A stretch of DNA of 64,000 nucleotides from Cyanophora paradoxa CCMP329 (GCA_004431415.1 QPMI01000428.1:124001-188000); one strand, 5' to 3'; shown: positions 1 to 64,000, counted from the stretch's first letter. Made by a program: numbers and translations. The notes: generated by a model from the sequence alone, not told the origin.

Positions 1-260
1 GCCCATTTATCTTCTCTCAACACATTGCATTTGATGGATTAGTCGAAGCTGAGATGAGGCCGGGGCGGCCTTGCTGGCTTCCAGCATTTGATCTCCCCAT
101 TTTGAAGAGATAAGCCTAATGTGGGGCTCTCGAGGCTCCGTTTGGGCTTCGGGGTAGAAGGAGAGTGTTTTGGAGACATTTTGTGTTGGTTTCGTGGGCG
201 AGCGCAGCTCGGTGGGACTCCCCAGCTAACTTCGCACTCAACAATCCTCGCCCGCGTCAG

Positions 261-1183
261 GTCGTGTCCAGTTCGGAGATTCCGAAAGATGTAGTCAAGA
301 AGAAGAAGGATGGGCAACTTTGCGTGCGATACGTGTGAGTCCCGTTCCTCGCACCCTGACTGTCGCTGGTGCTGATGCGCTGCGAGCAGCATGGAGGGCA
401 CCGAGACTTTGTAAGCACCGGCCCAATTAGCTATCATGCGTTCGCTCGCTGACGCACTCTGCGCAGCGGCTGGTTCCCGCCGGCGCAGCTCTTCGATTTC
501 CAGGATTGCCTAGAAAAGTTCTCGAAGCCGTCGGGGAAGCAAAAACGGATCCCGGTGGCGCTGCAGAGGAGTATCGACCTCGTGCGTCGGGGCTCGGGCG
601 GCGCGGCGCGGCCGGAGCCTCACGGGCGCTCCGCAGGCGCTGGAGCGGTCGAAGGCGAGCGGGGGCGCGCAGCCGAAGCCGAGCGCGAGGAGAGGGGCCG
701 ATAAGAAAGAGGCGCGACCGGCGCCGGAGCCGGCCGAGTCGAAGTCAAGGAGGCCGCCCGCGCGGCCGGAGGCGGCCGCGCACCCGTCGCCCCCGCCGCT
801 GCTCCTGCAGATCGCCGGTGCGCCCCGCCGCCCGCCAGCCTTCCGCTCGCAGCGCCCTGACGGCCGCCGCAGCGCAAGCAAAGGACCGGCCGCCGCGGTC
901 GAAGGCGCCCCCGCGGCTGCGGCCCGAGCGCAGCGTGCGAGCGGAGCCGGCGGCGCCTCCGCCCCCGACGCCGCCGCCACCGCCGGCGCCGGCGCCCTCA
1001 CCGCCACCGCGCTCGCCTCTGGACGCGTTCGACAGCCTGCTGCCGGCGGCGGCGCGGCGGCCGGAGTCGATCAGCGCCGCCGCGCTGGTCCGCATGGCAG
1101 CCTCGGGCGCCAAGCGCAGTGGCCTGGACGCCGACGACGGGCCCCCTAGGCGCAGGACCCGCCACGCCCCGCAGCCCGACTAG
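261..1183 (+). CDS. 3' part of a PWWP-like domain protein with Pro/Arg-rich tail (5' exons not identified)
   Basis: Manual GT-AG splicing from 261 gives VVSSSEIPKDVVKKKKDGQLCVRYVMEGTETFGWFPPAQLFDFQDCLEKFSKPSGKQKRIPVALQRSIDLALE, resembling the second half of a PWWP fold. Stop TAG at 1181-1183. The PWWP motif itself was not seen. Confidence 0.5.
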
Positions 1184-1536
1184 CCGCCCCGGGCCCCCGG
1201 GCCGCGCCCTCTACAGCCGCATTTCTGCGAGACGCATAAGTTAATTTCCCGTATACGTAGGCCTGTATATACGAGGTGCCACCGAGCTTTCAAATGAAAT
1301 CCAATGTCACTGAGGTGCAAGGCACTGCCAGCTGCGACGGCTGCGAACGATATGCTCCCCTGAGTGCCCTCCGCTGCATCTGCAGCTGGCCGTGGCAAGT
1401 TCCATTTTGCGAGCTCGAGGTCCGACTTCAGAGTTGAACCGATCGCTCGAATGCTTAAAGACATATGCATGTACAAGCTCCGTTGTAACGACTAGTACTG
1501 TAGACATACGGATGCGAGCCGCCGGAGCCTCCGAAC

Positions 1537-2999
1537 TCACTTGGTGAGCACGAAGAGATTGTTGCGGTTGCCCCGAGAGACGCGCATCGACTGAGGGCGC
1601 GGGTCGTCGATCAGAGGGGGCACACACAGACACGAAAAGAAAGCGCGGTACGTACCCCGTCGAGGAAAGTCGTCTGCGCGAGCGGAGCGGGTCGAATGAG
1701 GGGTAAAGGGGGGTACACAGGGTAGGAGTTTCAGCGGGGAGGTGGGGGCGGGGGTATGGGGCGAACCTCGAGGAAGCCGCGCGCGTTCTCGCCGGCCTTG
1801 AACCTGATCGCGCCGCCGATCTCGAACTCGTTGAACTTCACCTGTACCCCCCCGAGCCGCTCGGGGGCGGCGGGGCGGGGAGGAGAAGGGCGGAGGGCGC
1901 GCGGGGGCAGGAGGGGAAGGGGGGTACGACGCACCTGGACGCGGACCGGCCCGTCGACGGTGAACGTGGCCCGGACCTGCGGGGCGCGGGGGCGTGAGGG
2001 GCCGCCGGAGAGGGGGAACGACAGAGAGGGGACCTTGTTCGTGATCTTGAGGAAGGGGAGCGGCGCGATCGTCTCCGAGTTCTCGACGGACGTGTCCGCC
2101 AGCCGCACCCGCTGCGGGCGGCGCGGCGCGGCGCGGCAGGCGGCTCAGCGTCTCGGCGTGGACGAAAGGGTGCGCCGTGGGTACGGGGGTCACCTGGTAG
2201 ATGGGGCCCTTGGGCCTCAGGAAGTCCGGCCGGGTCCGGCCGATGATGCTGCGGGGACGAGCGGTTTGGGCGCGGCGAGACGCGGCGCCCTTCCGGGTCG
2301 GGGGCTCAAGCTCAAGCGAGAGCCGCTCACCTCTCGCTCGTCGTGTAGACGAGCTCCTGCGGGGCGGCGGGGGCCGTGAGCGCGGACGGACGCACATTCC
2401 GAGGCATCGGAGCGTACCCAGTCGCCCTCGATCTCGGGCGAAGCGGTCGGGGCGGAGGTTGGGTTGAGCGCCTCTGCCGCCGCGGCCGCCCCGCGGCGCC
2501 GGTTGGCGCGCGCCGCGGCGGGGCGCCGGCGTTGGAGGGAGTGCCGGACGCACCGAGCTCGCGCACGGCCTGCTCGATGGCGGCCTCGTCCTCCTTCGTC
2601 GCCGTCAGGCCGCGCTGCGCGTGCACGCGGGTCAACGTGGCCTTAGCTACGCCGCGTTCGTGCGCTGGGGTCGGCAGGCCGCACCTGCACCGGAGCGATG
2701 AGGTCGAGCACCTTCTTCTTCGCCTGCTCGATGGCCGGCGACGATGCCGCGGCGCACGTGGACACGCGTACGGCCGGGGCGGCGGCCGCGCCCCGGGCCG
2801 CCGGCCGCAGCGACTGGCCCATGAACGAACGCTGCGAGACGAAGGACGCCGCCGGCGCCGCCGCCGCCGCCGAGCTTCGGACCAGACGGACCGGACGGGA
2901 CGTGGCGGCGTGCTTGGAGGCCACCGAAGCGCTCGGCAAAGCGATGCGCTGGCCGCCGGTGACCGGGAGGGCTGCGCAGGCGAACGCCGAGGCCGACAT
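1537..2999 (-). CDS. Plastid lipid-associated protein / fibrillin (PAP_fibrillin) with plastid transit peptide
   Basis: ATG at 2999. Ser/Ala/Arg-rich leader MSASAFACAALP..., then AKKKVLDLIAPVQRGLTATKEDEAAIEQAVREL.ALNPT...IEGDWELVYTT ... GFLETTFLDGSMRVSRGNRNNLFVLTK*, the fibrillin signature. Multi-exon. Confidence 0.9.
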
Positions 3000-3377
3000 G
3001 TTTGCGTGGACGGGTATCGAAGGTCTTCGTTCGCAGCGCGAGCTTCGAGCAGAGCTTGAATTTAGCCGGTCCCTCTCCAGCCGTCCCCTCTCTCCCCGCA
3101 GAGCTCGCCCTCCTCTCGTTCCAGAGCTCAGCTTCCAGGCCCAGCCTCCGCGCAGCCGCACTTGGCAGCAAGCCGACCTTGGTGAGGAGTCGCTCCAGCC
3201 CAGCATTTGGACGTGCAGCGCTTGAGGCGCATCATAGTCAGCATCTATCTCAAGGCGCATCCCAGCGCGCCCTCCTACATCGTAGAAACACAGGTGCTTG
3301 AAGTTTGGACCCGAGCCAGTCGCTCGCCCTGGGCCTCACCGTGTCTGCGCAGAAAGATGCCGCTCCCTGGTGGTTCC

Positions 3378-4362
3378 ATGCAGGCGGAGGCCGCGCCCTT
3401 CGTCCAGCAGAAGATGGCGGGTGCGCCGCGTTGCGGGGCAGCGCGGCGCCCAGCGCCTAACTCCTTTTGTTTTGTACGCAGAGGGTCTGGATGCGCTCGT
3501 TGATAACGACGTGACCCGCTACCTGGCGGAAAAGCGCGCCCAGCTCGCAAAGGAGAAGAACCCGGACATACCGGCGCCCGTCATTCGCGGGCGCCTGGAC
3601 GGCCAGAAGGACGATGATGAGCACGCTGCGGCGGCTGCTGGGGGCGACAGCGACGACGATCTCCTGAACGACGAGGACCCGATTTTGGAACGGCTGCGGG
3701 AGGCGCGGCTGGATGAGATGCGCAGGGAGATGAACAAGAAGACGCAGCTCATGCAGAAGGGTGCGCTGTTGTTTAGACACTCCGCGTGTCGTCCCTGACG
3801 CGCGATCGACAGGCCACGGCGAGTACTCCGAGATCTCCGAGCAGGACTTCCTTCCCAAAGTGACGGGCAGCTTCTGGGTGCGGCGCGCCTCCACTTTCCG
3901 GGCACCGCTTCCTCTTACGGTCCTTTTTCGCTCCTCAGGTCATCTGCCACTTCTACCACTGCGAGTTTGAGCGCTGCAAGATCGTCGACAAGCATCTGAA
4001 CATCCTGGCGAGGAAGCACGTCGAGCCGCTCTTCATTAAGCGTGCGCCGCCGCCGCCGCCGCCGCTCGCGCCTTGAATCGAATCGGTGCGGGGCGGCAGT
4101 GAACGCGGAGAAGTCGCCGTTCTTCGTGGGGAAGCTGCAGGTGCGGATGCTGCCGACGATCGTCATCTTCAAGGACGGCGTGGCGGTGGACCGCGTCGTC
4201 GGCTTCGACGAGCTCGGCGCCCGCGACGACTTCGACACGGTCGTCATGGAGCGCCGCCTGGCCAAGGGCTGCGAGGGCGTCAAGCTCCCCGAGAAGAAGA
4301 AGGCTGCCCGCGTCGAGAAGAAGATCTACGGCCGCAAAGACGAGTCCAGCGACTCGGACTGA
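3378..4362 (+). CDS. TXNDC9: Phosducin-like protein 3 / thioredoxin domain-containing 9 (CCT co-chaperone)
   Basis: Spliced product: LERLREARLDEMRREM...GHGEYSEISEQDFLPKVTGSFWVICHFYHCEFERCKIVDKHLNILARKH...LNAEKSPFFVGKLQVRMLPTIVIFKDGVAVDRVVGFDELG. Four GT-AG introns. Start could be 3357, 3378 or 3414 (all in frame). Confidence 0.9.
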
Positions 4363-4634
4363 GTCCCGCGCCGCGCCCTCCCTCCCGCGCCCTTTCTCCC
4401 GGCCCCGGCCTCCCCTGTGCCCCCCCCCGCCCCCACCCCTGCCCTCGACCCGCCCCCTCGTGAACCATCCAATTTACTTGTACTGAGCGACACGCAACGA
4501 AACGCTAGCTAGTTCGCTGGGAAGCCGGCCGGCGGCCGGGGCGCCGCACCGCGCCCCGCCCCGCCCCGCCGCTCGACCTCAGCCGCGGCCGAAGCCGGCG
4601 AGGGCATCGCGGTGCCGTAGGGCCGCGACGTACG

Positions 4635-6267
4635 CTACGACGATGAGGCCGGCCATCGCCAGCGCCTGCACGTGCGGCGACTCCAGCCGCTTCGCCGCCC
4701 GCGCCACCGCCCCGCGCAGCCACGCCAGCGGGCCCTCCGCCGGCGCCAGGCCGGCCCCCGGGCCCCCGCCGCCGCCGCCCCCTCCGCCGCCCGCTCGCCG
4801 CCCGCCGCCGCGGCGTCGCCGCTCGCCTGACCCTCCTCATTCGAGACCCGCACTGCAGAGGGGCCGTCAGCGGGGGGCGGCGGCGGGGCGGGGCGGGGCG
4901 TGTGGAGGGGGCGGCGGCTCGCCGTGCTCGATCACTGTCGTGTTGTACGATCGACAGTGGCCGCACTTGTGGAAGTGCGCGTGGTACCTGCGCACGCGGG
5001 GCCGGCTCGCCGGGCGGCCGGAAGCGCGGGGCGGGGCGGGGCGGGGCGCGCCGCGTGAGGGAGCGCCGCTCGCAGTCGTTGCATGTTACGCGCGTGCGCA
5101 TCTGCTCGTGCGCGGGGTTCTGCGCCTCGTTCTCGAGCCTCCTGTCCAGGTCCGTAAAATAGACCTCCATGTCCCCAAGGCTCTGCGCCCCGCCGCCGCC
5201 CCGCGCGCCCTCAGCCCGCCCGCCGCCGGCGCCGGAGCGCCGCGCGGGCGGTGCCGCGCGGCGCGGCGCGGACCTTGAAGCAGACGGGGCACGTATACAT
5301 CGACGAGCGCGTGTACTGCTTGAAGCAAGCCTCGTGCATCGCGTGCCTGCGCGGCGCGGCGCGGCGCGGAGGTCGGTCCCGCGCGGCGGCGTGCGGCGCC
5401 TCGCGGGCGGCCGGCGGGCGCGCGAACGGAGGGCTCGGCGGCTCACCCGCACTTCGCGATGACGACGGCGTTGCGCGATGTGAACATGAACTCGAAGCTG
5501 CGCGGCGCGGACGGCTCGGGGCGCGGCGGCGGGCGAGCAGCCAAGGAGCGCCGCGCCGCACCAGATCGGGCAGTTGTTCTTCGTGTTGCCCTCCACACAT
5601 CGGTGCTCCCTGCGCGCGAATCGTCCCGGCGCGCGCGGGCTGCGGCGGGGCGGGTGGCGCACTTGTGGTCGACGCTGATGCAGGCGGCGCACTTCTCGCA
5701 GTGGAAGTAGTCCGTCCCGAGACCCTTCCCGACGCGGCAAATGGCGCAGTCTTCGCAGTGGTAGATCGGACGCTCCGGATTGCTCTCGTAAATCAAGCAG
5801 CGCTCGCAGAAGTACGACGCGAAGGGGGCTCCCTTGCAGGCCGGGCTGCTGCACGCGCGGCCGACGGGCTGCCTCGTGTGGCACCTCATGCACACAACCT
5901 CCTTGACGTCTTTCCTGCGGCGCAGAGTGAGTGCGCGCGCCCTCGCGCTCGAGGGAAACAGCGCACCTCTCAAGCGCATGATCCACCTCGGCCTCGTCAT
6001 GGCACCTGCGCGCAGCTTTAGAAGGACTCCAATGGAACGACGCAGGCGCATGCGAACCAATGGCATGCGAAGACCTTCGAGCAGCAGGGCGCCACGAGCG
6101 CGGCGGCCCGCTGGTAGTGTGGGCAGCCTAGCACGCCCTCGCGCTGGTACGACACGAAGTTCGTCTCATTCTGCGCGTTAGCAGCTTCACGTCAGCTCTC
6201 AGCGACGACCGGAAAGACAGCGCCGGGCCATGCCGGTCACCTGTTCCTCCCCCTCCGCGGAAGCCAT
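4635..6267 (-). CDS. RCHY1: CHY zinc finger / RING-H2 / zinc ribbon E3 ubiquitin ligase (RCHY1/Pirh2/MIEL1 family)
   Basis: Spliced product: GCPHYQRAAALVAPCCSKVFACHWCHDE, VVCMRCHTRQ, YFCERC, YHCEDCAICRVG, HRCVEGNTKNNCPICFEFMF, CGHAMHEACF, YTCPVC, CNDC, HKCGHCRSYNT. Includes two GC-AG introns. Confidence 0.92.
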
Positions 6268-6628
6268 GTTGGGACTCTCCGGTGGATGCTATCGTGTCGA
6301 GGAAGCGAATGGCGGGGTTGCGCGGCCGCTCCTTAAGCTTCTCTTCGTGCCTTCTGACCTCGCGTACCCCGTCTCGCTGGAAGCCGCCAGGAAGCGCTTA
6401 GCTACAAGCACCGCGGGCCTCTCTGTTGGACCTTCCCAGCTCCCTTATTGTACTCTCAGCGCTCTCTACCGTTTCCAGCCCCACCGGACCGAGAAGCGCT
6501 CCCGGCCTGCTTTAGCCACTCTTAGCAGCCGCTGCACTCGGCGCGGTATCTCGTGCTGCCGTCCAGCCTCCCAGAGGAGCCGCCGGGCGGCGCAGCGGCA
6601 GCCGCCGCGAGTGCGCAGGGAGGCAGAC

Positions 6629-9211
6629 ATGCCGAAGAACGAGGTCGGCCCGCGAGTGCTAGCGCCCCAGACCGTCGGCGAGCATGTGCAGGAGATCCTC
6701 GCAAGGAAGGACAGGTGCGCGCCCGCCAGAGCCGCGCTGGGGGCCTCATACGCCGAGCCTCAAAGCCTGGGCCGCGCAGGATCGTCCTGCCGACGCCAGT
6801 CGCCGACACGAGGACGACGCACGACCTCAACCCCACGCTCTCCCTCAAGGCGTTCCGAAAGGCGACCAGGCTGAAGGAGGGGCAAGGCGACGACGCTGCG
6901 CCGGCGAGCGTGGACGGGGACGCGGAGTCGTCGGAGGACGAGCTCGGGGTGAAGAGCATCGCCGGCGCCTCGCAGCTGGGCGAGGAGGAGGGCGAGGCGG
7001 ACTGGCGCATCACGGGCCGCATCAAGGAGATCAAGAAGGCGCTGCAGCGCAAGTACGCGCGGCAGAAGAAGCAGCTCAACGAGGCCGGCATCTTCACGGA
7101 GGGCGCGAACCTCGTCCGCGTGCAGGCGCAGTACCGCGTCGAGCTCCGCAGGCGGTGCGCCGCGCCGCTGCTCGCCGCGTCGCGCCGCGTCGACGTCGCG
7201 CCGGTCGCGGGGCGCCGACGCGTGTGGGGCGGGGCGCAGGCTGCAGCTGCGGGCGATCAAGCGGGAGATGCGCGACGAGCGGCGGCACGAGAACACGTCC
7301 GCTGTCGCCGACGCGCAGGTCGCCGAGACCCTCGAGATGAAGCTCGCCCGCGCCCTCGAGCAGCAGGCCCGCCCGCTTCCGCCCGCCCGCGCGGCCCCGC
7401 ACCCCTGACTGACGGGGGCCGGCGGACAGGCGGGCGAGCAGGCGGGCGGCGGGGCGGAGAAGGGCGCGGAGGGCAAAGGCGACGAGGAGGCGGTCCCCTT
7501 CAGCGCGCGCTGGCAGGAGCTCCGCACCGTCGCCAACCGCACCCCCATCCCGCAGGGCGCGCCGGGCCCCCGCCCCGCGCCGGCGCCGGCCGCCGCGCTG
7601 ACGCCCTCGGGTTACGCGCGCGCGCAGAGTCGGAAGCGGACGCGGCGGCGTTCCGGTCGGCGATGGCGGCGCTGCGGTCGGCGGCCGGCGGCGCGGGGGC
7701 CAACGCCGGAATCACCTCCGGCCACCTCCCGCCCGTCATCCCGCCCGGCCGCCCCCGACCCTCGCCCCGGGTATCGTCTCTGCCGTCTCGGCCCCCGCCG
7801 GCCCCTCCGCCGGCCCCGCACCCTCCTCCGACCTCCGGCCCGCCCCCTCGGCCCCCGCCGACGTTCCGCCCCCACGCGCCGCACGCGCCGAGAGCCCTGC
7901 CGGCCCCTCCGGCATCTCCCCGAACCCTTCGTGCGCGCTTCCTCCGCTCTCGCCAGCCTGCCCCCCCGCCTTTCATTGACCGGCGCGCCGGCCGCGCAGC
8001 GCCGCCGCCCTCCCGCCCGCCGCCGGCGCTGCGCAGCCGCCGGCGAAGCCGCCGCACGGCCACCGGGGCGGCGGGCCGGGCCTGCCGAAACCGGGCCGCG
8101 GGTCGATAGGGGACGGGCGGGACGGCTACCCGCCCGACTTCAACCGGCCCCTGCGCGGCATCGCGCCGGGGTACAGCGTTTCTCTCTACGAGGCCCCCGC
8201 GGAGGGCAAAGGCCGGCCGAAGAGCCGGGAGGCGGCGGCGGCGTCGGCGGCGGCGCGGGCCGCCGTGGCGGGCCCGCCGGGCAAGATCGAGCTGCCGGAC
8301 CCGCGGGCCCTCATGTCCGGCCTCGTCCGCGCCAACGACGAGCGCCTCCAGAAGGGTCCGGCCCCACCCCGCCCCGCGCGCCCGCCCGGCCCTCACCGCG
8401 CGCCCCCAGAGGACCGGCTCTTCCGCTCGAGCCGCGCGGGAACCGCCCCCGCCGCGGGGCCGAGCGCGGGCCCTCCCCGCCGAGGACGAGTGCGCCCGCC
8501 CGCCCGCGGGCTGCCTGCGGGCGGGCCGCCCGGGCCGGGGGCGAGCGGGGGCGCAGGGAGGGCGGGGAGCGGGAGCCGGAGGAGGCGAGCGAGGTGCGGC
8601 TGCAGGCGCGGCTGGAGCGGGTGCAGGAGCAGCTGGAGATGCCGCTGCGGGAGCGGCTCGACATGGCGATCAAGTACACGACGCGCGAGCACGCGCCCCG
8701 CCTCGAGCGCGCCGTCGCCGCCTGGGAGGACGCCGCCCGCGCCGTCGCCAAGGTCGAGGACGTGCGCCCGCCCCGCCGCCCCGCCGCCCCGCGCCCCGCC
8801 GAGGCCCCGGGGCGGGGCAGATCGTGCGGCACCTGGAGGAGGTGGATCGGCAGTGGGAGGAGCGGCGGCTCGTGGGGGCGCGCATGGCGGAGGAGCCGCG
8901 CGACCGGCCGGCCGCCGAGTCCGAGGAGGCCTTCCTCAAGGAGCGCGCCGTCTTCTCCGAGGCCCTCGAGCGGCGCGCCCCGCCCCGCGCCCCGCCGCCC
9001 CCGCCTGCCCCGCTCACCCGCCGCCGGCAGCTACTCGGAGCGCTGCCGCAACGCCCTCGAGAGCGTGCGGCGCAACTGCGGCGACGAGGTGACCCTCCGG
9101 GGCGCCCCCTACGCCGAGAAGATGGCCCGCGACGCCCGCCTCGCCAAACCCCCGCAGGAGCCCCTCAAGGCGCCCGTCCCCGCCCGGCCCCCGCCCAGCT
9201 TCCAGGGTTAG
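6629..9211 (+). CDS. Coiled-coil, proline-rich protein with CCDC87-like C-terminal domain
   Basis: C-terminal exons give LQARLERVQEQLEMPLRERLDMAIKYT...AWEDAA...GDEVTLRGAPYAEKMARD, resembling (from memory) the C-terminus of CCDC87. Start ATG at 6629 is tentative and the middle exon structure is uncertain. Confidence 0.6.
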
Positions 9212-9673
9212 CTACAGTGTTCGCACGCGAGCATTCATAGATATATATCATATCGATCATCATGGCATGATCATGATCGACTCGCGATCGGCGAGGCACG
9301 TGCCCAGTCACCGGGGCAGTGTTAACTTAGTATTAACGTTAACGTTGCTGCACTGCGGCAAAAAATTGCAATTGATCATGATGGCCGCACATCATGGCAT
9401 GTAATAACCACGTGCACATGATATTTTTTTATCACATCATCGCGCATGCTGTACACTCGTTCGCACTGCATGAAACGCTGCTGTACGTATACACAGTTGC
9501 AGCTGTACAAATAGACAGCAGGAAGTATATAGGTAATACGAAACCGGAACTGCGCCATAATCTATTCAATGCAAGGCGCGAGCCCGTGCGAAAACGAAAC
9601 CCCCTACGCTATACCATTTCAACTACCCTTGAGAACATGATCGATATCAAATATACGTAACAGGACTACTGTT

Positions 9674-11295
9674 CTACAGGAACAGCGCCATAGCAAGTGC
9701 CGCAATGAGCGAGAAGAGGACGATAGAGGGCGACGCCCGCTCGCCGGCGGATTTAGGAGGGAGGGGGGTGGGAGTCACGACTGTGCTGTCGAGCGGGGCA
9801 AGGACGGTGCCGGAGGGGGTCACCATCTTGATCGTCGTCGGGGTGACGGTGATCGTAACCGTGCTGCCCGCCGCGGTGAGGGCCGTGGCGAGATTGTTCG
9901 AGAAAGCGTTGATGCAAGCGGTGCAGCCGATCTGCTGCAAGAACGATTGGGCCGCCGCGCCGGCGGAAACGGAGCCGGTGCTTGCGAAGACGTACGTGAC
10001 CTGCAGCCAAGAGAAATTAGGGATGCGAATGCTGCGGGCGAACGGGGGGGAGGGGGGGGGGGGGGGGGGGGGGGAGACTGACCTTGGTACTGGAGGTCTG
10101 GAGGGCCGCACGGCGAGAGCTCCTGCGGGTCGCCGCGCACTGGACGGTGACGGACGAGGAGTCCACGCCCGCGGTGCTGGCCGCGCCCGCTGCGAGGCCG
10201 GTCTGGGTCTTGTTCTCCTGGCACTGGGCGAGGGTGATGGGCAGGATGACGGTCACGGAGACCGAAGTGCAGGTGGGGCTCTGCGGCGCCGCCGTGGGGA
10301 AGTCCGTTGCGGTCGGCCGCACGAACGAGCCGGCGATGGCCTTCGTGTAGTACGACGTCTGGACCGCGAGGTACGCGTTCGTCACCGAGTCGAAGTAAGC
10401 GGCCGGGCTGCCGAGCACGCCAGAGTAGACGGCGGTGGGAGTCCCGCTGATGCCCTTGCTCATGTTATAGCCCTTGACGCTCGAAGCCACCACGGAGGCT
10501 GCGGGTCCGCATCCGTCAGTCGAGAGGCAGCGCAGAATCAAGCACTGGGAGAGTACCATTGCTGACGGTGAGCGTGGCCTGGGCAGAGGCAGCGAGCGCC
10601 TCGGTCGAGGCCGCAGTCCACAGCATTGTGGCCAGCGCGGGCGGCAGGCAGCCCGAGTCGGTCGAGCCGAGGAGAACGGCGTAGGAGGCAAAGGTGCCGG
10701 GAACGGTGGTGAGGGCGCCCGAAATAGTCGTGTCGCTGCAGCACCGCATTAGGAAAAGCGATTGATTGAGGGGCCAGGCGGTCGGCTTTCAGACGCGCAC
10801 CGAGTCAAGTTGCCGTTGGCGGTGCGGAAAGTGAGAGAGATTTTCACCCCAGAGCGGACAGTCCCGTTCGAAGCGACGCCTGCAAATGGGCAGGGGATCA
10901 GGGCCATGATCTGTCGTTCCGCGAGCACGCCGCACCTGTGAGGTTGCCGACGGTCTCGATGAGCACGTTCGGGGTCTTGGAAGAGGGCGTCTTGGTGACC
11001 GTTCCGGCACCTGTCCCCTCGATGCTGTAGCTGACGACGTTGATCCCGCTGTGCAGGCCGTAGAGCTGGACGGTCGTCGAGTTGGAGGTGCTGTTCAGGA
11101 ATTTCGCGAGGACTATGCCCTCGCTGCGGACGCGCGAGGTAAGCGGCAAGCCTTCCAGATGGAAAGCGAGCGAGCGCACCCAGCGAACTGCGTCGCATCA
11201 GCAACCTTCAGGACCGCGTACGCGTCGAAGACGGCTGCGTGTGCGGAGACCGCCGCGAGGACGAGGACGGCCGCTGCGAGGACGCGGCGCTGCAT
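9674..11295 (-). CDS. Secreted, probably GPI-anchored Ser/Thr-rich cell-surface protein
   Basis: Signal peptide MQRRVLAAAVLVLAAVSAHA. Many N-x-S/T sequons. Polybasic RRSSRRAALQ inside a SEA-like segment. C-terminus PPKSAGERASPSIVLFSLIAALAMALFL* fits a GPI-attachment signal. Confidence 0.75.
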
Positions 11296-11499
11296 CGCTG
11301 CTGATGGAATTCGAGCGCCTGGCTGGCGTTCGCTGCGGCGGCGGGAGGAATGCGACGGCTGCTGGTCGGCGGCGCTGCAGAGCTGAAGCTGCGGTCCGGG
11401 AGACGAGGTATGCTGCTAAGGACCGATGGGACGGCGCTGCAGCGAGTGCAAAATGAGGGGCGGGCGCGTGAGGAGACGGCGAGGGGAGCGTGCCACGTA

Positions 11500-11760
11500 C
11501 GAATTCGAATGGCCCGCTTCGAAGAGGAACGTGCCACGTACAAATTCCAAGGCACGAGTGAAGGGGGGCGCGCTTTTCGAACTCCCTTTCGAATTGCCAG
11601 CGCATTCCGAACTCGCTTTCCGAATTCGAACCTGGAACGCGAAGCTCCTCTACGAATTGGAACTCCGTCGTGCATTTCGAAGTCCATGGCCAGCAATTCG
11701 AACTCCCGAAGTCGGTGAAGGGAGGCGCGGGTCAAGGGAGTTCGAAGTTCGCAAAAACTC
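11500..11760. promoter_or_regulatory. Divergent intergenic region with a dense TTCGAA/CGAA motif cluster
   Basis: About 8 TTCGAA palindromes plus further CGAA within ~250 bp, between divergent ATGs at 11295 (-) and 12021 (+). Confidence 0.4.
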
Positions 11761-12020
11761 GAGAGCCCGGTGGTCCGATTTGAAAAGGGGCCCGCCCGGA
11801 ACTGCGAGTTTAGCTCTGTTGTACCCCCGGGAGCCGGCCTTCTTCTGCCTTGGACGCGTCGGGCGCGCGTTGGGACGCAGCTTGCAGCTGCGGGGAAACG
11901 ATTGCGCGCCTCTCGGAGCTCCCGGCGCCCCTGCCAGGCCGCCAATGTGCCGTCCAGCGGCGCGTTAGCCGGGTCTCATATGCGACGCGGAGTAGAGCGT
12001 AGCTAAGGATTTTGAGCGCA

Positions 12021-15000
12021 ATGGGAGCATTAGGCGGCGCTTGGCGCCACTTTGAGAAGGAGGACGATGCCAGCCTGGATCAGCAGCTGGCCGAGTTCAA
12101 GCGGATGGTCTTCGAGAGTGCGCCCCGCGCCATTGATGTGCGTACGAGTGCCTCTGACCGCAGACCGGCTGCCTGCAGCCCGGCCGGAGTCGCGGGCGGA
12201 CCCCAGCGGCTACCAAGCCTACGCGAAGGCATGCAGGGAAGAGGTGCGGTCGCAGCGCGGCGCTGTCGAAGCGTTTCTGCGCCGATGCGGCCGTCCGCTC
12301 CGCAGGGTCTCGTGGTGCTGACGGCGATGGAGGGGAAGCTGGCGCGGGAGAAGCTGTCGCTCGCCCGCGCGGACCTCGGCCCCGCGGGCATGCGCGCCCT
12401 CTCCGCGGCGCTGCTGGTCTGCTCGCGCCGCCCGCGCGCCCCTCGCCGTCCTCGCCGACGGCCGGCGACAGGCGAACGCGGCCGTGACGGAGCTCGACGT
12501 GGAGGAGAACGGCCTGCTGGCCGCCGGCGCCCTCGCCCTCGCACGCGTCCTCCAGGCGCGCCGCCCCGCGCCCGCCCCCGCCGCACCGCGCCGCTCCCGG
12601 AGCGAGCCCCGGCGCCCGCAGGGGAGCGCGCGCATCCGGGTGCTGCACGTCGGGCGGAACCGGCTGGGGAAGCAGGGCGGCCTGGCGCTGGCGGGCGGCC
12701 TCCGCGCCAGCGCAGCGCTTGCGCGGCTCGAGTGCGCCTCCAACGGGCTCGAGGACCAGGCGGCGGTGCGGCCCCGCGCCCGCGCCCCGCGCCGCCTTAC
12801 GAGCGGCGGGGGCGGCAGGCGGCGCTCTTCGCGGGGCTGGAGGGGAACGGGACGCTGACGCGCCTCGACCTCTCCGACAACGTCATCGGCGACGGCGCCG
12901 CGAAGGCCCTCGCCGCCCTCCTCGCCCGCAACGCGTCCGCGCCCCGCCCCCCGGCCCCGGCCCCGCCCCGGCCCGCCGCCGCCCGTCGACGTCGCGGCGG
13001 GGCGGGGGAGCAGCTGCCTGCGGGACCTGGACCTCTCCAGCAACCGCTTCACGAGCCACGCCGCGCAGGTCATCGCAAAGGCCCTCGAGGCGCGGCCCTC
13101 CCGCCCGCCGCCCGCCCCCTGCCCGCCCGCCCGCGACGGCCGCGGGGCGCAGGGCAACGTCGCGCTGGGGCGGCTGGACCTCTCCGGCAGCGAGCTGGCC
13201 GTCGACGGCTCGCTCGCCTTCGGCGCCGCCATCGCGCGCAACGCGACCCTCGGCGAGGCGCGCGCGCCCCGCGCCCGCGCCCCTTCCCTTCTTCGGCGCC
13301 TCACGCGGCCCGGCCGGCAGCTCGTGCTCTCGAACACGGGCGTGCCGCTCGAGGGCGCCATCGCCCTCGCGTACGCCCTCCGCTCCAACAGGGCCCTCCG
13401 CCGCCTCGACCTGAGGTCCGGAGACCGACGGCCGGCCGGCCGGCGCTCTCGCTCACCGCACCGCGGGCAGCTCGAACCCGCTGACGAAGGAGGGGCGCCG
13501 CGCCCTGCTGACCGCCCACCTGCGGTCCGGCAGCCAGTGCAGCCTCGGCCTCGTGCGCCCCTCCCCCCGCCGGCCGCGGCCCGCGCGGTCGCGAAGGCAG
13601 ACGCTTCGGCCGCCCGCCCGCACGGCAGGAGCGGACCGACGCGACCGTGGGCCGGAACAAGATCGTTTTCGACCCCGAGCGCCTGACGGGGTGCGCCCTC
13701 GCTTCCCACTCCGCCCGCCCCGCCCGCCCCACTCCGACGCCTCCCCGCAGCCTCTACCGCCTGCGGCTCGACGATCCCTGGGAGCGATGGGCGCGCGCCC
13801 GCCGCCCCGCGCCTCCGCCCGCTTTGCGGGCGGCCGCTGAGCGGGAGCCGGGATCAATCGCAGGTGGCGCACCGGCTGCGGGAGCGGGCGTGCACGCACA
13901 AGGGGGAGACGTGGCGGCACGCGACGCTGAACCGGCGGCGGTACCAGCTGCCGGCGCTCGCCGAGGAGCTGCCCCCCGCAGGCGTCCTCGAGGTCGACTA
14001 CATCGCCACCGTCGGGGCCCCCATCTACAAGCGGCGCGCCCCCGCCCGCCCGCGCCGGCGCCGGCGCAGGCGAGCGCGCTGACGCGGAGGGCGGGGCAGG
14101 CGTATTAAGCTGGACCTGTCGCTGCCGGAGGGCCACGGGGTCGCCCTGCAGCTCATGGAGCGCTGCCTCGAGCACATGGAGGAGAGCTGGCACGGCGAGC
14201 GCACCTTCGCCGCCCCCGCCCTCCCGCCCCGCTTAGTTCGAGCAAGGGATCGGGGGGCGTCTGCCGCGCTTCGAGCACGCCGGCTCGGGCCCCACTCACG
14301 CCGCGCCGCAGACTCGTACCTCTCGGGCAAGCCCTTCATCATCTCCAAGCAGCGGGGCGCCCTCAAGGCGCGCCCGCGCGCGCGCAGCGGGCGGCGGCCC
14401 CGCCCGAAGCGGAGCGCCCTCCCCTGAGCGTCGCGTGCCGCGCGCAGGTGCCCGAGCGGGGTGTGCTGGAGCTCAACTACTTGATCCACTCCGAGCACGC
14501 CGGCCTCCGCTTCAACAGGTGCGCCCCGCAGAGACAGACGGCGACGCGGGGGGCGGCCCGCCAAGCGCCCCCCTCTCCTCCCCCTCCACAGCTTCCCCCC
14601 CACTCCCACCCCCCCCCCTCTCCCGGTCTTGACGTCCCCCTCCCGCGGCGCGGCTGGGCAGGGAAGAGCCGGCGGGCCACTACCGCCTCCGCCTCGCGCT
14701 GCCCTGGGAGCGTTGGGTCGCCGACCAGCTCCGCACCCGCGCCCTCACCGAGGCGAGCCCGCGGCGATCGGTCCCTGTACCCCCGCGCGGCCTACTCCCC
14801 CGCTCACTCACTCCCTTTCCTCAACGAGCAGCCGGGCGAGGCGTGGCTCAACGAACACTTCAAGTGCGGGCCGCCCGCGGGACGCCTTTTCCTGCCTCGG
14901 CCGCCTCATGCGTGTGCCCCGGCCCGCGCAGCGAGAAGCCGTTCCGCTTCAAGTCCAGCTGGCAGCTGCCGGTGCGCGCTCGCCCGCGCGCACCCCTCGG

Positions 15001-16787
15001 GACCGAGCCGGCCCCGGCAGGACTGGGGCGTGCTGGAGCTGGACTTCGCGACGAGCCAGCAGGCGGCGACGCTGGCTGTGCCCTACGCCCTCGACATGGC
15101 CCGCCCCTGGTCCCAGTGGATCGCGCGCACCGCTTCCCGCCCCCCCCCCCTCCTCCTGGCCGGAGCTCCGGCGACCCCCCGGGGCAGGCGAGGCGGCTCA
15201 TCGACCGCGTGCGGGCGCTGCACGGCGGCGAGCGCTGGGACGACGTCACGCTCGACAGCGTGCGCCTCCGCCCCCCCTCCTCTCCCCCCCCCACACTTCG
15301 GAGCCCACGTACCCCCGGGACCGCGGGATCCGACTCCGCCGCAGGAGCCGCAGGAGCTCCACGACCCGAAGCACCCGTGGGCCATCCCCACCCGCGGCAC
15401 CCTCCGCCTCCGCCACCTCGCGCGTACCCCTCCTCTAGCTCCCTCCCCCTCCCCCTCATCCCCCTCCTCCCTCCCCCCCCCCCCAGGTTCTGGACCCGGA
15501 GCGAGTGCGGAAGGAGCGGCGGCGGTTCAACCTGACGTCCCCCTCCGAGGCGGCCGAGCTCGAGGCGCTCGTCGCCCTCGCCGAGGCCTCCTCCGACTGC
15601 ACGTTCCAGGTGCCCGTACCCCCCGCGAACCCCTCCCGTACCCCCCCCACTTCTCCTTGGCGACGCCCGGACAGCACGTGTCGGTGGGCAGGGAGCCCTT
15701 CCCCCCATCCCAGGACCCCGCGTGCGCCGCTCCCCGCCCCGTCCCCCCCCCCTGATCCGGGGCGGGGGCAGCGGGGTCTCTTCGGAGCTGCGGGGCCTGC
15801 TGGAGGCGAAGCGCGAGGCGCGGGAGCGCCGCGCCGTCGAGGACCGCCTCCTCGTGCGCCGTACCCCCCCCCCACACTCCTCCCCCTCCTCCTTTTACGA
15901 GCCCGCCGTGCAGGAGCAGGAAGCGTCGGCGGACGAAAGGCGGCTGGACCTCAAGACCTTCGACGCGGACTGGGTCTTCCTCGACGTGCGCTTTTGCGTA
16001 CCCCCTTCCGGCGCTCCCTCCCCGCCCCCTCCGAGCCGGCCTCGCTGCAGCCGCCGGAGCTGGGCCCGGCGCGGGACGCGGAGGAGCACGCGCTGCTCCT
16101 CGCGCGCCTCTGCCAGGCCGAGGACGACCACGAGGCGCGCCGTACCCCCCCCCCCCGCCACCTTTCCCCCCCATTCAGTAACACTGGCGGGGCACGCCGT
16201 ACCCCCGCAGGCGATGGGCATCGTGCGGGCGGCCTGCGTGGACGCCTTCAGCGCCGCGCAGGTGCGGGAGATCCTGCTCGTACCCCCCCTCAAGAGCAAG
16301 GTCCGCTCGCCGGCAGGCCCTGTACCCCATCTGCCAGGCGCGTCCTTACGCTCCGGCGCGGCAGGTGGCGGCGCTGGGGGCGATGCTGCCGCGCACGCGG
16401 GACATGCACACGCTCCTCCACAGCGCCCAGGCGCGGCCCTCCCCGTCCCACTTCGAATCCGGCTTGTTCCCTCCCGCTCGTCTCGCCTCTCCTGAGGGCG
16501 CCGCGCATGCGCAGGCGTTTCCCTTCCCCTGCGACGCGGCGCCCGTCGCGCGCGCCACCCTCAACAAGGCGTGGGTCCCGCCCGCCCCCGCCGCCCCGGC
16601 CCCGCCCGGGCCCGCCTCCTCCCCCCGCAAGAGCCCCCGCAAGCTCTCCGCCTCCGCCGCCGCCGCCGCCGCCGCCCGCCCGCCGAGCGCGCCGCACGCG
16701 CTTGCCGTCGCGGCAGGCACGCCGCGCCGCACCCCCGCGTCGCCCGCCCACGCCTTCTCCTGCAGCCCGCCCGACTGCCCTCCGTGA
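12021..16787 (+). CDS. RNI-like leucine-rich-repeat protein followed by 4-5 copies of a ~60-aa Trp-containing repeat and a helical C-terminal region
   Basis: About 30 exons. 28-aa LRRs (VTELDVEENGL, LTRLDLSDNVIGDGAAKALA, LRDLDLSSNRF, LRRLDLSSNPL), then YRLRLDDPWERWVA...GETW...GVLEVDY-type repeats. Stop at 16787. Confidence 0.8.
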
Positions 16788-16858
16788 GCGATGCGAACGA
16801 ATCTGCTCTCGAATTCCACTGCTGTACAAGGGGAGATCAAATCTCCCGGCCGTGCCGC

Positions 16859-17425
16859 CTAGCCCGGGGCGGGCGCCCCCGCGGGGCGCGCGTGGTGATG
16901 ACCGTGGCCGGGCAGCGGGTCTGCCTTCCCGCCGTCCGCCTGCCCCTCCGAGTCGTCCTCGTAGCCGCCGGCCTCGCCCACGAACTCGCGGCCGACTTCG
17001 GCCTGCGCATGCAAAAGACATCGATGCATGTGCACGTGTATGTGGATTTCAAAACCCTCGCGCCTCGGCTGGCCAACGAGGCAGAGGCGGCGTTACTCAC
17101 CTCGTGCTCCTCGCGGAACAGGTCCTCCTCGTTCTCCTCGGGCGCCGGCGCCGGCTGCGCCAAGCAAAAACGCGCACACGCGTACGTACGTCCGCGCGTC
17201 AGGGGGTGAGAGCCGCCTCCGCGCAGCGCGCAGACAGCGTGAGCGAACGCTAGAGACCAAGAACTAGCGCTGCGCGATGTTTGCACTGCGGCGCGCCTGG
17301 CAGGAGCGCCTCGGCTCTACGGCGGCGCTCGGAGAAGCGGGGCGCGCCTCCTGCAGGTTTTTGACCGTTTCCCGCTCCTCGCCGACGCCGGGAAGATTAA
17401 CGTTGTCAGCCGCGTGTCGATCCAT
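16859..17425 (-). CDS. Small (91 aa) acidic, probably disordered protein, three exons
   Basis: ATG at 17425. Exon 1 MDRHAADNVNLPGVGEERETVKNLQE with GC donor, exon 2 PAPAPEENEEDLFREEHE with GTGAGT donor, exon 3 AEVGREFVGEAGGYEDDSEG...GHGHHHARPAGAPAPG, TAG at 16859-16861. Both junctions are phase 0 and codons are GC3-biased. Confidence 0.6.
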
Positions 17426-17686
17426 GTTTGACAAGTCACACGTAACACGTTTGTGGCCCGGGTACAGCCTCCGCAAAGTTCCAGAGGCGAGCTCAGCCCC
17501 ACAGCCCCGATCGGGAGCACAGCGCAATACCGCCGCAGCGGAGCAGAGTCGGCGATAGCAGAGCCAAGGGCGGCCGGTGGTTGCAGCGTGACGGGACGGC
17601 GAGGTTCGTCTGGCGTGTCCTCTCGCACTCGGCTGCTGGTTGAAGTCTCTTTCCTGCAGCCTCCACCGCCCCGCATTGCGTCGACC

Positions 17687-20119
17687 ATGGAGCTCGACCC
17701 GAAAGCCGCGGCCATGTCGGAGGCGGGGCCCTCACAGCGGCGATCCGCCCGGGACAGCGTTATCGTGCCGATCTGCGACGACGAGCAGCTCAGGCACAGG
17801 ATAGATGAAGACTTCGAGCCGTCCTGTCACCAGGGAACCCTCGCCTGCTGGTCGGCCCTCGCACGCTTCCTACCCCCGGCCCCCGACAAGCCGGCGGTGC
17901 TGGAGAAGAAGCCGCTGCCAGACATCGAGCTTGTGATGTCGGGCCGCTCGTTTCCGGCACACAGGGCGGTGCTGGCGAAGAGCTTTTACTTCCGGGCGAT
18001 GCTGCAGGGCCCGTGGAAAGAAGCGAAGGAGGCGCGGGTGGAGATCACCGTGGACGACCCCAACATCTCAGTGGACTCCATGGCGCTGGCCATCGACTAC
18101 CTGTACGGGAAGGACGTGGCCATCCCCCCACACCTGGCGCTGCAGCTGCTGGCGACGGCCTGCATGCTCCAGCTGGACGACCTGACCGCGCTCTGCATCA
18201 AGGCGATCACCGACACGCTCAGCCCGCACACCTTCATCGACTCCGTCGAGTTCGCCATCTTCTACAGCCAGCGCAATCTTCTCGAGGTCTGCCTTCGCTG
18301 GCTCCGCTGCCACCTTGTGAGCAGCGGCGCGGGCGTCGGCCGCAAGGTGCCCGCCGCTTCTTTCTTACCTTCGTTGCCTCCGTTTCTGACCCGCCCCGCG
18401 CCCCGCAGCGGCTCAACCTCCTCCCGCGCGAGGGCGGCGCCTGCTGCCCGAACGAGTGCATCGGTGCGCCCGCTCCGCGCCGCCCGCGGCCCGCCGCGCG
18501 CCGCGCCCCGCTTGACATGCCGTGCGCCGCGCAGCGGAGGAGCAGAGCCGCTCGAACTTCGGGAGCGCGTGGCTGCGGCGGAGCGTGCGGGACGCGCAGC
18601 CGCCGCTGCACGAGCGGCGGTCGTGCACGGACTGCGACATCGTGCTGGACGGGAAGCACATCTCGTACCACAACCGGCGCCTCTCGCTCGACGTCTTCCG
18701 CGAGCTCATCGCGTCGGAGGACGCGCGGCGCGAGCGCTTCGAGCGGCACGTCCTCCCCGCCCCTCACGCGCCGCCGCCGGTGCCGCCGCTGACGCGCAGG
18801 GCGCGCGCTCGCAGGCCGGACTCGAGCGGGGAGCTGGTGCAGTGCTACATCAGGCGGGTGAAGGACGCGGAGCTGAAGGAGGAGAGGCGGTACTACCTCT
18901 ACGCGCAGGCGACGGACGAGCTGCTGCTGGTCGCCCGCAAGCGCTCCGGCGGGCGTACCTCCGAGTTCGAGATCTCCTTCGACCCCTTCGACCTCTCCCG
19001 CTTCGGCCCGCGCTTCGTCGGCGCAATGCGGTTCGCCCCTCCGCCCCCGCGCCGCCGCCGCCGCCGCCCCTGAGCGCCGGACGGCCGGGCGGGCGGGCGA
19101 CGCGCAGGTCCAACTTCCTGGGCACGCAGTACGTGGTCTACGACAAGGGGTTCGACCCCGAGGAGGTCGACCCCGCCCTCTTCCCCCTCCCCGAGCGCTC
19201 CGAGCTCGCCATGGTCTTCTACGTGCGTACCCCTCCCCTCCCCTCCCCTCCGCTTCGCTCCCCGTACCCCTCCCCCTCCGCCCCCGGAGCCTGCCCTGCT
19301 GACGCGCGGGTGCGCGCGAGCAGCAAGTGAACCTGCTGGGGGTGCGCGGCCCGCGCAAGATGACGGTGCTTGTGCCCCGCGTGCTCGAGAACCGCAAGGC
19401 CCGCGTCCACTTCCGCACCGGCGACATCCTCCGCTGGCACCTCGACCCCGCCGCGGCGGCGGCCGCCGCCGCCGCAGCCGCCCGCCGCGCCCAGAGCTCG
19501 TCCCAGGCATCTGGCTCGGGAAGCAGCAGCAGCGGTAGCAGCAGCGGAAGCAGCAGCGGCGGGAGCAGCGGCGGCGGGAGCGGGAGCGGCGGCGGCGGAA
19601 GCGGGAGCGGCGGGAGCGGCAGCGGCGCGGGGGCGGAGGGGCGGCCTGCGCGGTCCCGGGGCGACCTGCTCGCCCTCCGCAACAAGCCGCCCCTCTGGAG
19701 CGACCGTGCGCCCTCCCCCCCCCCCCCTCCCCCTTTGCCCCCCTGAAATGTACCCCCGGGCAGAGCTGAACGCGTACACGCTGAACTTCTACGGGCGCGT
19801 GAAGATGGCCTCCAAGAAGAACTTCCAGCTCATCCACCCCGAGAACCGTGCGCCCTCCCTCCACATATCGCTCTCCCGTCTTCCGCCGGTTTGGGGGGCG
19901 AGCCCGGGGCGCGCGCAGCGGACCAGATACTCCTCATGTTCGGTAAGGTGGAGACGGACGTGTTCACGCTCGATTACCGGTACCCCCTCTCCTGCCTCCA
20001 GGTGCGCCGTACCCCCCATACGCTCTGCTCCGCCCTTCCGCCGCGGCCGCTCACGGCGGCCCCCGCAGGCTTTCTCTATCGCCCTCTCCTCTTTCGACCA
20101 CAAGATCGCAGTCTCGTGA
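17687..20119 (+). CDS. BTB/POZ(-BACK)-Tubby domain fusion protein
   Basis: N-terminal BTB: DIELVMSGRSFPAHRAVLAKSFYFRAMLQGPWKE...ALAIDYLY...LLATACMLQLDDL. C-terminal Tubby: [99 protein letters not shown]. Confidence 0.9.
19450..19640 (+). repeat. Poly-Ala plus Gly/Ser low-complexity coding insertion in the Tubby variable loop
   Basis: GCC/GCG and AGC/GGC runs encode AAAAAAAAAAARRAQSSSQASGSGSSSSGSSSGSSSGGSSGGGSGSGGGGSGSGGSGSG, in frame between GPRKM and LRNKPP. Confidence 0.8.
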
Positions 20120-20857
20120 GGCCCGCGGCGCGGCGGCGGCGTCCGCGGCCTCTAGTTAGTCCTGAGGCCGTCCTCTTTCCCTATCTTTCCCATAGTGCGT
20201 ATTAAGTGCGTTTTCCCGTGATAGTGAGCATGAGCAGATATATTTCCGGCTGTAGGTTTCAGAGTTGATGTTGCGTCCGGATCCGGCCCTCCGCGGGGCC
20301 GCGACGCCGTTTGTTCTTTCAATGTACAGGTCGTCTGGCTAGTGCTACACGCGTACGGTCAGGGCGCGGGCCCGGGGGCGCCGGCAGCAAATCAGGCCAT
20401 CAGGAGTCGGCCATTGATTGCGCAGGCCCGCGCCCCCCGGCCCGACCCCAGCGCCGCGCGGACTCCGGCCGCGGGAGCGTGATTAACGTTACCCGCGCGC
20501 GACAGTCTGCAGCTGGTAGCGCGTGGCGGTCGAAGTGGACGCTCGATTCGGCGGACGCTACGTACACTGTGGTGCCACGTGCAGATGTTGCTGCCGCCGT
20601 TGCCACGGCGCAGCTGCAGCGCGAGCGCTCGCGCTAGCTACAGCGCTAGCCGGCGCCGGCGCTAGCGCTGGCGGAACTTCGAATTCGAAGCACTGAACTC
20701 GCCTACGGTACCCCCGACTCTTCGTGGTATCCCCGCGGTCGCACAAAGGCGCCCCTTTGCGGCGAAAAAAACTCCTGCCTGCGTCAGGCGAGCTCGAGCT
20801 AGCTTAGCCAAGCTATAGGGCGACCGTGCAAGCGCACCTCGCAGCAGCAGCAGCAGC

Positions 20858-23129
20858 ATGGCGGACCCTGTGGCGCAGCTCACGGCCGAAGTCGCCGCAC
20901 TAAAGGAAACAGTGGCTCAGTTGTCCGCCGACGCCGGCAAGCTCTCAACCACGTATGCCTCGCAATCAGAGCTTGCAGGAACATGGATGCTTCTTTGTGC
21001 TTTCATCATCTTCAGGTCAGCCGCTTGCGCGCGTCCAGATCAGCGCTCGCGGCGGCGGCGCTGCGGCGGCGCTTGAACGCGTATCTGGGATGATTGCCTG
21101 ACGTGCCTCTTGCCTGCAGCATGCAGGCGGGCTTCGCCCTGCTCGAGGTCGGTGCGGTGCGCTCAAAGAACGCGAGGAATATCATGGTGCGCGACCGTCC
21201 GGCGCGTGATCCTGCATCGAACGGGCGCTGACCCCGATCTTGCCCGGTCGTGATCTACTAGATGCGAGCTTGCTTCGATGCGTGCGCGGGGGCCCTGGCG
21301 TGGTGGGCGACAGGCTACGCGTTCGCCGGGCCGTGGCCCGACGACGTCGCCGCCACCCAGACCACCGTGCGCCTCCCGCCGCCGAGCGGGCGCGTCACCG
21401 CTGACGCAGGCTCGCCTCGCAGAACGGTGCCTGCGGCGCTCGCGCGCGCGCGCGGCCGCTTCGTGCCCCATCGCCCGCCCCCGGCGCTAGCGCTGACGCC
21501 GCGCGCCGCCGCCGCCGCCGCAGGCTTCATCGGCAACACGTTCTTCTTCACGTCGCGCGACTTTACTAACTGGAAGAACTGGTGAGATCGGTCGACGACT
21601 TAGATCGCGGGCGCCGCGCGCGCGGGCCTCCCAGCTGCTGCGCGCGGTGCGGCGGCCCCGCCTGACGCGCCCCGGCCCGGCGCGCAGGTTCTTCCAGTTC
21701 ACGTTCGCGGCGACGGGCTCGACGATCATCAACGGCGCGATGACGGAGCGCACGACCTTCGGCGCGTACCTCATCTACACCGGCGTCACCACCGGCTGGA
21801 TCTGTGCGCGCGCCCCGCCCGCCCGCGCCGCCCCGCCCCGCCCCGCGCGCGCCCCGCCTTTTCCCGAGCGGCGGACCCGCGCGCGCGCAGATCCCGTGGT
21901 GGCGCACTGGATGTGGAGCTGCCCGGGCTGGCTCGGCAGCAAGTGCATCGGGCTGTACGGCAGCCGCTTCGGCGACCCGATGGGCGTCGTCGGGGCGCTG
22001 GACTTTGCCGGCGCCGGCGTGGTGCACATGGTCGGAGGCTTCGCGTCGCTCATGGGCGCCATCATCGTCGGGCCCCGCATCGGCCGCTTCGACGCCTCGG
22101 GCCGCGCGGTCGAGATCCCCGGGCACTCCTCCATCCTGCAGGCGCTCGGCGCGCTGCTGCTCTGGTTCGGCTTCTACGCCTTCAACTGCGGCTCGACCCT
22201 CTTCATGAGCGCCGGCATGGATGCCGTCGCGGCGCGCGTCGCCGTCACGACGACGCTCTCCGGCGCCGCCGCCGGGCTCGTCTGCCTCGGCATGCAGAAG
22301 TGGCTGACGAACACGTGGGACCTCAACGGCCTCACCAACGGCTTTCTCGTCGGCTGCGTGGCGATCACATCGCCGGCCGCTTTCATCCAGCCCTGGGCCG
22401 CCGTCTGCACGGGCATCATGGCAGCCCTCGCCTACCTCGGCATGTCCCGCCTCGTCGCCCGCATGCGCATCGACGACCCCATCGACGCCTTCAGCGTCCA
22501 CGGCGTCGGCGGCATGATCGGCCTCATCTCCACGGGGGTCTTCGCCGTCCCGCAGTACGTCAACGCTGTGACGGGCCAGCCCAACGTCTGGGGCTGGGGC
22601 TTCGTCTACAGCGGCGGCGGCGGCGTGCAGCTCGGCATGCAACTCCTCGCGATCGTCGTGATCGCGGCGTGGGCTTCGGCCAACGCAGCGCTGCTCTTCC
22701 TGCTGCTCAAGTACCTGCCCTTCTGCTCGCTGCGCGTGCCCATCGAGGTCGAGATGATGGGCATCGACGTCTCCAAGCACGGCGGCTCCGCGTACCCCGA
22801 GTTCAAGTCCCTCGTGGTCCGCTTCCTCGGCTTGAGCTTAAGCTTGGGCGGCCTGCGCCGAGCCGCCTCCCCTCGCCTCCGCTCCAGACCGACTCGATCG
22901 CGCCCCGGGCCCGCCGCAGATCGCGGACAGCAGCATACGAAAGAGCACGCCGGACACGAGCGTGACGATGGGGCGGGGCGCGGACGGGGGCTTCGCGGTG
23001 GGCGGCTCGCGGCGGGGGCCTGGCGGCCTGAACGGCCTGGGCCAGCCGATGGTCGTCATCGACTCGCAGGGCGGCGTCGTGGCCTCCTCTTCCACAGGTC
23101 CCATCAAGGCCGCACACCACCAGGTCTAG
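20858..23129 (+). CDS. AMT1: Ammonium transporter, AMT1 type
   Basis: MQAGFALLEVGAVRSKN, NGFIG (via microexon), FFQFTFAAT, GAMTERT, DFAGAGVVHMVGG, GPRIGRFD, LLWFGFYAFNCGS, DDPIDAFSVHGVGG. Twin-His pore residues are present. Stop TAG at 23127-23129. Confidence 0.95.
21423..21426 (+). other. 4-nt microexon (AACG) of AMT1
   Basis: Context ctcgcag|AACG|gtgcct, with CTGAC branch-like motifs in both flanking introns. Needed to keep frame and to rebuild the conserved NGFIG motif. Confidence 0.75.
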
Positions 23130-24588
23130 GCCTGCACCCAGCTGGGCCCACGCCGTGGACACCCCCCGGCCGCCGGTATCCGGTACCCGTCCGCATCCGG
23201 ATCCCGGCCGGGCCCCTCTTTTCCGTGATTTCCGCCCTTTCGGACGTCGACGTCCAGCCCCTCTCTCCCTTTCCTCTGTACATATATATACGGCGTACCT
23301 CCTTTTTAAGCCCCTGCGCATCTTGAGTAAGCCCTCTCGGCGTTCGTTACGCTTGCTTTTTTTTTTTGAAAGAGATAGGAAAGTAGATTGCAATTGATGG
23401 CACGAGCCACATCAACCTACCAACGGCATTCTTCGGGAATGCGGCTTGTCCCCTCCCGAGATCCCTATTTCTGCGAGATATAGTTTCAGCTCATATGCAT
23501 GAGTACTAAGTTAGCTCTCTGTCAGATTTTCGCAGTGTGCTGCTTGAAGTTTTGCTCCTAAACGTAGCACGACATCCGCGGCCGCTGTTTCCCCGCGATC
23601 GGCTGTGGCCGTTGGTTCTAGATCTCGCGATTCCGATTCCGAAGTTCGGCCCGCCGCCCCGTGTGATCGTCAATATTTAATCCGATCAGGATCAGTGTTT
23701 CATCGTGCAGGTTTCGATGTGCTTCCTGCGGCCCCCACTTATATAATTAAAGCCTTGAAGCTTCAAGGCTTGTCAAGCTGCTTCGATTCGTAGCGCAACC
23801 CCAGAGACTAGGCGTTATAGCTAGTTACTTTACCTAAGCTTAATTTATTGAAGTTGACAGCGCGCGTGGACCGGAGTGCGCGTGTACAGCTGAACTCGGA
23901 ACTTGCCGGCAGCTGCAGGCTGCAGCTGCTGGCCAACTGAATCTGCCGGCCGGCGCCGGCTGTCCGACGGTCTCTGCGATAACGTTTTAACTTAACGGAG
24001 TGCAACACGCGGGTCGCAGTACTAGTGACTAGCTGCTGATATCGATCATGAGACGGCCGGCCCGCGGGTGCGCACCCTGCCGATCATGAGACGGCCGGGT
24101 GGTACCTGAGTTCGAAACTCTAGTGCACGTGGCAGCTTGGCTGAGCAACTGGCAAACCAGCTTCCACAGGAAATTTGAAAAAGTCCTAACGGCTCCGAAA
24201 GAACCCGAACCGTAAAAAACTTGTAGCGGCAGTGCGCATGCCATGGCCAATTGCAACTACTGTTATATTCGAATTCAACTCCGGCTACTACTAGGCTAGG
24301 TCCGGGTCGCAGGCCGGGCTCGCAGCTGCAGCGCGTCCATAATATATGCGCATGCGCTGCTCCACCCCCGCCTGCAGCTGCCATCGCAAGCTCCCACCGT
24401 ACGCGTGGCACCGGTACGTATACCGCAACTTGCAATCATTTTGAATTGGCAACGGCCCGATCGATCGCGACTCGGCGAACCGGAGCGCGGCGCCGGCGCA
24501 GCCGCTGAGCTCCCGGAGAGTCCTAGCTTCTTTTCGGACGCGGCGCGCGGCCCGAATCGGCGAGGCCCCGACCTACTAGGGCTATAGG

Positions 24589-25201
24589 TAGGCCTGCGGC
24601 TTGCAGGCAAGCCCTTGAGCCAAGCCCTTGAGCCGGGCTGGGAGGTCAAGCCCTTACCTGCCTTTTGGCCGGCTCAAGCCAGCTCAAGCCCTGAACGAGG
24701 AGGGGGGAAGGCGTCGGAGGGGGGTACCGGACGCAGCTGGGCGCCTGCAGCGCATTCGAATCGAAGCTGATTTTGTTATAAGCCTGCGACGGCAACGTTA
24801 ATTAACACATGAATCTCATTCAACTTCAACGCGTACGGCCACGCGCGGCAGCCTGTGTGCACGTGCACGTGTGCACATGTATACGTATACGTACCCCTTG
24901 GTGCCGGCCGTGCCGCACGCGCGCGTTGGCGAGCCTAAAAATGCTATAAATGTTATAAAGTATATGTACGTATGCGTTTCTTTGTGAATTCGAAGCCAAA
25001 TATAAGCATTTCGCTGCGGTGCGAAGGGCCTTCGGAACGGTACCCCCCTCAGGCTTGCCGCAAGCCCGGCCAAGGGCTTGACCCGGCCGGGAGCCCAAGC
25101 CCTTGGGCCGGCCGGTCGACCGGCTTGGCTTGGCTTGACCGCGAGAGCCCGGGGCTTGGCTTGGCTTAAGCCGCCTTTCTGGCCGGCAAGCCGCACCCCT
25201 A
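24589..25201. mobile_element. Non-autonomous hAT-like DNA transposon (613 bp)
   Basis: TIRs TAGGCCTGCGGCTTGC / TAGGGGTGCGGCTTGC. Perfect 8-bp TSD GCTATAGG at 24581-24588 and 25202-25209. Subterminal CAAGCC/GGCTTG arrays around an AT-richer core. Confidence 0.85.
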
Positions 25202-25267
25202 GCTATAGGCCTACTGTACTACGGTCGGTCCGACGGTCGCGCACGCCGCGGAGTGTCACATGTACAG

Positions 25268-25375
25268 TGTGGGGGGGCCAGGGGGGCGGCTGCGCATGCG
25301 CGGGGGGAGAGGCCCGGAGGGGGGGGGGGGGGGGGATCCGGAGGGGGGCCGGGGGGGGGGGGGGGGGGGCGGGTG
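25268..25375 (+). repeat. Poly-G tracts (potential G-quadruplex)
   Basis: Several G runs, two longer than 15 nt. A similar G tract lies at about 10044-10074 in an intron of the GPI-protein gene. Confidence 0.7.
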
Positions 25376-26518
25376 TACAGCTGCAGCTGGCAGCTGCGCG
25401 GCTCGCCGGGCGGGACTCCCGGGACAGAGTGCGGTGCCCGCCCGCGGCCGCGGGTCACGGACTCACTGAGTCACGGCCCTCACGGGCCGGGTGGCCGGCG
25501 CCGGGTCGCAGGCGGCTCGCAGGCGGCCGCGGGCGGGGCGCGAGCGCTAGCAGCAGGCGCCGGCGGTGCGGACACTGCCGCCAGTGCGGAGCTCGAGGCA
25601 CGGCGCGCGGCGCGCGGCGGGCGGTGCCACTGCCGACGTCGCGGCTCACCGGAGTCACCGCCCGCTCCGACGTCGACGTCGACGGCTCGACGGCAGGCCC
25701 GGCGCGGGCAGGGCCCGGGGCGGAGCCGGAGCCGGGACTCCGGGAGGAGCTAGCCTCGGAGCCTCGGAGCGGCGGGCCCGGCCGGCGGGCCGGGCGGCGG
25801 CGGCCGGGCTCGCCGGCGCGGGCCGCGGGCGGAGCGCTTGGGACCATTCTCTAGATCTAGAAATTTTCGGTGGAGAGCGGGATTGCTTGAAGTATCCCCC
25901 TTGCAATTGGGCCGACCCAGGTCGACCCGGTCGGGTCGGCGCGGCCCGGGCGAGCCTCGACCCTAGGAGCGGGTCGGGTCGAGCCTGCGGCGCCTGGCAC
26001 CGTGTGGCACCGCCTGCGAGCCAGTGCGAGGCTGCGCCTAGGAAAATGTCGGCAAGATATCGATCCAGCGTGACTTTAATTTACTAGTAAGTTATTTCGT
26101 CAAAACTCGAATTAAAAGTACTAGTGCGCCGAAATTGTGGTTCGTTGGCATCCGACTGCCGGCCAGTCCGACTGCCTAGGCGGTGGGTACAATGATCCCT
26201 CTTCTGCCATACGTATACTGTATACATCTGCTGCGTGATGATCTGCAGCTGCACAATTCTGGCAGTTTCAAATATTCGGTTAACACGTACAGCCTAACAG
26301 CCAATTGCAATTATATATAATAACATATATAACTTAAGTTAACACTGTGAGTCTGTGAGTCCTGTGACAGTACAGTACAGTAGTAGTCATTTCGGGGACA
26401 TTTTTGGAGGTTGACGGTTCAATTAATGGTTCGATTTCGCAACCTGGCGGTTCGCTTTCACGGACTCCAGGCGTCACGACTTTGAAACTTCCGTTTAACT
26501 TCCGAAGTTCGGGCTTTA

Positions 26519-26779
26519 CCGTAATGCAGAATATTAAGGTCTGTACTTTATTATGTCGTCCCGAAATTATGTCGCCTCGGACGGGACAAAACGACATAAT
26601 TTGGGGACGTCATAATATGGGCTCGCTAAGCCGCCCCATACAGTACCCCAGAAATTTACTGCCCCATACAAGCCTGAAAATTTCATGCTGACATAATTTG
26701 GGGACGTCATATTTCGCATAGAGAAGGCTCGGGTTTTCAAACGACATAAATTTGCATGACATAATATTGTGTATTACGG
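26519..26779. mobile_element. MITE A, 261 bp, Tc1/mariner/pogo-like (TA TSD)
   Basis: Left TA|CCGTAATGCAGAATATTAAGGTC, right GACATAATATTGTGTATTACGG|TA. Internal repeated motif ATTATGTCG/CGACATAAT and an internal hairpin. Confidence 0.85.
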
Positions 26780-26874
26780 TATTTCGAACTTTGGGACTTC
26801 GGATCATCGGAGACGCCGATTCATCGGAACTTCGCCGTTACTTCGGATTCGTTCGGAATACTAGCTAGCGGGAA

Positions 26875-27593
26875 TAGGGCACTTGGCAGCGTGCCAGCGG
26901 CCCCCGCGGCCCGCCGCCCCCCGGGGCCCGGGGCCCGGGCCGGCCGCCGAACAGCTGGCTGGCTGCCAGGCTGGTTTTGGACTTCCGGGCTGGCCCAGCC
27001 CCCCGATTTGTCGGCAAGCCGGGCCAGCCCTTTTCGGCTTCGTTAACGTTCGGCGGCCAGCTGGTCGGCGACGCTGGCTGGGTGCTGGCTTGGGGCTAGA
27101 AGTGGGGCTTGAAGTCGTGGCTTGATAAGATCAACTGCCGCATGCGCAGTGCGTACAATCTTTTTTGTTTTGGGTGAATTACCGGCCACAGCGCTAGCCT
27201 CTAGTCTAGATCTACTCCAGTCTCCAGCACTGTACATGTACAATCTTAACAGCGCATTCTATGATAATAAAACAGTTATATATATAAAATTAAAGCGTCT
27301 CTAAGCAATATTAATTAAGACACCGGTACCGATTTTATCTAACAACGTGGGCTCTGCGCGCGGCTGGTCGGCTGGCCAGCTTGCCGGCCAAGTTTTCAGC
27401 TCCTAGCTGGAGGCTGGCCGCCGCCAGCTGGCCGGCCAAGTTTTGGCTGGAAGCTGGCGGCCAGCCCCGGCCCCCGGGCCGCTGGCTGGGCTTCGGCGGC
27501 TTGGGCTGGCCCGCTGGCCGAAGGGAGGGCAGACCGTCGGACTGGCCAGTGGGCCAGTGGCACCATGGTCCATGGCCACTGGCCAGTGCCCTA
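26875..27593. mobile_element. Degenerate non-autonomous hAT-like element
   Basis: Termini TAGGGCACTTGGCAG / TAGGGCACTGGCCAG (reverse complement). Dense subterminal GCCAGC/GCTGGC arrays around an AT-rich core. No clear TSD. Confidence 0.6.
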
Positions 27594-27719
27594 TAGCTAC
27601 TTCGGAACTTGCCCGGCCAGCTCAGCGGCTGGGGTCCTTGGGAATCCCGAAATTTGCCAAGTTGCAAAATTGGAACCTCCGGCGCACTATAGGTCATCGT
27701 AATTTGTTGCGTAAATTCC

Positions 27720-27925
27720 GCGTAAAACACAGAAATACCGCGCTTTTTTGGTACCGCGGTACATAATTACCTCAGTTTATATAATTACCTCATATTCAAT
27801 GATTATATTATTTTATATACCTCTATTTTCCTGCTGTGAGGCTCCGAGGCTCCATCTAGTACCCCACCAAATTACTGTCCCATACAAGCCTCAAATGTTG
27901 GACGTACCGCAGTAATTTGGTATGG
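27720..27925. mobile_element. Truncated third member of the MITE A/B family
   Basis: Same central core TACCCCACCAAATTACTGTCCCATACAAGCCTCAAA (27860-27895), with a third motif variant (TACCGCG / CCGCAGTAAT). Right TIR is missing. Confidence 0.55.
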
Positions 27926-27955
27926 CGGCTAGCTATAGCTTGTCACGCGTACGTA

Positions 27956-28216
27956 CCGTGTAACAGGAAAATACTGGACGCTGAAAATTAGTGGAGCCGG
28001 AAATTAGTGGACTGAAATCTGAACTCAGTCCACTAATTTCCGGCTCCACTAATTCCCTGATGAGAAGCGGTCTCATAGTATACCCCCCAGAATTACTGCT
28101 TTATACAAGCCTGAAACTTTTACGATCCACTAATTTCGGGCTCCAGTATTTTGCCTACGGGAGGGCCAAGTTTTACGATCCACTAATTTCCGATCTGGTA
28201 TTTTCCTGTTACACGG
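27956..28216. mobile_element. MITE B, 261 bp, Tc1/mariner/pogo-like (TA TSD)
   Basis: Near-perfect TIR CCGTGTAACAGGAAAATAC with TA on both sides. Perfect ~30-bp internal stem AATTAGTGGAGCCGGAAATTAGTGGACTGA...TCAGTCCACTAATTTCCGGCTCCACTAATT. Confidence 0.9.
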
Positions 28217-29300
28217 TACGCTGCTTGTGTCAGCCTTGTGACTCCAGTTCAACGGTTCAACGGTTGTGAGTCATAAATTACTCATAATCAATGCTGACGG
28301 TCTCGACTCAGTGACGATCCACTGACGGACACTGACGCCGTCGACGTCAGACCCGTCTGCAGCTGACGGTTGTCACTCAGTGACTGAGTCACTGCCTCTT
28401 GCCAGTTGCACTGCGGCAATTAATATTGCCCTGCAGCTGGGACTCCGAGCCTGGGAGTCCCATGCCCATTGCCCATGATCCCCCGTCACGGACGCCGGAC
28501 GGCACTGTCACGGCAGCCCGGCCGCAGCCGTCGGCACTGACTCGGCACTGGAGTCGGCAGGCCCTGAGTGACTGAGCTATGAGTCCCTGCCAGGCTGACG
28601 TCGACTCATGATCAGTGACTCAGTTAGGAGTCTTAGGACGTACGGCCGCGCGCGCCGCGGCGGTCCGCCGGCGGAGTCTACCGTAGTACGCCTAGTACGG
28701 AGTCCTACGGACGGACCATTCGAATTCTCAGCCTGGCAGAGTCTTCTAACTTAGTAAGTGACTGTAAGTCTACCGTTCGTTTTTCAAACCGTTTGAACTG
28801 AAGTTCCGAGCTCCTCAAATTGCCACTTTCAAGTTGTTCAGCCTGCAGCTGCAGCTGGCGGCGGACGAGCTCAGTGGAGGTGGCGGCGCGGCGTCACAAC
28901 GCTAACTTCACGCGTACATAACATACGGCAGCCTGGCAGGTCGCCTAATCGGCATCCCGTTCACGACGCGGCCGAGGGCTGCTCTTGCACGGCCGGTTAT
29001 GCTTTGATGGCGGCTGCCGGCAGTTCATCTCGCTGCAGCTGGCGGCGCATACCGCAAAAGGCTAGCGCTGTTACCGGAGATTCTGCCTCTCTTTTCGGAT
29101 CCTCTCAGCATACGTACGCGCAACGTTTCACTCGCTACAACAGCAAGGCCAGCTGTCCAGTTTCAGAAAGCTGCAGTTCACAGATTTCGGACCAGACGTC
29201 GACAGCCCAGAGCGAATCCTGCCCGCAGCATGCGCAGGCCCGCGCAACAATAAGCATGCGCCCGGCGTCGGCCAATTGCAAGCATATAGCTAGAAGAAGG

Positions 29301-32300
29301 ATGCCGTACAACCTAACACTCTCCAACAACGTTAACAGCCGTACAGCCGCGGCCGCTATTTTCCTGGTTCTGGTCTACTCGAGTTTCTGCACGGCGTTGG
29401 TCTCGGGTGCCGCCCTGGCCTTGCCCTGCCATAATTAAACGCCGGACGTGAGAAAAACGGGTTTCTCGCGTTGATTACGTTGATTGTGCCAGGTGCTCTC
29501 GAGGTTGTGGACGTGCCGCAGCTCGGGGACGTCATCACTCCTTCCGAGAACAATGTCATTTGCGACTCGGGCCTCTCTCCAGGCAACCCAGTGTGGTACA
29601 GTGCGCACTTCGTCATATCTTCTTTGACCTCGATCGCAACATTCGCTGGTCACGTGCAAGTGAACGTCAACCCGCGCTGATGCGGGCCCAGAAAACAATG
29701 CGACGTGTGTCGTATGGTGGCTCTGCTACGAGCCTGACGCCTGCGGCTCGATAGAGGTCGCGTTCCTTGCGGAGGACGGCGCAAACTACACGCGGGCGCA
29801 GCCCTGGGTGCCAGGTGAGATCGCGAGCTAGATCGAGACTTGACGCCGGGGCGCTGCGGCAGCTATCGGATTGATTGAGCGCTGGGACCCTCAGACACGG
29901 CCGACTGGATTTCAACGCCAAGCGCTCCTGTCACAAACGACACGCATTATCCGTGCGTATACGCGCCGCTCGAGGATTCCGGATCCGAGCTCGAGATCTA
30001 GACCCTAGGCCCCTAGATCTGTTGTCAACGCAAGTCGCCTCACCCGAAACGCGTGCGCAGCGGCTTCTTGATTGTGAAGTTCTCGTTCCGAATCGGCTTC
30101 CTCTCCGCCACAGTGCGTCACCAATCACGCAGCTTTCATTATGCATATGACAACTGTTCCTACATTAATCAATTGCAATATAATCTTGATCATCGCGTGC
30201 ACGATCATCACCGCAGAGAGTCAACTGGCTACCGCTCAGCCGGAGCCTCGTTTTGATGTGGAAGGACACTCGAACGGGGGTGGAAATCGACCCGAGCCTC
30301 CGGCGCGTCTACGCCGGCTCGCAGCTCTTCCAGGTCCCCATGTACTTCGACCGTGCGCTGCTCGATTGCATCATATATAAGCACACGCTCTGTGCCTCTG
30401 ACGCTCGTGCTGTACCTGCCAAAACGCAGCGCGCGGCAACGGCCCGCAGCTGGATATGATCACCTCCACCGGCTCCGACGCTTCCGACCTGATGAACCTA
30501 AGCAACTTAAACGTCGCGGTCCGCCAATGAATTCGAAGTTCCGCACTGCGGCAAAGCCGCTGCAATGAAGTCCTGCTTATTTTACACTGCGCTGTCGCTC
30601 AGGGCTACAACAAGAACTCTTACGGCCCCTTCCACGTCTATCTAAAGCAAGGCAAGCCAGCCGGCTTGCGCTAGTACTAGCTCAAAAACGAATCGAGAAA
30701 TCTTACGCGCCTTTCGAATTTGGGGGCAGGCTCCACGGGAACGCTCTTGTTTGACAACACGGACACGTCCGCCTCGTGGCGTGTCAAGCACCGCGCCCTC
30801 GGATCCTCTGCAAACTACACGTACTGGATGGACGGGTCCACAAAGTACAAGTGCGAGCATTTTCTGTTCTAGATCTATGGTTTGATTTGGATTATGAATA
30901 CCTGTGCTTAGCAACTCGATGACACTCGGCACATTCAACTACGCTGCGGAAATGCCGTCCGACGGGAGGCCTCTGGAGATTGTAGTGGAGACGCTTTCGG
31001 TGATCGACACCACCTGGAACTACACGGTCATTATTCTGCCCGTCGGGTCGCCCGCCGTCACGTACCCCCCCTGGACCGCCTCCCAGACGGCGATTGCGGA
31101 CGTTCTGACTTACAAGTGCGAATTGCGCTTGACGCCTGTTGATCGCGCGGAGGCGCCGGCCGACTTCTAATTACCCTTCGAACAGAGTCACTGTGAATGC
31201 AGCTGTTCCGTACTTCCGCGTCTGGTTCGGCACATCTGCATCGAACGAAGCTTACGTGCAGAGGAGCAGCAACAACACGATTCTCTGGGCTCATAACGGC
31301 GCAATCGCTCAATACGACATCGTGATTCCGTCTGCAAACGGGGTGCGCGTTCGTTCAAACTCGCCGCACCTTCGCACTGGTACTTGAACCGTTAACGCTG
31401 CCCTCAGTTTGGCGAGCGCAATCTCGTTTTCGACTTCCTCACGCCGCAAGGGAAGATTCCAAGGTCAGCTAATTATAACCTCACTGTTCCCGCGCGCGCG
31501 CCCGCAATGCCTAACGAGAGATCCGACGCTGCACCGCACCAGTGTGCTCGTGAAAGTGAAAGGCCTCGACGCGTTCGCGTGCTTCCCGTCCTCCGGCCGC
31601 GTCGCCGCTGGACGCCAGATCTTCGCGAGGGTCTCGGGCGCGACTGGAAGCGAGCGCCTTGTCTTCTCGTCAGACCTGCAGGGTGCCCATGTGCACCTGC
31701 CTCGATATTTAAACCCAGTCCGCTCTGTCCCAGTGGCGTTTGATGGGGGCTTGGGCAGTTACGCTCTCGGACTCGTCTGTGGTCACGCAAGCAAACCCTG
31801 TCGACACCAGCCCCAGCGGAGGGGTGACAGATCTGACGTACACAACATCGGTACGGCCTTCAGATCCGCACCCGCATTTCGTTCGCGTTGCGACCGTCCG
31901 CTCATGCTGAGTCGACGCCGGGTTCCTCGGCAGAGCGGGAAGGACAGCCTTGTCGTGACGTACCGCCTGCTTCCGAGCGTCGACTTCAGCGCCACGCCGC
32001 TCACTGTCGGCACCTGCTCGTACGCGGTCCTGGCTGCCGACGTGCAGTGCTCCCCTGCCCGAATCAGAAAGAGCTTCGCAGCATCAAACGTGCGTCCTCG
32101 AGCGGGATCCGGTCCATGCGAGACCGAACAGACGCAACTGACGGCTCCCTTCGCAGACCACCTGCGTCATCACCAAGCCCAGCGGCTCGGGCCTGGCCGA
32201 CCTGCAGACCAGCGACTTTGGGTTCGTCGCGGCGCGATCGGCGTTAGTGTCTTGCGCGCAGCGCGCGCGCCCTGACGAAGGACGGTCAGGGCTGGGGACG

Positions 32301-35300
32301 TGGTGGACGCGTCCATCGGGTCGCTGTCGGCGGTCACTGCCGCCGGCACGCAGCGCTGGACGCAGGTGTTCCTCGGGTCAGCGGCGGGCGCCACCAGCTT
32401 CGGCCCGACCTGGTCCCCCGCGGTCCTCGTCGCCTCGCAGCAGAGCCAGAATCTCATCCCCGCGTCGCGCTACGCCGTCGACGTGCTCGCCGTGGCTTCC
32501 GTCGTCTACAGCAAGTACAGGGTGGCCCTCGGCCAGCTAATCCAGGTCACGGTCCAGAGCGCGGCCGGCATTGCGATCCACGCGTCGGACTTTGCCGGAG
32601 ACATCGACCTCGCCGTCGCCTCCCCGACGGCCTCCGCGGACACTGTCCAGTTCTTCGTCAACCAGACCAAAGTGCGCACCTATATAATGTTTGCTTGCAT
32701 GGGCGCTTACTGCTTATATATATTGTATTTAACTTTTCCTCGCGGCAGCTCATCTCGAAGCCCTCCCCTCTGGCAAAGCTTCGCTGGGCGACCGAATTCG
32801 GGTCGTCTGACATTGTCGCGCCCAACGGGACGGTCATCGCCTTCGGGAGCGGCTCCTATGTTCAGACTGCGGATGCAAGCGTCTGCTGCGCGGCCACTCG
32901 GGTGCGCACGCGGCCGGCTGTCCCCTTGAGCTCCCGATTGCAAGAGTCTAACGTCGAACTCCATCTGCGCAGTTCTTCTCCGTCTTGGTGAACTACCTCC
33001 CGGATAGTACCGGCGCGTACCCGACGTTCCTGGCGAGCGACCTTACCTCGTCCGTCTCTGGCGCGACGACCACCATCGCCGAGGAGCGCGCCCCCGCCGC
33101 TTCCGGAAACGCGGTGCGCTTCTCTCAACTGCGACACCGCGAGCTTTAATTTTCTCTCGATTCGGCTCTGTCGCCAGCGCTGATCGACCTTCCCCGCCCC
33201 CGCAGTACGGCGTGACGTTCCGAGTCCCGGTGCAAGCGCCCTTGACGTACTCTCTGAGCTGGAATCCCTCGACGATCCTCGCCTCCGGAGTCGTCTACAG
33301 CTTCACCCCTACCATCATCATGCTGCAGCTGACCTGCCCCGCGAACGCCGCGAAGGGAACGACGGTGCGCCCTGCGATCCAAGAGAGGCGAAGTCCGCTG
33401 ACTTTTCTGCGTTAGATTGCATGCACGCTCAGCTCGTCCGCGGGATCGGCGGCGTACGACACTTCGCACATCGGCCAGCCCTACGTGCTGTACCCCGACG
33501 AGGGCACCTTCTCTCCATACACCCTCGTCAGCCCCGGAGTGTACTCGTTCACATTCACGAAGACGGATCTCGGGTCTGTTCACGTTCTGCTTGCGAGTGA
33601 TGATTGAAACGCGTTTCGGATTCTTTTTTATTTTGTTTAATCTCGTGTTTGCAGGACCTCGGCTTCAGCCATCCGCATCGACTTCGCTTCGTCGTACCTG
33701 CAAACGCTTTCGACTAGCGGTGATCGAAAGGTGCGGCGAAATCGAGCTCTGGGCTGCTGCTGCATGCATTTGCAGCCGACCGAAGGGGGCGCTCCCTGCA
33801 TGCAGGTCCTCGCCGCGACGTACACAACTCAATTCGTGAGCACCGTGTTGAGCTGCCCGCGGACCAGACTCCACGCGCTGGGCGGAACCGCCACGTGCTA
33901 CATGTGCGCACCAGGCTTCGCCGCGCGCACTCGCCGCACGTGAATATTGATCGCTGACCGCCTTCGTACAGCGACAAGGACACGTCCAGCAGTGGCATTC
34001 CAAACACTGACGTCTTCAACATTTCCAGCAGCGATCCCAGCCGAGTCTCCATTACCGCCATCACTCTCGTGAACGCGAACCGGGTTCGCGCGCGCGCGAT
34101 GGCCCCGTGAATTACCGGCTTGTTCTAAGCCTGACACTGATCGTGCGTGGCCCTGCAGCTGTCGTTCCAGCTGACGGTCGCGGCGGAGGCGCCCGTCGGG
34201 AACGTCTCCATTAGCGCCCACTACCAGAATCTGGAGGCGGTGAACCTGCAGGACGCGATCGTCATCGGGTCGCCTCTCACCGTCACGCTCCTCCGCGGCT
34301 CGCTCGCCTGCGACCGCGCCCGCATCGCCCTGGGGACCTCCGTGGACTGCCAGATCTCGACCTGGCCCGGCAGCATGGCGCTCGCGCTGTCGGACTTCGT
34401 GGCCGCCGCGACCGTGCCGGGCGGCAACCAGAACATCAACGGCTCCCTCGGCTTCACGGCGTCACCGAGCACCGGCAACCCGACGACCATCTCCGCCTCC
34501 TTCTTCACTGGCGGGCCGGCGCTGACGACGACCGTCCTCGTCGTCGAGGCGCTGCAGGTGCCCCGTCCGATCGTGGTGCGCGAGATCGCAGGCGAGCTAC
34601 GCTGAGCTGCAATGCCAGGTATTGTGCGCGAAAACGCGGGTTCAGGACGGATGCACCACGACCTGCACCATCCCCAAAGGTTCGCCGGCAATCCGATGTG
34701 ATTGTTCTCGAGCGCGCACCTGAACGCGCGCCGACGCAGCTGCAAGCTCGCCGGATTTGCTCGTCTCTGACTTGGCGCTTGCGGCCCCATCGCCCGCCTT
34801 CGGTTCTGTCAGCGGCCTGAGCGCGTCAGGCGGCGGAGCCCTCCAGTTCACGTACACGGGTGCGCTTGAATTGGTTTCGCGGCTGGCTAGCGCTCAGCTC
34901 GCAGCGGATTTCAACCGCACCCGTGTCCAGGCGCCCTGGGAGCCCCGACCGGAGTCACTCTCGGCTTCACGTACGGCACCAGCATCGACCCCGCCTCCTC
35001 CGTGTCGACCTCGGCGCTTCAGCAGGCGGTCTTTTCCGTGAGCATACCTTTGCTTTTATTATACAATTTCCTGCGGCAGTTCTCGTCGCTGAGCCGCGCT
35101 GACGCTCTCGTCGACGTTCGCCAGCTCTCGTCGCTCGGCACGCTGATGTGCGGCGTGCCCAGCACCAAAGCGTTCCCGTACGGCTCCTTCAAGATGCTGA
35201 AAGGCGTCAGCTACACTTGCTCGAGTGCGGATTCTGTGTGCCGCAGAGAGCTATTCACTCGCATGACGTTGGTCCCTTGTGCTGCGCTTCGCAGTCGCTC

Positions 35301-38300
35301 CGATCAACGGCTCGGCGACTCTGACGACTGCCGACCTGACCTTCCCCATCTCGACGACGGGCGCGACCGCCACGTTCTCGAGCCTGGCGGCAGACTCGAG
35401 CACGGGCGGCCTCTCGTTCAGCGTCGAGCCCACCAGCGCCGGCAGCTCCTCCTGGGCCTTCGAGCTGGCGGCCTGCGGTACTCTGGAGACGGTCTCCATC
35501 GATCTGATCGACAAGCCGGTCCTGTCCTGCCCCGCAGTCTCGGCCATCGGCGCAAAGGTGCTTCGAATTCAGGACGAGCTCGAGCGCGCGAAACCACGGC
35601 GCTAATTGTAATGCGTGATCAGGTTGCCTGCACCGTCAACGGCACGAGCGCTGGCCCGGGCTTCAGCTCGTCGTGGCTGGGCGCCCCCTTCGTGCAGGCT
35701 CCGGATGCGGGCATCTTCACGGGATACTCGCTGAAGGCAGCGAACGTTTACTACTTCAATTTCACCAACACGAACGGGTTCGCTCTTATATTCAATTGCA
35801 AGTTGCTTGCGATTGCCCCTGCGCGAGAAGCTGAACTGGAGCGCAGGACTTCGGCGACCGTGTACATCGACTTCGCAAAGAGCCTCATCAATACCACCAC
35901 GACGGACGTCAATGGCACTGCGACGGCCGCGTCGGTGAGCCGTGCGGCGCGCTCTTAGCTTGAAATCGTCTCTTATCACGACCGCCGCCCTCGCAGATTC
36001 GGATCGGTTCGGCGTCCCTATCGTACGTCAGCGCGTCCGTGTCGTGCTCGCGCACAACTATCCTGGCCGCCGCGCGGGCGGCCTGCTTCCTGAACAAGAC
36101 CGCGAGCTCGGCGGCCTTCCCGAGCGCGGACGTCTTCAGCATCACGAGCAGCAACGCCAGCCGCGCGTCGATCGGCGCCGTCTCTCTCGTCGACGGCACC
36201 AACGGAGCCGTGGTCCGCATTTGTACTCGTCCGCAGTCTGACACGTATGCCATGATGTGTACACCACTGACGCCCGACCTTCCAGGCCACTTTCGATGTC
36301 ATCGCGGCCAACAACGCGCCCGTCAGCACCATCACTGTCTCGGCGCAGTTCGCCAACATGGGCGGCTACGACCTGAACAGCGCAGCGATCACCGGCTCTC
36401 CCATCACGATTTCCCTTGTGCGGCATCATTCGAGTGCATCGTAATCTCTCATTGAGCTCGCCTGATGCGTCGCCTGCAGACGCGTCCCGTCGTCAACGGA
36501 ACGCTTTCGTGCCAGCGATCTCGCATCAACGCCGTTGGTGGCCGGAGTCTCTGTGTGATAAACAAGACAGAGACCAGCGCGAAGTTCCCTGCAAGCAGTC
36601 TTTTCGCGGTCACAAGCTCCGCCACATCCAGCGCAACCATCGGGCCGATCACCATTGTGGACGACGGAAATGCGGTGCGCGGGTTCCCGGACACGTGCGA
36701 TCTGAATCGACTCGACGCTCATGTCGTTTAATTTCTGCAGGCTACATTCGAGGTCATCGGCGTGTCCACCGGCTCTGCCAGCTCTGTAACCATCACGGCG
36801 GCCTTCACGGACCTGGAAGCGCTCGTCCTGCAGAGCGCGGGGATCTCGGGCAGCGCGAGCATCACGCTCCTGCGCGCCACGGTCGCCTGCACGCCGTCCC
36901 GCATGGTCTTCGGGCGCAACACGACGTGCACGGTCTCCGGGACCGGGCTCCAGAGCGCCGACCTCGCCTCCGCCTCGGTCGGATCGGCCGCCGCGACCCT
37001 CGCCGGGCTGTCCTTCACGCTGCCCCCCGCCCTCGGAAACAGCACTGTCACCGTTGATTTCGCCAGCGGCGGCACAGGCCCGACGACCACAGTGGCCGCC
37101 ATCCAGGTCCAGTCGCTCACTTGCAACAAGACCCGCCTGCAGACCGGATGCTCGACACTGTGTAACTTGAACCCAGGTCCGCTCACGATTCTCGAAGTTC
37201 TCGGAGGTCTTTCTGACTGCTCGCTTGCAGCGACTGGCTCTCCAGCCCTGCTGACGACGGACGCGACCGTGTCCGGCAACCCTACCCTGTCGGCCGTGGA
37301 CGGCGGCTTGCAGTTCACGTACACTGGTAATCGCGCCGTTTTCTTCGACCACCGCGCGTTCTCGCTCGAGCTTGCGGCAGGATCGTTGGGCGGTGGAGAC
37401 GCGGGGGCCAACCTGGTACGTCCCATTTGCGCTGTGAAGAGAGAGTTTCACTGTCCGCCAATACCAATGCACGCCTAGACGTTTGCCTACACCGCCTCGG
37501 TCGATGGAACGAGCGTCTCTACGTCTTCAATTTACGCGAACATCGTCACGGTTCGCCCTCCGAATCGCATGTCTTGATTTTCCGAGAGCCTTCCTGAGAT
37601 GGACTCTGGCAGCTCTCTGCGACGCTGCAATGCGGCTTGCCCCTCTCCAGCGACTTCAAGCTCCTGCGCTCCAATGCGTACACCCCCTCGTCTCCGCCTC
37701 CGTACACCTGCGTGCTCTCGAAGGCCGCCGGCTCCGGGTCGCTGGCCGTCTCGGATCTGACGACGCTCTCGGCCACCGGGGCCGCCACCACGCTCTCAGG
37801 CGTCGTCGTCAACGGGAACGGGGGCCTGAACTTCTCCGCCACGCCCACCGTCGGGGGCACGGCCACCTGGACCCTCACGCTCCAGACGTGCTCCAGCCCG
37901 CTCATCACTAAGACCGTGGATGTCATCGGCCCTATCCAGATGTCGTGCCACAACGTCACCGCAGTTGGCGCCAAGGTAGTCCTAGCCCGCTTCTCATTCC
38001 GATCAGCCGTCGGCCCAAGACTGAGCGCGGCCGCGGCCGCCCGCCCGCGCAGATTCGCTGCACTCTGAACGCGACGGAGCCGAGCGCGGCCTACGGGACA
38101 TCGCTTGGGGCGCCCTACGTAGAGTCTCCTGAGGCCGGCACCTTCTCCGCCCTCACCTCCGTCGGAACCGCGAACGCCGCGGGCATCGGCGAGGCACACT
38201 ATTTCGACTTCGAAGCGACTTCCTTGTCGAGGCTCGCTCGCGCTCGCCTATGAATTGCGCTAGACCGACTCTTAACTTTGCCGAGCAGCCTGGGAACTGC

Positions 38301-41300
38301 TACGGTGAAGTTGGACTTCCTTCAGACCGTCATCCAGACGATTGCGAACAACACAGCCAGCAAGGTTCCCGCGCGCCAATCTAGAGCCGATGTCGATGTC
38401 GCGCCGTCGATGTCAGGCGGCCCCTAACGGCGCCGCGTGCGCAGCTCCTGGTGGCCTCCTCCAAGATAACCTACATCGCAGCGACGGTCTCGTGCGCGCA
38501 AACCAGCGTCAACGCCTCCGCCGGCGCGACCGTCTGCTTCCTGAACAAGACGGCGGCCTCCGCCGCCTTCCCGTCCACCTCCTTCTTCATGCCGATCATC
38601 AACCACCCGGGGCGCCTCACCGTCGGGCCCGTAACAATCACCCCTGGGACGAACTCCACCTCGGTGCGCGCAGCGGGCGTCTCGCCTCCAAAGTCTTTGC
38701 TCGCGCGTCTTAATCCTAGGCCTGCTCGAACTCCGCAGGCGTACTTCACGCTCAGGGCGGCGGACTACCCCAATCCGGTCGGGACGTACTCCATTTCGGT
38801 GGCGTACACCGGGCTGAGCGGGGTCAATCTGGCGCCCGCCAACGTGTCGGGCGGCCCCTTCGCGATTCAATTCACGCGCCCGTCCGTCGGAGCTGCGGTC
38901 AACTGCGTCTCCACCCGCGTCCATTTGAGGGGCGGCTCGATCCGCTGCTACATCAACGCGACCGGGACGGCGTTCCCCAGCCAGGCCACCCTATCCACCA
39001 ATGTGCGCGCGCGCTTCTGTTCTGAGTGCTTTCGAAGCCAACTACGCGCCTGAGGGTGTTTCTTAGGTTCTTTTCACTGTTTCGTATAACGGCGGTTTCT
39101 CGCTGTCGAGCACAATGTCGGCGATCACTTACGTGTCGGGATCCAACTGGCGAGCCGTGCGTCGCCACATGCCCGGCCCTTTTCCTTTCTCTCGCCCTCT
39201 CACACCTCGAGCTCCCTCCAGGCGACGTTCGTGCTTTACGGGTACGGGTCCGGCGGCGTCGGAGGCGTCGTCAACGTCACGGTCGACTACAACGCCGCCG
39301 TGCTCGGCCCCGGCTTCTTCAACGACATCGACACGACGCCTATCGTCAACTCGCCTCTCGAAATCAGCGTCCTCGACGCACAGTTCACCTGCGATGGGCG
39401 GCGCATTGCGCTCACGAAGACTTTGTCCTGCAACATCACCGCGCGCGAGAGTTCACCCGCTATCCTTCTCTCCGATCTCGTCCCGGGTAGCATCAGCGCG
39501 CTTGTGCCGAACATTTCTCCCGAGGTAAAATCATCCACGTTAATCGCGGCTCTAAGCAAGCTCTCTTTCGACTGGACACCGACAAACGCCGGGGGCGCCG
39601 GACTCACCGCCACGTCGGCATCCATGGGCGACAATGGGGCCCGCACCCTTCAAGTTTCCTTCGTTACCGGCGGCGTAGCCACGGCTTCCATCTTCGTGCT
39701 CGCGGCCGACGGAAGCAGATTCATATGCCCATTGTGCGCCCTCGATCGCTCCATATGTATAGGACGTGCTGTTGCTGATCCGGTTCACAGGACGCGGCAA
39801 ACCGCGAACTGCACCCAGACGTGTTATATCGATCAAGGTGAGACGGATCTGTTCGCCCACTCTTGCGATTGTAACCTGCTAACCTCATGTACGACGCAGT
39901 AAGATATACGGACTCTTATGATGGCAATGTAATCAAATCCCGCTCTGTATCCCTCCTTCCTGAGGACTTCGTTGTCGCGGCGACCCACGGAACCGTCTCC
40001 AACATTCGCGTTGCACAAGTGACAAACAATCACGTCACCAACTCCTACTCCCCATCGCAATACTACGCGCTCTACTTCGATTACACAGGCAAATTCCCCC
40101 TAGATCTGATTCCCGCTCGAGATCTAGAATCTCGCTGACGAAGACCCCAGCTGCCCTCGGGTTGGGAGACACCGCTGCGAGCATTTCCGTTTCTTACAGC
40201 AGTTCCGTTGGTGGCGGGGCTCTGGGTTCAGCGCATTCTGTTAAAGCGGTACGTCGACTCTCGTCGCTCATGACCGCTAGGGTTTGTAGCTCGGCCATCC
40301 GTATGACCGGTGCCCCTGGACACGCGCAGCTGTGGGCGGAGAATCTTCGCTGCGGCCGCATCAATAATACCGCCCCGAACCAAGGCCTGTTCACTAACTT
40401 CAGGCTCCTGCACAACGCGTTGCAGCCCATCCAGTACGATTGCGTTGTTGACAAGGCTGCTGGCAGCGCGACCCTCCTGGCGTCAGACCTCTACCGGTCT
40501 ATACAAACCGAAATCTATCCCGGATCGAACACCTACTACGCCATGCTGGGCAGCGTAGAGCAATCGTCCAGCCCAGGCCCCATCGGCCTCAAGTGGAAGA
40601 TTACGCCAACGTCCACGGGAGTCAGGCCTTGGGCGCTCTACTTCACTCACGACGTGAGTACGTGCGGGCGTCCCTTCGACACCCGAAACGTGCAGTACAT
40701 CTCGGTGTCCCTGATATGCCCGTCTATCGTTTACGCCCCCAACGACACCGGGCACTGCAACATCACGGCCCAGGGGATCGAGCCGCCCCTGCTGCCCTCC
40801 TTCTTCTCCACCAGCTCGGACCGCGTCGCTGAATTCGGGAGCATCCTACCCGCGGACGAGAACTCGACGATCCTGACGTTCTCGTTCCGGACGATCAGCA
40901 CGGAACCTCCGAGCAGCACGGACCCCTACGCCCCGCGTGGGTTCATCAGGCTGGAACTCGACAACGCTCAGATCTTAGTGCCGGAGGGCTACACTGAATT
41001 CTACACGAGGGCGAATCTGTTCTCAGTTTGTGAGCTCCCGTTGCCATCTCTGGGATCCAACTTTCTCTCGTGAACTTTCGTCTGCTTGCAGATATCACAG
41101 GAATCTCCTGCGATCGTTACGTCACAATCGTGCGTGCATGACCTTCTTTGTTTTGCGAGCGCGCTTTCTCAAGTGCGCTCCACTCGCAGAACTACGAGAA
41201 AATTTCGTGCACGCTCTTCAAATCGACGCACTCATCCCTCCTAAGCCACACGGACTTCACCACTGTGGTCACAAACAATACAGTCCCGTCCGGCTATGTT

Positions 41301-44300
41301 TCAAACGTAGTGTACTATTCGGGGGGGGATTCGGTCGGCGCCGTCTTCCACACCTACGCGTCTGGGCTCGGGCTTGTGGAGCAGACCTGGTACTACAAGC
41401 GCACCGGCGAGCAGATCCTGACCCCGCAAACATTCTCCATCATCGGCGCCGAGCTCCGCTGCGACCGCTCGCGGGTCGCTCGAGGCGACCGGACCAACTG
41501 CTGGATTCAGGCGCTGCCGAACTCGGCGCCGCTGCACAACAGCTACTTCAATCTTGTCGAACCCTACCGATACCTCACGGGTTCCTCCACAGCGAGCACG
41601 TGGACCAACCAAGTGCGCCTCTAGAGCTATCTGCTCGATCCTGTTTCGAATTGAGATCTCAACCCCCTGCTCGCGCAAGGACACGTGGTGCGAGGCGGGG
41701 ACCTGCGCGGGCGGATACTGGCAATGCCCGCCGGGCATTCCGAACCAGCAACGGTTTGATGAAAAGTTCGGTGCGTGCCGCTTTTGTTTTATGACTAGAT
41801 GTGATGCGAGCGTGGATCAATTGTGGTGTGACCCGCTTCTTGCGCAGATGGCGGTAGCATCGCGATTGATAGCGTGTCCCGCGTGCCCCAATTCGACTTT
41901 GGGACCGGAGGCAACAAGAGCATTGAGATCCCAATCTTGTTTGGAGTGCCCTATCGCTACCCGTGCGTTTGCACTCGTCATCCGACCCTCCCCTAGGCCT
42001 CTCCTGACGCTTCCACAAAAGGGTGTCGTCGCTGCGCATTTGGTGGTCTGCAGACGTGACTGGTCCGGAATCTACTGACTACTACCAGGACAAGATGATC
42101 TCCGTGTCCGTCGACGTCGCTGATGGTGCGCGCAAAATAGAAACAACACTAGTTATTTTGCCTTCGCGGCGCAGCGGGGGGCGGGGCGCGAGGGGGCGGG
42201 CGGCAGGCGGGCATCGTTTTAATCTCTCTGGGCCCCGCGCGCAGTGGACGCGACGGCGGTCGTGTGCAGCCCGCAGTCCGACCGCTCGTGGCTGGGCAGC
42301 TCGTCGGCCTTCGAGACCACCTGCGCCATCAAGAAGCGGGCGACATCCTCGTGCGCATGCTTTCGGCCCGCCCTCCGCTTCGCCGCACATGCATCGCGTG
42401 ACGTCGTACGTCACCGCGCAACAGGCACACCGTGGAGGATTCGCGCTGCATCTGCACGTGCTCTCCCACGACCACCAATCAGTGCTCAGGTATACGTACC
42501 CCAGAATGCCATGGCCCGCGGTGCTTTCCGCGTTCTTAACTATCGCTTGTCCGCGTCGGTCCAGGTTTGTATCAAGTCCCGGTCCAGACGGGATCCTCGT
42601 GTAGCGGATATGGCTGCGATGCGTCCAATTCAAACTACCCACCGCGGACCTACTCGAGTCCGCTCTATTATCTTCGGTTCTTTCTTTTTCGATGATAGCT
42701 GAAAGCATATGCAGTCCAGGAGTCGGTTTCCGACCTGCTCTTATCCGACTTCGACTTGGCTGTGCGTCGTTCTTTTTTGCTTTTCTTGCGGCTGATCATG
42801 ATCGATATCGTGAACCCTGACTTCCGCCCCCTCTGCATTTGCGGCACAAATTCAAAGGCCGCCGGTTCGTGAAAGCATAGCGGACGTGTGATACGACATT
42901 TTTAGTGAACTCTCTGACAGTTCCCGAGCAGGTATATCCGCGGTTGTTCCGAGTTCAGGATTCGCGGACCCCTCTGACGGTTCCATCAAGGTCCGCAGTG
43001 TCTTTGAGCCAGCTCGGAACCTGGAAGCAGGGCAGCAGCGCAAATCCTATAGCTAGATTACGGACCAAAAACGCGCTCAATGTGTCTATAGCTATAGATT
43101 GTCTATGGATTGATTCCGTTGTGCGCAGTTCACTCTCACTACACCAAGCTTGACGCCGACGGGCGGTATGAACCTCTCCATCCCATGGAACTCCACGTTC
43201 TCCACCTCGGTCATCGCCCCCATCACCTTCCGCATCGGTGCTTCAATGTCCTTTCGCGTGTCTTTCGCTCGGCTGATTGCACGTGGTCGGCAGTGGACGC
43301 GACGGTCTCAACGGCGAGCTGCCTCACCGACCGCACCATCCTGGTCGCCAACTCTCCCGTGAACTGCACCATCAGTGCGCGAGCAATTTAATTAGCGACT
43401 CCTGCTTCAAGCTGCGGAAATGATAGTGATCGATATCTGACTCGCGAGCGCTCAGCGCCTGCCGGAGGCTCGGACTTCGTCAACTGGGACAGCAGCAGTG
43501 CGAACCCGGATGACAAGGACTTCGTCGCCTATGGTGCGGCCTCTTCGATGCCGACCGACTGCGCATGCTCGCTAGCAAAGTTGATGCCCGCGCAGTTGGT
43601 GACAACTTGGCGATTTCAACGAGCAGCATCGGCACAGGGGGGAATCCCGTGACGTTCACCGTGATGCCTCTGCAGGGCCGCGACAGCACCCAGACAGTGT
43701 CGGTAGGCTTCAGGAACGCGGACGGCTCCAGCGTCGGCCGCGAAATCTGGCGGGGCACAGTGAAGGGCATCGCGGACTACAACATCCAGTGCGGCAACGT
43801 CAACTTCTTGTACGGCGACGCGGCCTCGGTTGGTTCCGCTCGTCACGCCGACGGCTACTACAGGATTCCTGGTGCGGGGCGATCTGGCCTCTGCGGCTCC
43901 GGATCCGAGCGAATTTCGCTTGTGCTGACTTTGCGGCAGTTGGTACCAGCGCGACCTGCACGCTGACCGCGTTCGACCAGAGCCCGCGCCTGGCCGCGTC
44001 CAACTTCGAGTACGACGAGCCGGCCTCCCCCGCCGGCGCGACCTCCGCGCTCGTCGGCGTCGGCACTGCCTCGGCCTCCGCCAACGTGGACGGGACCGCC
44101 TTCTGCACGACGGACTGCTTCCAGAGCTTTGCGTTCGACCACGTTGCGCCCGGCCTCCCGTCGGCGCCTTCCACCGAGTTCGGCATCCGCATCAAATACG
44201 ACACCGGTCTCGACAAGGCCGTCTCTGGCTACGCTCGTGTGGAAGGTATGCACATGTGCTCTCCTCGTCGTGAGTTTGGCATGGCGAGTCTTAAGATTGC

Positions 44301-47300
44301 CTTCCCTTCTTGCAGGCACGCGAGTCAAGCAGGCGAGGTTCAACTTCTCCTACATCGGGGTCGCCTCGTACTCGTGCTTGCCCCCCATCCTCGCGTACGG
44401 ATACCGCGGCGTCTGCTCGGTCGACCTGCTGGCGAACACGGACGCCGTCTCCGTGGCCGATCGTCGGGACAGCGACGCGCCCGGTCTCTACGATCTCCTA
44501 TCGGCTGCGTACGTGCTTTCTTCGTATCTTCCATGGACTGCGGCAGCGATTGCGGTCCGCTTACCGTGAGCCTTTGTTTCGATCAGCCCTGCTGGCATCC
44601 GCGTCGAGTGGCCGAAGGTTAACGGCACGTTCACATCAAATGTGCGTTTGCTCGGATAACGTGCACCTCTTAAACCGCCTTCGTACTTCTGGTTTTCTTG
44701 CAATCGTTGCCATTGACCTTTCCTGTTGACCGGTCACAGCCCGTTGCAATCGTGACCGTTGAGCCGACGTACTCGCGGTCTGCCTTCGACATCTTCTTGC
44801 AGTATAACAAGCCGCAAATAAACATCACGAGCTCCACGAACACAATTCAGGTTTTCCATGCTCATACGTATACCTCGTTATCAGTGCTGGTGCTTTCATA
44901 GGCCGCTGAAAAAGCACCGCGCAGGTCGTCGATGCGGAGATCACTCTCCCGGCCAGCTACAGCGCGCTGTCGCAGGCTTTCACGTCGCTGAAATACGGGT
45001 ACCCCCTGAATCCCTACACCCGAAGGCTCGCCATCCCCCTCGGCGAGTCGTTCTGGTTCCAGTGCGCAATTTCGGATCATCGTCTGCCGCAGCGCGCTGT
45101 CGTTGGGATTCGTCGCTGATTCGCTCTTTTCGATGGCTTCCAGGATCTGCGCGAAGCCGTACAGTGCGGAGATCACGCCTGCATCTCATCTTGTTTTCAC
45201 ATGGGGCCCTTCGAACTCGCTCTCGCACGTTGTGGAGGCGACTCCGTTCTCGGGCGGGGCGTGCATCGTCGTCAACATTACCGCCATTGCACCGACGCCC
45301 GCGAGCATCGATTATCTGACGCCGCTGAAAGTGGATGCCGGCTTTGGCCTGCTCCCAGACCGCACACAGAGCACTTGCTCTCCGTCCGCAAACGAGTATT
45401 CTTCGAATCTCGACGATCTCGCAGCAGGCGGCTACGAAGTGTACGCTCGCATGTACCTACGTCGAAGGCACACCGCATGACACCTTATCGCAGGTTCAAG
45501 GCGGGCTGGAACACAAGCCTGACGTCCGGCGGAAATTCTCCCGCATCGTACAGCACCTACCCCTTGCTCATCGGAGCGACGCCAACCGCTGTGGCATACG
45601 GCACCGCGGAACTCGTCGGTACCGATAGCGCGCTCGCGCCGTCGACAGCCATCAGCCAGTTCCGGCGCTCGAGCGTGCGCGGCCGGCCCGTCTGCCTGAG
45701 ATCGTTTCCATTGCTCACCCCCCTCGTCTTCGCACGGCAGGCCTTCTTTGGCGGGTTCAACTACAAGGTTATTCCTCGGGTTTCGGCGACTGTCGTCTTC
45801 GACCCGGCCCGCTCCGTGCCGGGGGCATGGGTCAAAGCGACGCTCACGCCGGCGGACGGCGCGGGATTCCTGTCATTCAGCGATTTCAACCTTCTCGCGC
45901 CGTTTATCTACAAGGAGAAGCTCAACTCGGCGACGGGCAAGTACCGGGCCTGGTCCGCAGGCGCCGGCGGGAGCCTCACTCTTTTCCTGGAGGTTGCGTC
46001 GGGCGCGGCAACCGCGCAGCCTCTGAACCTGGCCTACAAATTCTACGATGCCACCCCTCTGAGCTTGAGGCGGAGGACGCTCGCCTCGACCGCCCAGCTC
46101 AGTCTCACGAGCACGCTGGCGATCCTCTCCATCCATTCCGTGACCTGCCCCAGCATGACCGCCAGCGGCAAATGCCGCGTCCCTGCGCCCGCTTGGAGGG
46201 TGCGCTCTGTCCCCTTATAGCTGTGCTTTTCTCTTGCTCAAGCGGGGCGCGCGCAGCAAATTTGCCCGCCCTTGCAAGGCTGCTACAACGTGCGTGAAAC
46301 CCGAAGCTGCGTAGGTTGTCAAAACCTTGACGAAACTGTTCAGGTTGAGGATTGCACGAGCGGAACCGCGCAAGGTACCACCTGCGTCCCTCACGGCTCG
46401 ATGTATGTCAGGGTGCGTAAGTTGCGAACCTCGAAATAGATACATTTTCTTGCAGATTCTGATGTCAACGGCACGCGGGCAGTGGGGGCCAAGCCCGCAA
46501 GGCAACGACATCGTCTTCAGCTCTAATACGTACGAGTCGTGGCCTCTGTTCCCAACCAACTTTGCCTACAAATGGTGGGAATTCAAAGTCACCGCATTCG
46601 ATTCGCCCGGGCTGACGCATTTTGCGCAGGATCGCTCCATATGGATCCCACTACACCTGGAACGCGACGGAACAGACTGCTCAAATTCTGTATCAGTCAG
46701 GCAGCTTTTACGGTATGCAGTGCAGCACCAGCTCGGGTGCCATCAAGATGTTGTGCGTGCCTTCACGATCATAACCACTCACTCGGGCGTTCCGTAACTT
46801 GCTAATTGACTCTCTGTGTCCAGCTGGAACTCGCAGAGCATGATGAATGCGGACCTTCTCTCCACTGATTCAAGCAGGAAAATCGAAGCCTTCCAAGCGG
46901 ACATTGTGCAGCTAATCCCGGCTGCCCCTCGCTGCCCGAAGTACCGAGCAGTCCGCGGCGCTACGGTGCGTTTTCCGTCATCATATACCGTTCAAGCTTA
47001 AGACTATTTGCATTCAAATTCGCTCTCAGTTCACCTGCTGGATTGGAGGCGCCGGAAACTACAACTCCGGATTTGGTGGAGCGTACACTCAGATAAACGC
47101 AGACTACTCGCTGTACGCCGAGGACTTCTTCATGGCGTCCTCGGCCGGCGTTGCCTTCTCCGGCATCCGGAACACCACCGACAAGGCCGGCGCGATCGAG
47201 GTCGACGCGACCATCGCAAACACGTCGCTGCCCGCGACGGCGTCCATCAGAGCGATGTGGTCCCAAAGCATTGTCGGCCCGGCCGGCAGCGTCGCGAACC

Positions 47301-50300
47301 TCGGCAGCCCTGAAAGCGTCATCACCATCGTCGACGCGCGCATTTGGTGCCCGTCTGCAATCTTCAAATACGGCGGTCTATCGGTGCGCCCTGGAGCTCA
47401 GAGTTCATGCGATGAAATATTGGATCCGGAGCGGCTGACGATGAGCATGCGCAGATCACTTGCATGCTGCTCTCCACAAACGGCGCATCGCTTCTTAAGT
47501 CGGACTTCGACACTGCCGCTAGCGATTTCATCACTTCCAACGCCAGCTTGACTATAAGCAACGGGAATAGCGCCTATGACGGCGGCTACGGGCGGGTGCG
47601 CTGGTTCTGCTTCCTAAAAATGCTCAAGCTTGGGACCGCTATTTGCTAGATCTGACGCGGCGCGATTTTAGGTCAACTTCACCGTCTCCGGGTTTTCGAC
47701 CCTGGCCACGGGCGCGACGTTCTCTCTCAGAGCGCGCTACAGTGAATACACCGTCGAAGGCGCCCTGAACATGTACACGGAGTTCTACACTTTCGGACCC
47801 ACAACAGACTTCAACCTGACGTGTTCTTCGCTCACCGTCCGTTACAAGCAGACGACGACCTGTACGGTACGAGCGAAAAAGAGCTCGAGGATCGCGATCG
47901 ATTGTCCCCGCGGTTACTGACATTCTGCGATGCAGGTCACGCAGACCGCTGGCTTCACGGTCGACTCGTCCTACTTCTACCCCGCCATTGTCGTGGACGC
48001 CTCGGGCAACGAGCTCAGCAGAGCGACCGTCCTGAACTGCACCGGCTACACGGACACGGCCGTCGGGAAGTTCCAGTTCACGTGCCAGAGCAACGCCCTG
48101 GAGCGCGCGGCCGGCACCTTCATCCGCGTCGCCTGGCGGGGCTCGGAGGGTGGCTACCTCCCCCAGGTCGCGGTCCGCCTCGTCCTGCCCATTACGACCT
48201 TCGCCTGCACGCCGACCCGCGTCGCCGTGGGCGACATCGTCTACTGCCTCCTCGCCTCTCCGGACGCGCCTCTGCCGCTCTCCATCATCTACGGCCAGAC
48301 CGCCGTGCCTAGCGCCCCGCTCAATCCGAACATGACGACGTCGAACTCGATCACCTGGTACTCGGGGTGGGCCGTCGGCGCCGGCGGCACGCTCTCCATC
48401 AACGGGACGGCGGCAATCGCGTCCCGCGTCGAGGGCGCGACCGCTCAGCTCGGGATCGAAAGCCCGATCAAGTACTCTCCCGCCGCGACCGTCGACATGG
48501 TGCAGGTGCAGAACATCACGTGCTCGCCGGGGACGCGCGTCGCGCTGGGGGCGACCGTCAGCTGCGTCGTGCACCCGAAGGCCACGTCCCCGTCGCTCCT
48601 GACCACCGACCTGGCCTTCAACCGCACGGACTGCCGCCCTTCCAACTACAGCGGCTCGCCGACCTTCTCGTCCTACACGAGTCTCGCCGCCGGCGCCGCG
48701 GGCACGCTCACGTTCACGTTCACGGCCGCCTCCATCAGCGGCGAGGACGCGACGACTCTGGCCGGATGCGTGGTGCCCATCGTTTACCAGCCCGCCATCT
48801 CCGCCTCGAGGAGCCTTGCCGCGTCCACTTCGTTCGTCACCGTCGCCGCTTCCGTGACCTGCCCGCCTGCGACGACGATCTTCAAATACGGATCGGTACC
48901 AGATTTCAATTGTACATGTGCCGCGGTCCTGTGAAACTCACTGCAACCGTCTGCCTCGCTCAGATTCTGTGCACGCTGGTGCCCACGACGGCGACCGGTT
49001 TGACCATCGGCGACTTCACGGAATCGACCCCCGTCACCAGCAACGTCAGCGTCAGCATCGGCGCGCTCACTTTGTGGTCGCCTGGCAGGGTACGTCGGTG
49101 TCGCTCCTTCTCCTTCGAGCCTCGCCTTGACATCCTTCGAATTCGCAGTTGAACTTCACGGTCGGCGCTTTCACGACCATCAATGACGGCAGCTTCTCGC
49201 TCAAGGCGCAGTACTCGACGAACGTGACCTCTGCCACGACCTACACGTCGACTTACGGCTTCGGGCCGGCCATCGACTTTACGTACTCGTGCACGCCCGC
49301 TCTGCTTGCGTACAACCACACGTCAGAGTGCACGGTGAGTGCGGTGCTCTTGGGTACATTTCCTCTTGCAGCGGCTGAAATTCGCGTTCAGCTCGCTCAA
49401 CGCGTGGGCGCCGCGCTGCCCAACACGTCGTCCTCGAACTTCCTGAGTCCCGTTCTCACGGACTCTTCGGCGCTGTTATGCACCTCGTACGTGGACACAG
49501 CCGACGGGCGCTTCCGGTTTAGCTGCCGCAGCGTCGTCGTCGACCGGCCCGTCCCGATGAGCGTCACTCTGACGTGGCGCGGCCCCGGCGGGGGCTCCCT
49601 CCCCGTCGTCAACCTGACCTTGTCGACCCCGACTTCCCTCTCGTGCACGCCGGCCCGCGTCGCCGTTGGAGATGCGATCAGCTGCACGCTCAGCGGCGCA
49701 AGTCAGCTTTACACCGCAATGACGACAGCTGCCAAGGTGGTCACCAGCACAACGAGCTCGCTCAGCGGCCTGACGGCCTGGACCGTCGTGGGTAGCAACC
49801 TCGTTATCAACGCCACCGTCAGCGCGGCCTCCAAGAACGAGACGATTCGGGCGGCCCTCATCGAAGGCCGGCAGTCCGGCGCTGCCTTCCTCGAGTTCGT
49901 GCAGGTCGACAACGTGACGTGCACGCCGGGGGCGCGGGTGGCCCTCGGGTCGAGCGTGACCTGCCACGTCTACCCGAAGCCCGCCTCGCCGGCGCTCCGC
50001 ACGACCGACCTGCAGCTCAACAGGACCAACTGTGGCGCGTCCGCCTCGACATTCGGCTCCCTCGCCGTCGGCAGCGCGCAGGAGGGCACTTTGTCGTTCA
50101 CGTTCAGCGCTTCGTCTCTTGCCGGAGACGACGCAACGGCCAGCGGCTGCGCCTTGCCCGTTCTGTACGGCTCGAGCATCTCTGCGCTCAGGAGCACTGC
50201 GGCGACGGTGACTCTGAAGACGATTTCCGCGAAAATATCGTGCGATTCGCCCATCTTCAAGTACGGAACGGTGCGCGGATTATCTGCCCGTGTATATGTT

Positions 50301-53300
50301 CCGGCGCAAACTGAATGAATCTCATGACCAGGCAACGTGCACGCTTGCTCCCGAGACTGCGACCGACCTTCGCCTGGACGACTTTGCGGCCTCGCCCATC
50401 TCGAGCAACAAGACGGTGACCCTCGGAGACCTTTATGCCTGGCCGCCGGGGCGGGTCCGTCTCTTTCCTCGCACAGCATCGAGCTTGCGCTGAACTCTGC
50501 CGCAGTTCAACTTCTCCGTCGGCGCTTTCACGACCATCGGCAGCGCCAGCTTCTCGCTCAAGGCACAGTACTCGACGAACGTGACCTCGGCCACGACCTA
50601 CACGTCGACCTACGGTTTCGGGCCCGCGCTGGACTTCTCCCTGGCCTGTACCCCGACGAGCGTGATCTACGACGAGGCCACGGTTTGCGTCGTCCAGCAG
50701 CTCACGGGCTCGCCGTCTGTTTCGTCGTCGTCGTTCCTGGCAGCCCGCGTGCTCGACGGAGCAACGATGAACTGCGGCGCTTACACCGACATCACGGCCG
50801 GCAAGTTCAACTTCTCCTGCGTCAGCAAGGTGTCCGAGAGTGCGAACCCGGGTTCGATCGTCGTCGGCTGGAAGGGCAACGGCGGGGGCATTCTCCCCTA
50901 CTTCAACGTCACGCTCTTCAAGATCGTCTCGGAGATCAGCTGCAGCCCGTCCCGCGTGGCGGTGGGAGACAACACGACGTGCACGCTCACTGCGAACATC
51001 GCGATCGCTCCTAAGATTGCCGCCGGCATCGTGACCAGCACCCCGGGCTCCCTCTCGCTCGTCGGGCCGTGGCGGCAGTCCGGAAACGACATCGCGGCCA
51101 CGGCGACGGTCCTGATGCCCTCGCGCAACGAGACGGTCGAGGCCTCCCTCCAAGGCGGCGGAAAGAGCGCGCCGGACTTCCTGTCGCTCGTGCAAGTCGA
51201 CTCGATCTCCTGCGTGCCGGGCACTCGCGTCGCGCGCTCCGTCAAGGCGAACTGCACCGTCGTCCGGAAGACGGCCTCCCCGGACCTGTTAACGACCGAC
51301 CTGGCGCTGAACCACACCACATGCGCCTCGGGCTCCTCGTCGTTTACAGCCTTCAGCGGTCTGAGGGACGGACCTGCTTCGTCGGGAGACCTCATGTTCA
51401 CGTTCACGGCGAGCCAGCTGGTGGGCACCGGGGGCTGCGGGCAGACGCTCTACTACTCGAGCGCCATTGCCTCTGCTCGTGGAGTCGCGGCGACCGTTTC
51501 TCTCTCCGTCGTTTCCGTCCGCTTCGAATGCCCTACGATTATCTACAGATTTGGCACGGTTCGCGTCTTGAAGCACTGCCTTCTGCCCGCTTGCTTTAAT
51601 TTTAACCCTTTCCTGCGCAATAATCAGACCACTTGCATGATGCTCCCCGAGTCGGACCTATCGCCTTCCTTGCAGCTCAGCGATTTCGACGCTGTTCCGA
51701 TCGTGACCAACACGTCCCTCACCGTTGGCTCTCTGACTGCGTACCCCGCCGGTCGAGGGGTATGCCGTCCGCTTGGTGGCCGCGCCTACCGCCGCTGATA
51801 TCGATATCCCGCGCAGTTCACCTTCACGCTCGAGGGATTCGATGCGGTCGGCGACAACGCGACCGAGATTCAGGCCGTCTACTCGCAGGCCGTCGCGGGC
51901 GATGCTCTCCGCAGCCCCGCGGCCGTCTTCGGACCTTCGCTCGACTTCGTCCTCAACTGCACGCTCGCCGAGGTCGCCTTCAACCAGACGACCGAGTGCA
52001 AGATCAAGCAGCGCGTCGGCCGCCCGCTCCTGAACTCGAGCTATTTCGACGCGGCCGGCGTCGTCGACGGCGGCAGCATGGCGTGCGGCCCGTACACGGA
52101 CATCGCGGCTGGGGAGATCGCGTTCTCCTGCGTCAGCAAGCGCGTCAACCGCCTCTCGCCCGCGCAGATCCGCGTGAATTGGAAGGACCCCGCGGGCGGG
52201 CAGCTCGCAACCTTCCCCGTGGTCCTCAGGACGGTCTCAGCCCTGAGCTGCCTCCCCGCGCGCATCGCCGTGGGCGACAAGCTGACCTGCACGCTGAGCG
52301 CCAACTATCCCATTACGCCGGGCTTCACCCGCTCCGCCTCCTCCCTCGTGTCCGGCGGCGTGCTGTCCAACGTGGGCGTCTGGACGCAGTCGGGTGAGAA
52401 CCTCGTCATCACAGCGACCGCGAGCACCGCCGCCCGCAACGCGAGCATCACGGCCGAGCTCATCGAAGCGGTGGCGGGCAACGTGCCGGTCTCGCCCCCG
52501 TCGTTCGTCGAGATCGTCGCCGTCGATTCGATCACCTGCAGCCCCGGCACGCGCGTCCTGCTCAACACGGCCGCGAACTGCACGGTCAACAGGCAGGCGG
52601 ACTCACCTGACCTGCTCCTCTCGGATCTCGTCCTCAACCGCACGCTCTGCGGCGGCGCCGGCTCCGCCAACTTCACCGCCCTCGCCCTCGGCGAGGGGGG
52701 CAACCTTGTGTTCACGTTCCACGCCAACTCGCTGGTGGGGGGAGACTCGGCGGGCTGCGCCCTCCCCATTCTCTACGCCTCGAACATCTCCGCCCTGGGC
52801 AGCACCGCGGCCACCGCGACGTTCCTCGTGATCGACCGGTACACGAACTTCACCTGCGCCAGCCGCGCGATGCGCTGGGCCCGCCCCGCCACTTTCGACT
52901 GCGTCCTCCAGGCGGACTCGGCCGACGCGTCGAGCCCCGTCCGCACCGAGGACCTCGTCCTCCTGGCGCCTGCGGGCGTCGCGTTCACCCGCTCCTCGCT
53001 CACGCTGACGCTCTCCCACGAGTTCACCGCCGACGCCGTCTACTCGTTCCAGGTAAACTCCAATCAACCCAATGACCCGCCTGCCGCTCGCGCGCTTCAG
53101 CTGATCACCGTGGCCCGTTCGCAGTTCGTCTGGGCCCCGAGCGTAGTGCAGCCCGACTTCTACGGCACTCTGAACATTTCGGCGGTCTACCAGGTGGACA
53201 TCGTCGCCACGTCGCTCAGCTGCACGAACACCGGCAACCGCATCCCCGGGACGACGATGTCCTGCACGCTGAGCCGCGCGGCGGACTCCGTGTCTCTCGT

Positions 53301-56300
53301 GCCCGAGGACGTCTCGATCGCCGTCTTCAGAACGGGCAACGCGTCCGTCCCGGCGGTCGCGGCCGGAGGGGACCTGACCTTCACCTACACCCCGCCCGAT
53401 GTCGCAACTACACCCTTGCTCGGTAATTAATAGATGTCTCAAGATTAAATGATCGAGGTTCGTTGGTTGACGCGCGCCGTGCGCCTTTCGCGCAGGCGAT
53501 ATGGTCACTGTCAGCTACGCCAACACAATCGACCGAGACACCAATCTTGTGGGGAACAAAGCAAGCGGCGACCCTTCTAACAGCCGCGCCATATTCTACG
53601 TGGCCGCTGATCTGAACTGCCCCACGTCCCGCCTGCGACTTGGGGCCAGCACCACATGCACGCTGACTGTCAGGCCAGGGTGGTCGGTCCCTGTCCTCAG
53701 CGACCTCGCCGACTACGAGGTATTCCAGCTTTACCTGGTTCTCTGCGTCTATAAATTTAACCGGCTGCGACCTCAGGTCACGGGCGATGACCTTCTGAAT
53801 GCGTACGGGTCGATTCCAGTCACCGGAAGCACGCTGACATCGATCACGTTCACGGCGACGAACGCCGGGCTGAAGTCGACCATCAAGGTTTATTACAGCT
53901 CGTCTGTCAGCAGCGTCCGAACTGCTCTCGACACGTCCTTCGACGTGCGAAATTTCTTCGAAACTGTTGCTGCCGGCGAGTTCTTTGACTGCGCCATGGC
54001 GCGCGCGCGCGCAGCTCACCGTGATTGCGACGCGCGCCACGAACCCGGTCACCTGCGACAAGACCCGCATCGCCGTGCAGGGCGTCGCGCGGTGCACTCT
54101 GTGGAAGAGCGACAGCTCCGCGCCGTTCACCGGCGAGGACTTCGTCGACCAGTACCTCTCGCCGGCGTCGGCTCGCAATCCCGTCGTCACGGCCGGCAAC
54201 CTCGAGTTCGACTTCGAAACGACGCTGGCCAACGGGTCCGCTGATTTCTTCTCATTTCTAGGAAAACTGTATCTGAGTGCTTTCGTGTCAGGCCCATGTT
54301 TACATACACGCTCTCGTACGTGGCTTCGATTGGTGGGGGCTTCGCGGGGTCGACCAACATTAGCATCATCAAGGCGGACCTGCACTGCAGCCCGCAGCGC
54401 CGCGGCCCCAACACGACTTTCTCCTGCTCCGTCACTCCAACGGCGACCAGCGCGCCTCTTTTATTGTCGGATATTGCCGCTCCGTCCACCAATTCGTCCA
54501 TGATGATTCTGGGTCCGGCGCGCGTCAGCGCGAAGAACTCTTCTATTCTCGTTTTTGAGGGCAACACCATCGACGCGACCACCGCTTCGATATACCTGTC
54601 TTACAGCACGGAGGTACGAGAGCCAAAGACATTCGGGAATAGTTTGCTGACGGAAGAATGCTCACTCAGATGGGCGGAGCGCCGCTTGGAGCCTTCGTGT
54701 AAGCGTCTTTTCGACCTTGCGCGCGCGAAGAGTTTGCGACTGATCCCGCGTCGCAGAATGGCGGTCGTCGGAGCGCGCCTGAACTGCAATCCGCGCGTCC
54801 GTGCCGGCTCGCGCATCCAGTGCCAGATCCTTCGCGCGCCAGACTCGCCGGCGCTCACCACATCCGATGTCTTCGTGGCCGTCTACCGCATCGGCTACCG
54901 CCAGCTCTCCAACCGCCGCGCCTTCTCGCAGTCCGGCGACCACCTGCAGACGACGCTGCGCATCCCGCCGGCCCCCCTCACCGGCGAGGTCGGGCACGTG
55001 AGCGTCAACTACGGCGGCGGCTCGCTCGGCACCTTCTACGTGAGCTCACCGTGCCTTTTTACAATGAGCTATATCTTATAATCAATTAGTTTCTTAGCTC
55101 ACTATGCCTTCTTAGCGTTACCTGTACCTCCTCAAAATCTAACCGGCCCCGCGCGCCGCAGCCGATCGCCACGCTGAACTCCAACTTCACGGTCGTCTGG
55201 GGCACGCTCACCTGCAAGCAGCCCCGGCGCCGCGTCAACTCCATCGAGAGATGCCTCGTCAACCGCGCAGCGATCTCGTCCCCGCTCGAGCCGACGGACA
55301 TCGACGTGCCCACGATGCGCGGCCAGATTTCCGACCCCACCGTGCCGGTTGTGAACAACGGTTCGCTTGAGATCAACGTGACGATGTCGACGTACGGCAC
55401 GGTATCGCTGTCCACCTTCTGGTCAGCCTCTGTGGACGCGGACAAGGAGCAGATCCCGTCGACCGTGAACGTCACCGTGCTCGACGGGCGCGCCTCGTGC
55501 TCCCCGAGCCGCATCGCCGTCGGCGCGAACGTCAGCTGCGTCGTGCTGCCGAACGCGGGGTCGGCGGACCTGCTGGTCGAGGACGTCAAGCCGGCGCCCG
55601 TGCCCGGCGGCTACATCTCCACCGGCGACCTGGTCCCGGTGAACGGCAGCATCACGTTCAGCGCCCTTGCTGTGACCGCGAAGGACGCCGTGCCCGTGTC
55701 CGTCTCCTGGAGCGACGGGCTCGACGGCGGCGAGCTCGCGGCGCAGCTCGTGGATGTCGTTCGGGCGGACTTCGCGTGCCTCCAGCGCGCCCGCGAGTCG
55801 CTCGCGGCGCCCTGCACTCTGACGCCGGTCGGGCAGTCCCCGGCCCTGCTCGGCTCCGATTTCTACGCCCCGGTCCCGTCGAAGGCCGGCGCGTTCTCGG
55901 GCTACGCCGCGGGCGACAGCGGGATCCAGGCTTTCACGTTTGCCACGGCCGCGCTCGTTCCGTCCGTCTCGCTCTCCATCTCGTACAACGCGTCCATCCA
56001 GCCGTCGCTGCCGGACCTCCAGGCGGACGGCTCCCCGCAGACGATCATTTTCGTCGGCGGAGTCCTGTCGACGAACACGTCCCGCGTCGCCGTCGGGACC
56101 ACGGCGCACGTTTTCATCGCCAAGAAGGAGAACTCTTCGACGCTCGCCCTCTCCGACTTCGACGATCCCTCGTTCTCGCCTCTGCTCACCGAGGGCGCGG
56201 CCGCCATCTCTCGCGGCACCACCGACTCCGGGCTCGCTTACGCGTACACGATGACCGTCCCTGGCCGTACGGTCGCTTTGGCTAACTTCAGCTCCTCCGT

Positions 56301-59300
56301 CGGCGGCGGCCCCGTGGTGATGGACGTCGATCCCGCGATCACCGTCCTTGGTGCGAACCTCACCTGCTCGAGCCGTCGAGTCGCCGTCGGTACGGCCATC
56401 GAGTGCCACATCGCGCTCATCGGAGACTCGCCCAAGCTGTCGCCGGACGAGCTCGTCGTCTCCGTCACGCCCAGCGCCGCCGTCACGAACGACTCGCCGG
56501 CGCTGGCCAACGCCACCGACTCCGCGTTCCTGTACTCGTTCGTCGTGAACGTCGTCGCGCCGACAGCGGACGCCAGCATCTCCGTCCGCTACGCGGCGTC
56601 GATCGATCCCGAAACGCGCCACATCGCGTCGTCCCCGGCGCAGTTCGTCGCCATCGGTGAGCGTCCCTCCTCGCAACTTGAAGGTCGCCATTGATGCGTG
56701 CACGTGCGCTTGCAGGCGCTGACATGACCTGCTCGCACAACCGGCTGCGGGTCGGCGCGATCTCGACTTGCGACATAGCGAAGCGCACAGACAGCCCGGA
56801 CCTCCTCCTGTCGGACTTCACGCTCGTGAACAATTCGGCGGGCTCCTACGGCGCGGCATCTACCACGGCCGGCGGTGGCTTGAGCTTTGACTACACTTCT
56901 GAGGCCGTAACCGATGACAACGGGGCCACAATCCTGGTTCGCAATTCAGCGACACTACGTATTATACGTAATTGCCGTGCATTTACCGTGGTCTAGGTCC
57001 GCTATGCTCCGGCTCTCGACGAAGCTGCCAGCGTGATCGGAGGTGGAAACGTCACCGTTGTCATCATCGATGTCTCGTGCGTGTCTCTTTAGCTCGATCG
57101 CGAGCTCCGATCTCAAAGTGCTCTCTTGACCCCTCTTGCAATTGCTGCAGAGCGGCCTGCGACCTCTACCGCGCGGCCTTGGCGGTTTCGTTCAACTGCA
57201 CGTTGACGCGCGTCGACGGCAGCGCCGCCATCTCGGCCGCGGACTTCGGTGCCGCCTCCGTCGACCCGGCGGCCACCGCGGCGCTCTCGTCCTGGACGGC
57301 CACCGGCTCCGAGACCGACCCCGAGCTCTACGTGACGGTCACGACGGCGGCCGCGGCGACCAACGCCACGCTCACCTTCCCGTGGGCCAGCGCCGTCGGC
57401 GGCGGCTCGAAGACGACGCTGCTGAACGTCGTCGCCGGCAACGTGACCTGCGACAGGCTCCGCCTGGCGCTCAACGCGACGACGCGCTGCACCATCGGCC
57501 GCGTCGGCAGCTCGCCCGCGCTCGACGTCGCGGATTTCTTGGCGCTGGCCGCCAGCCCCGCGGACCTCGGCGAGTTCTCGGCGCTCTCGGCGGCGGACGG
57601 CGGAACGGTCGCCTTTACGTACCGCGCCCTCCTGCCGACGACGGAGCAGACGGCGTTCATCGTGAAGTATGCGGCCGCGGTGGACCCGTCGCAGCGAGAC
57701 GTGAACCCCACGAGCGTCAGCGTCGTGGTCCTCTCCGCCAGCCTCGTCTGCACCCCGGACCGCCGGGCCATCAACGCGCCGTTCTCCTGCTCTCTCAGCT
57801 CGCGCAACGACACGTGGCCGACCCTGTTGCCCGAGGACTTCGCCGCGCCTGCGATCAGTCCGGCGGGGGCAACGTTCACGCCGCTCGTGTCGGCCGGCGA
57901 CGCGGTCAACTTCACCGTCGCCGCGACCGTCCAGAGCCTCTACCCGAACCTCACGGTCTCCTGGAGCAGCGCCGCGCACGACCTCGCGGACGTCCCCGCC
58001 GTCGCGCCGTACCCGCTCACCGTCCTCTCCGCGAACGTCTCCTGCACGGGCCTGCGCCAGACGCTCGGGCACACGATCTCGTGCACGATCACGAGTCTGG
58101 ACCTCTCGCCCTGCCTCCTGATGCAAGAGCTGGCGGTCGACGTCCAGCCAGCGGGTGTCGCCACGCTCTCCAGCCTGTCGAGCCGCGGCCCCGCCGCCCA
58201 GTGCCTGTTCCTCGGAGAGAACGACACCGACACGGGCATGTACGCTTTCACGGTCACAAGCACCAACCTGACGGACAGCGGGAAGATCGTCGTCCGCTAC
58301 GCCTCCGCAATCGACCCGAGCACGGCAGTCGTGCAAGAAGTTCCGTTCGTCGTTGTCGGGGCGGACCTCGCGTGCACAGATCTCAGGCGCCGCCTGGGGG
58401 CCAGCGTCTCGTGCGAGCTCAAGAAGCAAGGCGGGGGCCCGGACCTCCTCGCCTCCGATTTCGAGCTGCTCCCGTGCAGCGCCGGCACGTACGGCAGCGT
58501 CACGCCGACGGCTTCGGGCGGCCTGCAGTTCCAACTGACCGCCACTGCGACCACGCCGGACGACGGCGCCCCGCTGGCAGTTCGCTTTGCGGCGCTGGCC
58601 GACGCGAACCAGACCCAGCTCGCGGCCTTCAACGTCGTCGTCATCGCTGCCAACTTCTCGTGCAGCAAGCCGCGCATCGCGGTCCAGTCGCCGTTCAACT
58701 GCTCCGCCTTCGCGCCTCTGCCCGGCAACAGCACCGCGACGCTCTCGCCATCCGACTTCGCCGCGCCCGTCCTCGTCCCTGCTGGATCCTTCGTCGCCGA
58801 CCAGTCCGGGTGGTTCGTACATGGCACGAACGAGCTCTACCACCGCTTCACGTCGGCGACTCCCGGGGCGGCGGCTGTCGTGTGGCTGTCCTGGGCGGCA
58901 TCCGTCGGAGGCGGATCGACGGAGGTTCTCGTGGACGTCATCGAAGCTCGGCTCGTCTGCACGACGCCGCGCCGGGCGGTCAACGTCTCCGCGCCCTGCC
59001 TCCTCGCCCGCGTGGGCGACTCCCCCGCGCTCCAGCTCGCGGACTTCCTGCAGCCAGGAGCGTCGCCGGCCGGGTTCGGCGTCTTCGGCGCGCTGGCCGT
59101 CGAGGCGGACGGCAACGTCTCCCTCTCCTACACCCCGCTGCGCCTCACGCCGACGACCGTGCTGTCCGTCCAGTACTCGTTCGCCGTGGACGACAGCGTG
59201 GCAGCCGTCACGGACTCTGGGTTCAACCTGGCGACCCTGGGGGCGCAGATCTCGTGCCCGGCGCGGCGCGCGATCGGCGCAACGCTGTCGTGCACAGTGT

Positions 59301-62300
59301 CGGCCGCCACGGATTCCGCGCCCCTGCAGGACGGCGACCTCATCGCCGCCTCGTACAGCCCGTCGGGCACGGTGTCGAACGTCTCCGCCCCCGCGTTCGC
59401 CGGGCCCTCGGCGCTCGTCACGGCCGTCATCGCCAGCACAGTCACCAACGTCACGGTCGTGCCGCGCTGGAGCGCCGCTGTTTCCACCGACTCGCATGCA
59501 TCGATGACCGGCATCGCGGCCAGCGTCGCGGTTGTAGGTCGGTTCTAGATCTATTACCTTTTTTGCGTGCATTCTGCAGGCGCAATCTCACCGCCTGCGC
59601 GTCAGACGCGACGCTCGTGTGCGGCGGCGTCGAGGTCGAGATCGGAGGCACGCTCTCCTGCAGCATTCAGGCCGTCTCTCCGTCCGTCATCCAGTTCAGC
59701 GACTTCCAGGGCCCTGTCTTGGACGCGACCTCCCTCGTGAGGAGGAACGTGCTGCAGCAGTTCGACTTCGCCGACGTGTCGGCCCTCGCGGTCGACGACA
59801 GCGGCCGTATCGCGCTCACCATCACGGGCCGGCGGCTCACGGAGCAGGCGATCGCGAGGGTTTCGGTCTCCTACGCCACAGCCGTCGACCCCTCGGGCTC
59901 GAGCCGGCTCATTCGCGAGGCCCCGCGCCGATTCCAGGTCACAGGGGCGATGCGTGTCGTCAGCTCCCGCTTCCTCGACAATGCGTTCCAAATTCAAATC
60001 GTCTTCACCGCCCCGGGCGCCGCCAGCGGCAACACGGAGGCCTTCCCGTCAGGAAACTACTTCACCGCCGACGGCGTGATCCTGCTCGGCGAGGGCGCGA
60101 CCTGCGCGTGGACCGCGCCGGCCGTCCTCACGTGCGACTCGACGGCCAACGCCACCATCATGCCCGGCGACCGCCTCGTCTTCCGCGCGCCGGTCGTCTC
60201 CTCCGACGGCACCGGCCGCTCCTTCTCCGGCTTCGTCATCATCGGGCCGCCCCTGAACCCGCCCGTGCCCGCCATCAACATCGACTACGTCCCGAGCGTC
60301 GGCTCCTGCCGCCTGGTCAAGGTCAAGGTCGTCCGCGTCTCTGGCGTGGCCCTCCGCGGGGCGCGCATCCGCTGGGCCTGCGCGGACAATGCCACCTGCG
60401 ACCTCTCCACCCGCGTCCAGGAGGGCATCGACGCGGCCAACAGGGGCAACAGCGCGCAACTGTCGATCTCCTCGCAGATCCCGACGGAGCAGACGTACAC
60501 CTTCTCGATATCGGCCTCGAACTTCCTCGGGGTCACCTCGAGCGTCGTCGTCTCCGTGTTCAAGTCCGCCGGGCTCCCGCCGACTCTGCAGGTCCGCGCC
60601 TCGAACTGACGCTGTCTAAATCTGGGGCCCATGTATCTGATCATGACGTTTCCTCTCGCTTAGATTGACGGCGGCTCGACGGTGTACACCCGCACGCCTG
60701 ACCTCACCACCATCAAGTGAGCTCATATTCGCGAGCTCTCAGTTCTATAGCATACCTAGGCCTAGATTTGTTGGACTCCCGCTTATCTCGACCGCTCTTC
60801 AGGGTGATCGCACTTCGCACCCAGTGCGAGACGGTACGCCGCGCACGTCGCACGCTGTCAAGAAAGACGACGTGTGCTGATTGTGCATCGCAGGACGATC
60901 CGGCCTTCTTCGTTGTTCAGCAGGACGATTTCCGCTGGTTCCGATCCGAGGGTGCGTGCCTTGTCTTTCTGTTTGGAGCAGAGAAGTTTTGACTGAATCT
61001 TTCTTCGGGCAGGCATTGACGTCGCCTGGCTCCCCCCCAGCTCGCTCCAAGCGCTGCTCCCAGCCTCGGTCGCCCTGGACAAGCCTGCGATCACGATCCC
61101 GCGGGGAACACTGCCGCCAGGAGAGGTCTACACGCTGACCATGGCGGCTGTCGACACGCTGCAGCAGCCGCCCACGCGAGCTTCGATTAACGTTACCGTA
61201 ATTGTTGCCAGGCAGCCTGTGGATGCTATCATCGCGGGCGGTGCATTTTATTTTTCATGCATCATCAACAGCAATTCCAAGCTCACTCGTCCGGTCCACT
61301 GGCGCAGGCGATCATGTCGTCTCGCCGTTCAGCACGTTCACGGCCGTGGGGACCCTGTCGCATGACCCCGACTACACGCCGGGGCGCTCGGCCGCCGGGA
61401 CCTCCAGCGTGCTGTTCTTCACGTGGATCTTCACCGGCGCGGACGGCCTGCCCGTGCACCGCACGCAGCGGACGACGGACTCTGTCCTATCGATCACGCC
61501 CGCCGACGCTGGGCTCAAGCAGAAGACCGCGTACACGCTGACGCTGCTGGTAGAGGCCGAGCGCTCGGGCGTCGCTGCAGAGTTCCTCTACGCGAACGAC
61601 ACTGCGTCGATCAGCGTCCAGGTCGCATCCGCGTCCACGCCCATTGTCAAGGTTCGCACAGACAAAATAATACAAGTACTGTAGGCTGCAGACGTGACCC
61701 TGTCGCCACAGATCACGGACGTCTTCCCCGCCGATCTCCTGTACGTCACGAAGTACCCCATCCAGATCCGGTGCTCGGCGATCCAGCCGGGCAACGCGAA
61801 GTCGGACAGCGAGATGCGCTTCGTCTGGAGCGCGCCGGGAGGGGAGCGGGAGCTCGCCAACCTCTCGTCGGTCACGTCGCGGAGCACGCTCGGCGCCCAC
61901 TCGATCTCGACCATCTTCATCACCGAGGAGTTCGGCCTGCACCGCGACCGCCTCTACGGCATCCGCTGCTCGGCCTACAACGAAGCCAGCGGCGCAGAAT
62001 CTGCTGGTGCGCACTAGAACTGCAGCTATTCGCTGCAATGCGCACTCGCTGCGCACTCCGACGCCTGAGCGGTGCGATCAGGGTCGGAGCAAATCTCCGT
62101 CCGCGTCATTTCAGGCCCGAAACCGGGCGAGTGTGCCGTGGTCCCGTCGTCCGGCGTCGCTCTTGAGACGCAGTTCGTCGTCACCTGTTCCGGCTGGAAC
62201 GCCGCCTACTCCGAAGACGCGAGCCTTCGCTACCAACTGAAGGTCTAGATCTTGCTCAAAAAGCTTCCTTTCCGGTCGAAATTGATCGACACTCATCGCA

Positions 62301-64000
62301 ATTCGATCGCATGCAGATGGTTACGCCGACCGGCTCCCTTGCGACGCTGACGCAACCGCGCTCGGCTCCTATCATGCGCACGTGCGCAATTGCATATGAT
62401 TTCAATTTCTATCTTCGATCATGGCGCTGATGCCTTGCGCAGACTTCTGTCAGCGACCGGCAGCGGCGCAACTAATGTTACTCTTGTGGTCTTCGTGACC
62501 GACCAACACGGCTCGACAACCGGTCAGTCGCCGCGTTTTGATCGGCTTCCGATTCGTAGAAGTCGTTTTCATTTCCGCTTCTTGCGCAGAGCATTTCCTC
62601 CAAGTGACGGTGACTAGCGCAATCATGCAGGCGCTATCAGAAGCGATACGCTCGAGCTCGAGCTCCCAATCCGGATCCGGAACGGGCTCCCAATCCGGGT
62701 CCGGAGCGGGCTCGCAGTCCGGATCCGGAACGGGCTCCCAATCCGGATCCGGGACGTCGGCCGCGGACGAGAAGACAATGAAGCTCGCCAAGGAGGCGCT
62801 GGTCTCGCTCCTCACGCAGGCGGGGAGCATCATCAGCGTCACCGACGACGACGGCGACCGCGAGAGCGTCATCGGCGTGGCCGTAAACGCGGCCCTCATG
62901 GTCACGGACGTCATGGAGATGGTCCTCGGGAGCTCGAAGCAGAACCCGGCGAGGGCCATCACGAGATTCGAGGACAAGGACGGGGCCATCCAGAGCCTGC
63001 TGGGGCCCCTGCTCCAGGCCGTCGCCTCCGTCGTCAACGCCAACGACACGACCAAAGAACAGGCTAGCTATAGTCTCCGAGCCCCAGAATCGCTCGCTCT
63101 TACCTTTGCTGAGCAATCATTAAATCTCGCAGGACGTGCAAGCCATGTCGGCTGTCTCCGTGCTTGCGGGGGTATCCGTCCGGTGCGTCAAATTAATTAA
63201 AACGAAAATACGAATATTAGTGCTGATCATGGTTGTCGATCGGCAGCACGTCGTCGAAGCGTGTCCAGGCGTCGCTAGCCTCACTGCTGCGGGAACTGCT
63301 CAAGGGGCTCGACCCGTGCACGGACTTCGCCGAAGTCCGCGACCTGATCATGGGGGCCGCCGACGCGTTCGTCGGGTGCGCGCGCTTGAACGGCAAACGC
63401 CGCTCAACTCTGTCCGCCCACTCACACCCTCGATCGCGATCATTATCGTTACCAGGTCGGGCAACTGGGCCGCGGAGGAAGGGAGCGAGTCGGAAATCTT
63501 CCGCATCATCGACGAACTCCTCAACGAGTTCTCGATGCAGTCCCTCGGCTGCAGCATCTGCGGCACCCAGGCAACCAGGGCTTCCATGTCTCGCATCACG
63601 CTCGCGTTTGGCCGCGGTGCGCTCTTTTCTGGTCGAATAGCAAATGACGAGTCGGCATCATTGCTTTGCTAAGTCGCGTCGCGCCGCCAGTCTGCTTCTC
63701 GGCCGACGCGGACTCTACCATCGTGACGGTGGGCAGCGCCGGGTACAAGATCGACACCGAGCTCCCGAAGGAAGTGAGGGACCTGGGCAAGGAGTACATC
63801 GGCGACGTCGCCGACAGCCTGCCTTTCAAGCTGACCGGCTACCTGGTTCGAATTCGCACCCCGAGTCGACTCGCTTCCGTCTCTTGACTAGTGCTCGCGC
63901 CCAGCGTTCACCCTACGTCGAGAAGAACAACACCGCAAAGGCGTTCAACCTCTCCACCGGTGTACTCAACGTTGGTGCGTGGCGTTTGTGCGACATGCAG
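29301..64000 (+). CDS. Giant secreted or membrane polycystin-1-like (REJ-domain) protein with a long array of ~100-aa C-x12-C beta repeats; 3' end beyond the window
   Basis: ATG at 29301 with signal peptide (...AAAAIFLVLVYSSFCTALVSG). Plus-strand exons rich in Ser/Thr/Ala/Val and N-glycosylation sequons, in frame at the junctions I traced. Recurrent C-x3-R-x3-G-x4-C...P.L..[SD]DF. REJ motifs after ~60.3 kb: YTFSISASNFLG, ITIPRGTLPPGEVYTLT, AIIAGG, LSHDPD, ECAVVPSSGVALETQFVVTCSGW, VFVTDQHGS. Single-gene continuity was not checked at every junction. Confidence 0.8.
62664..62756 (+). repeat. 24-bp coding tandem repeat (SQSGSG[T/A]G, about 4 copies)
   Basis: TCCCAATCCGGATCCGGAACGGGC and variants, about 3.9 units, just after the REJ domain. 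Confidence 0.85.

Follow-up and report, generated by a model that had tools for sequence, protein, structure and literature searches.

Results

The window analysed in this study, a 64,000-nucleotide stretch of the genome of the glaucophyte alga Cyanophora paradoxa, carries on its plus strand a single gene with many exons, which starts with the ATG at 29301, spans at least 35 kb and runs past position 64000 at the window end. The predicted product is about 8,600-9,100 residues long, which would make the 8,000 or more residues estimated in a preliminary description of this DNA correct or a little low. The public model of the gene, tig00020603_g11772.t1 (hereafter P0002; EukProt, Cyanophora paradoxa), comprises 7,713 aa in 84 exons and maps to 30952..62245 on the plus strand, where 7,705 of the 7,713 residues are matched exactly. 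Each of the 84 mapped exons has an open, in-phase reading frame, and 76 of the 83 introns (median length, 70 nt) are of the GT..AG type. One Augustus model alone bridges 31.3 kb of the locus; the public Augustus annotation was trained with RNA-seq hints (PMC6704402). In addition, the paralog P0003 aligns colinearly at either end of the gene, over the head at 29516-33499 and over the tail at 59605-63845. On the basis of these gene models and paralogs, we consider the locus to be one gene giving one transcript, in line with the giant single gene proposed earlier.

Comparison with the window sequence and the paralogs reveals that P0002 is truncated at both its 5' and 3' ends and misses some exons. 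Three of its introns are about 800 nt long (39525-40329, 42352-43149 and 46290-47092); the idea that they are copies of one mobile element was ruled out, as they fail to align with one another. The intron predicted at 39525..40329 (+) carries sequence coding for the repeat units described below, with one unit match at 39378-39662 crossing the predicted donor and another at 40123-40233, and P0002 therefore misses exons at 39.5 kb. At the 3' end, an intron at 62243..62317 (+), marked by a GT at 62243, a CAG before 62318 and the continuation of the paralogs, is left unspliced. Because this donor is passed over, P0002 reads through AAG|GTCTAG to a stop at 62246-62248. The junction reads ..RYQLK | MVTPTGSLATLTQPRSAPIMRT in the window and ..RYQLKMINPAGGQIVTLTQPNSANVMRS in P0003, and the alignments of P0001, P0003, P0006 and P0007 extend beyond the P0002 stop to 63615-63845. 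When the tail piece 62499-63197 (residues 82-188) was used in a word-index search, no downstream model, transcript or deposited fragment was found. Long antisense ORFs on the minus strand (57116-59572 and 55426-56703) give no Pfam matches, and we attribute them to the GC-rich composition of the coding sequence.

Upstream of P0002, we propose a first exon at 29301..29403 (+) that contains the start codon and a signal peptide; splicing from the GT donor that follows 29403 to the AG acceptor that precedes 29495 would join it in phase to the next exon. The candidate signal peptide, read from the sequence as MPYNLTLSNNVNSRT-AAAAIFLVLVYSSF-CTALVSG, has a basic n-region, a AAAAIFLVLVYSSF core and an ALVSG|A end, and we infer that this exon belongs to the gene. 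The head exons that follow, about 255-270 residues at 29495..30951 (+), are likewise absent from P0002 and are recognized by their colinearity with P0003, residues 20-254 of which align with 29516-29599, 29700-29822, 30235-30354 and 30444-30848. This head alignment, 29516-31113 overall, enters the first exon of P0002, and none of the head exons has a Pfam match. Both the signal peptide and the unique N-terminal region noted in the preliminary description are thus recovered.

Between 32036 and 59901 on the plus strand lies a tandem array of about 60-68 Ig-like units, each of about 95-110 aa, as located by profile matches to genomic DNA and protein. A single 2,385-nt exon at 57152..59536 (+), placed by profile and model mapping, encodes 795 aa and holds eight unbroken units. 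An iterated profile from these eight units gives 55 matches, every one on the plus strand. With a family-wide profile there are 63 plus-strand and no minus-strand matches on genomic DNA (32495-59901), and 60 matches on the P0002 protein (residues 238-7092). Instances of the motif C-x3-R-x3-x-x4-C number about 25 in the plus-strand frames from 34 to 59 kb, with hardly any on the minus strand. A Cys-x11-13-Cys pair stands at the unit start in 50 of 53 full units, and the consensus SPxLxxSD[F] follows the Cys hairpin. These results agree with the earlier reading of the array, namely C-x3-R motif units continued by P-x-L-x2-[SD]-D-[FL], an exon of about 2.4 kb with eight units and an estimated 50-65 units in all. 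A word-index search with the eight-unit exon gave no matches over a length range that leaves out the 7,713-aa model.

Neighbouring units are about 20% identical, and therefore the array appears to be old and maintained. Units 23-42 (47093..53140, +) form a four-unit super-repeat zone, in which mean identity is 0.36 at the four-unit offset versus 0.16-0.19 at offsets 1-3 and 5-7. At the DNA level, Tandem Repeats Finder detects no tandem repeat between 29 and 64 kb besides a linker at 62662..62756. The exon at 59605..60591 (+), modelled by AlphaFold2 with four paralogs (pLDDT 64.8), encodes the final unit with the Cys pair, another beta sandwich that lacks it and, ahead of the REJ domain, about 100 residues whose fold is uncertain; matches to Ig-like domains, with Z of 7.5-8.5, cover residues 1-115 and 115-220, and confidence is low for residues 230-329. 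The protein has 133 N-x-S/T sequons, about twice the 64 +/- 7 of shuffled sequences, and the composition is rich in Ala, Ser, Thr and Val; from sequons and composition, an extracellular, heavily N-glycosylated protein is predicted.

Structural analysis of one unit by AlphaFold2 gives an Ig-like sandwich at pLDDT 93.3. The predicted unit matches FdeC (Z 10.9), invasin (10.5) and InvD and InvE (both 10.1), with an rmsd of 2.1-2.3 over 90-91 residues, and filamin domains at Z 8-9; sequence identities are 6-13%. In Foldseek, where TM values are 0.6-0.68, filamin is the best match, and an Atlas feature search leads to the Invasin_D3, Big_1 and Filamin clusters. As modelled, the units are Ig-like or E-set sandwiches of the seven- to eight-strand type, the fold that had been suggested for them, and a predicted disulfide joins the first two strands of each unit. 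Pfam finds no family in the eight-unit exon at E <= 0.1, is blank for the mid-array exons and has a recurring match in none of 33 units; among the same 33 units, the Big_1, Invasin_D3 and Filamin HMMs show no match at E <= 1. Neither these units nor any exon scanned match the PKD-repeat families (PF00801). The preliminary description had not recognized the repeat as a named family, and these Pfam searches agree with it. Judged by its sequence, the unit, of which the Cyanophora paradoxa genome has more than 380 copies, is a lineage-specific, previously unnamed family that is not in Pfam. We rejected kinship with the prealbumin-like SpaA_2 domains of bacteria (P0015, summed E 2.4e-36) because the match straddles two adjoining bacterial domains (a ..G...V.CTI.N end plus the next start, about 25 bits per stretch), the Cyanophora units give no match to the SpaA models of Pfam, and their predicted fold resembles Ig-like and not Cna-B-like domains. 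Separately, P0025-type matches resemble bacterial InlB B-repeat-like sequences.

The array is followed by a REJ domain of about seven exons at 61015..62784 (+), identified by partial PF02010 matches in order and by paralog identity. PF02010 matches 60997-61362 with E 6.7e-5 (profile 36-93) and 61202-61681 with E 0.028 (profile 82-208); these single-exon matches are under the Pfam cut-off because introns split the domain. Paralogs with 45-55% identity over 61051-62236 match REJ at 1.6e-26 and 7e-30 (profile 29-445 of 452), the former value being that of P0006 residues 1361-1755, and the paralog REJ match continues about 80 residues beyond the end point of P0002. These alignments identify a REJ domain, as first reported, and place the protein in the PKD1/REJ family in the broad sense (PMC1934368). 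At the REJ end, a Ser/Gly-rich linker made of a 24-nt x 4 tandem repeat (62662..62756, +; Tandem Repeats Finder score 155) is an insertion that the paralogs do not have, as seen in the alignment to P0006.

Next comes a helical region of four exons at 62785..63615 (+), positioned like GAIN subdomain A and colinear with P0006 and P0003. The aligned segments (62742-63062, 63139-63183, 63248-63400 and 63457-63615) are 38-80% identical to P0006 1756-1952 and P0003 7064-7266. The first beta-rich exon, at 63690..63845 (+), is positioned like GAIN subdomain B and aligns with P0006 1953-2003 and P0003 7267-7320. A helical then beta region placed like a GAIN domain had been noted before, and we find it at 62.78-63.85 kb, colinear with the paralog tails. 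The helical region (62785..63615) has no Pfam GAIN match. Neither P0006 nor P0007 matches GPS, GAIN, PLAT or PKD_channel in Pfam at E <= 10; searches of PDB sequences, whether by P0006 or by a P0006+P0007 profile, give matches at chance level only; and a word-index search with P0006 residues 1756-2165 for annotated GPS/GAIN proteins returned P0006 itself only. Position, composition and one motif suggest a GAIN-like identity for this pre-membrane region. The motif is GPS-like and lies at 2094-2100 in P0006; the GPS expected here would lie about 90 residues beyond the window end.

The gene belongs to a family spread over at least 12 contigs of the Cyanophora paradoxa genome, including tig00020824_g14228/30/31, tig00021489_g21700, tig00020553_g10755/56, tig00000405_g442 and others, most of which are represented by fragmentary public models. 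The paralogs are 30-55% identical to this gene and differ from it in unit numbers and super-repeat patterns; they share the unit family and the REJ and tail, and P0003 and P0013 also share the head. Four paralogs with complete ends (P0001, P0003, P0006 and P0007) could be aligned to the tail, the closest being P0006 with 29-80% identity per exon. All four have W..C..(17-25)..C-[DN]-H-[LM]-T-P-F and, 40-85 residues further on, one strong TM helix; the tail after the helix is basic and about 65-135 residues long, and a search of the four for PLAT, PKD_channel and an 11-TM body found none. P0004, a more distant family member, has several predicted TM helices and no REJ, PLAT or PKD_channel match. 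A GPS is defined by a conserved Trp, two to four Cys and HL|T/S near the first TM, and the paralog motif fits this definition because it has the Trp, the Cys and the HL|T/S pattern near the TM (PMC9672506). By analogy with the four paralogs, this copy should have a GPS, a TM helix and a tail of its own, and its end is probably one membrane anchor and not a channel-like body.

Discussion

The reading that we consider likely is that one plus-strand gene encodes a type I, N-glycosylated surface protein with a signal peptide, a head, an Ig-like rod, a REJ domain and a GAIN-like region, followed by a GPS and one TM helix beyond the window. The unique head between signal peptide and rod would comprise about 250-500 residues; the rod, of 60 or more Ig-like domains, probably grew through duplication of four- to six-unit blocks, and the REJ domain would be followed by the GAIN-like helical and beta region. 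Beyond the window we expect C-x-H-L|T-P-F as the site of autoproteolysis, then a single helix across the membrane and, on the cytoplasmic side, a short basic tail. Cleavage at the GPS may occur in the secretory pathway and would leave the N-terminal rod non-covalently attached to a membrane stub. At about 4 nm per domain, the extended rod would be about 0.25 micrometre long. As to location and function, such a protein may serve as a cell-surface or flagellar-surface coat, in adhesion or as a hair-like filament, and its anchor may release or signal under load.

The preliminary description called this gene product a polycystin-1/REJ-type receptor, and the polycystin-1-type label is the part of it that finds no support as worded. 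If the label were right, PLAT, about 11 TM helices and a channel-like domain would lie beyond the window, with a PKD2-like channel as partner. A REJ domain with a GAIN-like region after it does characterize the PKD1 family (PMC1934368, PMC9672506), the window stops before the membrane part of this copy, and P0004 has several predicted TM helices. However, all four tail-aligned paralogs have one TM with about 65-135 residues after it and no PLAT or PKD_channel match, and P0004 lacks a REJ, PLAT or PKD_channel match too, which makes a polycystin-1-type protein quite improbable.

It is unlikely that the public annotation is correct and that the locus encodes a secreted protein with a REJ truncated at 62245, the tail being a separate gene, or that there are several genes. 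An Augustus model built with RNA-seq hints does stop at 62246-62248 (PMC6704402), but that stop lies three bases beyond a canonical donor, at a point where four paralogs stay in frame (..YQLK|M..), and the exon after the 62243 intron aligns to the paralogs. The P0002 end would also split the REJ domain in two, and the same model lacks the P0003-like head and misses unit-coding sequence at 39.5 kb. We judge it very improbable that this copy is unexpressed or decaying, a member of a large family of recent expansion, with GC-rich codon bias keeping it open, as might be supposed from the spread of the family over at least 12 contigs and from word searches with the eight-unit exon and the tail that gave no transcript-derived fragments. 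Against decay stand the 84 mapped exons, open and in phase with GT..AG introns, the Cys pair kept in 50 of 53 units and sequons at twice chance. The roughly 20% identity of neighbours points to an old, maintained array, and DNA-level repeats are limited to one short linker.

To our knowledge, research on REJ and GAIN/GPS has been almost confined to animals, for reasons of kidney disease and adhesion GPCRs. A REJ and GAIN/GPS-like module on a single membrane helix, with a rod of at least 60 Ig-like domains attached, would be a use of this module without a channel or 7TM body, and the glaucophyte family may be useful for the question of what GPS autoproteolysis is for. The unit itself offers a well-defined new domain family with a confident predicted fold, and the truncated, exon-missing Cyanophora models mean that proteome surveys under-count and mis-size such genes. 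Cyanophora is a wall-less glaucophyte. It has two kinds of flagellar hair and a distinctive surface, the component proteins of which are unknown (PMC6704402), and the giant REJ family provides a concrete candidate for them. We speculate, as a doubtful suggestion at this stage, that this family of a dozen or so giant genes builds the flagellar hairs or outer coat. Each filament would then be one chain of 60 or more Ig-like domains, held at the membrane solely via a self-cleaved REJ-GAIN joint, and this module, shared with polycystins and adhesion GPCRs, would have arisen, or have found early use in Archaeplastida, as a force-sensitive filament anchor that needs no channel or 7TM partner.

Among known systems, the invasin, intimin and FdeC domains of Big_1 type and filamin give the best predicted-fold matches and also form rods from tandem arrays; in contrast to them, the Cyanophora family features a Cys pair between the first and second strands, and identity is 6-13% with no Pfam match. 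FMG1B of Chlamydomonas is a heavily N-glycosylated protein that forms the ciliary coat; its chain has 34 Ig-like repeats, in each of which one Cys pair is conserved (bioRxiv 10.1101/2024.09.28.615573). By that paper's description alone, it resembles the present protein in its Ig-like repeats of about 110 aa, their low self-similarity and the Cys pair, but the pair lies at repeat positions 60 and 91 in FMG1B versus 5 and 18 in the Cyanophora unit, and a REJ or GPS module is not described there. Human PKD1 likewise has a tandem Ig-like array, a REJ domain and a GAIN/GPS adjoining the membrane (PMC9672506). It differs in its 16 PKD repeats (PF00801), LRR, WSC, C-type lectin, PLAT, 11 TM helices and channel-like part, whereas the Cyanophora protein is about twice as long, its units do not match PKD repeats, and its paralogs have one TM and no PLAT. 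The sea-urchin proteins SpREJ1/8/9 are REJ-GPS proteins with a single TM (PMC1934368). They are animal sperm proteins, far smaller (SpREJ1, 210 kDa), and carry C-type lectin, EGF or PKD repeats; as published, however, their large glycosylated ectodomain, REJ, GPS before the first TM and one TM correspond to the four paralog tails, and we infer the same layout for this gene (PMC1934368). Since four paralogs end in a GPS-like motif and one TM, the protein is best compared with single-pass REJ-GPS proteins of the SpREJ1/8/9 kind and not with a polycystin-1-type channel partner.

Results

Extent of the gene and its public model

The plus strand between 29 and 64 kb of the window, where G+C content is 57-69%, carries many short open pieces in the pattern of an intron-rich eukaryote, and every sequence element listed in the preliminary description is found in the window. 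A profile search with 33 repeat units against 1.84 billion proteins retrieved P0002, a protein of 7,713 residues, which is the EukProt model tig00020603_g11772.t1 of the glaucophyte Cyanophora paradoxa. This public model maps exactly to 84 exons at 30952-62245 on the plus strand (7,705 of the 7,713 residues); its introns have a median length of 70 nt, and 76 of the 83 are bounded by GT..AG. Gene models of Cyanophora were made with BRAKER1/Augustus trained on RNA-seq (PMC6704402). The gene is real and very large, and it is cut short at both ends by the public annotation. We estimate that the full protein has about 8,600-9,100 residues, some 8,300 of them encoded within the window.

Our alignments show that 29516-31113, upstream of the start of the public model, is colinear with residues 20-315 of a Cyanophora paralog, P0003. 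A signal-like peptide begins at the ATG at 29301, the start named in the preliminary description, and a predicted splice (GT after 29403, AG before 29495) can join its exon in phase to the first exon aligned to P0003. At the 3' end the public model leaves AAG-GTCTAG unspliced at 62242/62243 and reads on into a stop, while the paralogs continue exactly at this junction (..RYQLK M..) and can be aligned with the following exon, 62318-62382. Further plus-strand blocks at 62742-63062, 63139-63183, 63248-63400, 63457-63615 and 63690-63845, each compared as a separate exon, are colinear with four paralogs, P0001, P0003, P0006 and P0007, and another exon is tentatively placed on the same strand near 63.92-64.0 kb.

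The public model also contains three long introns, 39525-40329 (805 nt), 42352-43149 (798 nt) and 46290-47092 (803 nt), the other 80 ranging from 51 to 131 nt. The three show no sequence relation when compared with one another, and at least the first has a unit-coding open reading frame inside it; they look like exons missed by the gene predictor rather than true long introns. On the minus strand, open reading frames of 819 aa (57116-59572) and 426 aa (55426-56703) lie opposite repeat exons. Neither matches Pfam or the repeat profile, and both are probably by-products of GC-rich codon usage, an effect discussed for other loci in the Cyanophora genome paper (PMC6704402).

The unit array

Between 34 and 59 kb, plus-strand frames contain some 25 copies of the strict motif C-x3-R-x8-C. 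The long plus-strand exon at 57152-59536 (795 aa) is filled by eight uninterrupted units. A profile made from these and iterated on the window gave 55 matches, plus strand in every case; one iterated on all Cyanophora family members gave 63 plus-strand and 0 minus-strand matches within 32495-59901, and 60 unit matches in residues 238-7092 of the public model. The 50-65 units estimated in the preliminary description agree with these counts. Three match-free stretches of 135-370 residues each lie within the array; since these probably contain divergent units, we estimate a total of 60-68 modules. Units share the consensus xxxxCxxxRxAxGxxxxC-x7-SPxLxxSD, after which come a conserved Gly and a remainder rich in beta structure. 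Cys-x11-13-Cys is kept in 50 of 53 full units, and 39 of 60 units have exactly two cysteines.

Judged by its DNA, the array is old. Adjacent units share about 20% identity, and the sole DNA-level tandem repeat detected by TRF between 29 and 64 kb is a 24-nt sequence present four times at 62662-62756 on the plus strand. It encodes an insert of Ser/Gly-rich SQSGSGxG units, absent from the paralogs, where the REJ and GAIN-like regions meet. Units 23-42 form a four-unit super-repeat, with an identity of 0.36 at offset 4 against 0.16-0.19 at the other offsets, and for units 3-16 and 51-58 the best-matching partner lies 5-6 units away. These offset patterns point to block duplication as the way in which the array grew.

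Predicted fold of the unit

The preliminary description had not recognized the repeat as a named family, and at the sequence level this stands: the eight-unit exon has no Pfam family at E <= 0.1, and 33 units scanned singly against Pfam at E <= 1 show no recurring family. Its proposal that the units are Ig-like sandwiches is supported by a confident AlphaFold2 model of one unit, made with a 33-unit alignment (pLDDT 93.3, pTM 0.84), and by structural matches. In this all-beta model one cysteine sits at the end of strand 1, the other within strand 2; their conservation and the adjacency of these strands in the model suggest that the two cysteines form a disulfide. Exhaustive structural comparison with known structures placed FdeC (Z 10.9), invasin (10.5), InvD and InvE (10.1) and filamin repeats (8-9) closest, and the top Foldseek match was filamin A repeat 17 (E 9e-4, TM 0.60-0.65). 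A language-model search indicated, at 0.85 and as a lead only, the Invasin_D3, Big_1 and Filamin clusters.

The REJ domain and the region after it

The exon preceding REJ (59605-60591) is predicted with modest confidence to fold into the last Cys-pinned unit and a further beta sandwich; the fold of its final 100 residues is uncertain. Two consecutive exons then match Pfam REJ weakly, in the correct profile order. The REJ assignment is sound because window positions 61051-62236 share 45-55% identity with P0006 and P0007, which match nearly the whole REJ profile (E 1.6e-26 and 7e-30). The domain ends near 62784, beyond the public stop.

After REJ, a helix-rich stretch is followed by a beta-rich one. 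In the four paralogs the beta stretch ends with ..I.F.F..P..LV.F....W..C.N.T..(17-25)..C-[DN]-H-[LM]-T-P-F.VG, and beyond H-[LM]-T-P-F the chain runs for 40-85 residues to a single, strongly hydrophobic helix and closes with a basic tail roughly 65-135 residues long. The GPS has been described as a conserved Trp, 2-4 Cys and an H-L/(T or S) tripeptide near the first TM helix, held within a GAIN domain, some 300 residues long, in which helices precede strands (PMC9672506). The paralog tail motif is consistent with this description. P0006 and P0007 have no Pfam GPS or GAIN match, and PDB sequence searches were blank; by its placement, the post-REJ region is a good candidate for a GAIN domain.

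Distribution of the family

With E <= 1e-3 as threshold, the unit profile search returned 86 proteins. Cyanophora models from at least 12 contigs supply the 14 strongest as well as every match clearly rich in the motif, and the iterated profile finds 382 units across 18 Cyanophora models. One family member, P0004 (tig00020964_g16806, 4,754 aa), combines 27 units with TIG and K319L-like PKD domains. Five to seven TM helices are predicted close together at its residues 3200-4202, a different, multi-pass ending inside the same unit family. It is one of four consecutive gene models, with P0010, P0027 and P0036, that probably all belong to a single giant locus. P0011 and P0001 (tig00020553_g10755 and g10756; 3,704 and 7,652 aa) are likewise adjacent and unit-filled, and if they are one gene its product exceeds 11,000 residues. 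Near-identical blocks recur in P0001, where one 19-mer occurs at six positions, so the P0001 array, unlike that of the gene studied here, expanded recently.

Relatives outside Cyanophora are weak only. P0018 is an intron-free 2,888-aa open reading frame (L001:815-9481, an ENA metagenome scaffold of sample ERZ23491056) with at least 13 Cys-hairpin units resembling those of Cyanophora, and may be a distant relative beyond glaucophytes. Downstream lie an 898-aa open reading frame and a RabGAP-TBC gene, which marks the contig as eukaryotic; no REJ was found. The weakly matching Ancoracysta twista transcript P0031 (1,497 aa) and P0017 (L002:420-4451, JGI metagenome) keep the Cys pair in every matching stretch (4 of 4 and 10 of 10, respectively) and hint that the distribution is wider but sparsely sampled. 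Bacterial SpaA_2 and InlB-B-repeat-like matches were rejected as kin; they are motif-level and straddle domain borders.

Discussion

Our analysis of the sequence describes this gene as encoding a predicted single-pass REJ-GPS surface protein with a new, lineage-specific Ig-like module in more than 60 copies. It is the module that is new, while the single-pass REJ-GPS layout is known. The preliminary description had called the gene a polycystin-1/REJ-type receptor. In the broad sense of REJ plus GPS this label probably holds, whereas in the strict sense we refuse it because the paralogs carry a single TM helix and lack PLAT, PKD_channel and PKD repeats, a verdict that rests on the paralog ends, the membrane part of this gene lying beyond the window. 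Such a single-TM layout has animal precedent in the sea-urchin proteins SpREJ1, 8 and 9, each with one TM helix (PMC1934368). Our full-text literature searches on REJ and polycystin in Cyanophora found no paper on this protein family, and the genome paper does not mention it (PMC6704402).

The protein has 133 N-glycosylation sequons against 64 +/- 7 by chance, twice the expectation, with a secretory-type composition, and its 60+ Ig-like domains are chained with essentially no linkers. We propose a type I topology, in which the ectodomain would extend as a rod roughly a quarter of a micrometre long. Cleavage at the GPS would leave the ectodomain held non-covalently on its stub, and this joint might let go or signal under load. 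The rod could serve as a surface coat, in adhesion or as a hair-like filament. Cyanophora flagella bear two kinds of hairs (PMC6704402), and any tie between them and this protein is speculation. Green algae offer two analogues: mastigonemes are anchored by PKD2 (PMC7265326), and the ciliary glycocalyx is formed by FMG1B, an N-glycosylated chain whose 34 Ig-like repeats each hold one conserved Cys pair (bioRxiv 10.1101/2024.09.28.615573).
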